From Gammaproteobacteria bacterium (lineage in GTDB: Bacteria > Pseudomonadota > Gammaproteobacteria > CBDBNL01 > JAAOII01): 64,000 nt of DNA. The notes beneath the pieces were generated by a model. That model was given only the letters and a program-made list of their open reading frames with translations, was not told where the DNA came from and made no database searches. The DNA lies in NCBI GenBank assembly GCA_965209035.1, contig OZ242372.1, forward strand, positions 224,001 to 288,000, in the 5' to 3' direction. A program made the translations under genes and the position numbers. Positions within the stretch are counted from its first letter, which is position 1; each line of letters starts with the position of its first letter. Below, piece after piece: positions 1-64,000 of the stretch.

Positions 1-74
1 ATAACAGACGCAAATAGGATCTATGATATCCAAAATTCTAAAATTCCAAAATTAAGGATGTCCGCAGAGTATCA

Positions 75-326
75 CTAAGATGTCTTTTTTTTATCCAAAA
101 TAAGCAATACCTGTGTTCGCACCTCGGTCGACTTGCTGGCAACCGAACTTTGTTTTTCTGTTTCTTCGCGGTGGGCTGTGTAATCACAGGAAACGCATGC
201 CATCTTATCGTCTGTCTTATCCGTGAGATACAGACTGTCATTTTCACCGCAAGAAGGACAGACAGCGGCTGCGATGAAGCGACGCACCCGCCCCGTGCTC
301 GCCTTGGATCTACTTGAAATTGACAT
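75..326 (-). CDS. YheV-family putative zinc-ribbon protein
   Basis: RRFIAAAVCPSC...MACVSCDY: two CxxC pairs with the RFIAGAxCP-like start typical of YheV. Confidence 0.75.
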   Translation of the reverse strand: MSISSRSKASTGRVRRFIAAAVCPSCGENDSLYLTDKTDDKMACVSCDYTAHREETEKQSSVASKSTEVRTQVLLILDKKKTS

Positions 327-393
327 TAAAAAAATAAAAAGTGCAAAGGCTGTCCGCCATCAAAGAAAATTTTATCACCGGGCGGGTTTCGGT

Positions 394-1797
394 TTACAAC
401 GACACACTTTGGCCGACACCGAATGTTTTCCGGCCCCGCGTCCCCTTATAAATTACTTCCTTGGACTCCCGCGGCGGTAAATCGGTAAAAAGTAGCAAGA
501 GGTCATTCAGCATCCGCTCTCCTCTCCCGGTCGGTGTCAAATAATTTTCGGACAGTGCAACAAGCCCCAATTCGCTCGCTTCTTTAATTGCGTCCGTTAA
601 ATGAGCAACTGGCAGGCCGGTTCGTTCCACAAATAACCCAAGAGGAAATCCGTTAACCAGACGGAATGCGTTTAGCATGAACTCGTAAATCTTGTCTTCG
701 GTCTTTAAGAAATTGTATCCTCCCCAAAAAGGATTCGCCGGCAGATCCGAACAGAGCCCCCGCAATGTGCGGGCATCGGCAAATATCTCCGTTACCTTGC
801 GATCGGGACGACCGGTTCTCCCGGGCTGCTTGCCATCATCTGTCATACCTGCCGCCCCGATGTAAGCCGCAGGACCGCGTTTACGCCGAATACGCAGCAC
901 CCGCCCATCCGGTAAGGTTAGCTTGCTGTGTGCCCCCGCCCCCAATCCGAGGTAATCGCCAAACCGCCAATAATTAAGATTATGGCGACATTGGCTATCC
1001 GCAGAACGCGCATCCGTTTGGCGCGCAAAGGCGGAAACCTCATAACGACGAAATCCGTATTCCAGCAGGATCTCCCAACCCATACTTTCCGTTTCCGCAA
1101 GAATATCCGGGTTCGGTAAGCCCGAAGGCGGTCTGGCATAAAAAAGGGTTCCCGGTTCAAGTGTCAACTGATACCGGGACAGATGCTCTGTCCCGAGTTG
1201 GGCGGCCGTCCGCAGATCCTGTTCGGCCTGTGCGGCTGTCTGCCCCGGTAATCCGAACATCAAGTCCAGGTTGATCCGCTTAAACCCGGCCGCATCGGCA
1301 TGTTCCGCCGCCGAAAAAATATCCCGGACAGTGTGTAAGCGTCCCAATGCACTTAGATTGTGCTGATTGAAGGACTGGGCTCCTATGGAAAGGCGGTTAA
1401 TACCGCAAGCAAAATAGTCGCGAAATCGTTTTGCTTCGGCACTTCCAGGATTACTCTCCAAGGTAACTTCGGTGTCCGCGGATAACCGCCAAATACCGGC
1501 AAGTTGCTCCATAAGAACCGCATAAAATTTTCCCGATAGCAAACTTGGTGTGCCACCGCCTATAAACACACTGTGCAGCGGGCGTTCCGCCAAATAGGGG
1601 TGAGAACGGATGCTGTTTTGCAGGTCGGTTAGCAGTGCCTGTTGATACTGTTCTTCTTTGACTTCATCCGCATGGGAATTAAAGTCGCAATAGGGACATT
1701 TACTTTCGCACCAAGGAATATGAATGTAAAGACTAAGCGGAATAGGAGGCATATCCGGCGGCACTTGACCGGCGTGCCCGATCTTTTGAATATTCAT
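394..1797 (-). CDS. hemW: Radical SAM heme chaperone HemW (HemN-like)
   Basis: LYIHIPWCESKCPYCDFNS (CxxxCxxC), GGGTPS, HNLNYW motifs. Confidence 0.92.
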   Translation of the reverse strand: MNIQKIGHAGQVPPDMPPIPLSLYIHIPWCESKCPYCDFNSHADEVKEEQYQQALLTDLQNSIRSHPYLAERPLHSVFIGGGTPSLLSGKFYAVLMEQLAGIWRLSADTEVTLESNPGSAEAKRFRDYFACGINRLSIGAQSFNQHNLSALGRLHTVRDIFSAAEHADAAGFKRINLDLMFGLPGQTAAQAEQDLRTAAQLGTEHLSRYQLTLEPGTLFYARPPSGLPNPDILAETESMGWEILLEYGFRRYEVSAFARQTDARSADSQCRHNLNYWRFGDYLGLGAGAHSKLTLPDGRVLRIRRKRGPAAYIGAAGMTDDGKQPGRTGRPDRKVTEIFADARTLRGLCSDLPANPFWGGYNFLKTEDKIYEFMLNAFRLVNGFPLGLFVERTGLPVAHLTDAIKEASELGLVALSENYLTPTGRGERMLNDLLLLFTDLPPRESKEVIYKGTRGRKTFGVGQSVSL

Positions 1798-1805
1798 CCG
1801 CTAAC

Positions 1806-2168
1806 CTAAACGGAAAAAGAGGAGCCGCAACCGCAGGTTGACTTGGCATTCGGATTCTTCACCACAAAGCGTGCTCCTTCCAACCCTTCCGTATAAACCA
1901 CCTCGGCGCCTTGCAGGTATTGAATACTCATCGCATCCACCAACAAAGCCACCCCGTCTTTTTTTATTTCAACATCGTCTTCCTGACGATTTTCGTCAAA
2001 CATAAATCCGTATTGGAAACCGGAACAGCCACCGCCTGTTACAAAAAGGCGTAAAAAAATATTGGGCTTGTTTTCCATCTTAATCAGTGCTTTTGCCTTA
2101 CGCACAGCACTTTCTCCAAAAATCAACGGCACATCCGCCGTCTCCGCGGCGGGATCAAAACTATCCAC
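1806..2168 (-). CDS. erpA: Iron-sulfur cluster insertion protein ErpA
   Basis: [11 protein letters not shown] and [14 protein letters not shown] motifs. Confidence 0.92.
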
Positions 2169-2173
2169 CGACT

Positions 2174-2365
2174 TTATTTTTTGCCGGCCGTCTTTTCACA
2201 TGAATCCGGATGACTGCCACAAATCTCACATTCGCTCTCACCTGCAACACCGCCGCAAGAACCACGAAGCGGCTTCCGCCCTTTCAAAACACCCAGGGAC
2301 ATCAGAAGAACGACCGTCAGACTAACTGCCAGGGTCAAAATAAGAGTTACGAAAAAACTCAGCAT
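2174..2365 (-). CDS. nqrM: Na+-NQR maturation factor NqrM
   Basis: N-terminal TM helix followed by [11 protein letters not shown]...CEICG...C (four Cys). Confidence 0.8.
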
Positions 2366-2425
2366 TTGGCTTGGATTGGGTTGGGTTGGATTAAAAGAAA
2401 ACTCTTTGCCGGAAGCGGATGTCCT

Positions 2426-3598
2426 TCAGGCTGCGTGCATCAATGCGTCTTTTTTGTCCGGTCTTTCCCAACTAAAATCGCAATCGTCACGGCCGAAATG
2501 TCCGTATGTTGCGGTGGGTCTGTAAATGGGATTGTTCAATTGCAGCATTTCTATGATACCGTCCGGTGTCAAGTTAAAATGCTCTTTTATTAATGCTTCC
2601 ATTGTTTGTTCGTCAATTTTATTCGTACCAAAGGTATTCACTGCAATAGAAACCGGTTTTATTTTCCCTATGGCATAGGATAACTGTACTTCGCAACGAT
2701 CCGCCAGCCCGGCCGCCACAAGATTCTTGGCAACATAACGGGCGGCATAGGCCGCCGAACGGTCCACCTTGCTCGGGTCCTTACCGGAAAATGCGCCGCC
2801 GCCATGCCGTGCCATGCCACCGTAAGTATCCACAATAATCTTCCGGCCGGTCAGCCCGCAATCAGCATGAGGTCCCCCCTTCACAAACTTTCCGCTCGGA
2901 TTAATATGATATTTTGTGTTTTTATGAAGAAATCTATCGGGGATGACATTGGCAATGATCTCTGCACGCACTGCTTCTTCAACATCTGTTTTCCGCCCCT
3001 CGTCGTGTTGGGTTGAAAGCACAATCGCATCCACCGCAACCGGCTTGCCGTCTTCATAGCGCACTGTGACTTGACTTTTGGCATCGGGCCCCAACCAATT
3101 TAACTCTCCGCACCGCACCTCCGCCTGTCTTTTAACCAAGCGATGGGCAAAAGCAATCGGCAGTGGCATGAAAATGGAAGGCAACAGATCTTCGTCTTCG
3201 CCTTCGCTTTCATTGGTCGCATAGCCAAACATCATCCCCTGATCGCCGGCACCCGTGCCTTTTTCCCGATCCCCGTCCACCGCATCGGATAGTTCGGATG
3301 ACTGTTCGCCCAGTGCATTGATCACACCGCAGGCATCACCGTCCATTCCATACTTTCGGTCCGTATAGCCGGCTTCTTTGATCACTCGTCTGGCAATTTC
3401 CTCCACATTGACATAACAGTCCGTTTTGATTTCACCGGCAATCACCACCAGACCGGTCTTAACCAGAGTTTCGCAGGCAACGCGCGAACGCGGGCACTGC
3501 GCGATAATTGCATCCAAAATGGCATCCGAAATTTGGTCCGCCAACTTATCCGGATGTCCTTTGGATACGGACTCCGATGTAAATGTTTTATATTCCAT
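2426..3598 (-). CDS. metK: S-adenosylmethionine synthase
   Basis: [28 protein letters not shown] motifs; start chosen at [10 protein letters not shown]. Confidence 0.97.
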
Positions 3599-3625
3599 AA
3601 TACATGTGCATGCGCATTGCAAAAG

Positions 3626-4663
3626 TTATTTGTAAAAATGTGTCATTTGTTCCATACTCTTGACACGAATCTTTTCGGCCCAGCCGGCCGCACCAAAGGA
3701 TTCCAAACGCTGTCGGACAATCTCTTGCATCGTGTCTATGGTCTGTGCCAAGTATTTGCGCGGATCAAACTCACTTCTGTTCTTTGTCAGGTAACGCCGC
3801 AAGGTGCCGGTGACCGCCAAACGCAAGTCGGTGTCTATGTTCACTTTTCGCACCCCGTTTTTTATCCCTTCTTGAATTTCTTCCACCGGAACCCCGTATG
3901 TTTCGCGGATTTCGCCGCCGTTTTCGTTAATGATTTGCAACCACTCCTGCGGCACGGAAGAAGAACCATGCATCACCAGATGGGTATCGGGCAAGCGTTT
4001 GTGAATCTCGCGAATGCGCTCAATGGACAACACATCGCCGCTTGGCGGACGCGTAAACTTGTATGCCCCGTGACTGGTGCCTATGGCAATCGCCAGAGCA
4101 TCCACCTTGGTCTTGGCAACAAAGTCGGCGGCCTCTTCGGGGTCGGTCAACAGTTGTTCACGACTCAAAACACCTTCGGCTCCGTGCCCGTCTTCTTTGT
4201 CACTGGTGCCGGTCTCCAAGGAACCCAAGCATCCCAGTTCTCCTTCCACGGAAACGCCGCAAGCATGTGCCATTTCCGTAACCCTGCGAGTCACGCGCAC
4301 ATTGTAGTCGTAATCGGCCGGTGTCTTGGCATCTTCCAGCAGGGATCCATCCATCATCACAGAAGTGAACCCCAACTGAATGGAGCGTTGGCATGCAGCC
4401 GGCGACGCGCCGTGATCCTGATGCATACAAAGAGGAATATTGGGAAACTCCTCGGCAGCCGCCAAAATCAAATGACGCAAAAACGGCGCACCCGCATACT
4501 TACGCGCGCCCGCCGAAGCCTGAACAATCACCGGGGCGGAAACCTCGTTTGCTCCCTCCATAATTGCTCGCATTTGTTCCATGTTATTTACATTAAATGC
4601 CGGAACGCCGTAATCGTGTTCCGCAGCATGGTCCAAAAGTTGTCTAAGTGTAATAAGTGCCAT
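3626..4663 (-). CDS. fba: Class II fructose-bisphosphate aldolase
   Basis: [27 protein letters not shown] motifs. Confidence 0.95.
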
Positions 4664-4779
4664 ATCCGTATTTTATCAAAAAAAATAATTGTTTTTGATA
4701 TTGCCGGCAAATAATAAAGTGTCGGGCATAAAAACTCTTGAATCAATCATCGGGCACATCTGAACAACCCGAACAACCC

Positions 4780-6097
4780 TTACCCGGTCTCCCGATAGGT
4801 GACTTCTCCTCGTTTCATTGTCAAGAGGACGCGCCCCTTAAGCGTTTCGTTTCTTTGCGGGGTGTTGGCGGCAATCTTATCTCGGCCGGCTGAATTCCCC
4901 GGTGTCCCCGGTATCCACAGCGATTCGGCATCAAACACCGCGATGTTCGCCGGCTCCCCCTCTTGCAGTAGCCCGCCTTTGATCCCCAAGATTTCAGCCG
5001 GCCGCCCCGCCAACAGACGCGGTAAATCTTGCAATCGCAATCGCTGTTGACGAACTTGTTCCAGTAAGAGAGGAAGAACCACGGAGAACTTGTTCCAGTA
5101 AGAGAGGAAGAACCACGGAGCGCGTGGCAAGCCCGGCACGCGCATTTTGTAACGGCATTTGCAGATCATCTTCCACCCGGGTATAGTGCATGCTGCCGAT
5201 GGCATCGGTTCCGGACAGAGCATTCCAAAGTTGAACGCGCATCTCTTCGCTGCGCAGGGGTGGCTCCGTATAGTAGGTGTTGTCGTAATCGTAGAGTTTT
5301 TCTTCGCAGAAACACAGATGCGCCAACGAAACATCCCGACTCACCGGCGCGTCGGCGAGTAATTTCAAACTTTCCGCACAACTCAGCCCGCCAAAATGAG
5401 TGCGCACACCGGCCGCCCGAACAAGCATTAAATGGCGTTGCACCGCCAAAGTTTCTGCCAGCGGCGATGCGGCCGGCAAACCGGTCCGCCAGGCAGCCGC
5501 ACCGGTAGTTACAAAACCATATCCCAGATAGCGATCCACCGGCCAAACGATCAAGAGACCTCCCACCGACTGCAGGTATTCGTAACAGTTTAGAATAATG
5601 CGGTTATTATCCGGATGATTTCTGCCTTGGCTAAAAGCGACGGCACCGGCAAGATGCAGTTTGTTTAGTTTGTTCATTAATACCTTACCATCGGTTTCAC
5701 CCAGCAAGGATGCCACAGGCAATAACTCGGTTTGTTCGCTCTGCTGACGCAACCAAAGAACATGCTCCGACTTGTCAAGGGGAAGATCCTTGTGCGGAAA
5801 ACAAAGAAGATGGGTATAGCCGCCGAGTGCCGCTTCGGCCTGTTCGGCCATGAGTTGTTGCTTGTCACTGCCGACCCAACCGAACATATCAATAAACGAA
5901 GGAGCAATATAACGCTCGCCGTAATTCAAAACTTCGGCACTCTTGTCCGGACAGGGTTCATTGGGTCCCAACACCTTGTTAATCACTCCGTTCAAAATAT
6001 ACAAGCCACCCGGTTCTCCGCCACACCGGTCGGCATCCAACAAAAGTCCGAACAAACAGAAGGCATTTCCTGTTTTTTTTGCTGCCGTCATCCCCAT
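4780..6097 (-). pseudogene. pyrC: Dihydroorotase-like PyrC' (probably the non-catalytic ATCase partner), frameshifted by a 34-bp tandem duplication
   Basis: Amidohydrolase-like sequence directly after pyrB. The HxH metal motif is replaced (FIDMFG). The N-terminal part is in ORF 4994..6097 and the C-terminal part (RPAEILG...NTP...LKGRVLLT) is in the frame of ORF 4780..5334. Exact duplication at 5053-5086/5087-5120. Confidence 0.8.
5053..5120. repeat. Exact 34-bp tandem duplication (2 copies)
   Basis: aacttgttccagtaagagaggaagaaccacggag twice, head to tail. Confidence 0.95.
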
Positions 6098-7038
6098 ACC
6101 TGTTTGCGATACTTGGTGTGCAACAAAGATAAAAATATGGCCATTCTGGCATAAATACCGTATTCCACCTGTTTAAGAATCAAAGAGCGGCTGCTGTCCG
6201 CCACGCGCGAACTAATTTCCATACCCCGATTGAACGGGCCCGGGTGCATAATCAGGACCTTGTCATTTGCCAGGCGCAATCGCTCCTCGGACAGACCGTA
6301 AAGAGTATAAAATTCGCGCCCCGGCGGCAAGCAAATACTCCGCATGCGTTCTTGCTGCAAGCGTAGCATCATGATGACATCCGCATCCTTAAGGCTTTCT
6401 TTCATATCGCGAAAAACGCGCAGTCCCTCCGCTTCCAAGTAATCCGGCACAAGTGTCCGGGGACCCACCAACAACAGTTCGCCGAAGCCCAATTTGCGTA
6501 AAGCAAAAATAAACGAACGTGCCACACGGGAATGCAGCACATCGCCGACTATCACCGTCTTAAGTTTCCTTGTGTCGCCGCGATGTAACCGAACAGTTAA
6601 CAGGTCCAGCAAGGCTTGACTCGGATGTTCGTGATAACCGTCGCCGGCATTCACCAGAGGGATATGAATTCGGCGCATGAGTTGGCGAACAACACCCGCA
6701 GCGGGATGACGCACCACAAACAAATCCGTGCACATGGACTGCAGGGTGAGAAAAGTATCCAACAAAATTTCGCCTTTTTCTTCGGATGAACCGCTCGGGG
6801 TAAAATCCAAAACATCCGCGCCCAGGTTCCGGGCGGCGATACTGAAACTCGCGCGCGTCCGGGTGCTCGGCTCATAAAACAAATTAACGATCGTGCGCCC
6901 GAGTAACAGATCCTTGTAAGCAGTTAAGGATTTTTTTTGTTTAACCAGCGTCTCGGCAAGATCTAACAGGGCATTGAGCTGTTTTGCCGAAATATCCGCA
7001 ATACCCGCAAAATGATGCGATCGTGCTCCTTTTGGCAT
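6088..7038 (-). CDS. pyrB: Aspartate carbamoyltransferase catalytic subunit
   Basis: FYEPSTRTRASF, NAGDG..HPSQALLD, MHPGP motifs. Confidence 0.96.
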   Translation of the reverse strand: MPKGARSHHFAGIADISAKQLNALLDLAETLVKQKKSLTAYKDLLLGRTIVNLFYEPSTRTRASFSIAARNLGADVLDFTPSGSSEEKGEILLDTFLTLQSMCTDLFVVRHPAAGVVRQLMRRIHIPLVNAGDGYHEHPSQALLDLLTVRLHRGDTRKLKTVIVGDVLHSRVARSFIFALRKLGFGELLLVGPRTLVPDYLEAEGLRVFRDMKESLKDADVIMMLRLQQERMRSICLPPGREFYTLYGLSEERLRLANDKVLIMHPGPFNRGMEISSRVADSSRSLILKQVEYGIYARMAIFLSLLHTKYRKQVWG

Positions 7039-7049
7039 CTCGGTATTTA

Positions 7050-7526
7050 TCAGTGCTTCGCCGATACTTCCTCGTCCCGGGGAAACGCAGTTTGCAGCCA
7101 GGCACAGAGAAGTGCCTGAGCAACCCGACTATCCGCGGCGGCCTGATCGGCAGCCGCCCGAACACGGGGTTCTCCCGGCAGTCTCGCTTCCGAACAAGTA
7201 TCTTCCAAACTGCGACTGCTCAGCCTCTCGTCAACAAAATAACAGGACCGGGAGTAATGACGGTTAAGATACCCGGCAAAAGAGCGCACCCGTTTTGCAA
7301 TATTGATGCAATGATCTCCGTCGGGTAAGGCCGGCATCCCCAACACAAACCCCGTCGGCTGCCATTCGGCGATCAAACTATCCAATTGTGTTTTGTCCGC
7401 TTTGTTATTCTTCATCCCAAGCGGTGCGAGTGGCATGGCGGTGCCGGTTACAGACTGACCTACCGCAACTCCCGTGCGCACAGTCCCGTAATCAAAAGCC
7501 AGGAAAACAGGATGCGCATCCTTCAT
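7050..7526 (-). CDS. ruvX: YqgF/RuvX family nuclease (pre-16S rRNA processing)
   Basis: LAFDYGTVRTGVAVG, VDERLSS motifs; conserved position before pyrB; start moved to MKDAHP. Confidence 0.9.
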   Translation of the reverse strand: MKDAHPVFLAFDYGTVRTGVAVGQSVTGTAMPLAPLGMKNNKADKTQLDSLIAEWQPTGFVLGMPALPDGDHCINIAKRVRSFAGYLNRHYSRSCYFVDERLSSRSLEDTCSEARLPGEPRVRAAADQAAADSRVAQALLCAWLQTAFPRDEEVSAKH

Positions 7527-7572
7527 TTTTTTTGGCAGAATTCTTGGTGATAAAACGGTAATTTTCCGGGAC

Positions 7573-8379
7573 TCATATGTCCCCGTCCGTATCGGGTGTT
7601 CTTGCCCCGGTCTTTTCCAAAGGTGCCGAGCTCCTACTCCTGTCGGTAAAGCGTGAGTCAAACAGTTGTTGTGCCCATACCGCATGCTCGTCCAGTTCCA
7701 AACTCCGATAGGCATCCGTCAACAATTCCAACGCATCCGCAACAGCCGGTGCCCGCGGATAATTGCGAATAACATAAAGACCATGGTTCACCGCCGCAAC
7801 ATAGGCTTTGCGAGAGTAATAAAATCGCGCCGTTTTCAGATCATCCGCCGCCAAAGCATTGCGGATATGACGCATATGTGCCCGGGCTTCCGCCGTCCAT
7901 TCGCTGTTCGGATATTCACTCGTGAGACGCTTGAAACCCAGAAATGCTTCTTTAAAGTTTTGCATATCCCGTTCATTAAACCGATCAAGCAAAGTGGTGC
8001 CGTCGGCATATTGTGAACGAGCAAGCATATAGTATGCAAATTCTCTCTGATCGGCGGCCGGATAAAAAGCGATGAAATCTTTTGCACTATCCGCCGCATC
8101 GCCATATTCGCCAAGACCGTAATGGGCACTGACAATTTGTAACTTGGCGGGTTGCACATAGTTGCTGAGCGGATACAAAAATTCTATCTGTTGAAACTCG
8201 GTAACCGCGGATTCGTAGTTTGCGGCTTGCATTTGTCGCAGGCCGCGTTCATAATATTCTTCCGCACTGAACACCTGTTCTTGTTGGCTCGCACAAGATA
8301 CCATTAATGGAAATATTAATAGGAAGCTTAATGGAAAAACTAAAATGTAAAAAAAACTTTGGGCTCGCAACATAATCAT
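7573..8379 (-). CDS. bamD: Outer membrane protein assembly lipoprotein BamD
   Basis: Lipobox (VSC), TPR-like helices, ARFYYSRKAYVAAVN motif. Confidence 0.9.
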   Translation of the reverse strand: MIMLRAQSFFYILVFPLSFLLIFPLMVSCASQQEQVFSAEEYYERGLRQMQAANYESAVTEFQQIEFLYPLSNYVQPAKLQIVSAHYGLGEYGDAADSAKDFIAFYPAADQREFAYYMLARSQYADGTTLLDRFNERDMQNFKEAFLGFKRLTSEYPNSEWTAEARAHMRHIRNALAADDLKTARFYYSRKAYVAAVNHGLYVIRNYPRAPAVADALELLTDAYRSLELDEHAVWAQQLFDSRFTDRSRSSAPLEKTGARTPDTDGDI

Positions 8380-8417
8380 TCTATTTTAATCCAAAACTTC
8401 AACCGGATGCCGGGCAC

Positions 8418-9161
8418 TTACCGGGCACTGTCGTCGGTTTTCATCAAACTCGTGATTTCTATGCGCAGCAGATCCTTTTTGTTGCGGTTTTCCATGGCCG
8501 CTATGTAATATCCGCTTTTTGCCACCCACATTTTTAGCGAGCGGTCGTGCCGTTTTTCTTTCTTGCGGATCACATAGCAATCTATTTCACCAAGCGGCAG
8601 GCTCACGGTTTCTTCGCCGATCAGTGTAAAATTGTAGATTTTTTGATCATCCGCATGATAAAAAGACCATTCCCCGATATTTCCCTTTGTATATTCAATA
8701 TCGCGCAGCATGCGTAACACCACAGTCATCGCATCGTAATAAACTCCCGTATCCGGCGGCGCCATCTTTATTTTTTTCCTAACCGGAATGCCCAAATAGG
8801 TCGTTCGCTTTTTTCTGTATCGGGGAATCGCCACAAGTTCTTCATCCGGTGAAAATACAACCCATTCGCGCGAACGAATGAGTGTGTTCTTACTTTTAAA
8901 TCCCAAAGTAAACGCGGATTCTTCGCCGTTGAGGACCAATCGGTAATAACCGGTTCCTCTGTAAACCTTTTTCTTATGTTGATAGGTGATATCATATTCC
9001 CAATAAAACGGCTCGGGTATTTCCGCCCGAATAACAGCGGAGCAAAGCAAAATAAGTCCCGTAAAAAGAACCAAACTGGCCTGCTTACGACTGATAAAAG
9101 TTTGAATTAACTTCAAGAATTGAAGTACCTCCAAGCATGCATCTGTGAAAACTTTAAACAA
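8418..9161 (-). CDS. Exported hypothetical protein (DUF3108-like); true start probably downstream
   Basis: Signal-like hydrophobic stretch; GEETVSLPLGEIDCYVI...MWVA motif resembles DUF3108. Confidence 0.55.
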   Translation of the reverse strand: MFKVFTDACLEVLQFLKLIQTFISRKQASLVLFTGLILLCSAVIRAEIPEPFYWEYDITYQHKKKVYRGTGYYRLVLNGEESAFTLGFKSKNTLIRSREWVVFSPDEELVAIPRYRKKRTTYLGIPVRKKIKMAPPDTGVYYDAMTVVLRMLRDIEYTKGNIGEWSFYHADDQKIYNFTLIGEETVSLPLGEIDCYVIRKKEKRHDRSLKMWVAKSGYYIAAMENRNKKDLLRIEITSLMKTDDSAR

Positions 9162-9185
9162 CGATACAACGGCGACCTGCCCCGG

Positions 9186-10406
9186 CTAGCCGCCAAAATC
9201 ATCAAAAGCAATATTTTCCGGTTCCACTCCCAGATCCGCCAGCATTGCTTTTACCGCGTCGATCATTAAGGGTGGGCCGCAAAGATAGTATTCTATATCT
9301 TCGGGCGCCGGATGATCTTTTAAGTAGTTTTGATAAACAACTTGGTGAATAAACCCCCGATACCCTTTCCAATGGTCTTCCGGCAAGGGGTCTGACATTG
9401 CAACATTCCAAGAAAAATTGGAATGTTTTTTCTCCAGTTCTTCAAACTCGCCTTGGTAAAACAGTTCGCGCAGACTACGCGCCCCATACCAATAACTAAT
9501 TTTGCGGTTGGAATGGCATCGCTTAAGCAGATCAAAAACATGCGAACGCAAGGGTGCCATACCGGCTCCCCCTCCTATATACACCATTTCCCGTTGCGTC
9601 TCCTTGACAAAGAAATCACCAAAAGGACCGAATACCGTCAGTTTGTCGCCGGGCTTTAAATTAAATGTATAAGAAGAAACCTGACCCGGCGGAAAGGAAC
9701 TGTTGGGCGGAGGGGTTGCTATGCGGATATTGAACTTAAGAATACCCTTTTCCTCCGGGTAGTTTGCCATAGAATAAGCACGCACGACGGTTGCATTCGT
9801 TTGCGATTTTATATCCCAAAATGAGAATCTGTCCCAATCGGCGCGAAATTTGTCTTCGACATCAAAAGTTCGGAAAGATAAACTGTGCGGCGGGATCTCC
9901 ATCTGAATAAACCCGCCCGCTTGAAAATCCACATCCTCGCCCGCCGGAAGTTTGAGCGCCAATTCTTTAATAAAGGTTGCAACATTTCGGTTGGAAATGA
10001 CCTCACACTCCCATTTTTTCACCCCAAATACTTCCGCAGGCACCAGTATTTTCATATCCCGTTTGACCGGTGTCTGGCAAGACAAACGCCATCCTTGTTT
10101 AATCTCCGCAAGCGTAAAATGCCCTTCTTCTATGGGCAAGATGGACCCGCCGCCTTCGTTAACGATGCATTTGCATTGCGCACAGGTACCACCGCCGCCG
10201 CAAGCCGAGGATAAAAAGATGTTTGCCTCTGCCAATGTAGAGAGTAACTTCCCGCCTGTTTGTGTGATCAGGGAATGGTCGGGATTGTCGTTGATTTCTA
10301 TGGAAATCTCTCCCAGACTGACCAGCATTCGCCGTGCGATCAATATTACAAACACCAGGGCAAGAACGATGCCGGTAAAAAAACCTACGCCGAGATAGAT
10401 CTCCAC
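9186..10406 (-). CDS. nqrF: Na+-translocating NADH:quinone reductase subunit F
   Basis: [12 protein letters not shown] 2Fe-2S motif, [24 protein letters not shown]-terminus. Confidence 0.97.
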
Positions 10407-10438
10407 TCTCTGAAAATAAAGGGTTGTTGTTGCTTCTT

Positions 10439-11050
10439 TTAAAGTTGGATACCGGCAAAAGCCATAAATCCCAGAGACATCAAACCGACAATCATAAATG
10501 TGATGCCCAAACCTTGCAGGCCTGCGGGAACATCACTGTACTTTAATTTTTCGCGAATCGCCGCAAGAGCCATAATTGCGAGAGCCCAGCCGCCGCCCGA
10601 ACCCACTCCGTAAACTACACTTTCACCAAAAGAGTAGTCCCGTTCCACCATAAAAAGAGTCCCGCCTAAGATGGCACAGTTAACGGTAATCAGCGGCAAG
10701 TAAATTCCGAGAGCGTTATAAAGAGCCGGCACATACTTATCCAAAAACATCTCCATAATTTGAACAATGGCAGCAATCACACCGATGTAACTCAAGTAAC
10801 CCAAAAAACTGAGATTCACTTCCGGCAGCCCCAACCAAGCAAGAGCGCCGTCTCGCAGCAAATAATTGTAAATCAGGTTATTCACCGGCACAGTAACTGT
10901 TTGCACCACCACCACCGCAATCCCAAGTCCTATGGCGGCGGGAATTTTTTTGGAAATGGCAATAAAAGTGCACATCCCAAGAAAAAATGCCAATGCCATG
11001 TTCTCCACGAACATGGAGCGCAGCAGTAAACTCAGATAAGCTTCAAACAT
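10439..11050 (-). CDS. nqrE: Na+-NQR subunit E
   Basis: [34 protein letters not shown] motifs. Confidence 0.96.
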
Positions 11051-11714
11051 TCCCGCCGACTTCCCGATGTCCGGTCTGCGGCAGCATCTCAAACTCGTCC
11101 TGTTCCGCTTGATCCGTTTTGAAAATGCGCAGCAACCAGATGAAACCGCCGATAATAAAAAAGGCACTGGGTGGCAACAGCATCAGACCGTTTGGAACAT
11201 ACCAACCGCCTTCGCGACTGAGCGCCAGTAATTGCATATCAAGCAAAGAGCCACTGCCCAAAAGTTCGCGCACAATTGCAACCGCTATAAGAAGAACGCT
11301 ATATCCAAGCCCGTTACCCACACCGTCTAAAAAACTCAAACCGGGCGGGTTTTGCATGGCAAACCCCTCGGCGCGCCCCATCACAATGCAGTTTGTAATG
11401 ATGAGACCGACAAAAACCGAAAGTTGCTTGCTAATTTCATAGGCATATGCTTTGAGAATTTGATCCACCACAATGACCAAAGACGCAATGATCGTCATTT
11501 GGATGATGATGCGAATACTGGAAGGGATCTGTTTGCGAATGACGGAAACGAAAAAATTTGACAGGGCTGTTACAAAAATCACGGCGATACACATCACCAG
11601 CGTAACGCGCAAACTGCCGGTAACTGCCAATGCCGAGCATATACCCAGAACTTGCAGCCCGATCGGATTATTATTGAATACCGGGTCAAAAAGAATATCT
11701 CTTGGTTTTGTCAT
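11043..11714 (-). CDS. nqrD: Na+-NQR subunit D
   Basis: [31 protein letters not shown] motifs. Confidence 0.96.
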
Positions 11715-11736
11715 GATTGTTTGTATTTTTTCGCGG

Positions 11737-12882
11737 TTATCGCTCCGATTCGTAATCTTCACCCATCGCATTTTTTGACAACACCAGATGCCACAGTTGG
11801 GCGCCGCGTGTCCGATGCGATGCGGCGGAAAAAAGAAGATAGTAATGCCACATACGATAAAATCGCTCGCTGTATTTCCCTTTCAGAGAACCCCAGTTTG
11901 CGGTGAAGTTTTCATACCACGCCATCAAGGTCTTGTAATAATGACCGCTAAAAACATGCCAATCCTCCAGCATGAACAAGTCATCAAAAGAAGCTGTTAA
12001 CTGCTTGGCCGAAGGTATCATGCTATTGGGGAAAATATACTTTGACATCCACGGTTCATAATAAACAGTGGTATCATTACTGCCGTTTGTATGCACAAGC
12101 ATTAATCCCTTGTCTTTAAGACATCGGTAAGAGGTTTTCATCAGCTGACGATAATTTTTGTAGCCCACATGCTCACAGATGCCAATGGCTGCGATGCGAT
12201 CGTAGGCGCCGGTGGCTTTACGATAGTCCGATTCTATGATCTTGACCTTTAAACCTTTTGTGAGCTCCCGGGCATACTTGATTTGCTCGCGCGCAATATT
12301 GTAAACCGTCACCGCACAGCCGTAATTTTTTGCCATGAAGCGCGCCAGGCCGCCGAACCCGCCGCCGAGTTCCAAAACATGCATTCCCGGTTTAAGTTTA
12401 AGTTTGCGACAGATTAGGTCCAGTTTGTTAAACTGTGCTTCATCCAAAGTTTTGGCATCCTTCCAATAAGCGCAAGTATACTGCATATCCTTGCCCAACA
12501 TGGATTCATAAACATCATTGCCCGCATCGTAATGTTCGTAAGCAACCTTGGTGGAGCGACGAATAGTTTGTTGATTGAACAGATTGGGTAAAAATCTGTA
12601 AAGAAAGTTTTCGCGAAATCCTTTGGGACGGCCGGATAAGCCGGGCAAGGTCTGCATCGCATGGGTAATCACAAGATAAAAGAAATGTTCCAGATCGCGA
12701 CAATCCCACATGCCGTCCACATAGGTCTCTCCCAATGCCAAGGATTTTTGGCGAGCAATACTTGCATATACTCTGTCATCCTTAATTTGAGGGTCCCAAG
12801 GGTTATCGCCATTAATGCGGATGTTCGCCGGCTCCAAAATTTCCCGTTGTAGTTTTTGTTTGATTTTCTCTTTAATGTTCAT
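11737..12882 (-). CDS. cfa: Cyclopropane-fatty-acyl-phospholipid synthase
   Basis: [18 protein letters not shown]-binding [29 protein letters not shown] motifs. Confidence 0.92.
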
Positions 12883-12916
12883 CTTTCTATTTTTAATGGT
12901 TATTATTAATTGTTAA

Positions 12917-13777
12917 TCATACGGCTTTGTTCTTTAAGTTATCCATAAATTTTCCATAACCGAGTTCGCCAAACCAAAATTGCAGCATGTTGTTAATGCC
13001 GCGCGTTGTCAAACTTGCCCCGGAAAGAGCGTCCACCTGATCACTTGCCGCGGACAGATCGTCCGCATGCTCGCTTGCCCCGGACAGATCGTCCGCCCGA
13101 TCCAAGTTCGCCGGATTTGCATATTCGCCACCCGCACCGGCACTCTTGCCGACACTTATTCCAAGTTTGCCCTGTTCGTCAAACACTCTTTTGCCTTTCC
13201 ACTGGGCCTTCCATTTGGGGCTATCCACTTCCCCACCCAATCCGGGAGTTTCCCCATGCTCGGAAAAAGTCAGTCCGTAAACTTGATTGTAGTCTTCCCC
13301 GCTCAGGGCAATATAACCAAACAAAGTGGACCACAGACCATAACCGCGAATCGGCAGAACCAAAATTTCCTTGCCGTCCGCAGAACGCATGGAATAAACG
13401 GGCACATAATATTCCAGTCGACCAAGACCCGCAATATCCTCTTTGCGGTCCAACGGGCGAGAATACTGAGGATCGCGCATAGCATCCCGATGCTCGTATT
13501 GGTCGGCGGCAAGATCCGTAGCAAATATTCCGGTCCGCAGATCCACCAAGCGAACAGTAACTTCTGAAAACAATCGCTGAATTTCTTTCTTATCAACCGC
13601 ACCCGCATCCGCGGACAGGATACCTGCGGCTGTCAAGATATTGGCATTACGGTTTACCAGTTTGTTGGTTTCTTGTAAATCACGCAAAGCAACAGCCGAA
13701 TAGGATACGAGCACCGAGCATCCCAAACATACCATTACTGTCACCACAATAATTCGCGAAATAGAATCTTTTTTCAT
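12917..13777 (-). CDS. nqrC: Na+-NQR subunit C (FMN-binding)
   Basis: LPIRGYGLWST, HGETPGLGGEV, VDALSGASLT, FWFGELGY motifs. Confidence 0.94.
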   Translation of the reverse strand: MKKDSISRIIVVTVMVCLGCSVLVSYSAVALRDLQETNKLVNRNANILTAAGILSADAGAVDKKEIQRLFSEVTVRLVDLRTGIFATDLAADQYEHRDAMRDPQYSRPLDRKEDIAGLGRLEYYVPVYSMRSADGKEILVLPIRGYGLWSTLFGYIALSGEDYNQVYGLTFSEHGETPGLGGEVDSPKWKAQWKGKRVFDEQGKLGISVGKSAGAGGEYANPANLDRADDLSGASEHADDLSAASDQVDALSGASLTTRGINNMLQFWFGELGYGKFMDNLKNKAV

Positions 13778-13851
13778 ACCCAAATTATAGCATGTCAAAC
13801 AATACCACCGGCGAACGCAAGGAAGCCGCCAAGGCACCCGGGCTCGGACGA

Positions 13852-14511
13852 TTAGTGCGATACTCTAAAATCAAATGTTTCCGATAGTGTTTCATTAATA
13901 CGATATGTTTCCGACCGGACCATATTTCCCTCCGGGTCATAGTAGTTGATATCCAGTCTGCCGTCTGCCGATGCGGGTACAGGGTAAATTGTCGCATCCG
14001 CGGAAGTTCCGTTCACCACCAAGTTTGCGATCAAGTTCAACCCGGCCGACAAACTGATTGTTCCCGCTCTTGTTATTCCTCTTTGGACACACAGTAATCT
14101 TTCGGGCGGGGGACAACTAAATACGGACTGATAGGTATCATCACCACAAAATACAGGTAATCCGCCACAGCCTTCCGTGCAAGCGGTTTGTACCCGGCCG
14201 CCGTCTTCGCACCGAACATACAGATTCTCCGTAATGTCCTCCTCCGTCGGCGATGCGCAACTCTGCGGATAGTCGGTACAACTGACCACCCAGGATCTGT
14301 TACCGTTCTCTTCGGTACAAATGCACGCATTGAAATCTCTTGTAACACTGTCGGCATAATTCCCTCTGGAATCCTCGCCACAAGAAAGCAAAGTGATTGC
14401 GCCGGCAATCAAGAGTCCCGGCAAAATAGCCCGCATAAAAACTCTTCTTGCGGTCCCTTTCGTCCTCACCGGCGGCATCGTTTTACCCTTCATCTTAAAT
14501 AACAGTTGCAT
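13852..14511 (-). CDS. Cysteine-rich putative lipoprotein of unknown function
   Basis: Lipobox-like LLSC after a hydrophobic stretch, then 10 further Cys. Confidence 0.6.
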   Translation of the reverse strand: MQLLFKMKGKTMPPVRTKGTARRVFMRAILPGLLIAGAITLLSCGEDSRGNYADSVTRDFNACICTEENGNRSWVVSCTDYPQSCASPTEEDITENLYVRCEDGGRVQTACTEGCGGLPVFCGDDTYQSVFSCPPPERLLCVQRGITRAGTISLSAGLNLIANLVVNGTSADATIYPVPASADGRLDINYYDPEGNMVRSETYRINETLSETFDFRVSH

Positions 14512-14572
14512 TCGTTTAATCTCTTCGGCTTCATTAAGAACATTATAATATTTTTAAGGGTAAAATATATCC

Positions 14573-15229
14573 GTGGTTATCAAAAAATACTCGGCGGGTA
14601 TCTCACTGATTATTCTGTTGTTGTTCGCTTCGGTTGCTCATGCCGAGTCCTCTATGCGCATCCGCGGCGGCATCAGCGGCGGTTACTTGCTTCCCGATTT
14701 ACAACAACGCAGATGCGCGGCCTGCGACCACGAACCCGATTCACAAACGGGAATTAATGCCTTGATAGACTTTGAATTTAACGGACATTCTTTTAGCGTT
14801 GATCGGTATTTGCTTGATTTTACTTATCCCGCTTCCGATCGCTTTTTTGCATCCGAAGATCAAATTGAAATGACTACATTGGGGTACAGATACTTCACAC
14901 CGCCCGGTATGTACTTTGGTTTCGGGCAAATGTTTGATTGGAGACTCAAACAAACAATAGAAACGGAAGACAAATTGCAAATAATGTATGACACCAATAT
15001 CATTCCCTTATTCGGCCCCTATCTTCTGATTCTCGGATACGAAAAGGTATTCGCGACCAGATTGACACTTGGCATGCATTTCTTTTCCTCACAGCAGCAT
15101 GATATAAAATGCTCGCGAGTTTCCCACAGAGGATCTTCGCTATCCGTACCGGAATGTCCCCACCGAAATAGCATAAGGTTCTCCGCGCAGCAACTGAGTC
15201 TCACTCTCGGGTATGCGTTCAAACTTTAA
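14573..15229 (+). CDS. Putative small outer-membrane beta-barrel protein
   Basis: Signal peptide ending AHA; amphipathic strands (TTLGYRYF); C-terminal LSLTLGYAFKL. Confidence 0.55.
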   Translation: MVIKKYSAGISLIILLLFASVAHAESSMRIRGGISGGYLLPDLQQRRCAACDHEPDSQTGINALIDFEFNGHSFSVDRYLLDFTYPASDRFFASEDQIEMTTLGYRYFTPPGMYFGFGQMFDWRLKQTIETEDKLQIMYDTNIIPLFGPYLLILGYEKVFATRLTLGMHFFSSQQHDIKCSRVSHRGSSLSVPECPHRNSIRFSAQQLSLTLGYAFKL

Positions 15230-15435
15230 AGAGATTTTAAATATTCCTCCGCCAACCGGCGATTAAAATAAAAAGAACGGACGCAAGAGCCCTGCATTCC
15301 GCGGGTGTATTTGGCGTGTATTGAAGTTCAAAAGGCACTCATTCAATAGGGTTTCAATATTCGTTTTTGGTCAAAACAAATTAACTATTGTCTTGTATCT
15401 CGTTTTTTATAGTATGTTTGTTTTATAATTTACCC

Positions 15436-15987
15436 ATGACATATCAATATAACCAAATGATGAAAAAATATTTCTTGCCTTTGCTTCAATATACCCTATG
15501 GACTCTCACGGCATGTTTTGTGCTTTCAATGCCGGCACAGGCCGCCGAAGAAAAACCGGTCATCGGTGTGATTGATTGGCGAGAAGCCGTATTCTCAAGT
15601 AAGACCGCCCAAAAAGAGAATGCCGACTTAAAGAGACAGCACAAAGCGGATACGGATAAAATTAAAAGTCTGGAGGGCCGGATTCGCAGTAATAACGACC
15701 GTTTAGAGAAAGAAGGAGAATCCATGAGTTCCAAAAAGAAAGAAAAGATTCTCAAACAATTGCAAGCGGATGTTCTTGAATATCAAAAACTGGGAGAAAG
15801 GTTACAAACAGTGCTCAAACGCACCGAGCAAGAGTTTATTCAAAGACAAAGCGTCAAAATGACCGAAGCATTTAAAATAATTAGCGAGAAAAAAGGACTG
15901 CATGTGATTCTGGCCAAAGATGCTGTCGTATATTCGCGTTTAAGTATAGACATCACTCAAGATGTCATAAAATATTTGGATAAATAG
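15436..15987 (+). CDS. skp: Periplasmic chaperone Skp/OmpH
   Basis: Signal peptide, IGVIDW, long coiled coil, DITQDVIKYL; upstream of fabZ. Confidence 0.88.
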   Translation: MTYQYNQMMKKYFLPLLQYTLWTLTACFVLSMPAQAAEEKPVIGVIDWREAVFSSKTAQKENADLKRQHKADTDKIKSLEGRIRSNNDRLEKEGESMSSKKKEKILKQLQADVLEYQKLGERLQTVLKRTEQEFIQRQSVKMTEAFKIISEKKGLHVILAKDAVVYSRLSIDITQDVIKYLDK

Positions 15988-15992
15988 CGGAT

Positions 15993-16496
15993 ATGGAAAA
16001 ACAGGAAAACATGATGGATATTGAAGATATCCAAAAGGTCCTTAGGCATCGCTACCCTTTTTTACTTGTTGACCGAGTAACCGGTTTGGAGTTCGGCAGC
16101 AGTATCTCCGCTTACAAAAATGTTACTTACAATGAGCCTTTCTTTCAAGGACATTTCCCCAAATTTTCTATCATGCCGGGTGTTCTCACTCTGGAGGCCA
16201 TGGTTCAAACCGCCGGTATTCTTTCATACAAAACACTTGAACAGCAAGCGGAAAGTTCGGATGAGTTTCACAAAGGAAACGAAAATTTCATTTATATTCT
16301 GGCCGGCACCGAAAAAGTGCGTTTTCGTAAGCCGGTCGTACCGGGCGACTGTTTACAAATGTTCGTTGAGATTCTCAAAGTAAAATCCGACATATGGAAA
16401 TACCGTGCCGTTGCCACTGTGGACGATATACCCGTATGTGATGCGCTTATTTATTGCAAAGGGGAAGAAAAAAAGAATTTGCTTCGCATAAAGTAA
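15993..16496 (+). CDS. fabZ: 3-hydroxyacyl-ACP dehydratase FabZ
   Basis: LRHRYPFLLVDRV, FFQGHFP, MPGVL, FRKPVVPGD motifs. Confidence 0.96.
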   Translation: MEKQENMMDIEDIQKVLRHRYPFLLVDRVTGLEFGSSISAYKNVTYNEPFFQGHFPKFSIMPGVLTLEAMVQTAGILSYKTLEQQAESSDEFHKGNENFIYILAGTEKVRFRKPVVPGDCLQMFVEILKVKSDIWKYRAVATVDDIPVCDALIYCKGEEKKNLLRIK

Positions 16497-16502
16497 GCAC
16501 GA

Positions 16503-17282
16503 ATGCCGATTCATCCTACTGCGATTGTAGATTCTGCGGCAAAAATTCATAACACGGCAACCATAGGTCCCTATGTCCAAATCAACGGGGAAGTGGAAAT
16601 TGGTGTGCATTGTTATGTTGCCGGTCACTGTCAAATATTAGGCCCCACTGTTATTGGCAAACACAACAAACTGCATTTTGCCTGTGCTTTGGGCGATACC
16701 CCGCAAGATCTAAAATACAAAGAGGAAGAAGGCGGTATTCTCCAAATAGGCGACCACAATATTTTTCGCGAAGGATGTATCATTCACCGCTCTAGCACAA
16801 AAAAAAATACGCATATCGGCGATCATAACTTCTTAATGATTTATGCTCATGTCGGTCATGATTGTCATATCGGTTGCCATAACATCTTCGGTTGCTATGC
16901 CGCTTTCGGCGGACATACAAAAATTGGCAATTACACGAATATCAGCGCGCATGTGGCGGTGCATCAATATTGTCGCATCGGCGATCATGCGCATATTGGC
17001 GGCGGTGCGATGATCAGACAAGATATCGCACCCTACATCTTGATGGGAAAAAGTGGTAAAATCCCGGCCGGCATCAATGTCCGAGGATTAAAACGCAACG
17101 GCTTTGACGATGCGCGTATCCGGGCCCTGCGCACCGCCTATCGGATCTTTTTCCGAGAAGGTCTTGCTAAAAATGCGGCAATTGAAAAACTGAAGTCTTT
17201 GGATATCGCCTCAAAAGGAAAGGAAGTTGAGAAATTCGTTCATTTTCTCGAACAACAAACCGCGCGGGGGGTCGCACGCTAA
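16503..17282 (+). CDS. lpxA: UDP-N-acetylglucosamine O-acyltransferase
   Basis: Hexapeptide repeats, PQDLKY, HVGHDC, HQYCRIG, GLKRNGF. Confidence 0.95.
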   Translation: MPIHPTAIVDSAAKIHNTATIGPYVQINGEVEIGVHCYVAGHCQILGPTVIGKHNKLHFACALGDTPQDLKYKEEEGGILQIGDHNIFREGCIIHRSSTKKNTHIGDHNFLMIYAHVGHDCHIGCHNIFGCYAAFGGHTKIGNYTNISAHVAVHQYCRIGDHAHIGGGAMIRQDIAPYILMGKSGKIPAGINVRGLKRNGFDDARIRALRTAYRIFFREGLAKNAAIEKLKSLDIASKGKEVEKFVHFLEQQTARGVAR

Positions 17283-17286
17283 CAGG

Positions 17287-18489
17287 ATGCAGCCTGCTCC
17301 AACGAATGCTCAAATCAAGGATCCAATCAAGGATCCTACCAAGGCACCGACCATTGCACTGATCGCATGCGAAGAATCCGGCGACTCTCTGGGACAAGAG
17401 CTGATGTTAAAACTGCGGGATAAACTTCCGCATGCAAAGTTTATCGGGATTGGCGGGCAAAAAATGCAAGCCGCCGGTCTGCGCTCTTGGGTTGAAATGG
17501 AGCAACTCTCCGTTATCGGTCTGACCGAAGCCCTCTTAAAATTGACAAAGATCTTGCGAATTTCTCGCCGAGTCAAACAACTCTTGGCAAAAAACAAACC
17601 GGATCTGTTTATAGGAATCGACGCGCCCGGCTTTAACTTGCACATGGCGGGTTATATGCGTAAGATGGGATGTCCGACAGTTCAATATGTGAGTCCAACC
17701 TTTTGGGCATGGGGAGAAAAACGGATCAACAAGGTGCGGCGGGTCATCAATCTTGTCCTTTGTCTTTATCCTATGGAAAAACAACGCTATGATCGCGAAA
17801 AGATTCCCTCGGTGTTTGTCGGGCATCCTATCGCGGATCAAATCGCACCGGACAACAGCAAATCTAGCAAATCCGCCGCCCGCAAAAAATTGGGTGTCAG
17901 TAAAGAAGACACCCCCGTGATTGCCCTTCTCCCGGGAAGTCGCTCCGCCGAGATAACCAAACTCACGCACATCTTTATTGCCACGGCCAATACTTATCTG
18001 CGACAAAAGCGCGACACCCGGTTTATTTTGGTGGCGGTCAATTCAAAGTGGGCCGAGTATATTAAAAAATCGCTACCCAAAGACGAGCAAGTGAGGCGAC
18101 ATTTTCGGGTTGTCATCGGCCAAAGCCGCACCGCAATGACGGCGGCCGATTGCGTTCTCTTGGCATCCGGCACCGCCACCTTGGAATGCATGTTCATCAA
18201 ACGCCCGATGGTTGTCGCATACAAGGTATCTTTTATTACCTTTTTTCTGGCAAAAAACTTTCTCGCCCGCATCCCGTATATCGCCCAGCCCAATATTCTT
18301 CTCGGCAGAATGGCCGTTGAAGAATACCTGCAACAAAAAGCCAATCCTGCCAATCTAAGTCGCGCCCTTGCGCGTATTCTCGCCAAGCCCTTTGAGCTAA
18401 AAGAGGAGTACAACAGAATTCATCGTCTGATGCGGCGCAACGCATCCCAAAAAGCGGCCGATGCCGTCTGCGAACTTCTGAATTTCTAA
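17287..18489 (+). CDS. lpxB: Lipid-A-disaccharide synthase
   Basis: EESGDSLG, GIDAPGFN, YVSPTFWAW, LLPGSRSAE, ASGTATLE motifs. Confidence 0.95.
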   Translation: MQPAPTNAQIKDPIKDPTKAPTIALIACEESGDSLGQELMLKLRDKLPHAKFIGIGGQKMQAAGLRSWVEMEQLSVIGLTEALLKLTKILRISRRVKQLLAKNKPDLFIGIDAPGFNLHMAGYMRKMGCPTVQYVSPTFWAWGEKRINKVRRVINLVLCLYPMEKQRYDREKIPSVFVGHPIADQIAPDNSKSSKSAARKKLGVSKEDTPVIALLPGSRSAEITKLTHIFIATANTYLRQKRDTRFILVAVNSKWAEYIKKSLPKDEQVRRHFRVVIGQSRTAMTAADCVLLASGTATLECMFIKRPMVVAYKVSFITFFLAKNFLARIPYIAQPNILLGRMAVEEYLQQKANPANLSRALARILAKPFELKEEYNRIHRLMRRNASQKAADAVCELLNF

Positions 18490-18527
18490 ACTTCTAAACT
18501 TCTAACTAAGGAAACAAAATTCTGTCA

Positions 18528-19661
18528 GTGAAAACGAAAACGAAAATGAAAATAAAACCCGTTGATCTGCAAGCACAGTATCTGGCATACAAGGCCGAAA
18601 CAGATGCGGCGATTCACAGCGTCTTGGCGGATGCCTGTTATATCGGCGGCAAGGACATTGACAAACTGGAAGAAGAATTGGCGATGCGTTGCGGTGCCAA
18701 GCACGCCATCTGTTGTTCCAGCGGAACAGACGCCCTGCTTCTTGCTCTGATGGCGGAGGGCATAGGGCCCGGCGACGAAGTCATCACCACATCCTTTACT
18801 TTTGTCGCCACCGCGGAAACAACCGCCCTGCTTGGAGCCCGTTCCGTATTTATAGACATCAAAGAATCCACCGCCCTCATGAACGAAGAACTGATAGAAG
18901 ATGCGATTTCACCGGCGACGCGGGCGATCATCCCCGTATCTTTGTTTGGTCAAACCTGCGATATGGATGCCATTTACCGCATCGCCCAAAAGCATCGCCT
19001 TGTTGTCATTGAGGACGCAGCTCAAAGTTTCGGCGCCGCTTACAAAGACCGGTTTTCTTGCAATCTCAGCGAATACGCCTGCACCAGTTTTTACCCGGCA
19101 AAGCCCTTGGGCTGCTACGGCGACGGCGGTGCCGTTTTTACCAACGACGCAGCGAAAATGCAAAAAATCCGCCGGCTTCTTAACCATGGCCAAAACGAGA
19201 AATATGCCTATTCCGAAGTCGGCATTAACGGCAGGCTAGATACCATACAGGCCGCCATCCTGCGTGTCAAGTTAAAGTATCACGCCAAGGAGATGGAAGC
19301 CCGGCGAAGCATCGCATCTTTTTATGACAAAGAATTAACAGGGACCGCTCTGACGCCCTTGCGGATTTCGGAATACAACAAGAGCTCATATGCCCAATAC
19401 AGCCTTTATGCCCCGCCGGGAACCCGCGACAATTTCAGAGCACAACTTGCCGAGGCGGGCATACCCACCGCAATTTACTATCCGCTCCCCCTGCACCTGC
19501 AAGAAGCCTACAAGAAGAATACTGTGACACACAAAAATCTTCGCGCAACGGAGACAGCCGCAAACAACATTATGAGCATCCCCATGCATCCTTTTTTGAC
19601 CCGGGAAGAATGCAATTACATAGTCGCACATTTGAAAGCCTGCAAGCCCGCGTGCATATGA
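18528..19661 (+). CDS. DegT/DnrJ/EryC1/StrS-family sugar aminotransferase (WbpE-like)
   Basis: SGTDAL, IEDAAQSFG, SFYPAKPLGCYGDGG motifs. Confidence 0.92.
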   Translation: MKTKTKMKIKPVDLQAQYLAYKAETDAAIHSVLADACYIGGKDIDKLEEELAMRCGAKHAICCSSGTDALLLALMAEGIGPGDEVITTSFTFVATAETTALLGARSVFIDIKESTALMNEELIEDAISPATRAIIPVSLFGQTCDMDAIYRIAQKHRLVVIEDAAQSFGAAYKDRFSCNLSEYACTSFYPAKPLGCYGDGGAVFTNDAAKMQKIRRLLNHGQNEKYAYSEVGINGRLDTIQAAILRVKLKYHAKEMEARRSIASFYDKELTGTALTPLRISEYNKSSYAQYSLYAPPGTRDNFRAQLAEAGIPTAIYYPLPLHLQEAYKKNTVTHKNLRATETAANNIMSIPMHPFLTREECNYIVAHLKACKPACI

Positions 19662-19710
19662 GAAACGGATAAAGAATTACATCAATTAAAAGCATCAGCG
19701 AAAATCATCA

Positions 19711-20718
19711 ATGAAAAAAAGAGCCACTAAGCGTAACCGCCTCTCGCTTCTCACAGCACGGTTCGGCTTAACCATTCTGAAAGGCATCGCCATGCTGCCC
19801 TTACCTCTCATGCATTTCTTTGCCAATGTTTTGGGGATTTTTGTATTTTGTGTCATACCGGCTCGCCGTCGCATTACGCGTATTAATCTCCTGATGTGTT
19901 TTCCCGAACTCTCCGCAAAAAAAATTAACCGAATGGTTCTTGACAACTATTGCCGTTGTATGACAGGGGCCCTATGGGGACTGCGCGTATTTTTCTCGCC
20001 GACTTCCGCATACGGAAAACAACTCACGGCAAGCACTCAACCGCCCGCCCGGTTTGTTCGCAAAGTGATCTGGGAGGGAGACAAACAATTGGAAGCATTC
20101 CTCGCCCAAAAAAAACGAGTCGTTCTGCTGGGAGACCATTCCGCATATATGGACATTATTGGCTGGGTGGTATGTCGCCGATTTCCGTCTGTCATTTCCA
20201 TCTATCAACAATTAAAAGATCCTGTCTTTAATCGGGTGATATTCGGTCGCAAAAAATATATGAAAGGATTCTTCGAGAGCAACGACATTTATCGCATCAA
20301 AAGTAATTTTACCCCCGGCGATATACTCTGGCTTGCGATAGATCAAGACACATCGAAGAAAGCTGCGTCCGTGTTTTCTCCGTTTTGCGGTGTCATGGCT
20401 GCTTCGGCGATCACCGGCTGGCGTTGGGCAAAAATCATGAAAGCCGAAACATTTGTCCTTCACGGCATTCTCATGCCCAACTACACCTTAAAGATCTACT
20501 TTCATCAGATCCCCGATTTTGGAAGTCTGCCGGTACAGGCTGCCATAGATCGGCAAAACCAAGCCATAACGAAGTACATCCGAATGGAACCGACACAGTA
20601 TTTCTGGATGCACCGGCGTTTTAAGAGCCGACCAACGGGAGAAAAACCTTTTTATCCCGTCATCAAAAAATACAAGAAGCGGCAAGAAATAGCAAGAAAC
20701 AGCAATAAACAGCAATAA
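19711..20718 (+). CDS. Lipid A secondary acyltransferase, LpxL/HtrB family (paralog 1)
   Basis: RRRITRINL..CFPE, H-x4-D (HSAYMD), DQD, QYFWMHRRFKSRP. Confidence 0.88.
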   Translation: MKKRATKRNRLSLLTARFGLTILKGIAMLPLPLMHFFANVLGIFVFCVIPARRRITRINLLMCFPELSAKKINRMVLDNYCRCMTGALWGLRVFFSPTSAYGKQLTASTQPPARFVRKVIWEGDKQLEAFLAQKKRVVLLGDHSAYMDIIGWVVCRRFPSVISIYQQLKDPVFNRVIFGRKKYMKGFFESNDIYRIKSNFTPGDILWLAIDQDTSKKAASVFSPFCGVMAASAITGWRWAKIMKAETFVLHGILMPNYTLKIYFHQIPDFGSLPVQAAIDRQNQAITKYIRMEPTQYFWMHRRFKSRPTGEKPFYPVIKKYKKRQEIARNSNKQQ

Positions 20719-20753
20719 ACGGCATAACAGACAGCAAAGTACTTGGTCTATCA

Positions 20754-21779
20754 TTGAATAAAATAATCCGTCCGCACCTATCCGCACAAAAAGTGAAACT
20801 CCATAAAAATACCCGTAAAAATAAGAAGAAAAAGAAAGGGTTCAGTCATGCCGGCACTCGCCGTATCGCTTTTTTATTGCATATATTGAGCAAACTCCCC
20901 GTTACTTGGTTGCATTTTTTTGCCAATTGTCTCGGCTCCTTGCTCTTTTTATTCCAAACCAAAAAGCGTAAAATTGCCAAAATCAATATCGGCCTTTGTT
21001 TTCCGCAACTTGACAGACAAGAGATTAACACCATGGCACATCAAAGTTTTCGTAACTTCTGTTTCGGAATTCTGTGGGGACTCAAAATTTTTAATAACCC
21101 GATGACCGCCTATCGGGAAGCAACCTCTTCGTCTTCGGGAACCGGGCAACCCGGCAAAAAGAAGCCCGCAAGGTTTGTCCGAAAAATTACTTGGAGCGGG
21201 GAAAAACAACTAAAAACAATGCTCGCGGAAAATCGCCGAGTGGTTGTTCTGTCCGCCCATACCGTATTCACGGATGTGATCTGCTGGGCACTCGGTTGCC
21301 GCCATCTTGGCTCCGTCATCGGCACCTACAAAACATCCGGCAATGCCGTTTTTGACAGTATCACCGACAATCGGAAAAAATACGCCAAGGCGCTTCTAAA
21401 AACAACGGATGTTCATCGTATCAGAAAGACCTTTGCCGGCGGAGATATCTTATGGTTGGCTATGGATCAAGATTCGCCAAAGATTGCATCCGTTTTTGCG
21501 CCGTTTTTGGGAGTCCCCGCCGCCTCGCCCGTGGCCGGCCGACGTTGGGCGGATATTATGGGAGCGGAAGCTTTTTTGATGCACGGCATTGTTTTACCGG
21601 GCTATGTCCTCAAAATTTACCTCCGGTACTTGCCCGGATTTAAGGACCTGCCGGTCCAACAAGCCATAGAACTTCAAAACAACACTCTCGCGCAATACAT
21701 CAATAAAGCGCCCGAACAGTATTACTGGATGTACAAACGCTTCCGCAGCAGACCCCCGGGTGAGCCCAAGTTTTATTAA
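20754..21779 (+). CDS. Lipid A secondary acyltransferase, LpxL/HtrB family (paralog 2)
   Basis: KIAKINIGLCFP, H-x4-D (HTVFTD), DQD, PEQYYWMYKRFRSRP. Confidence 0.88.
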   Translation: MNKIIRPHLSAQKVKLHKNTRKNKKKKKGFSHAGTRRIAFLLHILSKLPVTWLHFFANCLGSLLFLFQTKKRKIAKINIGLCFPQLDRQEINTMAHQSFRNFCFGILWGLKIFNNPMTAYREATSSSSGTGQPGKKKPARFVRKITWSGEKQLKTMLAENRRVVVLSAHTVFTDVICWALGCRHLGSVIGTYKTSGNAVFDSITDNRKKYAKALLKTTDVHRIRKTFAGGDILWLAMDQDSPKIASVFAPFLGVPAASPVAGRRWADIMGAEAFLMHGIVLPGYVLKIYLRYLPGFKDLPVQQAIELQNNTLAQYINKAPEQYYWMYKRFRSRPPGEPKFY

Positions 21780-21797
21780 AAATCGCCCAAACACGCA

Positions 21798-22163
21798 ATG
21801 AGCTCAATAAATTCAATGACTAAGAAAAAACTCTATCGGGTTTTGTTTCGCCAAGGAGAAGAAACCTATGAAATCCGAGCCCGCAATGTCTATCAAGGAA
21901 ACTTGCACGGTTTTGTGGAAGTGGAAAACATTCTTTACGACGAGCGCACAAAATTAATTAACCCGGCTGCGGAAAAAATCCGAAGCGAGTTTAAAAGTGT
22001 TCAACGCAGTTACATCCCGCATTTCAACATCATCCGCATAGACGAAATTGACGAAGTTGACAAGGAACAGGAAGACTATCTTGTACACGACAACCGGCAT
22101 CTTGTTATTTATCCCCGGGATAATCCGAACAATCCGGATAATCCTAAGAAAGACAAAAAATGA
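21798..22163 (+). CDS. DUF1820-family protein
   Basis: YRVLF.Q...YEIRARNVYQ..LHGFVEVE...EFKSVQRSYIP...IIRIDE. Confidence 0.75.
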   Translation: MSSINSMTKKKLYRVLFRQGEETYEIRARNVYQGNLHGFVEVENILYDERTKLINPAAEKIRSEFKSVQRSYIPHFNIIRIDEIDEVDKEQEDYLVHDNRHLVIYPRDNPNNPDNPKKDKK

Positions 22164-23218
22164 GCCATATCTTGTTAACCGGCGGTCTCGGTTTTATCGG
22201 CTCGCACATCGCAATTTCTCTGTTGGAAGCCGGCCACGAGGTTACTATTCTGGATAACCTGCACAACAGTGATCGGTCCGTTCTTAAAAGCATCGCACAG
22301 ATCACCGGCAAGGAGCCGACATTTACGGAAGGAGACATCACCGATATCGCCGGAATGTGCAAAGTATTGTCCGACAGTTCCCGGCCGACAGATGCGGTGA
22401 TTCACCTGGCCGCTTTGAAATCGGTTGCCGATTCGGTTGCAATGCCTGTGGAATATTACAAAACAAACATAGGCGGTCTGTTGGAACTCATGCGTGCCAT
22501 GCGGGAAGTTAACTGCCATAATCTTATTTTCAGTTCTTCCGCCACAATTTACGGCGAAGCAACTCAGTTACCCATCACCGAAGCAGCGCGTATTTGCCCG
22601 ACCAATCCCTATGGGACATCCAAAGCGACCTGCGAGTTCATCCTAAAAAATACGGCGGACAACGAACCCGAATGGAATATCGTCAGTTTGCGTTACTTTA
22701 ACCCAGCCGGTTGCCATCCGAGTGCTCTCCTGGGTGAAAAAATTGACGGCGGTTCGCAGAATCTTTTTGTTGCCATCATGCGGCATTACCTCCTGTCAAA
22801 CTACCAACTCAAGGTATTCGGCACAAACTATGATACAAAAGACGGAACCTGTATTCGCGATTATGTGCATATCACCGACTTGGCACGCGCGCATCTCTTG
22901 GCGACGGAAAAAGTCATCTCCGGTCCGGTCTCATCCTCCTCCCCCCCCGACCCATCCCCCCAAAAAAACTGCCTCGCAATCAATCTGGGCAGTGGCACAG
23001 GCTATACCGTATTGGAAGTATTGCAGACTTTTGAGAAGATCACCGGAAAATCTCTGTCTTATGAGGTCGCCGACCCCAGAGCGGGCGATGTTCCCGCCGG
23101 CTACACCTCGGTGGAACTTGCCGGGTCTCTTTTAAATTGGAAACCGGAGGAAAACTTGGAAACCATTTGCCGGGATACTTTGAGATACATCCGACGCCAA
23201 CAAACGGACACCAAATAG
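22160..23218 (+). CDS. galE: UDP-glucose 4-epimerase
   Basis: TGGLGFIGSH, FSSSATIYG, NPYGTSK, LRYFNPAG, DGTCIRDYVH. Confidence 0.95.
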   Translation: MSHILLTGGLGFIGSHIAISLLEAGHEVTILDNLHNSDRSVLKSIAQITGKEPTFTEGDITDIAGMCKVLSDSSRPTDAVIHLAALKSVADSVAMPVEYYKTNIGGLLELMRAMREVNCHNLIFSSSATIYGEATQLPITEAARICPTNPYGTSKATCEFILKNTADNEPEWNIVSLRYFNPAGCHPSALLGEKIDGGSQNLFVAIMRHYLLSNYQLKVFGTNYDTKDGTCIRDYVHITDLARAHLLATEKVISGPVSSSSPPDPSPQKNCLAINLGSGTGYTVLEVLQTFEKITGKSLSYEVADPRAGDVPAGYTSVELAGSLLNWKPEENLETICRDTLRYIRRQQTDTK

Positions 23219-23228
23219 GAATGACCGC

Positions 23229-23588
23229 TTAGGCGGTATTGGTATTATTGAGTAACCAGCCCAAGTAATTTCTTTCGCAATCCGCAGCGGCAAGAGTTAT
23301 TATTTCGGGCAGCTCGTATGAGTGCAGTTCTTTAATTCTTGTCATCAATTTCTCGGTTAATTCCCCCCGAGTTTTAATCAGTAACATCTGTTCCTCTTCG
23401 GCATGTGTCTTTTCTTGCCACCTATATACCGAAAAAACAGGCAAGATACTAACACACGCGGCCAACCGCTCGTCGACAACCAGGCGGGCAATTCTTTCGG
23501 CCTCGGACTTGTCACCGCAAGATGTCATCACAATATGCAAGGAATCTTTTTGCATAAAAACAAGTTCAGACCGGGTTCGGAATATCAA
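23229..23588 (-). CDS. cutA: Divalent-cation tolerance protein CutA
   Basis: RLAACVSI, SVYRWQ, LIKT, HSYELPEII. Confidence 0.92.
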   Translation of the reverse strand: MIFRTRSELVFMQKDSLHIVMTSCGDKSEAERIARLVVDERLAACVSILPVFSVYRWQEKTHAEEEQMLLIKTRGELTEKLMTRIKELHSYELPEIITLAAADCERNYLGWLLNNTNTA

Positions 23589-24339
23589 TAAACTCGTGCC
23601 TCAGGGAAAATTTTTCGGCAATCCTGTTTCCCAGAGACAAGGGACCGCCGCGCTCACTCGCATGATGACCGATTGCATAATAATCCAAACGATTCTCTGT
23701 GGCAAAATGAAAGGTCTGTTCCGAAATCTCTCCGCTGATATAGGCATCCGCTCCCAGTTGGTGTGCCGTTTCTATCATTTGCTGTGCCGCCCCGCTGCAC
23801 CAAGCAACGACACGAATCGCCTTTTTGCCGCCGGATATATGCTGCGGCTTTCGCCCCAGTTTCTCTTCCAACAAAGCGCTTAATCCGGCCGGTGTCATCT
23901 CACCGGCAAAACGACCGATCCCGCCTAGGGCGTCATCTGTCAAAGTACCTGTCAAAGTGTCTTTCAAAGTGCCTTCCTGTTTAATACCCAAAAGTTCCCT
24001 CAGATAGGCATTATTACCGACCACAGAATGAATATCCAACGGCAAATGATAAGCCAGAAGATTCATCCGATGCTCCAACAAAAGTGCCAGACGGCGTCTT
24101 TTCATCCCGACAATCCGCGGGGATTCGTTCCGCCAAAAGTAACCGTGATGCACCAACAACGCATCCGCCTCGCGTGCAATTGCGGCGCGTATCAAAGATT
24201 CGCAAGCGGTAACACCGCTAACCAAAACGCGGACATCCTCTTTTCCCTCCACCTGCAATCCGTTCGGACAGTAATCTTGGATCTGAGAAACCGCCAGATA
24301 CCGGTCCGCATAGGCAACAATGTCTTTAATACTTGCCAT
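23566..24339 (-). CDS. Nif3-like dinuclear metal center protein (YbgI)
   Basis: DYCPNGLQVEG, LLVHHGYFW, YHLPLDIH, GHHASE; start MASIKDIV. Confidence 0.93.
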   Translation of the reverse strand: MASIKDIVAYADRYLAVSQIQDYCPNGLQVEGKEDVRVLVSGVTACESLIRAAIAREADALLVHHGYFWRNESPRIVGMKRRRLALLLEHRMNLLAYHLPLDIHSVVGNNAYLRELLGIKQEGTLKDTLTGTLTDDALGGIGRFAGEMTPAGLSALLEEKLGRKPQHISGGKKAIRVVAWCSGAAQQMIETAHQLGADAYISGEISEQTFHFATENRLDYYAIGHHASERGGPLSLGNRIAEKFSLRHEFIDIPNPV

Positions 24340-24340
24340 C

Positions 24341-25375
24341 TCAAAGACTGTCCAAATAGTGCTTCGCATCCAAAGCGGCCATGCACCCCATTCCCGCCGA
24401 AGTAATTGCCTGACGATAATGTGAGTCCGCCAGATCTCCGGCCGCAAAAATTCCGGGACGGGAAGTCGCCGTCTGATTGGCGCCTTGTCCGCCGCGCACC
24501 CGAACATATCCTTCTTTGCTGAGTTGCACATGCTCGCCGAGAAAGCCCGTATTTGGCGTATGCCCTATGGCAATAAACAGACCGTCCAGTTCTAGCAAGG
24601 TCTCGCGGCAGTCCAAACTGCCCGAACTGCCCGAACTGCCCGAACTGCCCGCCGAACTACCCGAATGCTCTTGCGTATCCGCGAGCATTGCACCCGTTAG
24701 CCCGTTTGCATCACCCGCATAACGCACCACTTTTTTATTCCAACAAAATTGTACTTTATTTTTATCCGCCATAGCGAACAGCTTTTTTTGCAAAATAGCA
24801 TCGGCACGCAAAGCATCGCGGCGATGCACCAAAAAAACGGTATCCGCCAAGCCAGCCAGAAACAAGGCTTCTTCGGCGGCCGTATTCCCCCCGCCAACAA
24901 CGCCGACCTTTTTACCCCGATAAAAAAAGCCATCGCAAGTGGCGCAAGTGCTCAGCCCCCTGCCGATGTACTGTCCTTCATCGGCAAGGCCTAACATCTT
25001 GGCGGAGGCACCGCTGGCAAGAATCACCGCATCGCCCTCATAGTCCGCGTTTTCACCGCGGACAACAAAAGGAGGCTCCGCGGAAACAAACTCCCGGACA
25101 GTGTCCGCGTGCAGACGGCAGCCCAAATCCAAACCCAAATCCAAGCCCAAATCTAAGCCCAAATCCAAACAGTGCTTTTTGATGTTCTCCATCAAAACGG
25201 GCCCCGCAATACCCGGACTCCCCGGCCAGTTATCCACATCCGTAGTAATCGTTAACTGCCCGCCCGGTTGCATGCCGGCGATGATCTCCGTTTGCAAACC
25301 CGCCCGTATGCCGTAAATGGCCGCCGTCCAACCGGCCGGACCGGAGCCAATGATCAGCAATCTGTTGCCCTGCAT
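24341..25375 (-). CDS. trxB: Thioredoxin reductase with two repeat-derived insertions
   Basis: IIGSGPAG, CATCDG, GGGNTA, GHTPN, YRQAITSAG. Confidence 0.96.
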   Translation of the reverse strand: MQGNRLLIIGSGPAGWTAAIYGIRAGLQTEIIAGMQPGGQLTITTDVDNWPGSPGIAGPVLMENIKKHCLDLGLDLGLDLGLDLGCRLHADTVREFVSAEPPFVVRGENADYEGDAVILASGASAKMLGLADEGQYIGRGLSTCATCDGFFYRGKKVGVVGGGNTAAEEALFLAGLADTVFLVHRRDALRADAILQKKLFAMADKNKVQFCWNKKVVRYAGDANGLTGAMLADTQEHSGSSAGSSGSSGSSGSLDCRETLLELDGLFIAIGHTPNTGFLGEHVQLSKEGYVRVRGGQGANQTATSRPGIFAAGDLADSHYRQAITSAGMGCMAALDAKHYLDSL

Positions 25376-25417
25376 TTCCCGTAATCTCCCGCGCGGTTTA
25401 CCTGAAGTTACTCGGGT

Positions 25418-25861
25418 TTACCAGACGCCTGTGTTCGGCATGGACTGCCAAGGTTCCGCCGGCGCCAACGACTCCCCTTCTTGCAGCAACTCAACGGAAA
25501 TACCGTCCGGGCTGCGAACAAATGCCATATGGCCGTCGCGCGGCGGGCGATTAATCGTCACACCGGCGGCTCGTAATTTTGCACAAACAGCATAAATGTC
25601 TTTGACCCTGTATGCCAAATGTCCAAAGTTACGGCCGCCCGTATATTCTTCGTCACTGCCCCAGTTATGCGTGAGTTCCAAAACCGGGACATTCGTTTCC
25701 CGGGCACTTTCCGCATCCCCTGCCGCGGCAAGAAACACCAGAGTGAACTTACCCTGTTCGTTATCTGTGCGCCGCACTTCTTGCATACCCAACAGATCGC
25801 AAAAAAAGGCGAGAGATGCCTTTAGATCCTTAACGCGGATCATCGTATGTAAATATTTCAT
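25418..25861 (-). CDS. gloA: Lactoylglutathione lyase (glyoxalase I)
   Basis: [35 protein letters not shown]. Confidence 0.92.
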
Positions 25862-25984
25862 TTCATTTCATTTCATTAAATGATTAATTAGTTAATAAAT
25901 TATCCTTTTATTTTACTCCACTACTTCACTACCCCACTACCCCACTACTCCATTACTCCACTACTCTACTACTTCACTACCCCA

Positions 25985-26920
25985 CTACTCCGTTACCTCA
26001 TAACTCCCGCTTGAAAGCAAAGCCGGATTTTCATCCGCCGACCATATATGCACATAATAAATTCCCGGCTCGGGCTGTTTGGACGAAAACCAAACATAAT
26101 TCGAGTTTGTCCGTTTGTTAATAGGATAATTACCAAACAGGTAGTTACGCAAAGGACTGGCACGACACCAACGCACCAACACACTCGCATGCGGGTAGCC
26201 AGCCGGAAGATCAAAATGCGCGTAAACTCTGCCCGCCGCCCGGGAAACAGAATGAACGGATGCCGCAAGGCTGCGATTGCCTGCGGTGTTTGTAAACAAC
26301 ATCTCGGCAGCCGACGACACAAGAGACGGAGACGCGCAATCCTCCAACGCGAACCCCGCCAATACCTTCCCAAACGCATGCGGATCCTCCATTTCCCAAA
26401 GTTGCTCTTCGTCCATACCGCTAAACCCGGCAATTAATGGCAACAACTCGGCGGGAGACATCCATTCCACTATCAACTCCAAGGCTTCGCGATACACCCC
26501 CTGCTTCACGCTATCAAGAATTGACTTCTCATCCGCCGGGTTTGATCTTCTTGAAGACCCGGCACTATTGGGGATTTGCCTTGCCTGTGGTTGCTCCGAA
26601 GGCCCTGAAGCCGGCGATTCATCCGTGGAATATTGACCGGGTTCTTCCAAAGTATCCCGCCCACCCGTGTTTACCGTCGGCGGCCGGATGACTGTTTCCC
26701 CGATTGTTGACGACGAGCCGGCGAACTTCCAATAAGCGATTCCGTATCCCCCAAAAAAACAAACAAGCCCGGTCAAAATCCAAAGCCGGGCCCCAAGCCG
26801 GAAATGGCCTCCCCCCAACTTCAAAATATTTGTCTGTTGGCGGCAATCCGTTTCATATTCGGCAAGAAGTGTAACAAAAGCAGCAGTACCACAAGCCCCC
26901 ACAGGGAACCAACCAACCAA
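25985..26920 (-). CDS. Hypothetical single-pass membrane protein (start uncertain, probably near 26820)
   Basis: Long ORF with one TM segment, a Pro/Ser linker and an Ig-like C-terminal part; co-oriented with neighbours. Confidence 0.5.
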   Translation of the reverse strand: MVGWFPVGACGTAAFVTLLAEYETDCRQQTNILKLGGGHFRLGARLWILTGLVCFFGGYGIAYWKFAGSSSTIGETVIRPPTVNTGGRDTLEEPGQYSTDESPASGPSEQPQARQIPNSAGSSRRSNPADEKSILDSVKQGVYREALELIVEWMSPAELLPLIAGFSGMDEEQLWEMEDPHAFGKVLAGFALEDCASPSLVSSAAEMLFTNTAGNRSLAASVHSVSRAAGRVYAHFDLPAGYPHASVLVRWCRASPLRNYLFGNYPINKRTNSNYVWFSSKQPEPGIYYVHIWSADENPALLSSGSYEVTE

Positions 26921-27426
26921 CCCGCCAACAGATCACCCGGATAATGAACCCCCAGGTAAACCCGACTCAAACTATAAAAAAACAAGGCAAACAACAAGAA
27001 CAGCCGCAACAGCCGGGTGGGAACAAACGGAACGATGAATACCAACGCAGAGGCGGAGTTGGCCGCATGCGCGGAAACAAAACCATAGGTGCCGCCGCGA
27101 TAATCGCGGACAAGATGTAACAATGACGACAACGCGGGATCATGACTCGGACGCAGTCTCTTAACCGCGGGCTTGAGGATGTCCGAGGCAATGAACTCGC
27201 TGCCCGCCAAAACCACCAACAAAAAGACAACAAAAATGAAATAGTCTGTCATCTTCATCCGTCTGCCGAAAAAGAAATACAACGACAAACCCGCGAACAA
27301 CACAATCGGCGTAATCTCCGAAGTGAAGCAAAAAAAGAAGCCATCCGCAATCGGATGATGCTGGCTGTTTATAAAAAGTAAAAGTTCGCGATCCCAGCCG
27401 ACCAACAAAGCGGACACTCTTTCCAC
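26821..27426 (-). CDS. PAP2-family membrane phosphatase
   Basis: K-x6-RP (KPAVKRLRP), SAHA, SRVYLGVHYPGD. Confidence 0.92.
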   Translation of the reverse strand: MERVSALLVGWDRELLLFINSQHHPIADGFFFCFTSEITPIVLFAGLSLYFFFGRRMKMTDYFIFVVFLLVVLAGSEFIASDILKPAVKRLRPSHDPALSSLLHLVRDYRGGTYGFVSAHAANSASALVFIVPFVPTRLLRLFLLFALFFYSLSRVYLGVHYPGDLLAGWLVGSLWGLVVLLLLLHFLPNMKRIAANRQIF

Positions 27427-27431
27427 CGTGC

Positions 27432-29534
27432 TCAGGAAATGCCCATAGTCTTTAGAAAACTTTCCGGCGAGGGGTCCCTGCCAAGAACATGCCTGAAATT
27501 CTGCCGGGCATCGCCCAGGCCGCCGCGTTCAAATATATGGCGTCTTAGTTTGCGTGCCAATGGTTGGTCATAAATACCCGCTTTTTCAAAGCCGCCGTAG
27601 ATATCCGCGGACATCACCTCCGCCCACTTATACGCATAATAACCCGCCGCATAGCCGCCGGCAAAAATGTGAGCAAACGCATTTGGGAAACGCACAAAAT
27701 CGGCTTGCGGCAGCGGATTAAATTTGCGACTGATCTCCCGATGGATCTCCAACACAACATTCGTTTGCGTTCGCAATGTCGCCTCGTCCGGTTCGGTATG
27801 AATGCGCATATCAAAAAGTGCAAACTCTAACTGACGCATCAGGGCAAGACCGCTTTGAAAACTGCGGGAAGCGACCAGCCCTTTTAACTTGGAAGCCGGC
27901 AAGGAAGCCTGACTCTTGTGATGGGCGGAAATCGTTTTGATAAAACTTTCGTTCCAACACCAGTTCTCCATTAATTGGCTCGGCAATTCCACCATATCGT
28001 GCGGAACACCTTCAATACCGCTAACGGCGCGACATTCCACCCGGGTTAAAAGATGATGCAAACAGTGCCCCAATTCGTGAAACAAGGTCAGAACCTCACC
28101 GTGCTCCAAAAGAGAAGACCGCGCGGAAGACCCCGCGGGCGGGCGGAAATTACAGACCAAATAGGCAACAGGCAGTTGAATACTGCCGTCGGTCAGTCTT
28201 CTTCTGGAACGATTCTCATTCATCCAAGCGCCGCTCCGCTTATGCGGGCGGGCATACAGATCGCAATAAAGATAACCCAGTTTTTCGCGACCGCGCCACA
28301 TGGCAAACAAACGCACTGCCGGATGCCAGGTTTCAAAATTTTTCTCTTCGGTAAACCGGACATCAAAAAGTTGTTGTGTCAGGGCAAACATTCCGCCGAG
28401 GACTTTCGGCAAGGGAAAATAAGCCCGCAGTTCTTCGGTGTTAATGGAAAACTGCTCGTTGCGCAATTTTTCGGCATAAAACGCCGTGTCCCAAGGCTGT
28501 AACTTCGGGCAGCCGCAGCCGCGGGAAAACTCCGCAAGCGCCTTTGCTTCCTCCCGTGCCTTTGGCAGGGCCCTGTCGGCAAGATCATTGATAAAGTTGA
28601 TAATCACAGCCGGGTCGCGCATCATATTCGTCGCCATCAACATCTCAGCCGGCCTCTTAAAGCCCAACAAATTGGCTTTTTGCAACCGGCAGAGAAGGAT
28701 ATCCGACAGGATGCGCGTATTATTGTATTTTTTCGGATGCTCCCCCAATTCGGATGCGCGCGTAACAAAGGCACGATAGATTTTTTGCCTCAATGTGCCG
28801 GACTCTGCCATTTGGATGCAACTTCTGTAGCAGGGTTCTTCCAAATTAATCACATAGCCGGTCTTGTTTTGACGGCGCGCATTGTCCCGCAACTGTTGCA
28901 GCATCGCTTCGGGCATACCGGACGGAGCATCCTTCTCCGCAAGGCGATAGGACCATGCCATGGTGGCATCCAGCAAGTTTTCAGAAAAGCGATTACTCAG
29001 GGTTGCCAGACGCTCGGTTAATTTTTTATACTTTCTTTTTTCCCGGACCGGCAACTCCGCGCCCAAAAGACGGGAATTAAGCAGGTAATGATCCAGCGCA
29101 TTGCTCTGTGCTTCCGTCAAGTGCGTACTTCCGCGCAGATCCTTGGCTAATGCATAAAGGTCCGCATTCTGCATTAAATCCGTCCCGTAAGCAACAACTT
29201 GAGGCAGTGCCTCCTTGTAAGTTTCTCTGAGTGCGGGAGTTTCACACACAGACTTCAGATGTGCCACAGGCGAAAACAGATCTTCCATCAGATGCTCGTC
29301 CCAGTCATCCAACAGTTGAAAACTGTTATCCCAATTCAAATTGAAATTAGAATTGGCGGGTGCTTTTTTGTATCGGTCTATTAATTTTTCAATTTTTTGC
29401 GTGTTTTGCAAAATGGCTTTTTTAATTTTTTGTTTTATTTTTTGTTTTGCCTTTTGTGCCGAAGTTTTCGACGACATCCCCCCGAAGTTCTTAAAGTTCG
29501 TAAGCCGAACGACCGTTTCTTGATTATCTTTCAT
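27432..29534 (-). CDS. prlC: Oligopeptidase A (M3 family)
   Basis: TLFHELGHCLHH (HExxH), VELPSQLMENW, HIFAGGYAAGYYAYKWAEV. Confidence 0.94.
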   Translation of the reverse strand: MKDNQETVVRLTNFKNFGGMSSKTSAQKAKQKIKQKIKKAILQNTQKIEKLIDRYKKAPANSNFNLNWDNSFQLLDDWDEHLMEDLFSPVAHLKSVCETPALRETYKEALPQVVAYGTDLMQNADLYALAKDLRGSTHLTEAQSNALDHYLLNSRLLGAELPVREKRKYKKLTERLATLSNRFSENLLDATMAWSYRLAEKDAPSGMPEAMLQQLRDNARRQNKTGYVINLEEPCYRSCIQMAESGTLRQKIYRAFVTRASELGEHPKKYNNTRILSDILLCRLQKANLLGFKRPAEMLMATNMMRDPAVIINFINDLADRALPKAREEAKALAEFSRGCGCPKLQPWDTAFYAEKLRNEQFSINTEELRAYFPLPKVLGGMFALTQQLFDVRFTEEKNFETWHPAVRLFAMWRGREKLGYLYCDLYARPHKRSGAWMNENRSRRRLTDGSIQLPVAYLVCNFRPPAGSSARSSLLEHGEVLTLFHELGHCLHHLLTRVECRAVSGIEGVPHDMVELPSQLMENWCWNESFIKTISAHHKSQASLPASKLKGLVASRSFQSGLALMRQLEFALFDMRIHTEPDEATLRTQTNVVLEIHREISRKFNPLPQADFVRFPNAFAHIFAGGYAAGYYAYKWAEVMSADIYGGFEKAGIYDQPLARKLRRHIFERGGLGDARQNFRHVLGRDPSPESFLKTMGIS

Positions 29535-29539
29535 CTGTT

Positions 29540-30370
29540 TTATCCGCGGGAAACGGCGGTCGGGTTTTGCGACTTATTAATGGAAGGATTAACTTCTATG
29601 TTTTTACTATAAATGCCGGCAAACTCCTTTGTGACCGCATCAATATACTTGCGCGCCTCTTCGGCATCCTTTTTTGCCGGCGGCAATACCGGCGGCAAAA
29701 CCTCCACTGTAACCTCGTTCGGATGAACACGCAAACTGCCCGGTTTATGACAAGCATAAAGACCGTGCATCAACACAGGTAAGATAGGCAATTGCAGTTG
29801 GTAAGCAAGATAAAAAGCCCCCTGTCGGAAACTGTTCATATCTCCGTCCCAAGACCTGCGACCTTCGGGGAAGATCACCACAGGCCCCGTCTCTTTGTTC
29901 TTTATCAAGTTCTTGAGATAGTTATGCAGTCTTTTGAGAGCAAAAAGATGCGCGTTTTGAACACCTATCCAACCCAACGCATCAAACAACTTGCAAGACA
30001 ATCCGCCAATCAACGGTACGGAAGCAAACACATCGGTACTGTAAACATAACGCATATCACCGGTATTCAAGGCAGCCATCTGCACCGGAACATCCAACGA
30101 AGTGATATGATTGGCAACCAGGATGTAGGTTGTGCCTTTTAACTTCTCAAAATTTTCCAGACCGGCGGCTTTGGTTTTGATGCCGGCACATTGCAACGAT
30201 ATCTTGGCAACACGCAACACCAGACGCGATGCCAGGTATTCCCTGTGTTTTTCCGAACGGCGCAGAAAGGGTATCATAGGAAACAAAATGAGCGGTGTGC
30301 CCACATACACAAAGAGGTGGTAACAAACACCGTGAATTAGGCTGCGGATATCATTAAAAAAGTGAGGCAT
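29540..30370 (-). CDS. plsC: 1-acyl-sn-glycerol-3-phosphate acyltransferase
   Basis: ANHITSLD (NHx4D), IFPEGRRS, GAF motifs. Confidence 0.88.
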   Translation of the reverse strand: MPHFFNDIRSLIHGVCYHLFVYVGTPLILFPMIPFLRRSEKHREYLASRLVLRVAKISLQCAGIKTKAAGLENFEKLKGTTYILVANHITSLDVPVQMAALNTGDMRYVYSTDVFASVPLIGGLSCKLFDALGWIGVQNAHLFALKRLHNYLKNLIKNKETGPVVIFPEGRRSWDGDMNSFRQGAFYLAYQLQLPILPVLMHGLYACHKPGSLRVHPNEVTVEVLPPVLPPAKKDAEEARKYIDAVTKEFAGIYSKNIEVNPSINKSQNPTAVSRG

Positions 30371-30392
30371 TTGTCAGTAATTTTTTTCTATT

Positions 30393-30424
30393 ATACAAAA
30401 TCTCCCGCCCGCCATTGACCGCAG
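30393..30424. repeat. 32-bp direct repeat, copy 1 (copy 2 at 35009-35040); overlaps the likely plsC promoter
   Basis: atacaaaatctcccgcccgccattgaccgcag vs atacaagatctcccgcccgtcattgaccgcag (2 mismatches); minus-strand TATAAT at the edge of copy 1. Confidence 0.8.
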
Positions 30425-30437
30425 GCAAGTCGTTTTT

Positions 30438-30602
30438 TTGAAATCTTTCGGGAATCTTTTGGGAATCTTTTAAAAATTTTGGGGAATCTTTTGAGAATCT
30501 CTTAAAAGTTTTTGGAAATCTTTTGGGAATCTTTTAAAAGTTTTTGGAAATCTTTTGGAAGTTTTTTAGAAATTGGAATTTGGAAATTGGAATTTGGAAA
30601 TT
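30438..30602. repeat. Degenerate low-complexity tandem repeats (gggaatctttt-like units, then ttggaa-like units)
   Basis: Repeated gaatcttttggg/aaaagtttttgg units and ttggaat/ttggaaa units. Confidence 0.8.
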
Positions 30603-30804
30603 AAAAGAACCTTCACTCACCCGGCAAAACATAAAAAATTCCAATCACTTAACTTCGGAAAGATTTTCTTATCTTATTCTTATCTTAGATGCTTAAAAAC
30701 TCTTGTATATGACTGTCCATCATCCGACGCAATCCTATCGGCAACTCGCGCAGGCTCGCATTAATTCGCATTAGTTCATATTTGAGGGAGGGATAGAAGC
30801 AGCC

Positions 30805-30833
30805 GGGAGCACCGGTTGGACGGCCGGGCTCCC
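30805..30833. terminator. GC-rich hairpin downstream of the surface lipoprotein gene
   Basis: gggagc-accgg...ccgg-gctccc imperfect inverted repeat. Confidence 0.4.
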
Positions 30834-30916
30834 ATTATTTTAATTGCTCAAATTGCCCAACCTGCTTAAATTGTTGTGGCAGGGAAAACACATCCAGCCC
30901 GTCCCCGCAGGCTGCC

Positions 30917-33070
30917 TTAGGGTGTTGGTGTTCTGCCTTGCGGTTCCAGGCCGCCGACCACGCAGTTCAAGGCCGGGTATTCCTGATCAGTGCCAAGATT
31001 CCAGACTCGGACGAAATTGCCAGGCGGTTGGGAAGGACTTTCTATTTCCTCGCCGGTGTCCGGGTTGCACCAGAAGTTACCCCAGACCTCGTAAATAGTA
31101 CCGGCAAAGCCGCTGGTCGTGGACGGCGTTCGCAGTTCCTCTTCGGTTTTACTTTCGCCGCTGCCCGATTGGCCTGTGGTGGTTGTGTTCCAATAAGACG
31201 CATTGACTGTCGAAGCACCCAAACCGCTTAATCCGCCTACGCTGGTGCCGGAAGAACCGGATACACTGCCACCGACCACATAAGAGAAACTAATACTCAC
31301 ACCGGTGTCGAATCCTATTAATCCGCCTATACGGTTAGTACTAGAAGTAGTTCCTGCATTCATATCAGCCACATAAGAGTGCCTAATGGTCGCTCTGGCA
31401 CCGAATCCTATTAATCCGCCTATATCGGAAGCAGCAGAGGATAAGCTGCTGCTGGTCACATAAGACTGCACAATAGTGGCATCGTTGGCGTTTCCTACTA
31501 ACCCGCCTACGTTAACATCTCTGGATATTATGTTGCTGCCGGTCATATAAGAGCGACTAATCGTTACATTTGTACCGGTTCCTATTAATCCGCCAGTGCT
31601 AGCCGCTCCGTTTATTGTGCTATCTTTAACGATCACTTGGCTGATCATGGCATTCCGGGCACGGCCGGCGAGAGATCCTATATTACTGCTTGTGCTGCTA
31701 ACTCTTCCTGAAAGAAAAATGTTTTCCAGATTGGCGTTGTCGCCTACCCCAACTAACAAAGCGATAAATTGATCGCTGGTGACACTTGCATCCAACAAGC
31801 GCAGATTGCGAATTGTGCCATTGAGGGCAGCGAACAACCCGACTCCGATTGTTGTGCTACGCCCAATCAACAGTCCGACGATGTTGTGGTTGTTCCCTTC
31901 AAAAATTCCCGTATATGCTGTACAATCCGCTGAACTACTGCAGGAGCCGATCGGTACCCAGCCATTGCCGATCGTCCAGACAGATTGGTTGTTGCTGCCC
32001 TCGGCATAGGAAGCCGCATCACTAAAATTCAATGAGCGGGTCAGTTCATAACCCACACAGCCGCCGTTCTCTTCAGTCGGGCAGCCCCCAGAACCTACAG
32101 CGTCAATCGCGTCAATATGATCATCATCCGTCCCATCGCCATTTAGGTCATCGCGCAGCAGGGCCAGTTGATCCAAATTATGAATCTCGATCAAGCCGTT
32201 ATTATCATCGTCCGTATCTTCCGCATTCCCGGTACCATCACCATCAAAATCCGTACCCACACCACCGGATTGATCCGCTCCGGTGGTGCTGCGCAAAGAA
32301 CTTGAAACCCCGGAAATGTCATTTTCATAAAGCACCGTAATCGCGATGTTGTAGGTGATACCGTTAGTTAGGCCCGTAATTCTGTCCGTAACTCGAGCAC
32401 CGGATAAAAGTGAAATATCCGCCGTGGTGGAATCAAGTTCCTTTGTGTCGCCATCGGCATCATCATCAGCATTGAACCAGGCAAGATTGAACCCAACGAT
32501 ATCATCCCGATTCGGATTGGTCCAACCCACGAGAATATTATCCTCACCAACCAGCGTCCGGATATTGGAAACAGCCGGCAGAGTGGGGGTGCCGCCGCCA
32601 TTTCCATTACCACCGTTACCCGGCGGAGTGGTGGCAGGATCCATCCCGGTCATTCTTTGGACCGGAACCGAATCCACGGATGTACCATTCCGATAAAGGA
32701 CCGCAACTGTGATATTGTAAGTGGCGTCATAGGTAAGATCCGGAATGAGGAATGTATTATCCGAAGCACCCGCCGCAGTATTCGCTGCGTCAGAATCAAG
32801 CGCCATTTCTCCGCGATCGGTCGCCTCGGCATCATCATCAACATTGATCCACGCGATATTGAAGCCGGTGATATTCTCCAGGTTGGGATTGGTCCAACTC
32901 ACGGTGATATTATTGCCAGATGCCGCGGCTTTGATATTGGTGGCAGCCCCGGGATTGGAGATCGTGCGATCATCACCGCCGCCACCGCCGCTGCCGGCAC
33001 AACCGGCAAGAACCAAAGCAAGCATCCCTGTCAGCAGAACAGCGCATACCGAACGAGATGGCATCTTCAT
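30917..33070 (-). CDS. Large surface lipoprotein with two Fn3-like domains, a Ca-binding-like DxDxDG motif and GLUG-like repeats
   Basis: Lipobox LAGC; two ITVSWTNP...YNITVAVLY-type Fn3 units; DFDGDG..DDDNNGLIEIHNLDQL; repeated GGLIG/GGLVG units; C-terminal SYWN..WNLGT.EYPAL. Confidence 0.8.
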   Translation of the reverse strand: MKMPSRSVCAVLLTGMLALVLAGCAGSGGGGGDDRTISNPGAATNIKAAASGNNITVSWTNPNLENITGFNIAWINVDDDAEATDRGEMALDSDAANTAAGASDNTFLIPDLTYDATYNITVAVLYRNGTSVDSVPVQRMTGMDPATTPPGNGGNGNGGGTPTLPAVSNIRTLVGEDNILVGWTNPNRDDIVGFNLAWFNADDDADGDTKELDSTTADISLLSGARVTDRITGLTNGITYNIAITVLYENDISGVSSSLRSTTGADQSGGVGTDFDGDGTGNAEDTDDDNNGLIEIHNLDQLALLRDDLNGDGTDDDHIDAIDAVGSGGCPTEENGGCVGYELTRSLNFSDAASYAEGSNNQSVWTIGNGWVPIGSCSSSADCTAYTGIFEGNNHNIVGLLIGRSTTIGVGLFAALNGTIRNLRLLDASVTSDQFIALLVGVGDNANLENIFLSGRVSSTSSNIGSLAGRARNAMISQVIVKDSTINGAASTGGLIGTGTNVTISRSYMTGSNIISRDVNVGGLVGNANDATIVQSYVTSSSLSSAASDIGGLIGFGARATIRHSYVADMNAGTTSSTNRIGGLIGFDTGVSISFSYVVGGSVSGSSGTSVGGLSGLGASTVNASYWNTTTTGQSGSGESKTEEELRTPSTTSGFAGTIYEVWGNFWCNPDTGEEIESPSQPPGNFVRVWNLGTDQEYPALNCVVGGLEPQGRTPTP

Positions 33071-33311
33071 CCGCAGGCAGGTATTAGAAGCTGCCGTGAG
33101 CGGCCATGCCGGAAAGCATGCAAGCAGCCGACCAAATGACCGAGCAGCATTCGGCAAAAAATTAAAAGCATTATTAAGGAGACGCTCACATGCCGGGCGT
33201 CTTTGCCGGCAGTGCATTTCTTGCACCGACCGGACAGGAAAAAAGTATAGATTGTTCATAATTTTTTATTGTTATTAATATTCATTTATCTTTTAAATTT
33301 CAAGGAATTAT

Positions 33312-34394
33312 TCAATATCCTTTTTCATTATAACCTAAATCCAGTTTTTGTTTGGATTTTGTATGATCCCACCCATTTCTGGACTTTTGTTGTTTTTGCA
33401 AAAACTGGATTGGCGAGAGTTGTTTGAGAGCATAATGGGGACGTTCCAGATTATACCAAGCCAACCACTCGATGAGTTTGGCGTTGAATGCCGGCATATC
33501 CTTAACCAAGAGATGCCGCATATGACAACCGAACTCTTCCCAGAGAGTGCGATTAAACCGTTCGCAGTGTGCATTCATTTGCGGTTTCCTTGGATAGGTA
33601 TACCAGTGGGTGCTGCCGTTTGCGGTCACGACCCGGTGAAAGTCTTTGGCGAACTCACTGCCATTATCGGTGAGGACTTTTTCGATCCGAGTGCCGAGTA
33701 TGTTTTGCATGGCGGTAAAGAGCCGGGCGGAACTGGCCGAAGCAGCGGAGGTGTCGACACTGACCAGTGAGAAGCGGGAAAATAGGTCAATGCCGACATG
33801 CCAATAAAAGCGCCGGCCATCGACGATGCGGACGAGCGTATCAAAGGCAACACATTCACCTCTCCGGCCCGCAACAAAGCGGGTGTCCTTGCGCTCGCGC
33901 GGAGCACCATGCCGCGGGCGTTTCGGCACGGACCGCGATGGTTTGCACCGCATCTTATCCGGGTCATCGGCAATGATGCGAGAGAGCGTTGATTGGCTGG
34001 GCAGCGGCAGCCCGCGCTGCTGACACCATTCGGGTAACAAGCAGACCAGTTTACCGGCACCGATGTTCGGACGCTGTTGTCGCCAAGATCGGATCTTGGT
34101 AATCAGTGCCGGTGGCCAGGTGTTGGACCGCTTGGGCTGATACCCATAGTTGTTCGCCAGTTCATCGACCCCGCCTTCACGGAAACGCCGCTGCCACTCG
34201 TAGAATGTAGCACGACTGATCCTGGTATGATCCAACGCGGCCGCGACACCATGTTTGCGCGCGAACGCCAAGGTGTCCAGTTTTATTTTGGTGGTTTTAG
34301 ACATGTTTAAATATTGATTTGCTAAAACCACCATTTTATTGAAACCGCGCACGCGATAACCAATGTAGCGTAAACGTGTCCCTCTCATTTCCAA
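33312..34394 (-). CDS. IS481-family DDE transposase (rve integrase core)
   Basis: HTH (ISRATFYEW), FDT, IDLFSR, LTDNGSEF, PQMNAHCERFNRT, WYNLERPH. Confidence 0.9.
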   Translation of the reverse strand: MEMRGTRLRYIGYRVRGFNKMVVLANQYLNMSKTTKIKLDTLAFARKHGVAAALDHTRISRATFYEWQRRFREGGVDELANNYGYQPKRSNTWPPALITKIRSWRQQRPNIGAGKLVCLLPEWCQQRGLPLPSQSTLSRIIADDPDKMRCKPSRSVPKRPRHGAPRERKDTRFVAGRRGECVAFDTLVRIVDGRRFYWHVGIDLFSRFSLVSVDTSAASASSARLFTAMQNILGTRIEKVLTDNGSEFAKDFHRVVTANGSTHWYTYPRKPQMNAHCERFNRTLWEEFGCHMRHLLVKDMPAFNAKLIEWLAWYNLERPHYALKQLSPIQFLQKQQKSRNGWDHTKSKQKLDLGYNEKGY

Positions 34395-34444
34395 TGTGCA
34401 GTCCGGCTGCCCTCACAAACCGTACCGTCTCGCCAGCGGATACA
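33360..34444 (-). mobile_element. IS481-family insertion sequence (ends approximate)
   Basis: Transposase ORF; TGTAT at 33360 and ATACA at 34440-34444 fit IS481 TGT...ACA ends, but no long TIR or TSD recognised. Confidence 0.6.
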
Positions 34445-34524
34445 CCTAGACAGTTTTATCAACAACAAGCCTCCGCTGTCTGCGGCGGTGAGAGCAAAAC
34501 AGCTATCCGTCCTTCTTGCCCGTT

Positions 34525-34658
34525 TCATTCATCTAGCTCCACATACCGAAGGCCCGTTGCCGGATCTATTTTCGACCCGTCCGACAGAACCTCCGGCCGC
34601 TTGATCTGAGGACGCACAATGCCGAACTCAGAGTCCAGAACCTTTATGAGATCATGCA
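34525..34658 (-). repeat. Dispersed ~130-bp coding-like repeat ('DSEFG' element), copy 1
   Basis: Homologous to 36201-36333 (+) and 59434-59502 (-); reads HDLIKVLDSEFGIVRPQIKRPEVLSDGSKIDPATGLRYVELDE*. Confidence 0.85.
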
Positions 34659-34728
34659 GATTTAGAAAGAATTGTTCAGGTTTATAAAAACTGCCTCAAA
34701 CTCTTATCCATTAAGAGTTTGTAAGGAA

Positions 34729-34998
34729 GTATCCGCATCTTCAGTATCCGCATCTTCGGTATCCGCATCTTCGGTATCCGCATCTTCAGTATCCGCATCT
34801 TCGGTATCCGCATCTTCAGTATCCGCATCTTCGGTATCCGCATCTTCGGTATCCGCATCTTCGGTATCCGCATCTTCGGTATCCGCATCTTCGGTATCCG
34901 CATCTTCGGTATCCGCATCTTCGGTATCCGCATCTTCGGTATCCGCATCTTCGGTATCCGCATCTTCGGTATCCGCATCTTCGGTATCCGCATCTTCG
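34729..34998. repeat. VNTR: 18 x 15-bp unit gtatccgcatcttc[g/a]
   Basis: Direct count; 270 bp; only the last base varies. Confidence 0.97.
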
Positions 34999-35008
34999 AA
35001 GCCCGGTG

Positions 35009-35040
35009 ATACAAGATCTCCCGCCCGTCATTGACCGCAG
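35009..35040. repeat. 32-bp direct repeat, copy 2
   Basis: Matches 30393-30424 with 2 mismatches. Confidence 0.8.
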
Positions 35041-35133
35041 CCCGGTAATTTTTTTGTGGTTACAACTTCCCCGATATCATTTTTGGTATTGGGGCAAAAA
35101 AATATGGGAATGCATAAAAAATACGGCAAGAGA

Positions 35134-35142
35134 TGTTATAAT
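35134..35142 (+). promoter_or_regulatory. Extended -10 promoter element (TGnTATAAT)
   Basis: tgttataat 11 nt upstream of the 35154 ATG. Confidence 0.55.
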
Positions 35143-35153
35143 TCTTACAGGTT

Positions 35154-36137
35154 ATGGGTTATTTTATGAAATTTAGAAAAATGACAAAGGAGGATATGGA
35201 CTGTAACACAGTCGCAGAAAAATCGGCGGGGAAATACAATACCGAGCGTCTGCCGGAAGTAAAGGTTAGCGTTTGGACATACATCCTATGTGCCATTGGG
35301 TTGTTTGTATTTACGGCATTTTCTACTCTTACCCTTTACGATGCCGCCCTTGCATACAATTTGATACCGGAAGGCAGTTGGTTTATTCTTTTTCTGCTCG
35401 GCTTCTTTGTGATGATCCTTGGCCTGGTCTGCGAATATGCCATAGCTTCGTTATACCTGGCTGTGGCAAAAACAAATCAAAAAATAGAAGTTAATATAGA
35501 GGAAGTAAAAGAGGAGATTACGGGAGTCAGAACTGAATTAAAAGGGGATATTGCGGGAGTCAGAACTGAACTAAAAGGGGATATTGCGGGAGTCAGAACT
35601 GGGCTAAAAGGGGATATTGCAAGAGTCAGAACTGAACTAAAAGGGGATATTGCAAGAGTCAGAACTGGGCTAAAAGGGGATATTACGGGAGTCAGAACTG
35701 AATTGGATGTTGTTGTCAAAACTTTGAAGTTGATGCTTTTGAATAAGAAAGGTGTTGCCATGCAAGTACTAATTGCCGCGGAGCATTCTCCTCTCGATAT
35801 GACAGCTCTTGGTCGGGAAACATTGGAGGAAAGTGGCATTAAAAAATATGTTGACGGCCGTTGGGAAGAATGGAGTCAGCAATTGCATGTACTCAACTTA
35901 TCCAAAAAGCATACGGGGGATCTTTACAAGATTCAAGAAGAAATTTTTTCTTTTGTGGAAGCAAACATCTCCGAGAAAGAAGATCTTGCGTCAATGATAG
36001 AAGAAATCGGTTCCTTAACCAATCTGCGCTTTCTGGCACGCCTGTATGTCCGCAACAAATTTTTTAAAGAAAACAATTGGGTGATTAAGGAAATAGACAA
36101 GTACAACCCGGCCAAGAATAAACCCGCCAAGGAGTGA
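35154..36137 (+). CDS. Membrane protein with two N-terminal TM helices and 11-residue coiled-coil repeats (KGDIAGVRTEL), paralog 1
   Basis: Two hydrophobic segments, 33-bp tandem repeats, near-identical to 36326..37204. Confidence 0.8.
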   Translation: MGYFMKFRKMTKEDMDCNTVAEKSAGKYNTERLPEVKVSVWTYILCAIGLFVFTAFSTLTLYDAALAYNLIPEGSWFILFLLGFFVMILGLVCEYAIASLYLAVAKTNQKIEVNIEEVKEEITGVRTELKGDIAGVRTELKGDIAGVRTGLKGDIARVRTELKGDIARVRTGLKGDITGVRTELDVVVKTLKLMLLNKKGVAMQVLIAAEHSPLDMTALGRETLEESGIKKYVDGRWEEWSQQLHVLNLSKKHTGDLYKIQEEIFSFVEANISEKEDLASMIEEIGSLTNLRFLARLYVRNKFFKENNWVIKEIDKYNPAKNKPAKE

Positions 36138-36200
36138 AGCAGCCCACCTTGACTTTAGAAAGCAGTTTTTATATTTTAAAAACTCTTGTATCTATAAGGG

Positions 36201-36333
36201 GCATAACCTCAGCAAGGTGCCGGACTCTGAGTTTGGGATGGTGCGCCCTCAGATCAAAGAGCCGGAGGTCCGGCCGGACGGGGTAAAAAGAGATCCGACA
36301 AGCGGCTTAAGGTATGTGAAGATAGATGAATAA
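36201..36333 (+). repeat. 'DSEFG' element, copy 2
   Basis: Reads HNLSKVPDSEFGMVRPQIKEPEVRPDGVKRDPTSGLRYVKIDE*; its stop overlaps the ATG of 36326. Confidence 0.85.
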
Positions 36334-37204
36334 GGAGGATATGGACTGTAACACAGTCGCAGAAAAATCGGCGGGGAAATACAATACCGAGCGTCTGCCG
36401 GAAGTAAAGGTTAGCGTTTGGACATACATCCTATGTGCAATTGGGTTGTTTGTATTTACGGCATTTTCTACTCTTACCCTTTACGATGCCGCCCTTGCAT
36501 ACAAGTTGATACCGGAGGGCAGTTGGTTTATTCTTTTTCTGCTCGGCTTCTTTGTGATGATCCTTGGCCTGGTCTGCGAATATGCCATAGCTTCGTTATA
36601 CCTGGCTGTGGCAAAAACAAATCAAAAAATAGAAGTTAATATAGAGGAAGTAAAAGAGGAGATTACGGGAGTCAGAACTGAACTAAAAGGGGGTATTGCA
36701 GGAGTCAGAACTGAACTAAAAGGGGATATTGCGGGAGTCAGAACAGAGATTGCGGGAGTCAGAACTGAATTGGATGTTGTTGTCAAAACTTTGAAGTTGA
36801 TGCTTTTGAATAAGAAAGGTGTTGCCATGCAAGTACTAATTGCCGCGGAGCATTCTCCTCTCGATATGACAGCTCTTGGTCGGGAAACATTGGAGGAAAG
36901 CGGCATTAAAAAATATGTTGACGGCCGTTGGGAAGAATGGAGTCAGCAATTGCATGTACTCAACCTATCCAAAAAGCATACGGGGGATCTTTATAAGATT
37001 CAAGAAGAAATTTTTTCTTTTGTGGAAGCAAACATCTCCGAGAAAGAAGATCTTGCGTCAATGATAGAAGAAATCGGTTCCTTAACCAATCTGCGCTTTC
37101 TGGCACGCCTGTATGCCCGCAACAAATTTTTTAAAGAAAACAATTGGGTCATTAAGGAAATAGACAAGTACAACCCGGCCAAAAATAAACCCGCCAAGGA
37201 GTAA
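36326..37204 (+). CDS. Membrane coiled-coil repeat protein, paralog 2 (fewer repeats)
   Basis: Near-identical to 35154..36137 except for repeat number. Confidence 0.8.
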   Translation: MNKEDMDCNTVAEKSAGKYNTERLPEVKVSVWTYILCAIGLFVFTAFSTLTLYDAALAYKLIPEGSWFILFLLGFFVMILGLVCEYAIASLYLAVAKTNQKIEVNIEEVKEEITGVRTELKGGIAGVRTELKGDIAGVRTEIAGVRTELDVVVKTLKLMLLNKKGVAMQVLIAAEHSPLDMTALGRETLEESGIKKYVDGRWEEWSQQLHVLNLSKKHTGDLYKIQEEIFSFVEANISEKEDLASMIEEIGSLTNLRFLARLYARNKFFKENNWVIKEIDKYNPAKNKPAKE

Positions 37205-37279
37205 AACCTCCCGTTGCGCTATTTGAGCGGGAACTCCGCTTCCAATTCGGCAAAAAAAGATCCCTTCCCCTCACTCAGA

Positions 37280-37535
37280 AGTCAGCCGGTGATCCCTTCA
37301 TTCGTCTGTGGGATCTTGGCACGAGCCGCCAATACCCCGTCTTGAACTGCATGCCGAGTGGTCTCTCGGCGCAAGGTAAGTAAGGTGAGAGATTAGAAGG
37401 GAAAGCGTCTAAAGCAGGCCGAAAGTGCGTTTGGCTGCTTCGGCGGTCCAAACAGATCGATTGGGCATCGATGCGGCGGCTATGAAACAGCGATGCAGCG
37501 GCTGCGAAGCAGAGACAAGTGTGCGGTGCGGCAAA
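37280..37535 (+). ncRNA. Candidate structured non-coding RNA, family not recognised
   Basis: At least five local hairpins including a C(UUCG)G tetraloop, plus long-range pairings; GC-rich tract in an AT-rich intergenic region. Confidence 0.45.
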
Positions 37536-37656
37536 GAGTACATTTTTAACAAGCCTCGATTTTTCTACCAATCGCCCGGAAAAAATTATAAAAAACACCC
37601 ATATCGGTGCATGACATTAATCACATCACCCGAAACAAAGTGTAAAATACTTAAAC

Positions 37657-37729
37657 GGACGCTTAGCTCAGCCGGAAGAGCATCGCCCTTACAAGGCGAG
37701 GGTCGCAGGTTCGATCCCTGCAGCGTCCA
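37657..37729 (+). tRNA. tRNA-Val(TAC), CCA not encoded
   Basis: Acceptor GGACGCT/AGCGTCC, anticodon arm tcgcc-cttacaa-ggcga, T-loop GGTTCGATCC. Confidence 0.95.
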
Positions 37730-37734
37730 TGGTT

Positions 37735-37811
37735 GGAGCGGTAGTTCAGTTGGTTAGAATGCTGGCCTGTCACGCCGGAGGTCGCGGGTTCGAGTCCCGT
37801 CCGCTCCGCCA
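37735..37811 (+). tRNA. tRNA-Asp(GTC)
   Basis: GGAGCGG...CCGCTCCGCCA, anticodon loop ctgtcac, T-loop GGTTCGAGTCC. Confidence 0.97.
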
Positions 37812-39055
37812 TTTTTTCTTTCGGACTCTTTATTTTTAGCGGGATCTTTATCCGGATCTTTATTTTTATTAACGCTTCTTTGCCGAAAGCCGGATTCCAA
37901 ATAGTCCGCGGAATGCATCTCAAACAGGCGGCTTAATGTTCTGCCACTTTCGCCCCCTTCTCGTCGTTCCTTACCCTTGCCGTAAAGATCGGCCAAAGAC
38001 ACAGCCGCACTCATCACCGGAATACAGCCCTCGTCATAGAGGATATCCACAAGCCAAGTAAATCTTCGCGATGCCTCCGCCAAGGCGGGATCATGAAGAG
38101 ACGGAATCTCGGATATGAACACCACGTTGAACTTTTCCGCCAGTCGCAGATAGTCTTCTTTCCCTCTGGCCGCCCGGCAAAGTTCGGAAAAACAGAACCA
38201 AATACTGTCCGAACAACGGGCAATGGCGGGAATTTTCCGCCCGCCCGCTTCCAACACAGGCGGCAGCCGGCTGCCGCAAGCGAATTTCTCATAGACATCC
38301 GATAATTTTTGGCGGGAAAGATCTGCCAGCGGGTAAAAAAACCGCTCGTCTCCCGCCAACTTTTCCCGCCGATAGTCCGCTCCGTCTCCCATATCAAATA
38401 CAATAAAAGATTTTTCTATCAGTTCAATCGTCGGCAAAAAAAGATGCCGCGCCAAACCATCCCGATACAGATCCCGGGGGGCATAGTTTGATGTCATAAT
38501 CAAGTCGGTTCCGCCGCGCAACAGTTCCGACAAAATGCGCGCCAAGATCATCGCATCGCCTATATCCGAAACATGGAATTCGTCAAAGCAGATTAACTTA
38601 AATTGCCGGGCAAGTTCTTTTGTCAGGACTGCCAAGTGATTATTCTCTTTGCCGTTGTTTTGGGACGCAAGCCTGTTCATCCCCGAATGAAAATGTCGCA
38701 TAAACGCATGAAAATGCACACGCCTCTTTTCGGGGACAGGCGTATTGAGAAAAAACTCATCCATCAAAAAGGTTTTGCCCCGGCCCACACCGCCGTGCAG
38801 GTAAATCCCGCGGGCACCGGTTCCCGTTTGCCGACCGGAATTCCGGACTAACTTTTTCCATAGCCCGCTTCCTTTGCGAGAATAATGTTCCGAGCGGGCG
38901 GCGATAAACGAATTTAAAAGTCCGGCCGCTTCTTCCTGTTTAGGATCAAACTTAAGTTTTCCCCGGCTTACAAGTTCCGAATACCAAGCGGGGGCATCAA
39001 CGGTGGCGGCGGTTAACTTCTTGGCATCCGGCACATCAGAAGAAGCCGGCATCAT
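37754..39055 (-). CDS. zapE: Cell division ATPase ZapE (AFG1 family)
   Basis: GIYLHGGVGRGKTFLMD, RVHFHAFM, CFDEFHVSDIGDAMIL, TSN, RTLSRLFEM. Confidence 0.93.
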   Translation of the reverse strand: MMPASSDVPDAKKLTAATVDAPAWYSELVSRGKLKFDPKQEEAAGLLNSFIAARSEHYSRKGSGLWKKLVRNSGRQTGTGARGIYLHGGVGRGKTFLMDEFFLNTPVPEKRRVHFHAFMRHFHSGMNRLASQNNGKENNHLAVLTKELARQFKLICFDEFHVSDIGDAMILARILSELLRGGTDLIMTSNYAPRDLYRDGLARHLFLPTIELIEKSFIVFDMGDGADYRREKLAGDERFFYPLADLSRQKLSDVYEKFACGSRLPPVLEAGGRKIPAIARCSDSIWFCFSELCRAARGKEDYLRLAEKFNVVFISEIPSLHDPALAEASRRFTWLVDILYDEGCIPVMSAAVSLADLYGKGKERREGGESGRTLSRLFEMHSADYLESGFRQRSVNKNKDPDKDPAKNKESERKNGGADGTRTRDLRRDRPAF

Positions 39056-39152
39056 TTGAAACGAAAACAGAGGGCGAGCGTTTGTGAAATCGGCCGCACA
39101 ACATCCGTCTTGGCAACCGCGAACATACCGTTAGTTGCCGGATTCAATCTTC

Positions 39153-39944
39153 TCATGCATCCGGGGCATCGGGCGGGGCAGGAATTCCGAATAGCGGCAC
39201 AGATCCCGGCGGCGAACCGTCATCATCATCCGAGTCATCGGACGGTTTGGACGGGTCGGGTGGCGGTGCGAAGCTCGGCGACGGACCGCCAGCCTCCGGA
39301 TAGCGGCGCGGCTCGGGTGTTTCCGGCGGCACCTGATCCGCAAAACAAGCAGCCTGGATATGTTCTCCCTTGACAAGAAGATGCTTAGGATCGCGAAACC
39401 GGGTATTGGGAGACGGCGGCAAGATCCTCAGCAGCTCCGTTTGTTCTTCGGCAGCAAATTCAAAAAGAGGCTCAAAATCCGTATCGCCACTTACCAAAAT
39501 AATTTTAGGATGTGTATTCCGGCAAATACTCACGGCAATTTTCAAGGCGATATTCACATCCGTTTCTTTTTCTTTATACGGTTTGTACTTCGGAATATGT
39601 TTTTTGCAATGCGGGCAACAATAACCGGCATCGCCGGACCTGGAAAACCGACCCATCACGGAGACGAACTTTTCCCCGTATCTCTTGGCATGATAGTCCG
39701 TGTAAATTTCCTGAACTTTTTGTTGTTCTTTGGAACCGGGCGACTCATAAGCCGCACTGCAATAGTAAAGTTTGTCTATTACTTCTTCTCCTTCCTTGAG
39801 ATGCCAATCGACTAATTGAAACAGATCATACCAAAGATAACTGTTATCTCCGTGGAGATATTTTTGGACAAAATCACAAACCGAGTAATACAGATTGTAA
39901 CCGTCCACAAAAACCAACACCTTTTTTTCAGTCATCTTTTGCAA
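39153..39944 (-). CDS. NYN-domain (LabA/DUF88, PIN-like) protein with CxxC insert and Pro/Asp-rich tail
   Basis: VFVDGYNLY, KEKETDVNIA, LVSGDTDF motifs; CPHC. Confidence 0.88.
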   Translation of the reverse strand: MQKMTEKKVLVFVDGYNLYYSVCDFVQKYLHGDNSYLWYDLFQLVDWHLKEGEEVIDKLYYCSAAYESPGSKEQQKVQEIYTDYHAKRYGEKFVSVMGRFSRSGDAGYCCPHCKKHIPKYKPYKEKETDVNIALKIAVSICRNTHPKIILVSGDTDFEPLFEFAAEEQTELLRILPPSPNTRFRDPKHLLVKGEHIQAACFADQVPPETPEPRRYPEAGGPSPSFAPPPDPSKPSDDSDDDDGSPPGSVPLFGIPAPPDAPDA

Positions 39945-40106
39945 TCTTCATATTATGATTTCCATTAATTTAACTGTTGCTTTTTATTATATCCAATAGC
40001 CGCCCCAATAAACTCTTTCAACATTTCTGTTCCCGTCCCCGTTCCGGCTCTCTTAATGTTTATCTCTATGTTTATCTCTGCGGAAAGAAAGAGCCTTTAT
40101 AGGTAT

Positions 40107-41621
40107 TTATTTTGTTTCTTCGCTCAGATCCAACAGATAAAAAGCAAACCTCGGGCTCGGCACCGCATACAAACTCATATTCGCGGAACCCAAATATTGC
40201 GGTGCCGTCTCCGACTGAGCCAACACGGGCGGTCTCGGATTGCGAAAACTGCCAAGGATGACAGGTTCTAACTCATCCGCGCTAAAACGCATATAAGCAT
40301 AGTGATTCTGACGCCCTGTCAAATGCCGATAAGGCAAGAGTTCCCCGGTGGCATAAGACAGGACCGCATGATCCATATAACTGCGTCCCATCAAGTGCGC
40401 ATCGGGATATTCTTCTTTCAGTTCGGATATTTTGGTTCTCAGTGAATCGTAATCAAAAAAGCGGGCGGCAAGAAGTGAATCCGTATAAGGATTGCGCCAC
40501 AATAAAATCACCCACAGACAGGCAAGAATCAACATATGAAAAGCATAATGACCCCGCAATATAACATCCGGCTGTTTTTTCCCCGTTCGGGTTACCGCGA
40601 AAAAGAGAACAACAAGAATGTAAGCGGAAAATACCATCCAATTCAATTCTATCTTGTTAGAAACGGAAAGTGCAAAAAAGAAAATAAGAGGCAGATAGCC
40701 CGCAAAAGCCAGATGCGCGAATTGCCGGTTTTGCCGGGAAAAGACAAGTCGCCAAACAACAAATGGGCCGATTGCCAACAAAAGGCCCGCCAAAACCTCG
40801 GGCAAGTAAAAGGATCCGCCGCTCAGCGATTGCCCCCGCCCCTGCCCCGCAGATTCCCGCGCCGAGTTCAGCAAATGCATCCCCTGATAGTAAAAAGAAT
40901 CACCGCTATAAACAAGGTTCCACCATAAAACGGGAGAAAAAATAAGAAATGCCAACAGCATCGCCAACCAGGGTTGCCCGCTTTGCAAAATATGACGCCG
41001 ACCGCTGCGGGTGGCAAGCACCCAAAGGAACGCAGACCCGCCCCACAGGATCGCATTGTATTTTGAAAGAAGCGCCGCCCCAAACCACAGACCGCACCAT
41101 ATCCAATCCCTGTTGCCTGTCTTTCCGCAATATGCCTTGTGAAAACTGAAGAGAAACAATGCCAAAAACAAACACAAGGGGGCATCCGGCGTCCATATCG
41201 CCGCATTCACAAAAACCATCGGTGTCACCAACATCGCATAACCAAAGAGCAATACGGATTTTCTATCCCTTGTCAGGTTAAACAACAGGCATGCCAAAAC
41301 GGCACTCGTCAAAACACCGCAGACATTGGCAAGCAAGCGCAGTTGTTCGCCGCCAATAGGTCCGCCCCCGGCAAGAGCGGACGGCAACCAGGCAACCATA
41401 GGCGGATGATCGTAATAAGACCAAGACAACCGCTGTGTCCAGGTCCAATAATAGGCCTCATCCGGATGCAGCGGCAGTTCTCGGTAAAACAAGTAACGGA
41501 AAATTAACGGCAACACAAGAAACACCAAAACAAGATGTGCGCCATATGCCGGCCGCCAAAGTCTTAAATTCGGGTAGGAGTTAATTTTTTCAAACATCAC
41601 AAACATCATTGCCAATTCCAA
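40107..41621 (-). CDS. ArnT/PMT-like (GT39/GT83) membrane glycosyltransferase
   Basis: PDEAYYWTW, YYDHPPMVAW, TPDAPL, LSKY, SPVLWWN; polytopic. Confidence 0.88.
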   Translation of the reverse strand: MELAMMFVMFEKINSYPNLRLWRPAYGAHLVLVFLVLPLIFRYLFYRELPLHPDEAYYWTWTQRLSWSYYDHPPMVAWLPSALAGGGPIGGEQLRLLANVCGVLTSAVLACLLFNLTRDRKSVLLFGYAMLVTPMVFVNAAIWTPDAPLCLFLALFLFSFHKAYCGKTGNRDWIWCGLWFGAALLSKYNAILWGGSAFLWVLATRSGRRHILQSGQPWLAMLLAFLIFSPVLWWNLVYSGDSFYYQGMHLLNSARESAGQGRGQSLSGGSFYLPEVLAGLLLAIGPFVVWRLVFSRQNRQFAHLAFAGYLPLIFFFALSVSNKIELNWMVFSAYILVVLFFAVTRTGKKQPDVILRGHYAFHMLILACLWVILLWRNPYTDSLLAARFFDYDSLRTKISELKEEYPDAHLMGRSYMDHAVLSYATGELLPYRHLTGRQNHYAYMRFSADELEPVILGSFRNPRPPVLAQSETAPQYLGSANMSLYAVPSPRFAFYLLDLSEETK

Positions 41622-41659
41622 AAAGTGCTGTCTTTCTCATCGGCGACACAAACAAGAGA

Positions 41660-42367
41660 TTAATTAAAACGCCAAACAAACTGCAAAAAATTGTACTCAA
41701 AGTTTGGGAAGCCCGCCTTCTCTCCTCCCGCCACCTTTAAAGAAACTTCCGGATACCACCGAAACACCGAGCGCAGCATCCAACGACTGCGCATGGAAGG
41801 CAACAGATCCCAACCGCCGACAAACCCCCAATGGGCATAGTATCTTCTGTAATTCTTGCCACTCTCCGGCGAATACCTCAGTTCGTCATAATTAAGACTA
41901 ACACCTACGAACGGGGAAAAACCGCGCACATAAGCATAGGATTCCAAAAGATCCAAACTATAGGCATGCCGTCCGAATGTATGTGTTCCATCGTCTGCGG
42001 ATACTTCAAATTGAAACGGCCTGTATGCCAGTTGCACAAAAGATTTTTGCCCCGGCTTGGCATAACTGCGCTTCCAAATAAATCCAATATCCCACTCCGT
42101 ATTGAGAATCGCCTCATCCGTCATCCGGTCCGCACCGGCCGTGCCGACCGAAGCGGCGATGCCCAGGCTTCCGTATGCATAGATCCCCTGATCCAACGGC
42201 TCCCGCTGTTCGGCAAACACGAATATGGGAGTCAACATAACAAAAATCAAAGTCAATAACTGTGCGGCTCTTTTTAAGATGCGGGCAAAGAACGGGATTG
42301 CAAACGGGGGCTTATTCAAGATGTTTAAGATGTTTAAGATGCTTAAGAGGTTTAAGATGTTTGACAT
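41660..42367 (-). CDS. Putative outer-membrane beta-barrel protein (start uncertain)
   Basis: Signal-like segment ending VFA; aromatic amphipathic strands; C-terminal FLQFVWRFN. Confidence 0.55.
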   Translation of the reverse strand: MSNILNLLSILNILNILNKPPFAIPFFARILKRAAQLLTLIFVMLTPIFVFAEQREPLDQGIYAYGSLGIAASVGTAGADRMTDEAILNTEWDIGFIWKRSYAKPGQKSFVQLAYRPFQFEVSADDGTHTFGRHAYSLDLLESYAYVRGFSPFVGVSLNYDELRYSPESGKNYRRYYAHWGFVGGWDLLPSMRSRWMLRSVFRWYPEVSLKVAGGEKAGFPNFEYNFLQFVWRFN

Positions 42368-42430
42368 TAATTTTATTATACTGATACAAACCCGTCTCGT
42401 CCCTCGCCGGAAATTTCCGGCCATCGGCAA

Positions 42431-42481
42431 GCATTTGGGGAGAACATTTGGAGAGAACATTTGGGGAGAACATTTGGAGAG
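42431..42481. repeat. 12-bp tandem repeat (catttgg[g/a]gagaa-type, about 4 copies)
   Basis: Direct inspection. Confidence 0.85.
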
Positions 42482-42539
42482 AGCATTGCGGTGCGAACAA
42501 ACACCGGGGTTTTGCTCATCGGTTCCAAAGAGCGTTTTC

Positions 42540-43562
42540 TTAAAATTCCCGCGGCAATCTCAACTTCAAACTGCGACCGGTCTTAAGAGATTCCTTTGCC
42601 ATCTGTGCCAAGTAAATAGCATTCACCCCGTCTATGGAGCGAAGTTCTTTTAAGAGTTTTTGATCCCCGGCAAGTGCCCGCACAAAACCCGTCAATTCCT
42701 GTTTATAAGATTGGGCGTATCTTTCCATAAAAAAGTGTTTTAGCGGTGCTCTGTGAATCCCGTTTTTGTTCGCCAAAATTAAATGATCCCTTTTTTGATT
42801 TGCGGTCTGCAGCATCCCTTTGGAACCAAAGATCTCTATACGCTGATCGTAACCATAGCAGGCGCGCAGACTGTTATGAATAGAAACCAAACAACCGCTT
42901 GCGGTCTTCATACTAATGAGCGCGCTGTCCGCATCTCCCGTCTCCCCCGCCTCCCCTGTGAGCGCGCCCGTTAGCACAGACGCCATTACGGCCAGACTCT
43001 CCGGCGGATCCGGCATCAAATGCAAAGCCATATCAAAATCGTGAATTGTCATGTCCATGAAAAGACCGCCCCATTGCCGGATATAAGCAAGCGGTGGCGG
43101 AGCCGGATCGCGACTGATAACCCGAATATGCTCCAAGCTGCCGACAGTTCGGATGCTCTCTTTTAGGAGAATATTGTCCCGATCAAACCTTCGATTAAAA
43201 CCGACCATCACCCTTCCGTCGTGCCGCTGGACATAAGAAGTACAATCCAACGCCTCTTGCAAGTTGCCGCACAAAGGCTTTTCACAGAAGACCGCCTTGC
43301 CGGCCCGCACCGCCCGCTTAATCATACCGCTATGTGTCGGCGTTGGCGTGCATAAAATTAAAAGGTCTGTTTTTTTATCCGCCAAAATCTCTTCCAAGTC
43401 ATGCGCCGGCGTGACATCGTATTTTTTGCACATCCGGGCAAGGAGAATCGGATTCGCTTCCGCAAGATAAGTCAGTCGGGCAGTCGGCATCACCGCAAGA
43501 TTTTCAGCGTGCAAGGAACCGATGCGTCCCAGCCCCAAAACCGCACAACCGATCGTCTTCAT
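42540..43562 (-). CDS. iolG: Inositol 2-dehydrogenase-like, diverged duplicate
   Basis: GLGRIG, FCEKP, GFNRRFD, SRDP, DMTIHDFD, YGYDQRIE; paralog of 45908..46921. Confidence 0.9.
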   Translation of the reverse strand: MKTIGCAVLGLGRIGSLHAENLAVMPTARLTYLAEANPILLARMCKKYDVTPAHDLEEILADKKTDLLILCTPTPTHSGMIKRAVRAGKAVFCEKPLCGNLQEALDCTSYVQRHDGRVMVGFNRRFDRDNILLKESIRTVGSLEHIRVISRDPAPPPLAYIRQWGGLFMDMTIHDFDMALHLMPDPPESLAVMASVLTGALTGEAGETGDADSALISMKTASGCLVSIHNSLRACYGYDQRIEIFGSKGMLQTANQKRDHLILANKNGIHRAPLKHFFMERYAQSYKQELTGFVRALAGDQKLLKELRSIDGVNAIYLAQMAKESLKTGRSLKLRLPREF

Positions 43563-43762
43563 TACAGTCGTTTAACGCGGCCGGATAAGTTATTCAAACG
43601 GGTGTGTTTGGTGATCTGTTGCGCGCTGTGCTTCGCGCACCTCGTGATGTCTTCCGCGCTCGGCTTCCCACCCAGATTCCCGCTGTCCCGGATCGGCAAG
43701 AAGCACATCCGCATGCCCGAATGCTCGGCGTTACCAGTTGCCACTCTCAAATGTTTTGCCAT
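43562..43762 (-). CDS. Small hypothetical ORF sharing its first 15 aa with 43807..44115
   Basis: MAKHLRVATGNAEHS start within a 67-bp repeat; stop overlaps the iolG start. Confidence 0.3.
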   Translation of the reverse strand: MAKHLRVATGNAEHSGMRMCFLPIRDSGNLGGKPSAEDITRCAKHSAQQITKHTRLNNLSGRVKRL

Positions 43763-44136
43763 TAAAACACCGGATGAATAAAAATAACGCCGAACTTGAC
43801 CCCGGCCTAAAAAGCCGATGTAATGGTAAGAGTTAAAAGCACTACTATGACCATATAATTCAAGCCAAAAATTGCTCCCGCCGCAATCATAGTCCAATCC
43901 AATAACTTGATCTCCCTACGTCGCAGAGCCAGTGCTCTTTGAATAGCTGCCGCTAATCGCTCTTGTTCTTTGCGGTGGCGTTCCTCGCGTGCGTCACGTT
44001 CAGCCTTCTGTTGTGCATCACGTACTTCGCGCTCGGCCTCGCGCTGTTCCAGCCCGGCAAGAAACGCAGCCGAATGCTCGGCGTTACCGGTTGCCACTCT
44101 TAAATGTTTTGCCATTACAACACCGGATGAATAAAA
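43717..44136. repeat. 67-bp direct repeat pair (43717-43783 and 44070-44136)
   Basis: ccgaatgctcggcgttacc...caccggatgaataaaa, 3 mismatches. Confidence 0.9.
43807..44115 (-). CDS. Small coiled-coil protein with C-terminal TM anchor
   Basis: Charged E/R/A helix followed by a hydrophobic tail. Confidence 0.5.
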   Translation of the reverse strand: MAKHLRVATGNAEHSAAFLAGLEQREAEREVRDAQQKAERDAREERHRKEQERLAAAIQRALALRRREIKLLDWTMIAAGAIFGLNYMVIVVLLTLTITSAF

Positions 44137-44249
44137 ATTACGCGGAAATTTTTTCCGCCGAATACATGCTCCAGCCGGCTAATAGGCTCCGCAACCTAAA
44201 ATAAAACATACTTTAATTATATCAAAAAATCTTGCTTATAATTAACCTT

Positions 44250-45128
44250 ATGGAAACAGAAAAACATCTTTTAAGACCGCAACAACAAGGGCAATATCTT
44301 CATAAAATCAGTGCGCAAGATTATGCTTGGCGTTTCTTGGATTTTGCGGTACTGCATCTGACCGAGGGCTCCCGTTTTGAAATCCCTGCCGACAACAAAG
44401 AAAAAGCCCTGGTTCCGCTAAGCGGGCAATTTGGTGTCCAAACCGAATCGGCAACATTTTCGCTAAAACGCAAAAGTGTCTTTGAAGAGATGCCGCATGT
44501 CCTGTACTTGCCGCCGGGTATTCGGGGCGAAGTAACCGCAAACACCTCTTGTGAATTCGCCATAGGCGGTGCGCCCGCCACCGGCAAGTATCCCCTTCGT
44601 TGTTTTTCACCGGACGAGATGAAAAGAGAGGTGCGCGGTGGCGGCCCCGCCAAACGGCAAGTTAACCATGTTCTGGCATACCCGTTACCCGCCGAGAAAC
44701 TCATTTTGTTTGAGGTGCATGTTCCCGGCGGCGCATGGGCGGGATGGCCGCCGCACTGCCACGACGGTTTTGACGGCTCGGCTTACCTGGAAGAAACCTA
44801 TTTTTTTAGATTTCTGCCCGAAGAACACGGGTTTGGTTTTCAACGCAATTATCGGACGGACGAGCCTTTCAACGAAACCTTTACGGTGCGTCATAATGAT
44901 CTGGTGTTGGTAACCAAAGGATTTCATCCGACCGTCACCTCGCCGGGCAGCCGGATGTTCTTTCTGAATTACCTGGCGGGCGACCCGACCGATGCCGAAA
45001 GAGCAAGACCTCCGCTTGATGACCGGGATTGGACCCATATGAAAGAAAGCGAGGATTCTTGGAATGAAAACAGGTTTGAACTGCCGGCGTTTGACCGGGA
45101 CGGCAAGGCAGTTCATCCGAAGGATTAA
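44250..45128 (+). CDS. iolB: 5-deoxy-glucuronate isomerase
   Basis: EVRGGG, WAGWPPHCHD, YLEETYFF, GFHP, LNYLAG; iol context. Confidence 0.9.
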   Translation: METEKHLLRPQQQGQYLHKISAQDYAWRFLDFAVLHLTEGSRFEIPADNKEKALVPLSGQFGVQTESATFSLKRKSVFEEMPHVLYLPPGIRGEVTANTSCEFAIGGAPATGKYPLRCFSPDEMKREVRGGGPAKRQVNHVLAYPLPAEKLILFEVHVPGGAWAGWPPHCHDGFDGSAYLEETYFFRFLPEEHGFGFQRNYRTDEPFNETFTVRHNDLVLVTKGFHPTVTSPGSRMFFLNYLAGDPTDAERARPPLDDRDWTHMKESEDSWNENRFELPAFDRDGKAVHPKD

Positions 45129-45210
45129 TTTTTTGATTTTTAACGCGGAAGTTTTTATTAGTACCTTAATCCGCGGCAATTTACCCGGCTTCATTTTGCC
45201 GGGTGTCTTT

Positions 45211-45885
45211 TTAACCGGCTTTTATAGACTCCGGCAAGTCGGCAAAACGATTCAAAATTAAAGTAGGTTCCCTTTCCCAAGGATCCAAAACCACCGTCGG
45301 GTTTCTTTGAATCCAAACAGCCTTCATTCCAAAGAACACAGCCCCAAGAACATCAAAGGAGTTGGCGGAGACAAGCCACACATTCTCCGGCAGACAGCCC
45401 GCCCGTTTGGCAAAATGCCGATACACAGCCGGATCCGGCTTAAAACTTGACACTTCTTCCGTGCTGACGATGTCCCGAAAATGATGGAGAATATTGGCAT
45501 CCCGCAACAGAGTTTTGACGGCGGCGGCGGGACCGTTTGAAAAGGCAAAGAGCGAATAATCCTCATCCCGTAATTTTTGAAGGGTCGGCGCAACATCCGG
45601 GAAAGCGGGCAGAGTTGCATAAGCACTCATCAAGACTTCCATATCCTCCGGACTCAAAGCAACCCCATAGTAAGCGGCGGTGTACTCCAAAGATTGTCGG
45701 GTGCATTCGGTAAAACTGACATAGCATTTCATCAGCCCCCGCCGAAAAGAATATTCCAATTGTTTGGCGCGCCACAGGCGAGAAAACGAAACAGGATCCT
45801 GCGTGTGTTCGCTCAGTGCTTTCTCGACGCCATTGATATCTGTCAGCGTGCCGTAAACATCAAACGCCAGGACCTTCTTGCTCAT
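45211..45885 (-). CDS. Haloacid dehalogenase type II-like HAD hydrolase
   Basis: FDVYGTL, WRAKQLEYS, FSNG, FKPDP.VY, LVSANSFDV. Confidence 0.9.
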   Translation of the reverse strand: MSKKVLAFDVYGTLTDINGVEKALSEHTQDPVSFSRLWRAKQLEYSFRRGLMKCYVSFTECTRQSLEYTAAYYGVALSPEDMEVLMSAYATLPAFPDVAPTLQKLRDEDYSLFAFSNGPAAAVKTLLRDANILHHFRDIVSTEEVSSFKPDPAVYRHFAKRAGCLPENVWLVSANSFDVLGAVFFGMKAVWIQRNPTVVLDPWEREPTLILNRFADLPESIKAG

Positions 45886-45907
45886 TGTGATTCCAAAGAG
45901 CGTCTTC

Positions 45908-46921
45908 TTAAAATTCCTGCGGTAGTCTCAACTTCAAACTGCGACCGGCCTTAAGAGATTCCTTTGCCATCTGTGCCAAGTACATAGCGTTCACCCCGTC
46001 TATGGAACAAAGTTCTTTTAAGAGTTTTTGATCCCCCGCAAGAGCCCGGATAAAACCCGCCAATTCCTCCGTATAAGATTGGGCGTATCTTTCCAGAAAA
46101 AAGTGTTTTAAGGCCGCCCTGTGAATCCCGCTTTTGTTCGCCAAAATCAAATGATCCTTTTTTTGATTTGCGGTCTGCAGCATCCCCTTGGAACCAAAGA
46201 TCTCTATACGCTGATCGTAACCATAGCTGGCGCGCCGACTGTTATGAATAGAGACCAAACAGCCGCTTACGGTCTTCATACTAACGAGCGCGCTGTCCAT
46301 ATCGCCCGCCTCCCCTATGGACGCATCCGTCAGCACAGATGCCATTACGGTCAGTCTCTCCGGCGGATCCGGCATCAAATGCAAAGCCATATCAAAATCG
46401 TGAATTGTCATGTCCATGAAAAGGCCGCCCGATTGCCGGATATAAGCAAGCGGCGGCGGAGCCGGATCGCGGCTAATAATTTGAATATGCTCCAAGCTGC
46501 CAACAGTGCGGCTGCTCTCTTTTAGAAGAATATTATCCGGATCAAACCTGCGGTTAAAACCGACCATCATCTTGCCGCCGTGCCGCCGGACATAAGAAAC
46601 ACAATCCAACGCCTCTTGCAAACTGCCACACAAAGGCTTTTCGCAAAAGACCGCCTTGCCGGCCCGCACCGCTCGCTTAATCATACCGCTATGTGTCGGC
46701 GTCGGCGTGCATAAAACTAAAAGTTCTGTTTTTTCATCCGCCAAAATCTCTTCCAAGTTATGAGCCGGCGCAACATCGTATTTTTTGCAGATCTTGGCAA
46801 GGACACTCGGATTCTCTTCCGCAAGATAAGTCAGTCGGGCAGTCGGCATCACCGCAAGATTTGCAACATGCAAAGAGCCGATGCGACCCAGCCCCAAAAC
46901 CGCACAACCGATCGTCTTCAT
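45908..46921 (-). CDS. iolG: Inositol 2-dehydrogenase
   Basis: GLGRIG, CEKP, GFNRRFDP, SGGLFMDMTIHDFD, NSRRASYGYDQRIE. Confidence 0.93.
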   Translation of the reverse strand: MKTIGCAVLGLGRIGSLHVANLAVMPTARLTYLAEENPSVLAKICKKYDVAPAHNLEEILADEKTELLVLCTPTPTHSGMIKRAVRAGKAVFCEKPLCGSLQEALDCVSYVRRHGGKMMVGFNRRFDPDNILLKESSRTVGSLEHIQIISRDPAPPPLAYIRQSGGLFMDMTIHDFDMALHLMPDPPERLTVMASVLTDASIGEAGDMDSALVSMKTVSGCLVSIHNSRRASYGYDQRIEIFGSKGMLQTANQKKDHLILANKSGIHRAALKHFFLERYAQSYTEELAGFIRALAGDQKLLKELCSIDGVNAMYLAQMAKESLKAGRSLKLRLPQEF

Positions 46922-47017
46922 TACGGTCGTTTACCGCGGCCGGATAAGTGATTCAAAATGAGGAGCAAGAAAAAATCTGCGTTACTCTTGCTCTTGCCCT
47001 TACTCTTGCCCTTGCCT

Positions 47018-47890
47018 TTATAAGGACGAGCGAATAAAATCAGCCGCCTGTTTTGCCAGAGGAGCCGGCGGCGCCTTGCTCGGGTCCTGTTCCGCTTCCA
47101 CTACCAACCAGCCGTTGTAATCGGCAAGGCGGATTTCATTCAAGATAGAGACAAAATCCAACCCGCCGTCGCTCGGCACGGTAAATGTTCCGTTAATCAC
47201 CCCGTCCATAAAGCTGCTGTCCTCGTTCTTAACATGGGTGATTTCCGCGGGGCGCACATCTTTGAGATGAATATGATTGATGCGCTCCCGATACAACCGA
47301 AAGATTTCTTTCGGATCGGCACCCGCATAGAACAAATGCCCCGTATCAAACAACAGGTTAACTTCCCGGGTGCCTTCCAACATTTTGGCAATATCTTCGG
47401 CGGTTTCCACTACAGTCCCCATATGTGCATGATAACTCAGTTCCAAACCAATATCCTTTGTTCGGCGAGCCAGTTCATCCAATCGCCTTAAAAACATCCG
47501 CCATTCGTCTTTTGATAATTTGCGTCTCCGCGACACAGGGCACTTTCTGTCCGAATGCACACTGCTGCCAATTGTTTCCGCCACGATAACCCGGTTGCAA
47601 TGCATGCCGATTAACAGATCGCGATGCGCTTGCATGACTTGGAATTCCGCAGCCGCATCTCGTCCCAGAAGCCCGGCGTCATACCAGCCACTGGCAAGTT
47701 TCAACCCGTGCGGTTCCAAAAGCGCACTCAGGGCATCCGCCCGTTTGGGGAACTGCGCTCCCATTTCCACGCCGTCATAACCCGCGGCGGCCGCCTCGGT
47801 AAAAAACTTCTCCAAAGAATTCTCTTTGCCTAGCTCCGGCATATCGTCATTACGCCAGTTGATCGGGCTCACCGCCAATTCGTATCTCAT
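47018..47890 (-). CDS. iolE: myo-inosose-2 dehydratase
   Basis: SPINWRNDDMPELG, HMGTVVE, DTGH, HLKDVR, WLVVEAEQDP. Confidence 0.95.
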   Translation of the reverse strand: MRYELAVSPINWRNDDMPELGKENSLEKFFTEAAAAGYDGVEMGAQFPKRADALSALLEPHGLKLASGWYDAGLLGRDAAAEFQVMQAHRDLLIGMHCNRVIVAETIGSSVHSDRKCPVSRRRKLSKDEWRMFLRRLDELARRTKDIGLELSYHAHMGTVVETAEDIAKMLEGTREVNLLFDTGHLFYAGADPKEIFRLYRERINHIHLKDVRPAEITHVKNEDSSFMDGVINGTFTVPSDGGLDFVSILNEIRLADYNGWLVVEAEQDPSKAPPAPLAKQAADFIRSSL

Positions 47891-47906
47891 CGCAGTTTCT
47901 GTTAAC

Positions 47907-49766
47907 TTATGTCTGTCTCTGCCGGCTCTTACCGGCAAGATTCTTCTTATAAGCCGCAAGCACCGCCTTGGAATCGGATACTTCCGGCACACCCACTTCC
48001 CACCAACAGCCGCCTTCGGTGGTTGTGAGGTCGGCACTCGTATCCAAAAGAATCATATAAACACCGGCGCACCGAACCGAGCGTTTCAAGGCATCGGGCA
48101 GTTCGTTTAAGTTCTCCAATTTTTCCGCCACAGCCCCAAGACTTTCGGCATGCTTCACAAAATCAATTTCAAGTTTGTTCGCATGCGCCGTATTGGGATC
48201 CTGTAACAGATTATTGAATTTCTCGCCGCCGCATCCCTGCTGCAACCGACTGATACAACCAAACCCCCGGTTATCCAAAACAATCAAGTTAATCTTAAGA
48301 CCCATCGCAACAGCCGTAGCAATTTCCGAATTAAGCATCAGGTAACTGCCGTCCCCGACCACTACAAACACCTCGCGTTCCGGGCAAGCCATCTTCACAC
48401 CCAGACCGGCCGCTATCTCATACCCCATACAAGAATAGCCGTATTCCATATGATAATCCTCGCGACTCCGGTTGCGCCAGTGCCTGTGCAATTCCGCGGG
48501 CAGACTGCCGGCGGCACAAACTACCGTAGAATTCTCATCGGCAAAAGTATTCAGAACCCGCACAACCTGCGCATCGCTCGGCAAACCCTTGCCGTCATAA
48601 CGACAAAATCTGTCGGACACGGCATCCCATTCCAACCGCCTTTTTGTCAATGCCGTTTTGTAATCCGCCGAAGTTTGCCAATTCCCGAGTTCCTCCGTCA
48701 GTGCCTTCAAGCCGACCCGGGCATCCGCCAACAGCGGCAGCGCGGTATGCTTAACAGCATCAAAAGTACAACTATTGAGTTGAATAAGCCGCATCTCCGG
48801 ATTCCCAAACAAACTGCGCGAACCTGTGGTGAAGTCCTGTAGCCTGGTACCGACCGCCAAAATAACATCCGCCTCCCCGGCAAAACGATTGGCAACACCG
48901 GTTCCTGTGACGCCGATTGCCCCGACATCATAAGGATCCGCATGCAACATCACGCCCTTCCCCGCCTGTGTCTGTGCCACCGCCACACCATGCTTGGATG
49001 CAAAAGCGGCAAGATCTTCCTCCGCTTGAGAATAAAGAACCCCGCCGCCGGCAATAATCAGCGGCTTCTTTGCATTCCGCATCGCTGTCAGCGCCGCCGC
49101 CAGTTCTCTCGTATCCGGCGAAAGACGGCGTCCGTAACGGACATTCTCCCGGAAAAAATCCAAAGGATAATCATAAGCAAGTGCTTGCACATCCTGCGGC
49201 AAGCAGATGGTCGCCGGTCCCCGACTTTGCGGATCCAACAAAATACTTAATGCCTGCGGCAAACTCTGCAGCAACTGTTCCGGCCGGGTGATCCTGTCCC
49301 AGAAACGGGAAACCGGTCTGAAACAGTCATTAACGGAAATCGTCGGATCCCAACCGCTCTCGCTTTGTTGCAACACCGGGTCCGGCTGTCGCCCGGCAAA
49401 AATGTCGCCGGGTAAAAAAAGCACCGGCAGTCTGTTCACATAGGCAAGCGCGGCGGCGGTCACCATATTGGTGGCGCCCGGTCCTATGGAACTGGTGCAA
49501 AACATCATCCGGCGGCAACGCCTTGCCTTGGCATATGCAATTGCGGCATGCGCCATACTTTGTTCGTTGTGTCCTCTGTAAAGGGGAAGTTCTTTTCTAA
49601 AAGCAAACAGAGCCTCGCCCAGGGCGGGAACATTACCGTGTCCGAAAATACCAAAGCCGCCGGCAAACAGCCGCTCCGATTCTTTGTGTTCGGAATCTGT
49701 ATATATTCTTTGGGATGCCAGGTAACGCACCAGGGCTTGCGCCGCGGTCAATCGAATTGTTTTCAT
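47907..49766 (-). CDS. iolD: THcHDO hydrolase (TPP-dependent)
   Basis: TIRLTAAQALVRYL, IFGHGNV, HNEQ, EYGYSCMGYEIA, GDGSYLM. Confidence 0.96.
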   Translation of the reverse strand: MKTIRLTAAQALVRYLASQRIYTDSEHKESERLFAGGFGIFGHGNVPALGEALFAFRKELPLYRGHNEQSMAHAAIAYAKARRCRRMMFCTSSIGPGATNMVTAAALAYVNRLPVLFLPGDIFAGRQPDPVLQQSESGWDPTISVNDCFRPVSRFWDRITRPEQLLQSLPQALSILLDPQSRGPATICLPQDVQALAYDYPLDFFRENVRYGRRLSPDTRELAAALTAMRNAKKPLIIAGGGVLYSQAEEDLAAFASKHGVAVAQTQAGKGVMLHADPYDVGAIGVTGTGVANRFAGEADVILAVGTRLQDFTTGSRSLFGNPEMRLIQLNSCTFDAVKHTALPLLADARVGLKALTEELGNWQTSADYKTALTKRRLEWDAVSDRFCRYDGKGLPSDAQVVRVLNTFADENSTVVCAAGSLPAELHRHWRNRSREDYHMEYGYSCMGYEIAAGLGVKMACPEREVFVVVGDGSYLMLNSEIATAVAMGLKINLIVLDNRGFGCISRLQQGCGGEKFNNLLQDPNTAHANKLEIDFVKHAESLGAVAEKLENLNELPDALKRSVRCAGVYMILLDTSADLTTTEGGCWWEVGVPEVSDSKAVLAAYKKNLAGKSRQRQT

Positions 49767-49778
49767 ATTTTTAGGGAA

Positions 49779-50036
49779 TTATATACAATACTCCCTAAAT
49801 TGCCAATCATCTTTCCTTGCTTTTGTATTCTTTTTATTTAATTCCACATCCGGGATCCGATAAGAAATATTTTTGGAGATAATACGATCATGATTCAATG
49901 CCGCCGTAACGATTTCTTCTAATTTCTTTGCTTCTTTTTTAGGAAGTTTTATAGTGTTTTGAATGGAATCAAACCTATTTCCAACAAAATAACACCTTAT
50001 TTGACGACAATCACACCTTTGAAAGTAATCGGACAA
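49779..50036 (-). pseudogene. Degraded hypothetical passenger ORF
   Basis: Open frame without a clean start, running into the TIR. Confidence 0.3.
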
Positions 50037-50048
50037 TACTCTACATTG

Positions 50049-50398
50049 TTATTCATCTTTACCGCCATCTAAGCTTGCCCCCGCAACAAAACCAATTGTT
50101 AAACTGATAATATTAAACCCTCCGTAAATGACGATGGTAATAAGTTCAAATAAGCCCGAATCTTTTCCTAACTTGCTATAAGCCACTAAAATAAAACTTC
50201 CAAGCAAAACTAACCCAAACATAAAAACAACAATAACCTATATGCTATAAAAAGTTTTTGTTTGCCTGTCCAAAAAGTGCTGTCACAAAAACAATCGCGA
50301 AGGAAGTTTAGCGCGCCATATTTTACTTTGTTCGTTGAGTTTGGTGACAAAGGGCCTTCATTTGATTTTGTTTGATCTTTTTCTTGCGAATGATTCAT
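50049..50398 (-). pseudogene. Frameshifted two-TM membrane protein downstream of the Panacea gene
   Basis: ORF 50210..50398 overlaps the Panacea stop; a second frame continues VIVVFMFGLVLLGSFILVAY...FELITIVIYGGFNIISLTIGFVAGASLDGGKDE*. Confidence 0.5.
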
Positions 50399-50880
50399 TA
50401 CTTTTCTGTGATATATTCGTCTTTTATTTTTTTGTAAGGACCATCAATAGTTAAAGTTTTAGCATACGGACTGCCGATAGAATGGGTAATATTCGTTAGG
50501 CGAGAAGCGGTAAAATCTCCATAGTCATTTAAAACATTTTCCAAATGACTCATCATTTTTTGACCGCCCAAATGCTCTTGTTTTTCTTCATACCCTCTTA
50601 CAGCCCCATCAAATAAGATCGGTTTCAACGAATAATATTTAAAATAATACATAATTTCCAGTATAACCGGTCCGTAATTCCAAGCACTAAAAACATTCGG
50701 GGTGCTGCGAAACGGGTTATCCGAACCTTCATCTCTTAAACAAGCACGATACCAAAGATATAGCAATTTTTGTATTTTTGTTTGATTCATATCAATATTC
50801 CTTTCCTTCGCTCTTACTAATAGAGTATTAATCGCAAGAACAAATTCCTTTGTTAAAAGATTACTTCGTTTAACTTCCAT
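50398..50880 (-). CDS. Panacea/SocA (DUF4065) domain antitoxin-like protein
   Basis: KIQKLLYL, FSAWNYGPVI, YGDFTASRLTNITHS.GSPY motifs. Confidence 0.85.
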   Translation of the reverse strand: MEVKRSNLLTKEFVLAINTLLVRAKERNIDMNQTKIQKLLYLWYRACLRDEGSDNPFRSTPNVFSAWNYGPVILEIMYYFKYYSLKPILFDGAVRGYEEKQEHLGGQKMMSHLENVLNDYGDFTASRLTNITHSIGSPYAKTLTIDGPYKKIKDEYITEK

Positions 50881-50890
50881 ATGACATATC

Positions 50891-51094
50891 CTATTTCACT
50901 AAATCACAATACTTAATCCGCTTGCCGCGAAACGCTACACAAAAGGACTTCAATCTATCTACGGTGTCAATCGCACAGTTGCCCTCATCAGGCACCATCT
51001 TCATAAATTGAAAAACACTAATGGCTTTCGCTATTTGTTTTTCTTCTCTTATCTTCATAGTGGTATAAATATTATTATACGATAAAGTATTCAC
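50891..51094 (-). pseudogene. Internally deleted IS1595-family transposase remnant
   Basis: N-terminal ISVFQFMKMVPDE fused in frame to C-terminal GNCAIDTVDRL...GKRIKYCDLV; zinc finger and DDE core absent. Confidence 0.75.
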
Positions 51095-51204
51095 TTTTTA
51101 AAGGTTGAGGAGTATTGTATATAATTCCCTAAATTTAATCTCACTTTGCGGTTGCCTCGCTGCCTCGATGCCGCGATACCACACCGCAGATTCGCATTCG
51201 CATC

Positions 51205-53214
51205 TCATCGGCGACGGCGAGCGGCATGCTCGGCGGGTCGCGCCCCTGTCCAAATGTCTGTCAAGCGCAAGAAATTTTCCGATATCACGCGCACCGTCTC
51301 ATCCGCATCCGTTTCTTTTTGAAACCAAGAAAGAATCGGCGCGCCAAAAATACTTCTGCCAACGGCAAAACCCCGGCATTCGGGTTGCCGGGCGGCAATT
51401 TCTATGTCTTTTTGCAGATCTTCTATCGGTTTGTCTTTCCCGAGTAACAGCACACCGCAACAATGCGGGTCCCCGCGATTAATCACGGAACGGACATCAT
51501 CCCAATGCCCCGCAGATAAGCCGGGCAACTTCCACCAATCGGGGAAGATATCTCTTTTGTAAACTTCCTCCATTCCGCGCAACACTTCTTCGCCTTCTTC
51601 CCGAGCCGCCAAAGGATCCCGCGGCAGAATTTCCAATAACAATCTGTGCCGGGAATGCTCGCAGGCACGATAAAGTTGCCAAACTCTTTTCAATTGCAGT
51701 GCGCGCAGATGCGCCTCCTCGTCGCTCTTATAAAAAAACAAACACTTCACCAAATGCGATGCCGGAAAACTTTCAACCACATGTGCGATCGGCTCGGAAA
51801 AATCAAACTCCAAAGGATAGGATTTCGGCTTCTCTACCGGTCTGGCAATCCAAATCGGCTCTCCGGCAAGCCCAATATCCCCGCCAAGCCCGGTAGCCTG
51901 TCGCAACACATCTTCGCCGTATCTGCCGTCACAGATTAAGCCGGGTTTTAAGGATTTCTCTGTCGTTATGTTCTTCTTTGCCATTACAAACGCCTGCCAA
52001 ATCAACTTCTTGCCTTCCGCGATAGCGGCATCCGCGGGCGACAAACCCGCCTTAGCCGCCATCTCCTCAAATTGCAAACGATGGTCAAACGCCAGAATAC
52101 AGAAATCGCCGGCGCCGGCATCTCCCGCACCCGGTCTGTGCTGTCCCGTGGTTGCGTTATGCAAACGCCGAAAAGCCGGCGCGTGATCCGGAATGGCGGG
52201 CAATTGATCGCGCCGGGACATAAAATAATCCAGTTCCGGCACAGACGGAGATTCGGGGGAACATCCGTGCCTGCTCACCACAAGGGCACCCGAAGCATTG
52301 CCTTTGGTGGCACAGGTTTCCCAATCTTCGCCGCGCAAATAAGCGGACAAAAAGCCGCTCATAAACGCATCCCCCGCCCCGACCGTGTTCACAATCCCGA
52401 CCTTAAAAGACCGCCCGTTCGGCGAGAATTTTGCGGGAACCTCGCCGTCATCAATCACACAGCATCCCAATGCCCCCATCTTAAAAACAAGCGTAGCATC
52501 GGTCAGGGCGCGCACATTTTTCAGGGAAGCATAAGGATCTTCGCTGCCGCCCGCTATGTTGAATTCCTCATCCGTGCCGACTATCAGATCGCACATAGGA
52601 AGAATTTTTTGAATATTTTGAGTCACCTCCCGGTTTGCCACAAAGCGATTCTCCCCCTCACCCAAGTCCGTCAACCCCCAAAGGACGGGACGATAATCAA
52701 TATCAAAAATGATCCGGGTGCCGGCCGCGCGCGCCGCCTCTGCCGCCTTAAACAAAGCCTGTGCCGTTTCGGGTGCGGAAAGATGCACCCCGCTCAAAAG
52801 AATGGCCTTACTCTTGCCAATTGCCTCAACGGGGATATCCTCCCGACATAAGCCCATGTCCGCGCAATCCTTGCGATAATACAACAGCGGAAAGGTTTGA
52901 GAATCGCGAATGCTCAGCAGAACAAGCGTGGTTAAGCGTTTGTCATCGCGGCGAATGAACCGCGTATCCACTCCTTCACAGGCAAAGGTCTTAATCAGAT
53001 ACTCGCCCATCTGCTCCTTACCGACGCGCGAAACCATCGCCACTCGCAGTCCCAGCCGGGAGGTCCCTATGGCGATATTGGCGGGACAACCGCCGACATA
53101 CTTATTGAAAGAAAGGGCATCCTCCAGACCGCCTCCCAGTTGGTTTGAGTACAGATCCACGCCGCATCTGCCGATGCTAATCAGATCATAGTCCGTTTCC
53201 GGTGTTCGCTTCAT
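51205..53214 (-). CDS. iolC: 5-dehydro-2-deoxygluconokinase fused to DUF2090 aldolase-like domain
   Basis: GRCGVDLY, GGCPANIA, DYRPVLW, GAGDAF, LAFDHR, PDWWKL, GFAVGRSIF. Confidence 0.95.
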   Translation of the reverse strand: MKRTPETDYDLISIGRCGVDLYSNQLGGGLEDALSFNKYVGGCPANIAIGTSRLGLRVAMVSRVGKEQMGEYLIKTFACEGVDTRFIRRDDKRLTTLVLLSIRDSQTFPLLYYRKDCADMGLCREDIPVEAIGKSKAILLSGVHLSAPETAQALFKAAEAARAAGTRIIFDIDYRPVLWGLTDLGEGENRFVANREVTQNIQKILPMCDLIVGTDEEFNIAGGSEDPYASLKNVRALTDATLVFKMGALGCCVIDDGEVPAKFSPNGRSFKVGIVNTVGAGDAFMSGFLSAYLRGEDWETCATKGNASGALVVSRHGCSPESPSVPELDYFMSRRDQLPAIPDHAPAFRRLHNATTGQHRPGAGDAGAGDFCILAFDHRLQFEEMAAKAGLSPADAAIAEGKKLIWQAFVMAKKNITTEKSLKPGLICDGRYGEDVLRQATGLGGDIGLAGEPIWIARPVEKPKSYPLEFDFSEPIAHVVESFPASHLVKCLFFYKSDEEAHLRALQLKRVWQLYRACEHSRHRLLLEILPRDPLAAREEGEEVLRGMEEVYKRDIFPDWWKLPGLSAGHWDDVRSVINRGDPHCCGVLLLGKDKPIEDLQKDIEIAARQPECRGFAVGRSIFGAPILSWFQKETDADETVRVISENFLRLTDIWTGARPAEHAARRRR

Positions 53215-53263
53215 TCGTTACTCGTTACTCGTTTTTCGGTATCGCCTTCAACAAACACAAGTC

Positions 53264-54448
53264 TTATTTGTCTCGTCCCTGTCTCTGTCCGTTTTTTACT
53301 TGTATCCAAGAGGACTTCTCGGCGGAAGTCACCATAGATTCTATGACGCGTTGCACCCCCAATCCGAACTCCAGATCCGCGATGGGTTTGTGTTGCGGAT
53401 CCAGTATGGCGGAAATGAACTCACCCGCCTGAATCGTGACAAAGTTATTAAAACTCAACCCGTGGCCGGCAGCCGGACAAAAATACTTGTAAAAGCGATG
53501 TTCCGGGCCGATCAAAATACGCCTGTAGCCTTCCGTGCGCGCATCCTTGTCCCGCAGATGAACCGATACTTGGTTTAGGTTTTCCTGGTCCAATAACAAT
53601 GCCCCCTTGCTGCCGTGAATCTCCAACCGCAGATATAGTTTCCGACCGCTGGCAACATTTGCTGTCTGAAAAATCCCGCTCGGCCCCCCGGCATACTTGA
53701 TAATCGCATGGGCAATGTTATCGGTCGTCACCGGCAGCATATTGCCTTGCATATCCCGTCTTTGACGCACCGACCGACATCGCATCGCCGCCAAAGATTC
53801 GGGCATCCCTAACAGTTTCAGCAAAAGAGCAATTAAGTGATACCCCAGATCGGCGAGCGCTCCCAGATAGGCTCTTTTCTCATCACAACGCCATGTATAT
53901 AAAGCATTCGGATCGCTCATATAGTCCTGATTATGATGCGCCGAAAACGAGTAGATCTCTCCCAACTTGCCTTCCTCTATTAATTCTTTCATCAAGAATA
54001 CCGCCGGGTTTGCCAGGTAGGTAAAGCCCACCGCATTTGCCACCCGCGTCTCTCGCGCCTTTGCGACCAGATTCACACACTCATCGGTGCTCATCGCAAT
54101 CGGCTTCTCGCACAGGACATGCTTGCCCGCTTCCATCGCGAACAACGCTTGCTCGTAATGCTCCCAATCTTCCGAACCGATCAAAACCGCATCCACATCC
54201 GGGTCCTCAAGCATCTTGCGCCAATCGCCATAATGTTTTACAACCCCATAACGGGCGGCAAAGTCCGCCGCGCGGGCTGCGGTGCGCGAACTTACCGCAA
54301 ACAAACAAACATTCGTATTTAATTGAAAGGTCTCGGCAACCGTATCAAAAGCCACCGCAAAGGCGCGGGCAATGAAACCGGTGCCGATAACGGCAACATT
54401 AATGGTCTTCTTGTCAGTCGGTTTCATTTGCCGGAAATGTAAACCCAA
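53264..54448 (-). CDS. Gfo/Idh/MocA-family oxidoreductase
   Basis: IGTGFIA, HVLCEKP, VGFTY, GALADLGYH. Confidence 0.9.
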   Translation of the reverse strand: MGLHFRQMKPTDKKTINVAVIGTGFIARAFAVAFDTVAETFQLNTNVCLFAVSSRTAARAADFAARYGVVKHYGDWRKMLEDPDVDAVLIGSEDWEHYEQALFAMEAGKHVLCEKPIAMSTDECVNLVAKARETRVANAVGFTYLANPAVFLMKELIEEGKLGEIYSFSAHHNQDYMSDPNALYTWRCDEKRAYLGALADLGYHLIALLLKLLGMPESLAAMRCRSVRQRRDMQGNMLPVTTDNIAHAIIKYAGGPSGIFQTANVASGRKLYLRLEIHGSKGALLLDQENLNQVSVHLRDKDARTEGYRRILIGPEHRFYKYFCPAAGHGLSFNNFVTIQAGEFISAILDPQHKPIADLEFGLGVQRVIESMVTSAEKSSWIQVKNGQRQGRDK

Positions 54449-55635
54449 GAATTACTGTCCGCGGACTGAACCATTGCATCCGTGATGCTCTGCACCCCCT
54501 TGCCAAAATGCAGATCGGCAATCACCCGATCTCTCCCCGTAACGATGGATTCCGCGAAACAACCGTCTTGAATGATTAAAAGATCATTAAAACCCAGCCC
54601 GTGAGCGGGAGCGGGACAAAACTTGGAAAAATACTGATGCTGGGGACCGATAAAAATTCGCTTAAATCCTTCCTGTTGTCGGTCGTCTTGTCGCAGGTAA
54701 AGTTGAATTGTATTCATATCTTCCATATCAATCAAAAGGCTTCCCAGACTGCCGTTAATTTCTATCCAAATGAACTGATCCCTGCCCGTCGCCACACGAC
54801 TGACCTGAATCACCCCCGCAAGATCCTCATCATAACGAATAATGGCATTTGCCATATCATCCGAGGTCACCCGTTTCATTTGAGGGTCATTCTTGCCACC
54901 CCGTTTCTCCGTTTGCCGGGCGGTGTCGTCTCCGGCGGCCGCATTGATGCTGCGTGTCCCGCTCGCCGAACTCACCCGGCGTTGCGGAACCTTAATTTCG
55001 CGATTCGCAATTAACGATTCCGGCATACCCAGCAAGGACAACAGATAGCCCGCCACATGATAGCCAAGATCCGCCGTGGTGCCGGAACCGGCAATCTTCT
55101 CGTCACAGTGCCAGTGAAACGGCAGGTCCGGATCGCTCAGATGATCCTCATTGAAATAGGCGGTAAAGCCGTATAGTCTTCCCAACTTATTCCCGGCAAG
55201 AAGTTCCTTCGCCATAAATATGGCGGGATTGGCAAGATAAGTTAACCCCACCGCATGCCGCACGCCCTGTTTTTCCGCCAATTCACAAAGGTGCGTACAC
55301 TCGCGCAGGCTCATCGTAATCGGTTTTTCGCAAATGATATGCTTCCCCGCCAAGATGGCAGCCTTCGCCTGCTCAAAATGCAGGTAAGGCGGCGTCCCGA
55401 TCACAACGGCATTCACAGCCGGGTCGTCGATGAGAGCCCGCCAATCCTTGCAGATCTTGCGGCAATTAAAGCGTCTTGCAAAACGCTCCGCTTCTGCCGG
55501 AATATCCGAGCAGATTGCCCCAAAAGAAATATCCGCATCAATATCCATGATCTTGGCGGCGGAATTTAACGCCAGTGCGTGGGCGTTTGAGATGTAACCC
55601 GCGCCGATAAAACCGAAACAAAGGTTTTTCTTCAC
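54424..55635 (-). CDS. Gfo/Idh/MocA-family oxidoreductase
   Basis: IGAGYI, HIICEKP, DLGYH, SRVATGR, HGLGFNDL. Confidence 0.9.
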   Translation of the reverse strand: MKKNLCFGFIGAGYISNAHALALNSAAKIMDIDADISFGAICSDIPAEAERFARRFNCRKICKDWRALIDDPAVNAVVIGTPPYLHFEQAKAAILAGKHIICEKPITMSLRECTHLCELAEKQGVRHAVGLTYLANPAIFMAKELLAGNKLGRLYGFTAYFNEDHLSDPDLPFHWHCDEKIAGSGTTADLGYHVAGYLLSLLGMPESLIANREIKVPQRRVSSASGTRSINAAAGDDTARQTEKRGGKNDPQMKRVTSDDMANAIIRYDEDLAGVIQVSRVATGRDQFIWIEINGSLGSLLIDMEDMNTIQLYLRQDDRQQEGFKRIFIGPQHQYFSKFCPAPAHGLGFNDLLIIQDGCFAESIVTGRDRVIADLHFGKGVQSITDAMVQSADSNSWVYISGK

Positions 55636-55806
55636 CCTATTATTAATTGTTAATTGTTATTAAGAATCACCGGTTAGCGTTGAAAACTGAAATCCGAAAT
55701 CCGGATAGATGCCGAGCCGAATCGTCCGTGCCACCCCTATTGCCAGCATTACCCGGCTATTTGGTGTCGGCAAAAGTTGCCGGAAACGCAACAGGCAAAA
55801 AAAAGA

Positions 55807-56625
55807 TCAGTGCTTCTTTTGAGGAGAAGCATCCGACTCGTCGCCGCCTATCTCCCTCAGTTCGCGTTCCAACTCCTTAAGTTCGGCACCGCCCGCCATC
55901 ATTTCAAGAAGTTGCGCTTCGCTAATCTCTTCCTTATGGTAAAAACCGAGACTCTTGCCGCGATTCAACAAAGTAAAATCTTCGCCTATCGGAAACGCAT
56001 GATGGACATTGTGTGTAATGAGAATCACTCCTATGCCCTTGGCCCTCGCGCGGGCAACAAACTTCAGCACCAGACCGGACTGCTTGACACCCAGAGCGGC
56101 TGTCGGCTCGTCCAGAATTAACACCTTGGCGCCAAAGTAAATGGCACGGGCGATCGCCAAACACTGACGCTCGCCGCCGGACATGGTGCCGACCGCCTGT
56201 TCCGGGTCGCGAATCTTGATACCGATTTCCGCCATTTTTTCTTTGGCGATTCGGTTCGCCTTTTCCATATCCAACACACTGATGGGCCCGTATTTCTTAA
56301 CCGGCTCCCGTCCCATAAAAAAGTTGCGGGAAATACTCATCAGCGGGATCAACGCCAGGTCCTGATAAACCACTCCTATACCCATGTCCAAAGCATCGCG
56401 CGGAGAATTAAAGTTCATCTTCTTTCCTTCCATGTAAATTGCCCCCTCGCTGGGTTTATGCACACCCGCCAGGGTCTTAATCAACGTGGACTTGCCGGCG
56501 CCGTTATCTCCCAACAAGCAACAAACGCAGCCGCCCGATTCAAGAGAAAACGAAATATCTTTTAGCGCGATGACCGAGCCAAAATATTTACTGACATTTC
56601 TAAACTCAATTAATGGTGTACTCAT
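55807..56625 (-). CDS. Sugar (inositol) ABC transporter ATP-binding protein
   Basis: [26 protein letters not shown]. Confidence 0.94.
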
Positions 56626-56630
56626 AATAA

Positions 56631-57755
56631 TTACCTCGCTTCGGTTACTCGTTTACGCACAAAATCATTAAATATGACGGCAATGAGCATCATCACCCCC
56701 AGAAAAACGCGAAACCAATCCGTATCTATGCCCGTATAAAAAATCCCCGCCTGCACTGTGCCAAAAATCAACGCGCCCAAGGCCGCGCCCACCGCGCTTC
56801 CATATCCGCCGGTCAGCAGGGTCCCGCCGATCACAGTGGCAATAATCGCCTCAAACTCTTTGAGAACGCCGCGTTGTGTATCCGCGGATCCTGCGCCCAT
56901 CACCTGAACACACGCAAAAATAGTCGCCGCCATAGCCGTGATAATAAAAAGAATGATCTTCACTCTGTTCACCGGAACGCCGACATTACGGGCGGCATTG
57001 GCATCGCCGCCGACTGCAAAAATCCAGTTCCCAAACTTGGTGCGCAGCAACACCCAGGTCGCCACAAGGGTAAAAACAAGCCAGATCATCACCGACATCG
57101 GAATACCCGCCACTATGGGCTGATCGTTATTCAGGGTCTCTATCATCCCCCATTTTGCCAGGGCCGTAAAGAGACCTTGAAAAAGATCCGCATCAAAAAA
57201 CCTGCCCAGAAAATCCTTTTCCACATGCTCCGTCAACCCGCTAATCTGGGTGCGCCCCGTAATCAAACGAGTCAAAGCAATCGTCAGACCGCGCAGTATA
57301 AAAAGCATTGCCAGAGTCACAATGAACGATGGCAACTTGGTTCTGATCACCAGCATACCGTTGATATAGCCCACCATCACGGCACAGCCAAAGGCAAAGA
57401 AAATGGAAGACCAAAGCGGCCATCCCCAAACCGTTGTCGGTATTGCAATGCAAATACCCGCAAACCCTATCATAGAGCCTACCGACAGATCAAACTCTCC
57501 GCCGATCATCAACAAGGCGGCCGCAACCGCTATGATGCCCAACTCAGCCGACCATTCCAAAAAATTAATAGTGCCAAGGGCGGAAAACATCCCGGTCCCT
57601 CCTTGGGCAACTTCCAATATCCCGAAAAACAGAAAAACCAACATCGTGCCGGCTAAAGCGCCGAACTCCGGCCGATTCAGCAGTTTCCTAAACAAGGAAA
57701 TCTTACGAACCCGCTCGTCTGTGTTGTTATTGCTTACCGAAGCCGTATCTTGCAT
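56631..57755 (-). CDS. Sugar (inositol) ABC transporter permease
   Basis: [37 protein letters not shown]. Confidence 0.94.
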
Positions 57756-57779
57756 GATTTTTTTGTAATTGTTAAAAAA

Positions 57780-57809
57780 GAAGAGGGGACCCATATGGGT
57801 CCCTTCTTC
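57780..57809. terminator. Intergenic hairpin between binding-protein and permease genes (stabiliser or attenuator)
   Basis: gaagaggggaccc-atat-gggtcccttctt. Confidence 0.6.
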
Positions 57810-57821
57810 AGATGTCAAAGA

Positions 57822-58751
57822 TTAACGATAGCCTTTCTTGGCTGCCGCAATCACTTGCTTGGCGTTGTCCTTGGTAACAAACCCCGGACCCGTCAAAATA
57901 AGACCCGAAGGCAACACACCCCACTTGACATATTGCGCTATGATGGCAACAGGCAAGTAGCCCTGCAGATAGGGTTGCTGGTCTATCAGGAAAGTCATTT
58001 CTCCCTTTGAGGTCGCTTGCAATGTGGAATCCGCCAGGTCAAACGAGCCAAATTGGATCTTGCCAACCAGCCCGAGTTCCTTCAAAGCCGCCAAACTCGG
58101 TTCGGCGGAAAGAGGACCCAAGGTCAAAATACCGTCAATTGTCTTGTCGCGTCTCAGTGCGGCTGTTACCGCAGTCCGAACGGCAGTCGGATCATTGCTT
58201 ACCGCAACGACTCGCAGTTTTCCGCCCAGACCCTTCTTGAAACCTTCGCAGCGCAAGTCCAACGCAACATTACCCACCTCGTGGTTAATGCAAAGCGCGT
58301 TCTTGACACCGGATGCCTTCATTCTTTCGCCGCCGCCCAAACCGGCTTCATATTCGGTTTGGCCCACATGCGCTTGAAGTCCCAGTTTCTTGTAAACATC
58401 GCTGCCGGAATTAATTGAGATAACCGGAATACCGGCCGCAACGGCACGACGAATGGAATCACCGAGAGCGTCCGCATCCGGAATGCTCACAATAATACCG
58501 TCCGGTTTTTGCGCAACCGCAGTGTCAATCAATTTGGACATTTCGGACATATCAAAAGTTGCCGGTGCCCTGTATTGTGCCCGAATATCCGCGTCTTTGG
58601 CGGCGCTGTCAACGCCGTTTTTAACGATGTTCCAAAACGGATCATTTGCTTGGCCGTGTGTAACAACGATGACTCTTCCGGCGGCAAATGCACTGCCACC
58701 AAAAATTGCCATGGATGCCACCAGGACCAAAAGTATGTTTTTTATTTTCAT
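57822..58751 (-). CDS. Sugar (inositol) ABC transporter periplasmic binding protein
   Basis: Signal peptide AFA; HGQANDPFW, GQTEY, DQQPYLQGY. Confidence 0.93.
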   Translation of the reverse strand: MKIKNILLVLVASMAIFGGSAFAAGRVIVVTHGQANDPFWNIVKNGVDSAAKDADIRAQYRAPATFDMSEMSKLIDTAVAQKPDGIIVSIPDADALGDSIRRAVAAGIPVISINSGSDVYKKLGLQAHVGQTEYEAGLGGGERMKASGVKNALCINHEVGNVALDLRCEGFKKGLGGKLRVVAVSNDPTAVRTAVTAALRRDKTIDGILTLGPLSAEPSLAALKELGLVGKIQFGSFDLADSTLQATSKGEMTFLIDQQPYLQGYLPVAIIAQYVKWGVLPSGLILTGPGFVTKDNAKQVIAAAKKGYR

Positions 58752-59088
58752 AATGTTTTACTCCTTATAAAGGTAAATATAAATAATAATATAGTAATTT
58801 CTTATTGTATGGGAAGCGGATCTTTCCCGCAGTCCTTGTTTTTTACGGTTTTTTTACGGAATTTCTATTTTTTACAAACTTCCGGGAATTTTTACAAATT
58901 GAAGCGTTTTGTTTTGAAGCGTCTTAATTCTTTTGACGCGCATTAAAAAAACTTAAAACGGCACTGCCGCGCTTCCGCGCTGCCTCATTTTCGCCCAATA
59001 ACCCGGAGGGACCCGGCGACCAAGCCGATATCCCGGTTTGCGGGTTAGCGGATTAACCGGATTAGCGGGTTATGTTATGAGCGATTAG

Positions 59089-59376
59089 TTAAAATGACAT
59101 CTCGTGCCGCCCGCCGGACAAGGCGGGGCAAGGCGGGACAAGGCGCAGCAACGGTAAGGTATTGCTGTTGCCGAAATCCCATATGCCGAGGCTCCAACCG
59201 GCATAGGCGGTTCCGGATGTCGGGGTTGCACTTTGCAAGATATCGATAGCACGGGCTTGTGTTTCTTGAGAAGAGTTCGAAAAACCCGCATTTGGATCGC
59301 CCGGGGCGCGACTGGCGTTGTAATAAGAAGCAGTTAAAGATGCGGAGCCTCCTTGCAGACCCACCTGTGAATTCAA
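59089..59376 (-). pseudogene. C-terminal fragment of a GLUG-type surface protein
   Basis: ASYYNA...LQSATPTSGTAYAGWS.GIWDFGNSNTLPLL resembles the C-terminus of 30917..33070 (ASYWN...LRTP...IYEVW...WNLGT..YPAL). Confidence 0.6.
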
Positions 59377-59433
59377 CCTTCCGGTGCAACACCGGTTGCT
59401 AAATTATAATCCACTCCGGTCGCTTCTGAGAAG

Positions 59434-59502
59434 ACCTCGGCTGCTTGATCTGAGGACGCACAATGCCAAACTCAGAGTCCGGAGCCTTTATGAGATCATG
59501 CA
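59434..59502 (-). repeat. 'DSEFG' element, copy 3 (truncated)
   Basis: About 65/70 nt identical to 34589-34658 by manual alignment. Confidence 0.85.
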
Positions 59503-59724
59503 CTGAGGATGCATCACACTCCGATTTCAAAACCTTTCCCGGATCATGCAAGCAACCGCCTATTGGCGATATTCACCACAAGCACTTTTGGTGTCATCTT
59601 ATAAGGTTCTGCCGCTTTTTTTATGGCTGCATTTTGGGCTTAAGCAAGTGCAAATTAAATTTTTGGTATTATAATATTAGTATGTTTGTAATAAATATAA
59701 ATCAAACAAAAAAGGAAAAAGGCT

Positions 59725-60279
59725 ATGAAAAATCTAAATGTAACCACGCAAGATATGGAGTCAGACACGGGTAACCAAATGTTCCATGCTTTACGGGATG
59801 CCGGTATTGCGGACAAGCACGCCAAGCGTGTTGCCTCTGAGGCGGAAAAAACTAATACTTATCTCAAATCATTGGGCAAATCTGTGGAGTCTCTGCAAGG
59901 CGATGTCTCTACTCTTAAAGGTGATGTCATTACTCTTAAAGGTGATGTCACTACTCTTAAAAATGATGTCATTACTCTTAAAGGTGATGTCTCTACTCTT
60001 AAAAGTGATGTCGTTATCATTAAAAAAGATATTGACATACTCAAAGAAGATAGCATTGCTATTAAAGGTGATGTCGCTGTCTTAAAAAATGATGGCACTG
60101 CTTTTAAAAATGATATGATCACGATTAAAAGTGATATCGCCACTATAAAAGAGGCTATCATTTCTTTACAAGCAAGCAACCGTCTAATGGCGATATTCAC
60201 CACAGGCACTTTTGGTATTATCGCAACAGCGGCACTGACCGGCATGTTCGGTTTTTTGTTCTATCTGCTCGGCATTTAA
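59725..60279 (+). CDS. DUF1640/CCDC90-like membrane-anchored coiled-coil protein with heptad KGDVxTL repeats
   Basis: Head-like ALRDAGIADKHA segment, 21-bp tandem repeats, C-terminal TM helix. Confidence 0.75.
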   Translation: MKNLNVTTQDMESDTGNQMFHALRDAGIADKHAKRVASEAEKTNTYLKSLGKSVESLQGDVSTLKGDVITLKGDVTTLKNDVITLKGDVSTLKSDVVIIKKDIDILKEDSIAIKGDVAVLKNDGTAFKNDMITIKSDIATIKEAIISLQASNRLMAIFTTGTFGIIATAALTGMFGFLFYLLGI

Positions 60280-60390
60280 TAAATAACAAAACCTCCCGGG
60301 GGACAACTCTCCTTAGGTTGTTGAAACAACAAACACACTTGGAACGCATTTAGCCCTATTTGGATTATGCCTGTTCCTATAATGAGATTT

Positions 60391-61479
60391 ATGTCCGGCA
60401 CAACGCACAACAAGGAACGAATATATAACATTAATGTTCTTTCGGAAGAGGTTTTAATCAGTCCGCAGGAATTGCAACGGGAAATCCCGACAGATGCGAC
60501 CATTGAAAACAATGTGCACAAGGCGCGCACCACCGTGGAAAATATTCTTAAACGCAAGGATCACAGACTTCTGACGGTAGTCGGCCCCTGCTCGGTGCAT
60601 GATGTCAAAGCGGCGCGCGAATACGCGACCAAACTGAAAGAACTTTCCCGGGAACTGGAAGACAGTCTGTTCATTCTGATGCGCGTTTACTTTGAAAAAC
60701 CGCGCACGACTGTCGGCTGGAAAGGATTGATCAACGACCCGGATCTGGACGACAGCTTTGACATTGCCAAAGGGTTACTCATTGGCAGAAAATTTCTGAC
60801 AGAACTTGCCCGTATGGATCTGCCGGTTGCCACAGAATCTCTAAACGCCATAGTCCCCCAGTATATTCAGGATCTGGTTACCTGGTCGGCTATCGGTGCC
60901 AGAACAGCGGAATCGCAGACACATCGCGAGATGTCCAGCGGGCTGTCGACTCCGGTTGGCTTCAAGAATGGCACGGATGGCGGCCTGGCAGTTGCCATCA
61001 ACGCCCTGAAATCGGTGAATGCTCCGCACAGTTTTCTTGGGATTAACCGGGCCGGCCAGGTCTCTATTTTGAAGACCAAAGGCAATCCTTACGCGCATGT
61101 GGTGCTGCGCGGCGGCGGCGGCAAAACCAATTTTGATTCGGTGAGTATTGCCGACTGCGAGGCGGTTCTGAAAAAAAGTAAGTTGCCGCCGAATATTATG
61201 GTGGACACCAGCCACGCCAACTCGGGGAAAAATCCCGAACACCAGCCTTTGGTGTTTGCGGATCTGGTGAATCAAATTGTCAAAGGGAACAGATCTATTA
61301 TCGGGGTGATGATTGAAAGCAATTTGAAAAGCGGCAATCAGCCAATCGGTAAGGACCCCAAAAAATTGAAATACGGCGTATCTGTTACGGACGGCTGCAT
61401 AGACTGGAAAACAACGGAAAAGATGCTGAGAGAAGCGGCGGCCACGCTCAAACCGGTTTTAAAAAAACGCATTCCATAA
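60391..61479 (+). CDS. Class I DAHP synthase (AroF/G/H family)
   Basis: VVGPCSVHD, MRVYFEKPRTTVGWKG, IGARTAESQTHRE, VDTSHANS, SVTDGC. Confidence 0.96.
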   Translation: MSGTTHNKERIYNINVLSEEVLISPQELQREIPTDATIENNVHKARTTVENILKRKDHRLLTVVGPCSVHDVKAAREYATKLKELSRELEDSLFILMRVYFEKPRTTVGWKGLINDPDLDDSFDIAKGLLIGRKFLTELARMDLPVATESLNAIVPQYIQDLVTWSAIGARTAESQTHREMSSGLSTPVGFKNGTDGGLAVAINALKSVNAPHSFLGINRAGQVSILKTKGNPYAHVVLRGGGGKTNFDSVSIADCEAVLKKSKLPPNIMVDTSHANSGKNPEHQPLVFADLVNQIVKGNRSIIGVMIESNLKSGNQPIGKDPKKLKYGVSVTDGCIDWKTTEKMLREAAATLKPVLKKRIP

Positions 61480-61490
61480 TTCCATAATAG

Positions 61491-61533
61491 CCGCACATTC
61501 ATTATTCCCGGATCCCCCGGAATGAATGTGCGG
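61491..61533. terminator. Strong hairpin between convergent aro and coaX genes
   Basis: ccgcacattcatt ... aatgaatgtgcgg, 13-bp perfect arms. Confidence 0.7.
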
Positions 61534-61718
61534 GGCGAAAACAGAGTCTGCGGGCAATCCGGCTCGGCAAGTAAGACACACAGGCGGCAAGCACTGTTCT
61601 TACTTACTTTCTTATCTTACTTAAATGCCCCTCAAATATCGGATTTGATGTTCTGACCAGATGTTCTCGTTTTGCTTGTTATTCGGTTGCCTTATGCCGT
61701 GTGGCATGCTATGACGCA

Positions 61719-62603
61719 CTAATCAAACGCATAGCGCAGACCCCGACACACCAAATGGCTGTCATAAGAGCAATCGGCCGCCTCTGCCGATGAAAGAAGC
61801 GAGATGGCTCGATGCAACAGTTCCTCGCCGTCACCGCCCGTGAACATCATTCTGCCATCCGGGAACTGACCGCGAAATACCCGAATTCGCCCAAGAACAA
61901 AATCCAGCAGCATAAAATCCGTTCCCAGCTCCAAGCAAGAAACCGTCTCCCGCCCCCAAAAAAGAGCATCGGATTTTTCGTCGGCATGCCGGCTCTTTTT
62001 TAATGCTCCCGTATTCCCTGTTTTAGAAAATGTTTTAGAAAGTGTTTTAGAAAGCTCCCGCTCGCCCGCTTTCAATCTATCGTCCAAGACAACCCCGGTC
62101 CTGTTCAAAAAAGCCGAACGGATGCCAGTCTTGCCGGGAGCAAGGAGGCCGCCCGGATGCATTCCACCGCTTAAAACATCCATACTAAGTGCCGTACCGG
62201 CATCTATCAGCAACCAATTACCGGGAGGGGACATAACATGCAATGCCAATAACCCCAGCCATCTGTCCGTTCCCAAATGCGACAAGTTTGCATAGGCGGG
62301 CTTCAATCCATGACACCCCGCTTTGGGTCTTGCCAATCGGACCGTTTTGCACCGGGTATTAAAGACATCACGAATCCTTTTGCTCCAATAGTCCTCGCCA
62401 TAAGGTGCCGGACGCACACACGACAGGCACACACAACTTGGCGGGGCGGACAAGGATACGCCCAGACCCTCAAAATCCGCGGCCCTGCCCTTGGCAATCT
62501 CCCCGCCGGAATCTGACAATACTTCCATCCAGGTGAAGGAAGTATTTCCTATATCCAATAAAAGAGTGGTCTCTTTGTTTGTTTTTGGCATAGATTTCTG
62601 CAT
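61719..62603 (-). CDS. coaX: Type III pantothenate kinase
   Basis: LLDIGNT, LGTDRW, IDAGTA, GGLLAPG, FTGGDG; follows birA. Confidence 0.9.
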   Translation of the reverse strand: MQKSMPKTNKETTLLLDIGNTSFTWMEVLSDSGGEIAKGRAADFEGLGVSLSAPPSCVCLSCVRPAPYGEDYWSKRIRDVFNTRCKTVRLARPKAGCHGLKPAYANLSHLGTDRWLGLLALHVMSPPGNWLLIDAGTALSMDVLSGGMHPGGLLAPGKTGIRSAFLNRTGVVLDDRLKAGERELSKTLSKTFSKTGNTGALKKSRHADEKSDALFWGRETVSCLELGTDFMLLDFVLGRIRVFRGQFPDGRMMFTGGDGEELLHRAISLLSSAEAADCSYDSHLVCRGLRYAFD

Positions 62604-62665
62604 TGATTTTTGATGATCCGTTTGTGTTCGTCTCTGTTGCAATATCATTAAGTGAAAACCGCAAA

Positions 62666-63790
62666 CTACTCGGATACAGCCGCCGGATCATCCGCGGCCG
62701 GCTCTTGCAAAGTGCCGGCAAGGATTCTATGTTCTTTCCCTGCGGCATCGGTCAGCAGTAGTTCACCGCGCCGATTGATGCCTTTACAAATACCGGCAAG
62801 TTCCTTGCCGTTGCGGACAACAATTGTTTTGCCCCGGAGATGATCCGCGGCACGCCACTCATCCGCGAAAACGACAAAGCCGTTATTGGCAAACTGCCCA
62901 ATACCGGTAAACTGTCGAATACCTGTAAACAGCGCATCCAGCATCAAAGCCGCCGCCCTGTTTCGGCGCGGTGGCTCCGTTCCGGCGATTTTCGCCATTC
63001 GGCACAAAGAACTTCCAAACGCAGTTTGTGAATGATGATTAATGCCAATCCCTATGACGATGTCCTTTTCAAACACCTCCAACAAAATGCCGCCAAGCTT
63101 GTTTCCCGAAGGATCCATCAAGTCATTCGGCCATTTTAATCGGGCACTCAGTCCGAGTTTGCCGACAAATCGCATCATCATCACGCCCACCGCCAGACTC
63201 AACCCGTTCGTTCCCGATTGACGAAAGTCCTCCAAATCAAAAACCGCCGAAAGGGACAAACCCGCCCCAAAAGGACTGTGCCATACGCGCCCATAGCGTC
63301 CCCGTCCTTTGGTCTGCTGTTCACAAAAGAGTGCCGCCGGGCGCTGTGGCAGCCGACGGACACACTCATTGCCGGAATCGGCACTTGCTAAAACTCTTAA
63401 ACTGTTCCTTAAACTGTTCCTTAAACTGTTCCTTAAACTATTCGAGGACAGTCTTTGTCGTGCCGGATTAACTGCACCGGCTTCATCACACAACAAATGT
63501 AAGGAGGATAAGGAGGGTAAGGAGGACAAGAAGGATAAAATTTTGTCCGCCCGCAAGAATTCCGCATCCCGGGCAAAGGAAACTTCTTTGCCTTTTGTTA
63601 TGAGAGGCCCCATAGCGGTGGCGTTAATGACAGCCAGATCCTCTTTTAATGCCGAGGGTGTCATTTGCAGTTTTGCCGACAAGCTCGTGAATTCTGTCGG
63701 CCCCGCCGCCAGTTCCTTGCAAATTTTTAACTGCGTCTCATTTAGAATACCGAGATCCTTGTTGTTTTCGTTTGAGGGAATTAAAGGCAC
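62666..63790 (-). CDS. birA: Biotin-[acetyl-CoA carboxylase] ligase with N-terminal HTH-like region
   Basis: QTKGRGRYGRVWHSP, LKWPND, KLGGIL, IGIGIN. Confidence 0.92.
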   Translation of the reverse strand: MPLIPSNENNKDLGILNETQLKICKELAAGPTEFTSLSAKLQMTPSALKEDLAVINATAMGPLITKGKEVSFARDAEFLRADKILSFLSSLPSLSSLHLLCDEAGAVNPARQRLSSNSLRNSLRNSLRNSLRVLASADSGNECVRRLPQRPAALFCEQQTKGRGRYGRVWHSPFGAGLSLSAVFDLEDFRQSGTNGLSLAVGVMMMRFVGKLGLSARLKWPNDLMDPSGNKLGGILLEVFEKDIVIGIGINHHSQTAFGSSLCRMAKIAGTEPPRRNRAAALMLDALFTGIRQFTGIGQFANNGFVVFADEWRAADHLRGKTIVVRNGKELAGICKGINRRGELLLTDAAGKEHRILAGTLQEPAADDPAAVSE

Positions 63791-64000
63791 AATTAAAGGG
63801 GCGATAAATAAAGGAAAGGCACGGATAAAGGCACGAATAAAGGCACAGTAGCAAATAGCGTTCTAATATGCAAAAAATATCTTTAAAAAATACCAAACAA
63901 ACCGCATAATCTTCCTTCTTGCTCGCATATCTTCAAACCTTCCCTATAATAAGATTTATTATGATTATTAATGTAAACACATGCCTTCCGTTGAAATAAA

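Follow-up and report, generated by a model that had tools for sequence, protein, structure and literature searches.

Insertion sequences of the IS481 family encode a single DDE (rve) transposase with an N-terminal helix-turn-helix, end in terminal inverted repeats that close with ...ACA, lack a frameshifted two-ORF layout and leave short target duplications. An excerpt of PMC10045372 puts these duplications at 2–15 bp, with 6 bp in most members. The 1299-bp insertion sequence (IS) described here shares all of these features, and IS481 is its best HMM. Among its differences, the target duplication is 5 bp rather than the 6 bp that the same excerpt gives for most members (PMC10045372), its left tip reads TGC instead of the usual TGT, and its profile score lies under the NCBIfam cut-off (172.8 vs 224). 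The nearest annotated relative, ISKpn28 of Klebsiella plasmids, has a transposase only 35–36% identical, and nothing full-length in the metagenome and genome collections searched exceeds 43%. Distant metagenomic relatives have the tip TGCAT(A/G)AT, an inner T(T/C)T(G/A)GACTC motif and an open-ended ...GW.HT frame in common with the IS, and the TGC/TGT tip asymmetry is also present in relatives. Its leader measures 354 nt and exceeds that of the IS relatives examined by about 220 nt.

Three kinds of derivative element offer further comparisons. A mobile insertion cassette, as defined in an excerpt of PMC3913671, has IS inverted repeats at both sides and a target duplication, and in place of a transposase gene it has a passenger under a promoter of its own. 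A 1196-bp element in this genome has all four features, like MIC231 of Bacillus cereus and mic-qnrD of Proteeae. Its parent is IS481-like, whereas that of MIC231 is IS231, an IS4 relative, and its passenger is a lineage-restricted membrane coiled-coil protein rather than an enzyme or resistance gene. Moreover, the cassette model does not predict the arrangement of most passengers here, namely tandem arrays in which left ends alone separate the genes. Three 96–100-bp pieces, each a left end (41–51 nt) joined to a right end (45 nt), recall MITEs; unlike MITEs, none of the three fusions has a target duplication, two belong to one tandem duplication, and their mobility is putative. Finally, ISEcp1 uses an IS end together with surrogate right ends. 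The array units here resemble its one-ended mobilisation, and no more than resemble it, in that they begin exactly at the left tip and finish in sequence unlike the right end; ISEcp1 is of the IS1380 family, and the array units were found to lack flanking duplications.

The insertion sequence and its left ends

The window, the whole 64,000-nt stretch of DNA that was analysed, had been annotated in a first pass as carrying three homologous segments. Repeat search and alignment bore these out: 34527–34657 and 36201–36331 form a 131-nt inverted repeat at 79% identity, and 34594–34658 matches 59438–59502 over 65 nt at 94%. The features are as follows.

33360..34658 (-): full-length IS481-like insertion sequence, 1299 bp; left tip 34658, right tip 33360
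34659..34663 (-): left 5-bp target-site duplication, AAATC on the minus strand
33355..33359 (-): right 5-bp target-site duplication; AAATC thus stands on both sides of this IS
33360..34304 (-): transposase gene, 315 codons from ATG (MSKTTK), with Pfam and NCBIfam matches
34525..34658 (-): copy 1, IS positions 1–134; left inverted repeat and start of the 354-nt leader ahead of the transposase gene
36201..36333 (+): copy 2, a diverged IS left end (L131), 79% identity in the repeat alignment
59434..59502 (-): copy 3, a solo truncated IS left end, IS positions 1–~69, 93–94% identical
about 59503..59551 (-): second, degenerate left-end-like piece directly upstream of copy 3, from ORF translation and alignment

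BLAST of the window region against the genome returned 20 full-length copies of the IS at 94–100% identity. Perfect 5-bp target duplications flank 14 of them, and the transposase frame is open in all 20, as one ORF of 315–343 codons without a programmed frameshift. The copy in the window is 100% identical to three others (460700, 680636 and 1606686). Its transposase gene has an alternative upstream ATG at 34388 and no stop codon within the IS; at the right tip the translation reads ...GWDHT, and the first stop follows in flanking DNA at 33312. Two small frames upstream of the transposase showed no coding signature. Pfam matches are rve_3 (9.5e-14), rve (4.6e-8) and HTH_32. The best NCBIfam profile is NF033577 IS481 (1.1e-50, 172.8 bits, profile positions 9–283 of 284), which scores below its curated equivalog cut-off of 224, followed by IS3 at 99.4 bits. 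Judged by sequence, the element is a member of the IS481 family, its DDE (rve-type) transposase matching that profile best.

The IS tips read TGCATGATCTCA... on the left and ...GGGATCATACA on the right, the tip pair being TGCATG...CATACA. The inverted repeats are imperfect, with complementarity at 11 of the first 13 bases, and the inner motif TTCTGGACT is common to both ends (its presence in the right end was read by eye). In copy 1, positions 1–~34 are the left inverted repeat, TGCATGATCTCA...TTCTGGACT.

The segments are far from being a three-copy element, as had been proposed. Copy 2 has 42 matches in the genome, left-end-like pieces number about 72, and the window itself holds a fourth, degenerate end, where ORF translation at copy 3 gives MHDPGKVLKSECDASS, then VHDLIKAPDSEFG. 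We conclude that the segment is very probably the left terminal part of an IS481-family IS, comprising a putative transposase-binding inverted repeat of ~34 nt and the first 100 nt of the leader. Copy 1 would then be part of an intact, recently inserted IS, copy 3 a broken-off solo end, and copy 2 an older, diverged left end within a tandem array of a lineage-specific membrane coiled-coil gene. The segment had instead been taken for the 3' end of an unrecognised gene family; it is the 5' terminal part of the IS, upstream of the transposase gene, and a search for a parent ORF found none in the genome or databases. The suggestion that it might be transposase-gene debris fits copy 3 as a remnant of an IS end, but the remnant is not a transposase C-terminus.

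Left ends beside a membrane coiled-coil gene family

Every copy had been described as lying upstream of a KGD-repeat gene. Copies 1 and 3 point away from their neighbours, and only copy 2 is upstream on the same strand.

35196..36137 (+): KGD gene 1, 313 aa; two membrane helices, 11-residue repeats, conserved C-terminal helical domain
36341..37204 (+): KGD gene 2, 287 aa; 98% paralogue of KGD gene 1 with fewer repeats, headed by copy 2
59725..60279 (+): third "KGD" gene, 184 aa; 7-residue-repeat coiled coil, C-terminal membrane helix
G000:C1:1606671->1605476: transposase-less cassette, 1196 bp; both IS ends, ATCAT duplication on both sides

KGD gene 1 has its own promoter-like region containing TGTTATAAT. 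The homology between KGD genes 1 and 2 starts at AAGGAGGAT, then ATG (35196 and 36341), and the ATG at 36326 that overlaps the stop of copy 2 is probably not the gene start for which it had been taken. The third "KGD" gene is of a different family, and its adjacency to copy 3, which is divergent, is probably incidental. It has four tblastn matches genome-wide, and among those listed only the gene in the window adjoins a left end; a weak match at about 320 kb stands behind MITE-like pieces.

The family of KGD genes 1 and 2 has 14 members in the genome, 13 of them intact, with variable repeat number. An IS left end lies directly upstream on the same strand in 11 of the 14. The idea of a mobilisation anchor thus survives in part, as a transposon end tied to one membrane gene family, but does not extend to the third gene. 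Among 1.84 billion representative proteins searched, the family occurs full-length only in this lineage. Given this restriction and the variable repeat number, the family may serve a membrane function that is under diversifying pressure.

One family member lies between two IS ends. The cassette consists of a 41-nt left end, the gene and a 124-nt right end within the ATCAT duplication; its ends are 93–97% (left) and 92% (right) identical to those of the IS, and only the last 44 transposase codons are retained. The passenger, intact at 286 aa, is a paralogue of KGD genes 1 and 2, and the genome yielded a single complete copy of the cassette. By its layout this element is a mobile insertion cassette. 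Transposase supplied in trans from the 20 intact IS copies would bind the shared ends and move such cassettes by copy-out/paste-in, the route proposed for IS3/IS481 relatives.

The arrays are built differently. Copy 2 is cut off exactly before the AAGGAGG ribosome-binding site of KGD gene 2, and two further instances of this unit, at G000:C1:2067361 and 2068494, each stand ahead of a KGD paralogue. No right-end match was found within 1.5 kb of KGD genes 1 and 2 or of the three genes at 2066–2069 kb, and homology between these two loci stops 32 nt past the last stop codon, in unrelated DNA. Since copy 2 has neither a right end nor a target duplication, copy 2 plus KGD gene 2 is not itself a demonstrable cassette. 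In the array at 157.7–162 kb both end types are present without a matching duplication. The tandem arrays, in which each internal unit begins at the IS left tip, may have grown by unequal recombination or one-ended events.

Left ends head the array units in three architectures: a 41-nt end before the gene's own promoter, the 131-nt end fused to a ribosome-binding site, and a 96-bp left–right fusion ahead of a second gene family at about 320 kb. One reading, possible but doubtful, is that left ends are more than debris, that the IS481-like transposase repeatedly mobilises or amplifies cargo from a single end, and that the 131-nt version would supply a translated leader peptide coupled to the following gene.

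The open frame in the left end

In copy 1, frame 3 stays open over 44 codons up to a TGA stop. The first-pass annotation was correct that copies 1 and 2 share one frame (HDLIKVLDSEFGIVRPQIKRPEVLSDGSKIDPATGLRYVELDE vs HNLSKVPDSEFGMVRPQIKEPEVRPDGVKRDPTSGLRYVKIDE) and that no convincing start precedes it, copy 1 being without any ATG start. Behind its claim of selection on the peptide is a codon-like signal that is real but weak, with a wobble excess only at IS positions 35–65. Copies 1 and 2 differ at 30 of 134 bases and 13 of 44 residues; when as many changes were placed at random 20,000 times, 0.7% of the trials ended with 13 residue changes or fewer (P about 0.007). The proposed dN/dS comparison, run as pN/pS, gave 0.48 for this pair in the shared frame, with 1.36 and 2.11 in the two alternative sense frames; over 10 pairs pN/pS spread from 0.35 to 1.01.

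We considered whether the left end encodes a real small protein of about 30–45 aa that acts on transposition. Several observations favour this. In nine of the 10 pairs pN/pS in this frame is 0.35–0.87, usually below the other two frames. Third-position changes at positions 35–65 exceed the others by 16 to 8 to 8, as in CAG ATC AAG vs CAA ATT AAA, and some length changes (+6, +27, -21) are multiples of three. A start could be an internal GTG or ATG, or could form at the element tip, where the flanking base plus the terminal TG makes NTG; the preceding base gives ATG, GTG or TTG in 15 of the 20 full copies. At an abutted right–left junction A+TG would make ATG, with GGTGG 8 nt upstream in the right end. 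A gene caller also predicted MHDLIK... on another contig (P0003, 79% identity), which with P0002 from the genome analysed here completes the list of homologues found.

The weight of evidence lies on the other side. Neither a canonical start nor a ribosome-binding site is present in the IS. In copy 1 the sole candidate is an internal GTG that lacks a Shine-Dalgarno match, and most copies read GTT CCG or GTT CTG at the site of copy 2's GTG. Positions 66–134 show no periodicity (32/35/30 changes at codon positions 1/2/3), and in further copies, themselves degenerate, the frame is disrupted by +17 and +7 indels. Across six copies, positions 35–134 and the leader at 135–354 are 75/94%, 85/92%, 96/98%, 94/92%, 88/87% and 81/72% conserved; the region does not surpass the non-coding leader in conservation, which counts against a coding role. 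The peptide has no Pfam match, no hit at E<0.1 in 40 relatives searched, no counterpart in metagenomic IS relatives (34–43% transposase identity), and no place in longer proteins (0 of 18 candidates scored from a 5.8-billion-protein collection). The transposed cassette retains only 41 nt of the segment. In another sample that bears this species label, reads span the inverted repeat and transposase at 90–99% identity but are almost absent over 34426–34572. A small protein is thus unlikely, and a small-sample effect combined with constraint on the inverted repeat, not a translated gene, most likely accounts for the codon-like substitutions.

Two further explanations are much weaker. The transposase frame, which meets no stop within the IS and whose last codon is completed exactly at the right tip, might run across a circular or tandem junction into the left-end frame, itself open from the tip, so that a longer transposase would come only from a transposition intermediate. 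This is highly improbable: the frames join only with a spacer of 1, 4 or 7 nt, whereas of the two genomic tandem junctions one has a 5-nt spacer (ATTTG) and the other lacks the last A, and both reach TGA or TAA within the left repeat; contigs and reads aligned to the IS gave only joints already in the assembly, and the peptide was not found in IS relatives. Equally remote is a conserved 3' end of a host gene family or an inversion/excision switch for the KGD genes, as the 131-nt inverted repeat around KGD gene 1 and an identical 12-nt stretch at near-equal distance upstream of both copies (P about 0.004, shuffling) might suggest, given that copy 1 is continuous with an IS identical to three other full copies, no parent ORF exists in genome or databases, a 131-nt repeat at 79% identity would serve homologous inversion poorly, and no recombinase gene except that of the DDE transposase was seen beside it.

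Meaning for the element and its host

Reading the segments as IS left ends removes a false lead, for there is no hidden gene family at these sites. What they belong to is an undescribed and very active element of IS481 type; the 2.24-Mb genome contains 20 intact copies of it, and its fragments number well above a hundred. The 1196-bp element provides a clean natural example of a mobile insertion cassette on IS481-type ends, and the arrays offer a small test case for transposon ends helping gene amplification.

Insertion-sequence left ends in the window

Three homologous segments lie in the window, and both a repeat search and a three-way alignment recover them: copy 1 (34525–34658, minus strand), copy 2 (36201–36333, plus strand) and copy 3 (59434–59502, minus strand). 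Copies 1 and 2 form a 131-nt inverted repeat (34527–34657 versus 36201–36331; 79%), and copies 1 and 3 a 65-nt direct repeat (34594–34658 versus 59438–59502; 94%). One common frame runs through copies 1 and 2, with translations HDLIKVLDSEFGIVRPQIKRPEVLSDGSKIDPATGLRYVELDE* and HNLSKVPDSEFGMVRPQIKEPEVRPDGVKRDPTSGLRYVKIDE*. The first-pass annotation described a three-copy element and proposed that it might be the 3' end of an unrecognised gene family. Across the genome, however, copy 2 has 42 matches, a more sensitive search finds 72 left-end-like pieces, and a stricter scan for tips finds 39 left and 67 right. No parent ORF for the supposed gene tail exists in the genome or the databases; instead, the segment is the left terminus of an insertion sequence (IS), positions 1–134.

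The IS was delimited by comparing window positions 33201–34800 with the genome (2.24 Mb in two contigs) using BLAST. Among 151 matches, 20 are full length (about 1300 nt, 94.2–100% identity), and all of these start at window position 34658. The lined-up junctions define the tips as TGCATGATCTCA... and ...GGGATCATACA, giving the following element:

34658 to 33360, minus strand: IS, 1299 bp, with AAATC at both flanks

A perfect 5-bp duplication surrounds 14 of the 20 copies, and every one of the 20 keeps an open transposase frame. Copy 3 is a solo left end broken off at about IS position 69, with a second, degenerate left end just upstream. Copy 2, a diverged left end, is one of three of its type in the genome, all of them immediately before the AAGGAGG-ATG of a paralogue in the KGD family of membrane coiled-coil genes. 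Homology between the flanks of copies 1 and 2 amounts to a single 12-nt identity (P about 0.004), too small to build upon.

Domains recognised in the transposase are rve, rve_3 and helix-turn-helix. Among family profiles, IS481 scores highest (1.1e-50; 172.8 bits, below the NCBIfam cut-off of 224), compared with 99 bits for IS3, and the nearest annotated relative is ISKpn28 at 35–36% identity. IS positions 1 to about 34 form an inverted repeat, its outer 13 bases pairing with those of the right end; the inner motif TTCTGGACT is present in both ends. The leader measures 354 nt. Within the IS the transposase frame meets no stop, and it ends ...GWDHT at the right tip, as it also does in relatives. 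IS481 elements, as described in PMC10045372, have target-site duplications of 2–15 bp, mostly 6, and TGT...ACA tips, whereas the IS here duplicates 5 bp, starts with TGC at its left tip and has a long leader. Judged from its sequence, it is new to the IS481 family and only distantly related to the known members.

Scans for other signals gave little. Rfam returned only two tRNAs at threshold, and promoter and terminator scans each found 5 sites where 5.7 and 5.1, respectively, were expected, showing no enrichment; a single TTGACT-17-TATTTT site lies upstream of copy 2 at 36149–36177.

Protein-coding signal in the left end

We asked whether the left end encodes a translated peptide, which we consider quite unlikely. 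Copies 1 and 2 differ at 30 of 134 bases, yet at only 13 of 44 residues, and so few residue changes arise in 0.7% of random placements. Their pN/pS is 0.48 in the left-end frame (the open frame of this segment) but 1.36 and 2.11 in the other two; over ten pairwise comparisons, however, the ratio ranges from 0.35 to 1.01. Among 29 distinct left ends, changes at IS positions 35–65 favour the third codon position (16, against 8 and 8 at the others), whereas across positions 66–134 the periodicity is absent (32/35/30). The codon-like pattern at positions 35–65 is weak. Some copies carry indels in multiples of three (+6, +27, −21), but others, which are degenerate, carry +17 and +7.

The conservation and distribution of the segment also argue against a peptide. 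Its conservation does not exceed that of the leader that follows (75% versus 94% and 85% versus 92%, for example, and about equal in other copies), no start codon with a ribosome-binding site is present, and the transposed cassette described below retains just 41 nt of it. In a second sample, labelled as the same species, raw reads match the inverted repeat and transposase at 90–99% but almost none cover 34426–34572, although the 90% read threshold may hide diverged reads. The only homologue is one 37-aa prediction on another contig. The peptide has no Pfam family, none of 18 candidates for longer proteins containing it scored, and in 40 relatives it yielded only chance matches (E 0.3–0.9) within long unrelated frames.

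In metagenomic relatives of the IS (34–43% transposase identity), both the tip TGCAT(A/G)AT and the inner motif T(T/C)T(G/A)GACTC recur, which accounts at the DNA level for the conserved "LDSE". These relatives have 124–136 nt between tip and transposase start, and a frame read from the tip stays open for only 12–25 codons in four of them and for 91 in one G+C-rich case. None encodes a peptide similar to that of the left-end frame.

Other coding arrangements were also considered. The antisense frame with coinciding wobble positions has a conserved stop near IS position 50 in all five copies checked. In copies of the copy-1 type, two ATGA stop-start overlaps join the left-end frame to two further frames:

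IS positions 131–274 (window 34528–34385), minus strand: 47-codon frame
IS position 272 onward (window 34388), minus strand: transposase frame from its upstream ATG

In a 1304-bp subfamily, a 5-nt insertion instead puts GGAGG 9 nt before that upstream ATG. A chain of coupled ORFs was rejected: in the 47-codon frame, counts by codon position are flat (4/4/5, 3/3/4, 9/9/8 and so on) and indels of 1 nt and 11 nt occur, so the frame is treated as non-coding. For the transposase frame to read through a circle junction into the left-end frame, a spacer of 1, 4 or 7 nt would be needed, but the genome's tandem junctions have 5 nt or miss one base, and both stop at once. Two contig sets and one raw-read run, searched over 33250–34700 for circle junctions, show only joints present in the assembly.

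KGD genes and IS ends

The first-pass annotation also suggested a mobilisation anchor that travels with the neighbouring membrane proteins, and this idea holds in part. The genes at 35196 and 36341 (plus strand; KGD genes 1 and 2) belong to a family of 14 members by tblastn, while the different, smaller gene at 59725 has 4 matches. Thirteen members are intact (263 to 316 aa) and are set apart chiefly by how many 7- or 11-residue coiled-coil repeats they carry; of the fourteenth, a 3' half is present, joined to 207 nt of IS left end. An IS left end lies immediately upstream on the same strand in 11 of the 14. Since the members sit at seven loci, the independent events are fewer than eleven.

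Intact KGD paralogues:
G000:C1:157759-162059 (G000:C1 denoting whole-genome coordinates)
G000:C1:457417-460751
G000:C1:2066379-2069454
window 35196–37204

Complete cassette:
G000:C1:1606671->1605476: 1196 bp, with ATCAT at both sides

Between 41 nt of left end and 124 nt of right end, the cassette carries a KGD gene together with that gene's own promoter region; it lacks a transposase. It fits what PMC3913671 defines as a mobile insertion cassette and, by its structure, is such a cassette on IS481-type ends. The remaining KGD loci are tandem arrays with a left tip at the start of each internal unit; some have one right end on the far side and others none, and no array locus has a matching duplication. 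The window array reads own promoter, gene 1, 63 nt, a 131-nt left end, gene 2. Lacking a right end, it is not itself a demonstrable cassette.

The window holds several other repeats. A 15-bp unit (GGTATCCGCATCTTC) recurs about 18 times, nearly perfectly, at 34729–35000, in the stretch that separates the IS from the KGD gene 1 promoter region. A 48-nt sequence (ATACAA.ATCTCCCGCCCG.CATTGACCGCAG...) occurs just twice in the whole genome, at 30393–30440 and 35009–35056, each copy adjoining a short-unit tandem repeat (10/11-bp units at 30427–30576 and the 15-bp units, respectively). Elsewhere in the window, 25898–26015 is a run of some 10 repeats of 8 bp each (TACTCCAC-like), and two stretches of ~300 nt recur 3.36 kb apart (42523–43237 versus 45891–46596, 89–91% identity), therefore probably representing a duplicated gene or operon piece.

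Smaller coiled-coil genes also lie beside IS ends. Positions 59545–59598, beside the solo ends and upstream of the 184-aa coiled-coil gene at 59725, repeat 54 nt of that gene's 3' end (the membrane-helix part, 60169–60222), which suggests an IS-associated deletion of a one-time tandem copy. At G000:C1:319850-321050, a tandem duplication has a unit of about 570 bp, comprising a 96-bp fusion of IS left and right ends, then a promoter-like site (TGTTATAAT) and a small gene whose coiled-coil product has a membrane helix at its C-terminus; no duplications flank these fusions.

In the KGD protein, two membrane helices are predicted; it also has 11-residue repeats and, at the C-terminus, a conserved helical domain. 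A search of 1.84 billion representative proteins gave full-length matches in only two clusters, its own and one at 37% identity, which by identity and length (286 aa) probably represents cassette-type paralogues of the same genome; other matches cover the repeats alone. No NCBIfam or PADLOC family matches, the best Atlas score (0.75) is a lead only, and an AlphaFold model from 13 paralogues (mean pLDDT 55.1) gave only generic helical matches against 48,161 chains in VIA-align, none with a Z of 8 or more. Neither family, defence model nor fold match assigns the protein a function. As for the elements around it, the IS481-family IS and the mobile insertion cassette are both of kinds already known.
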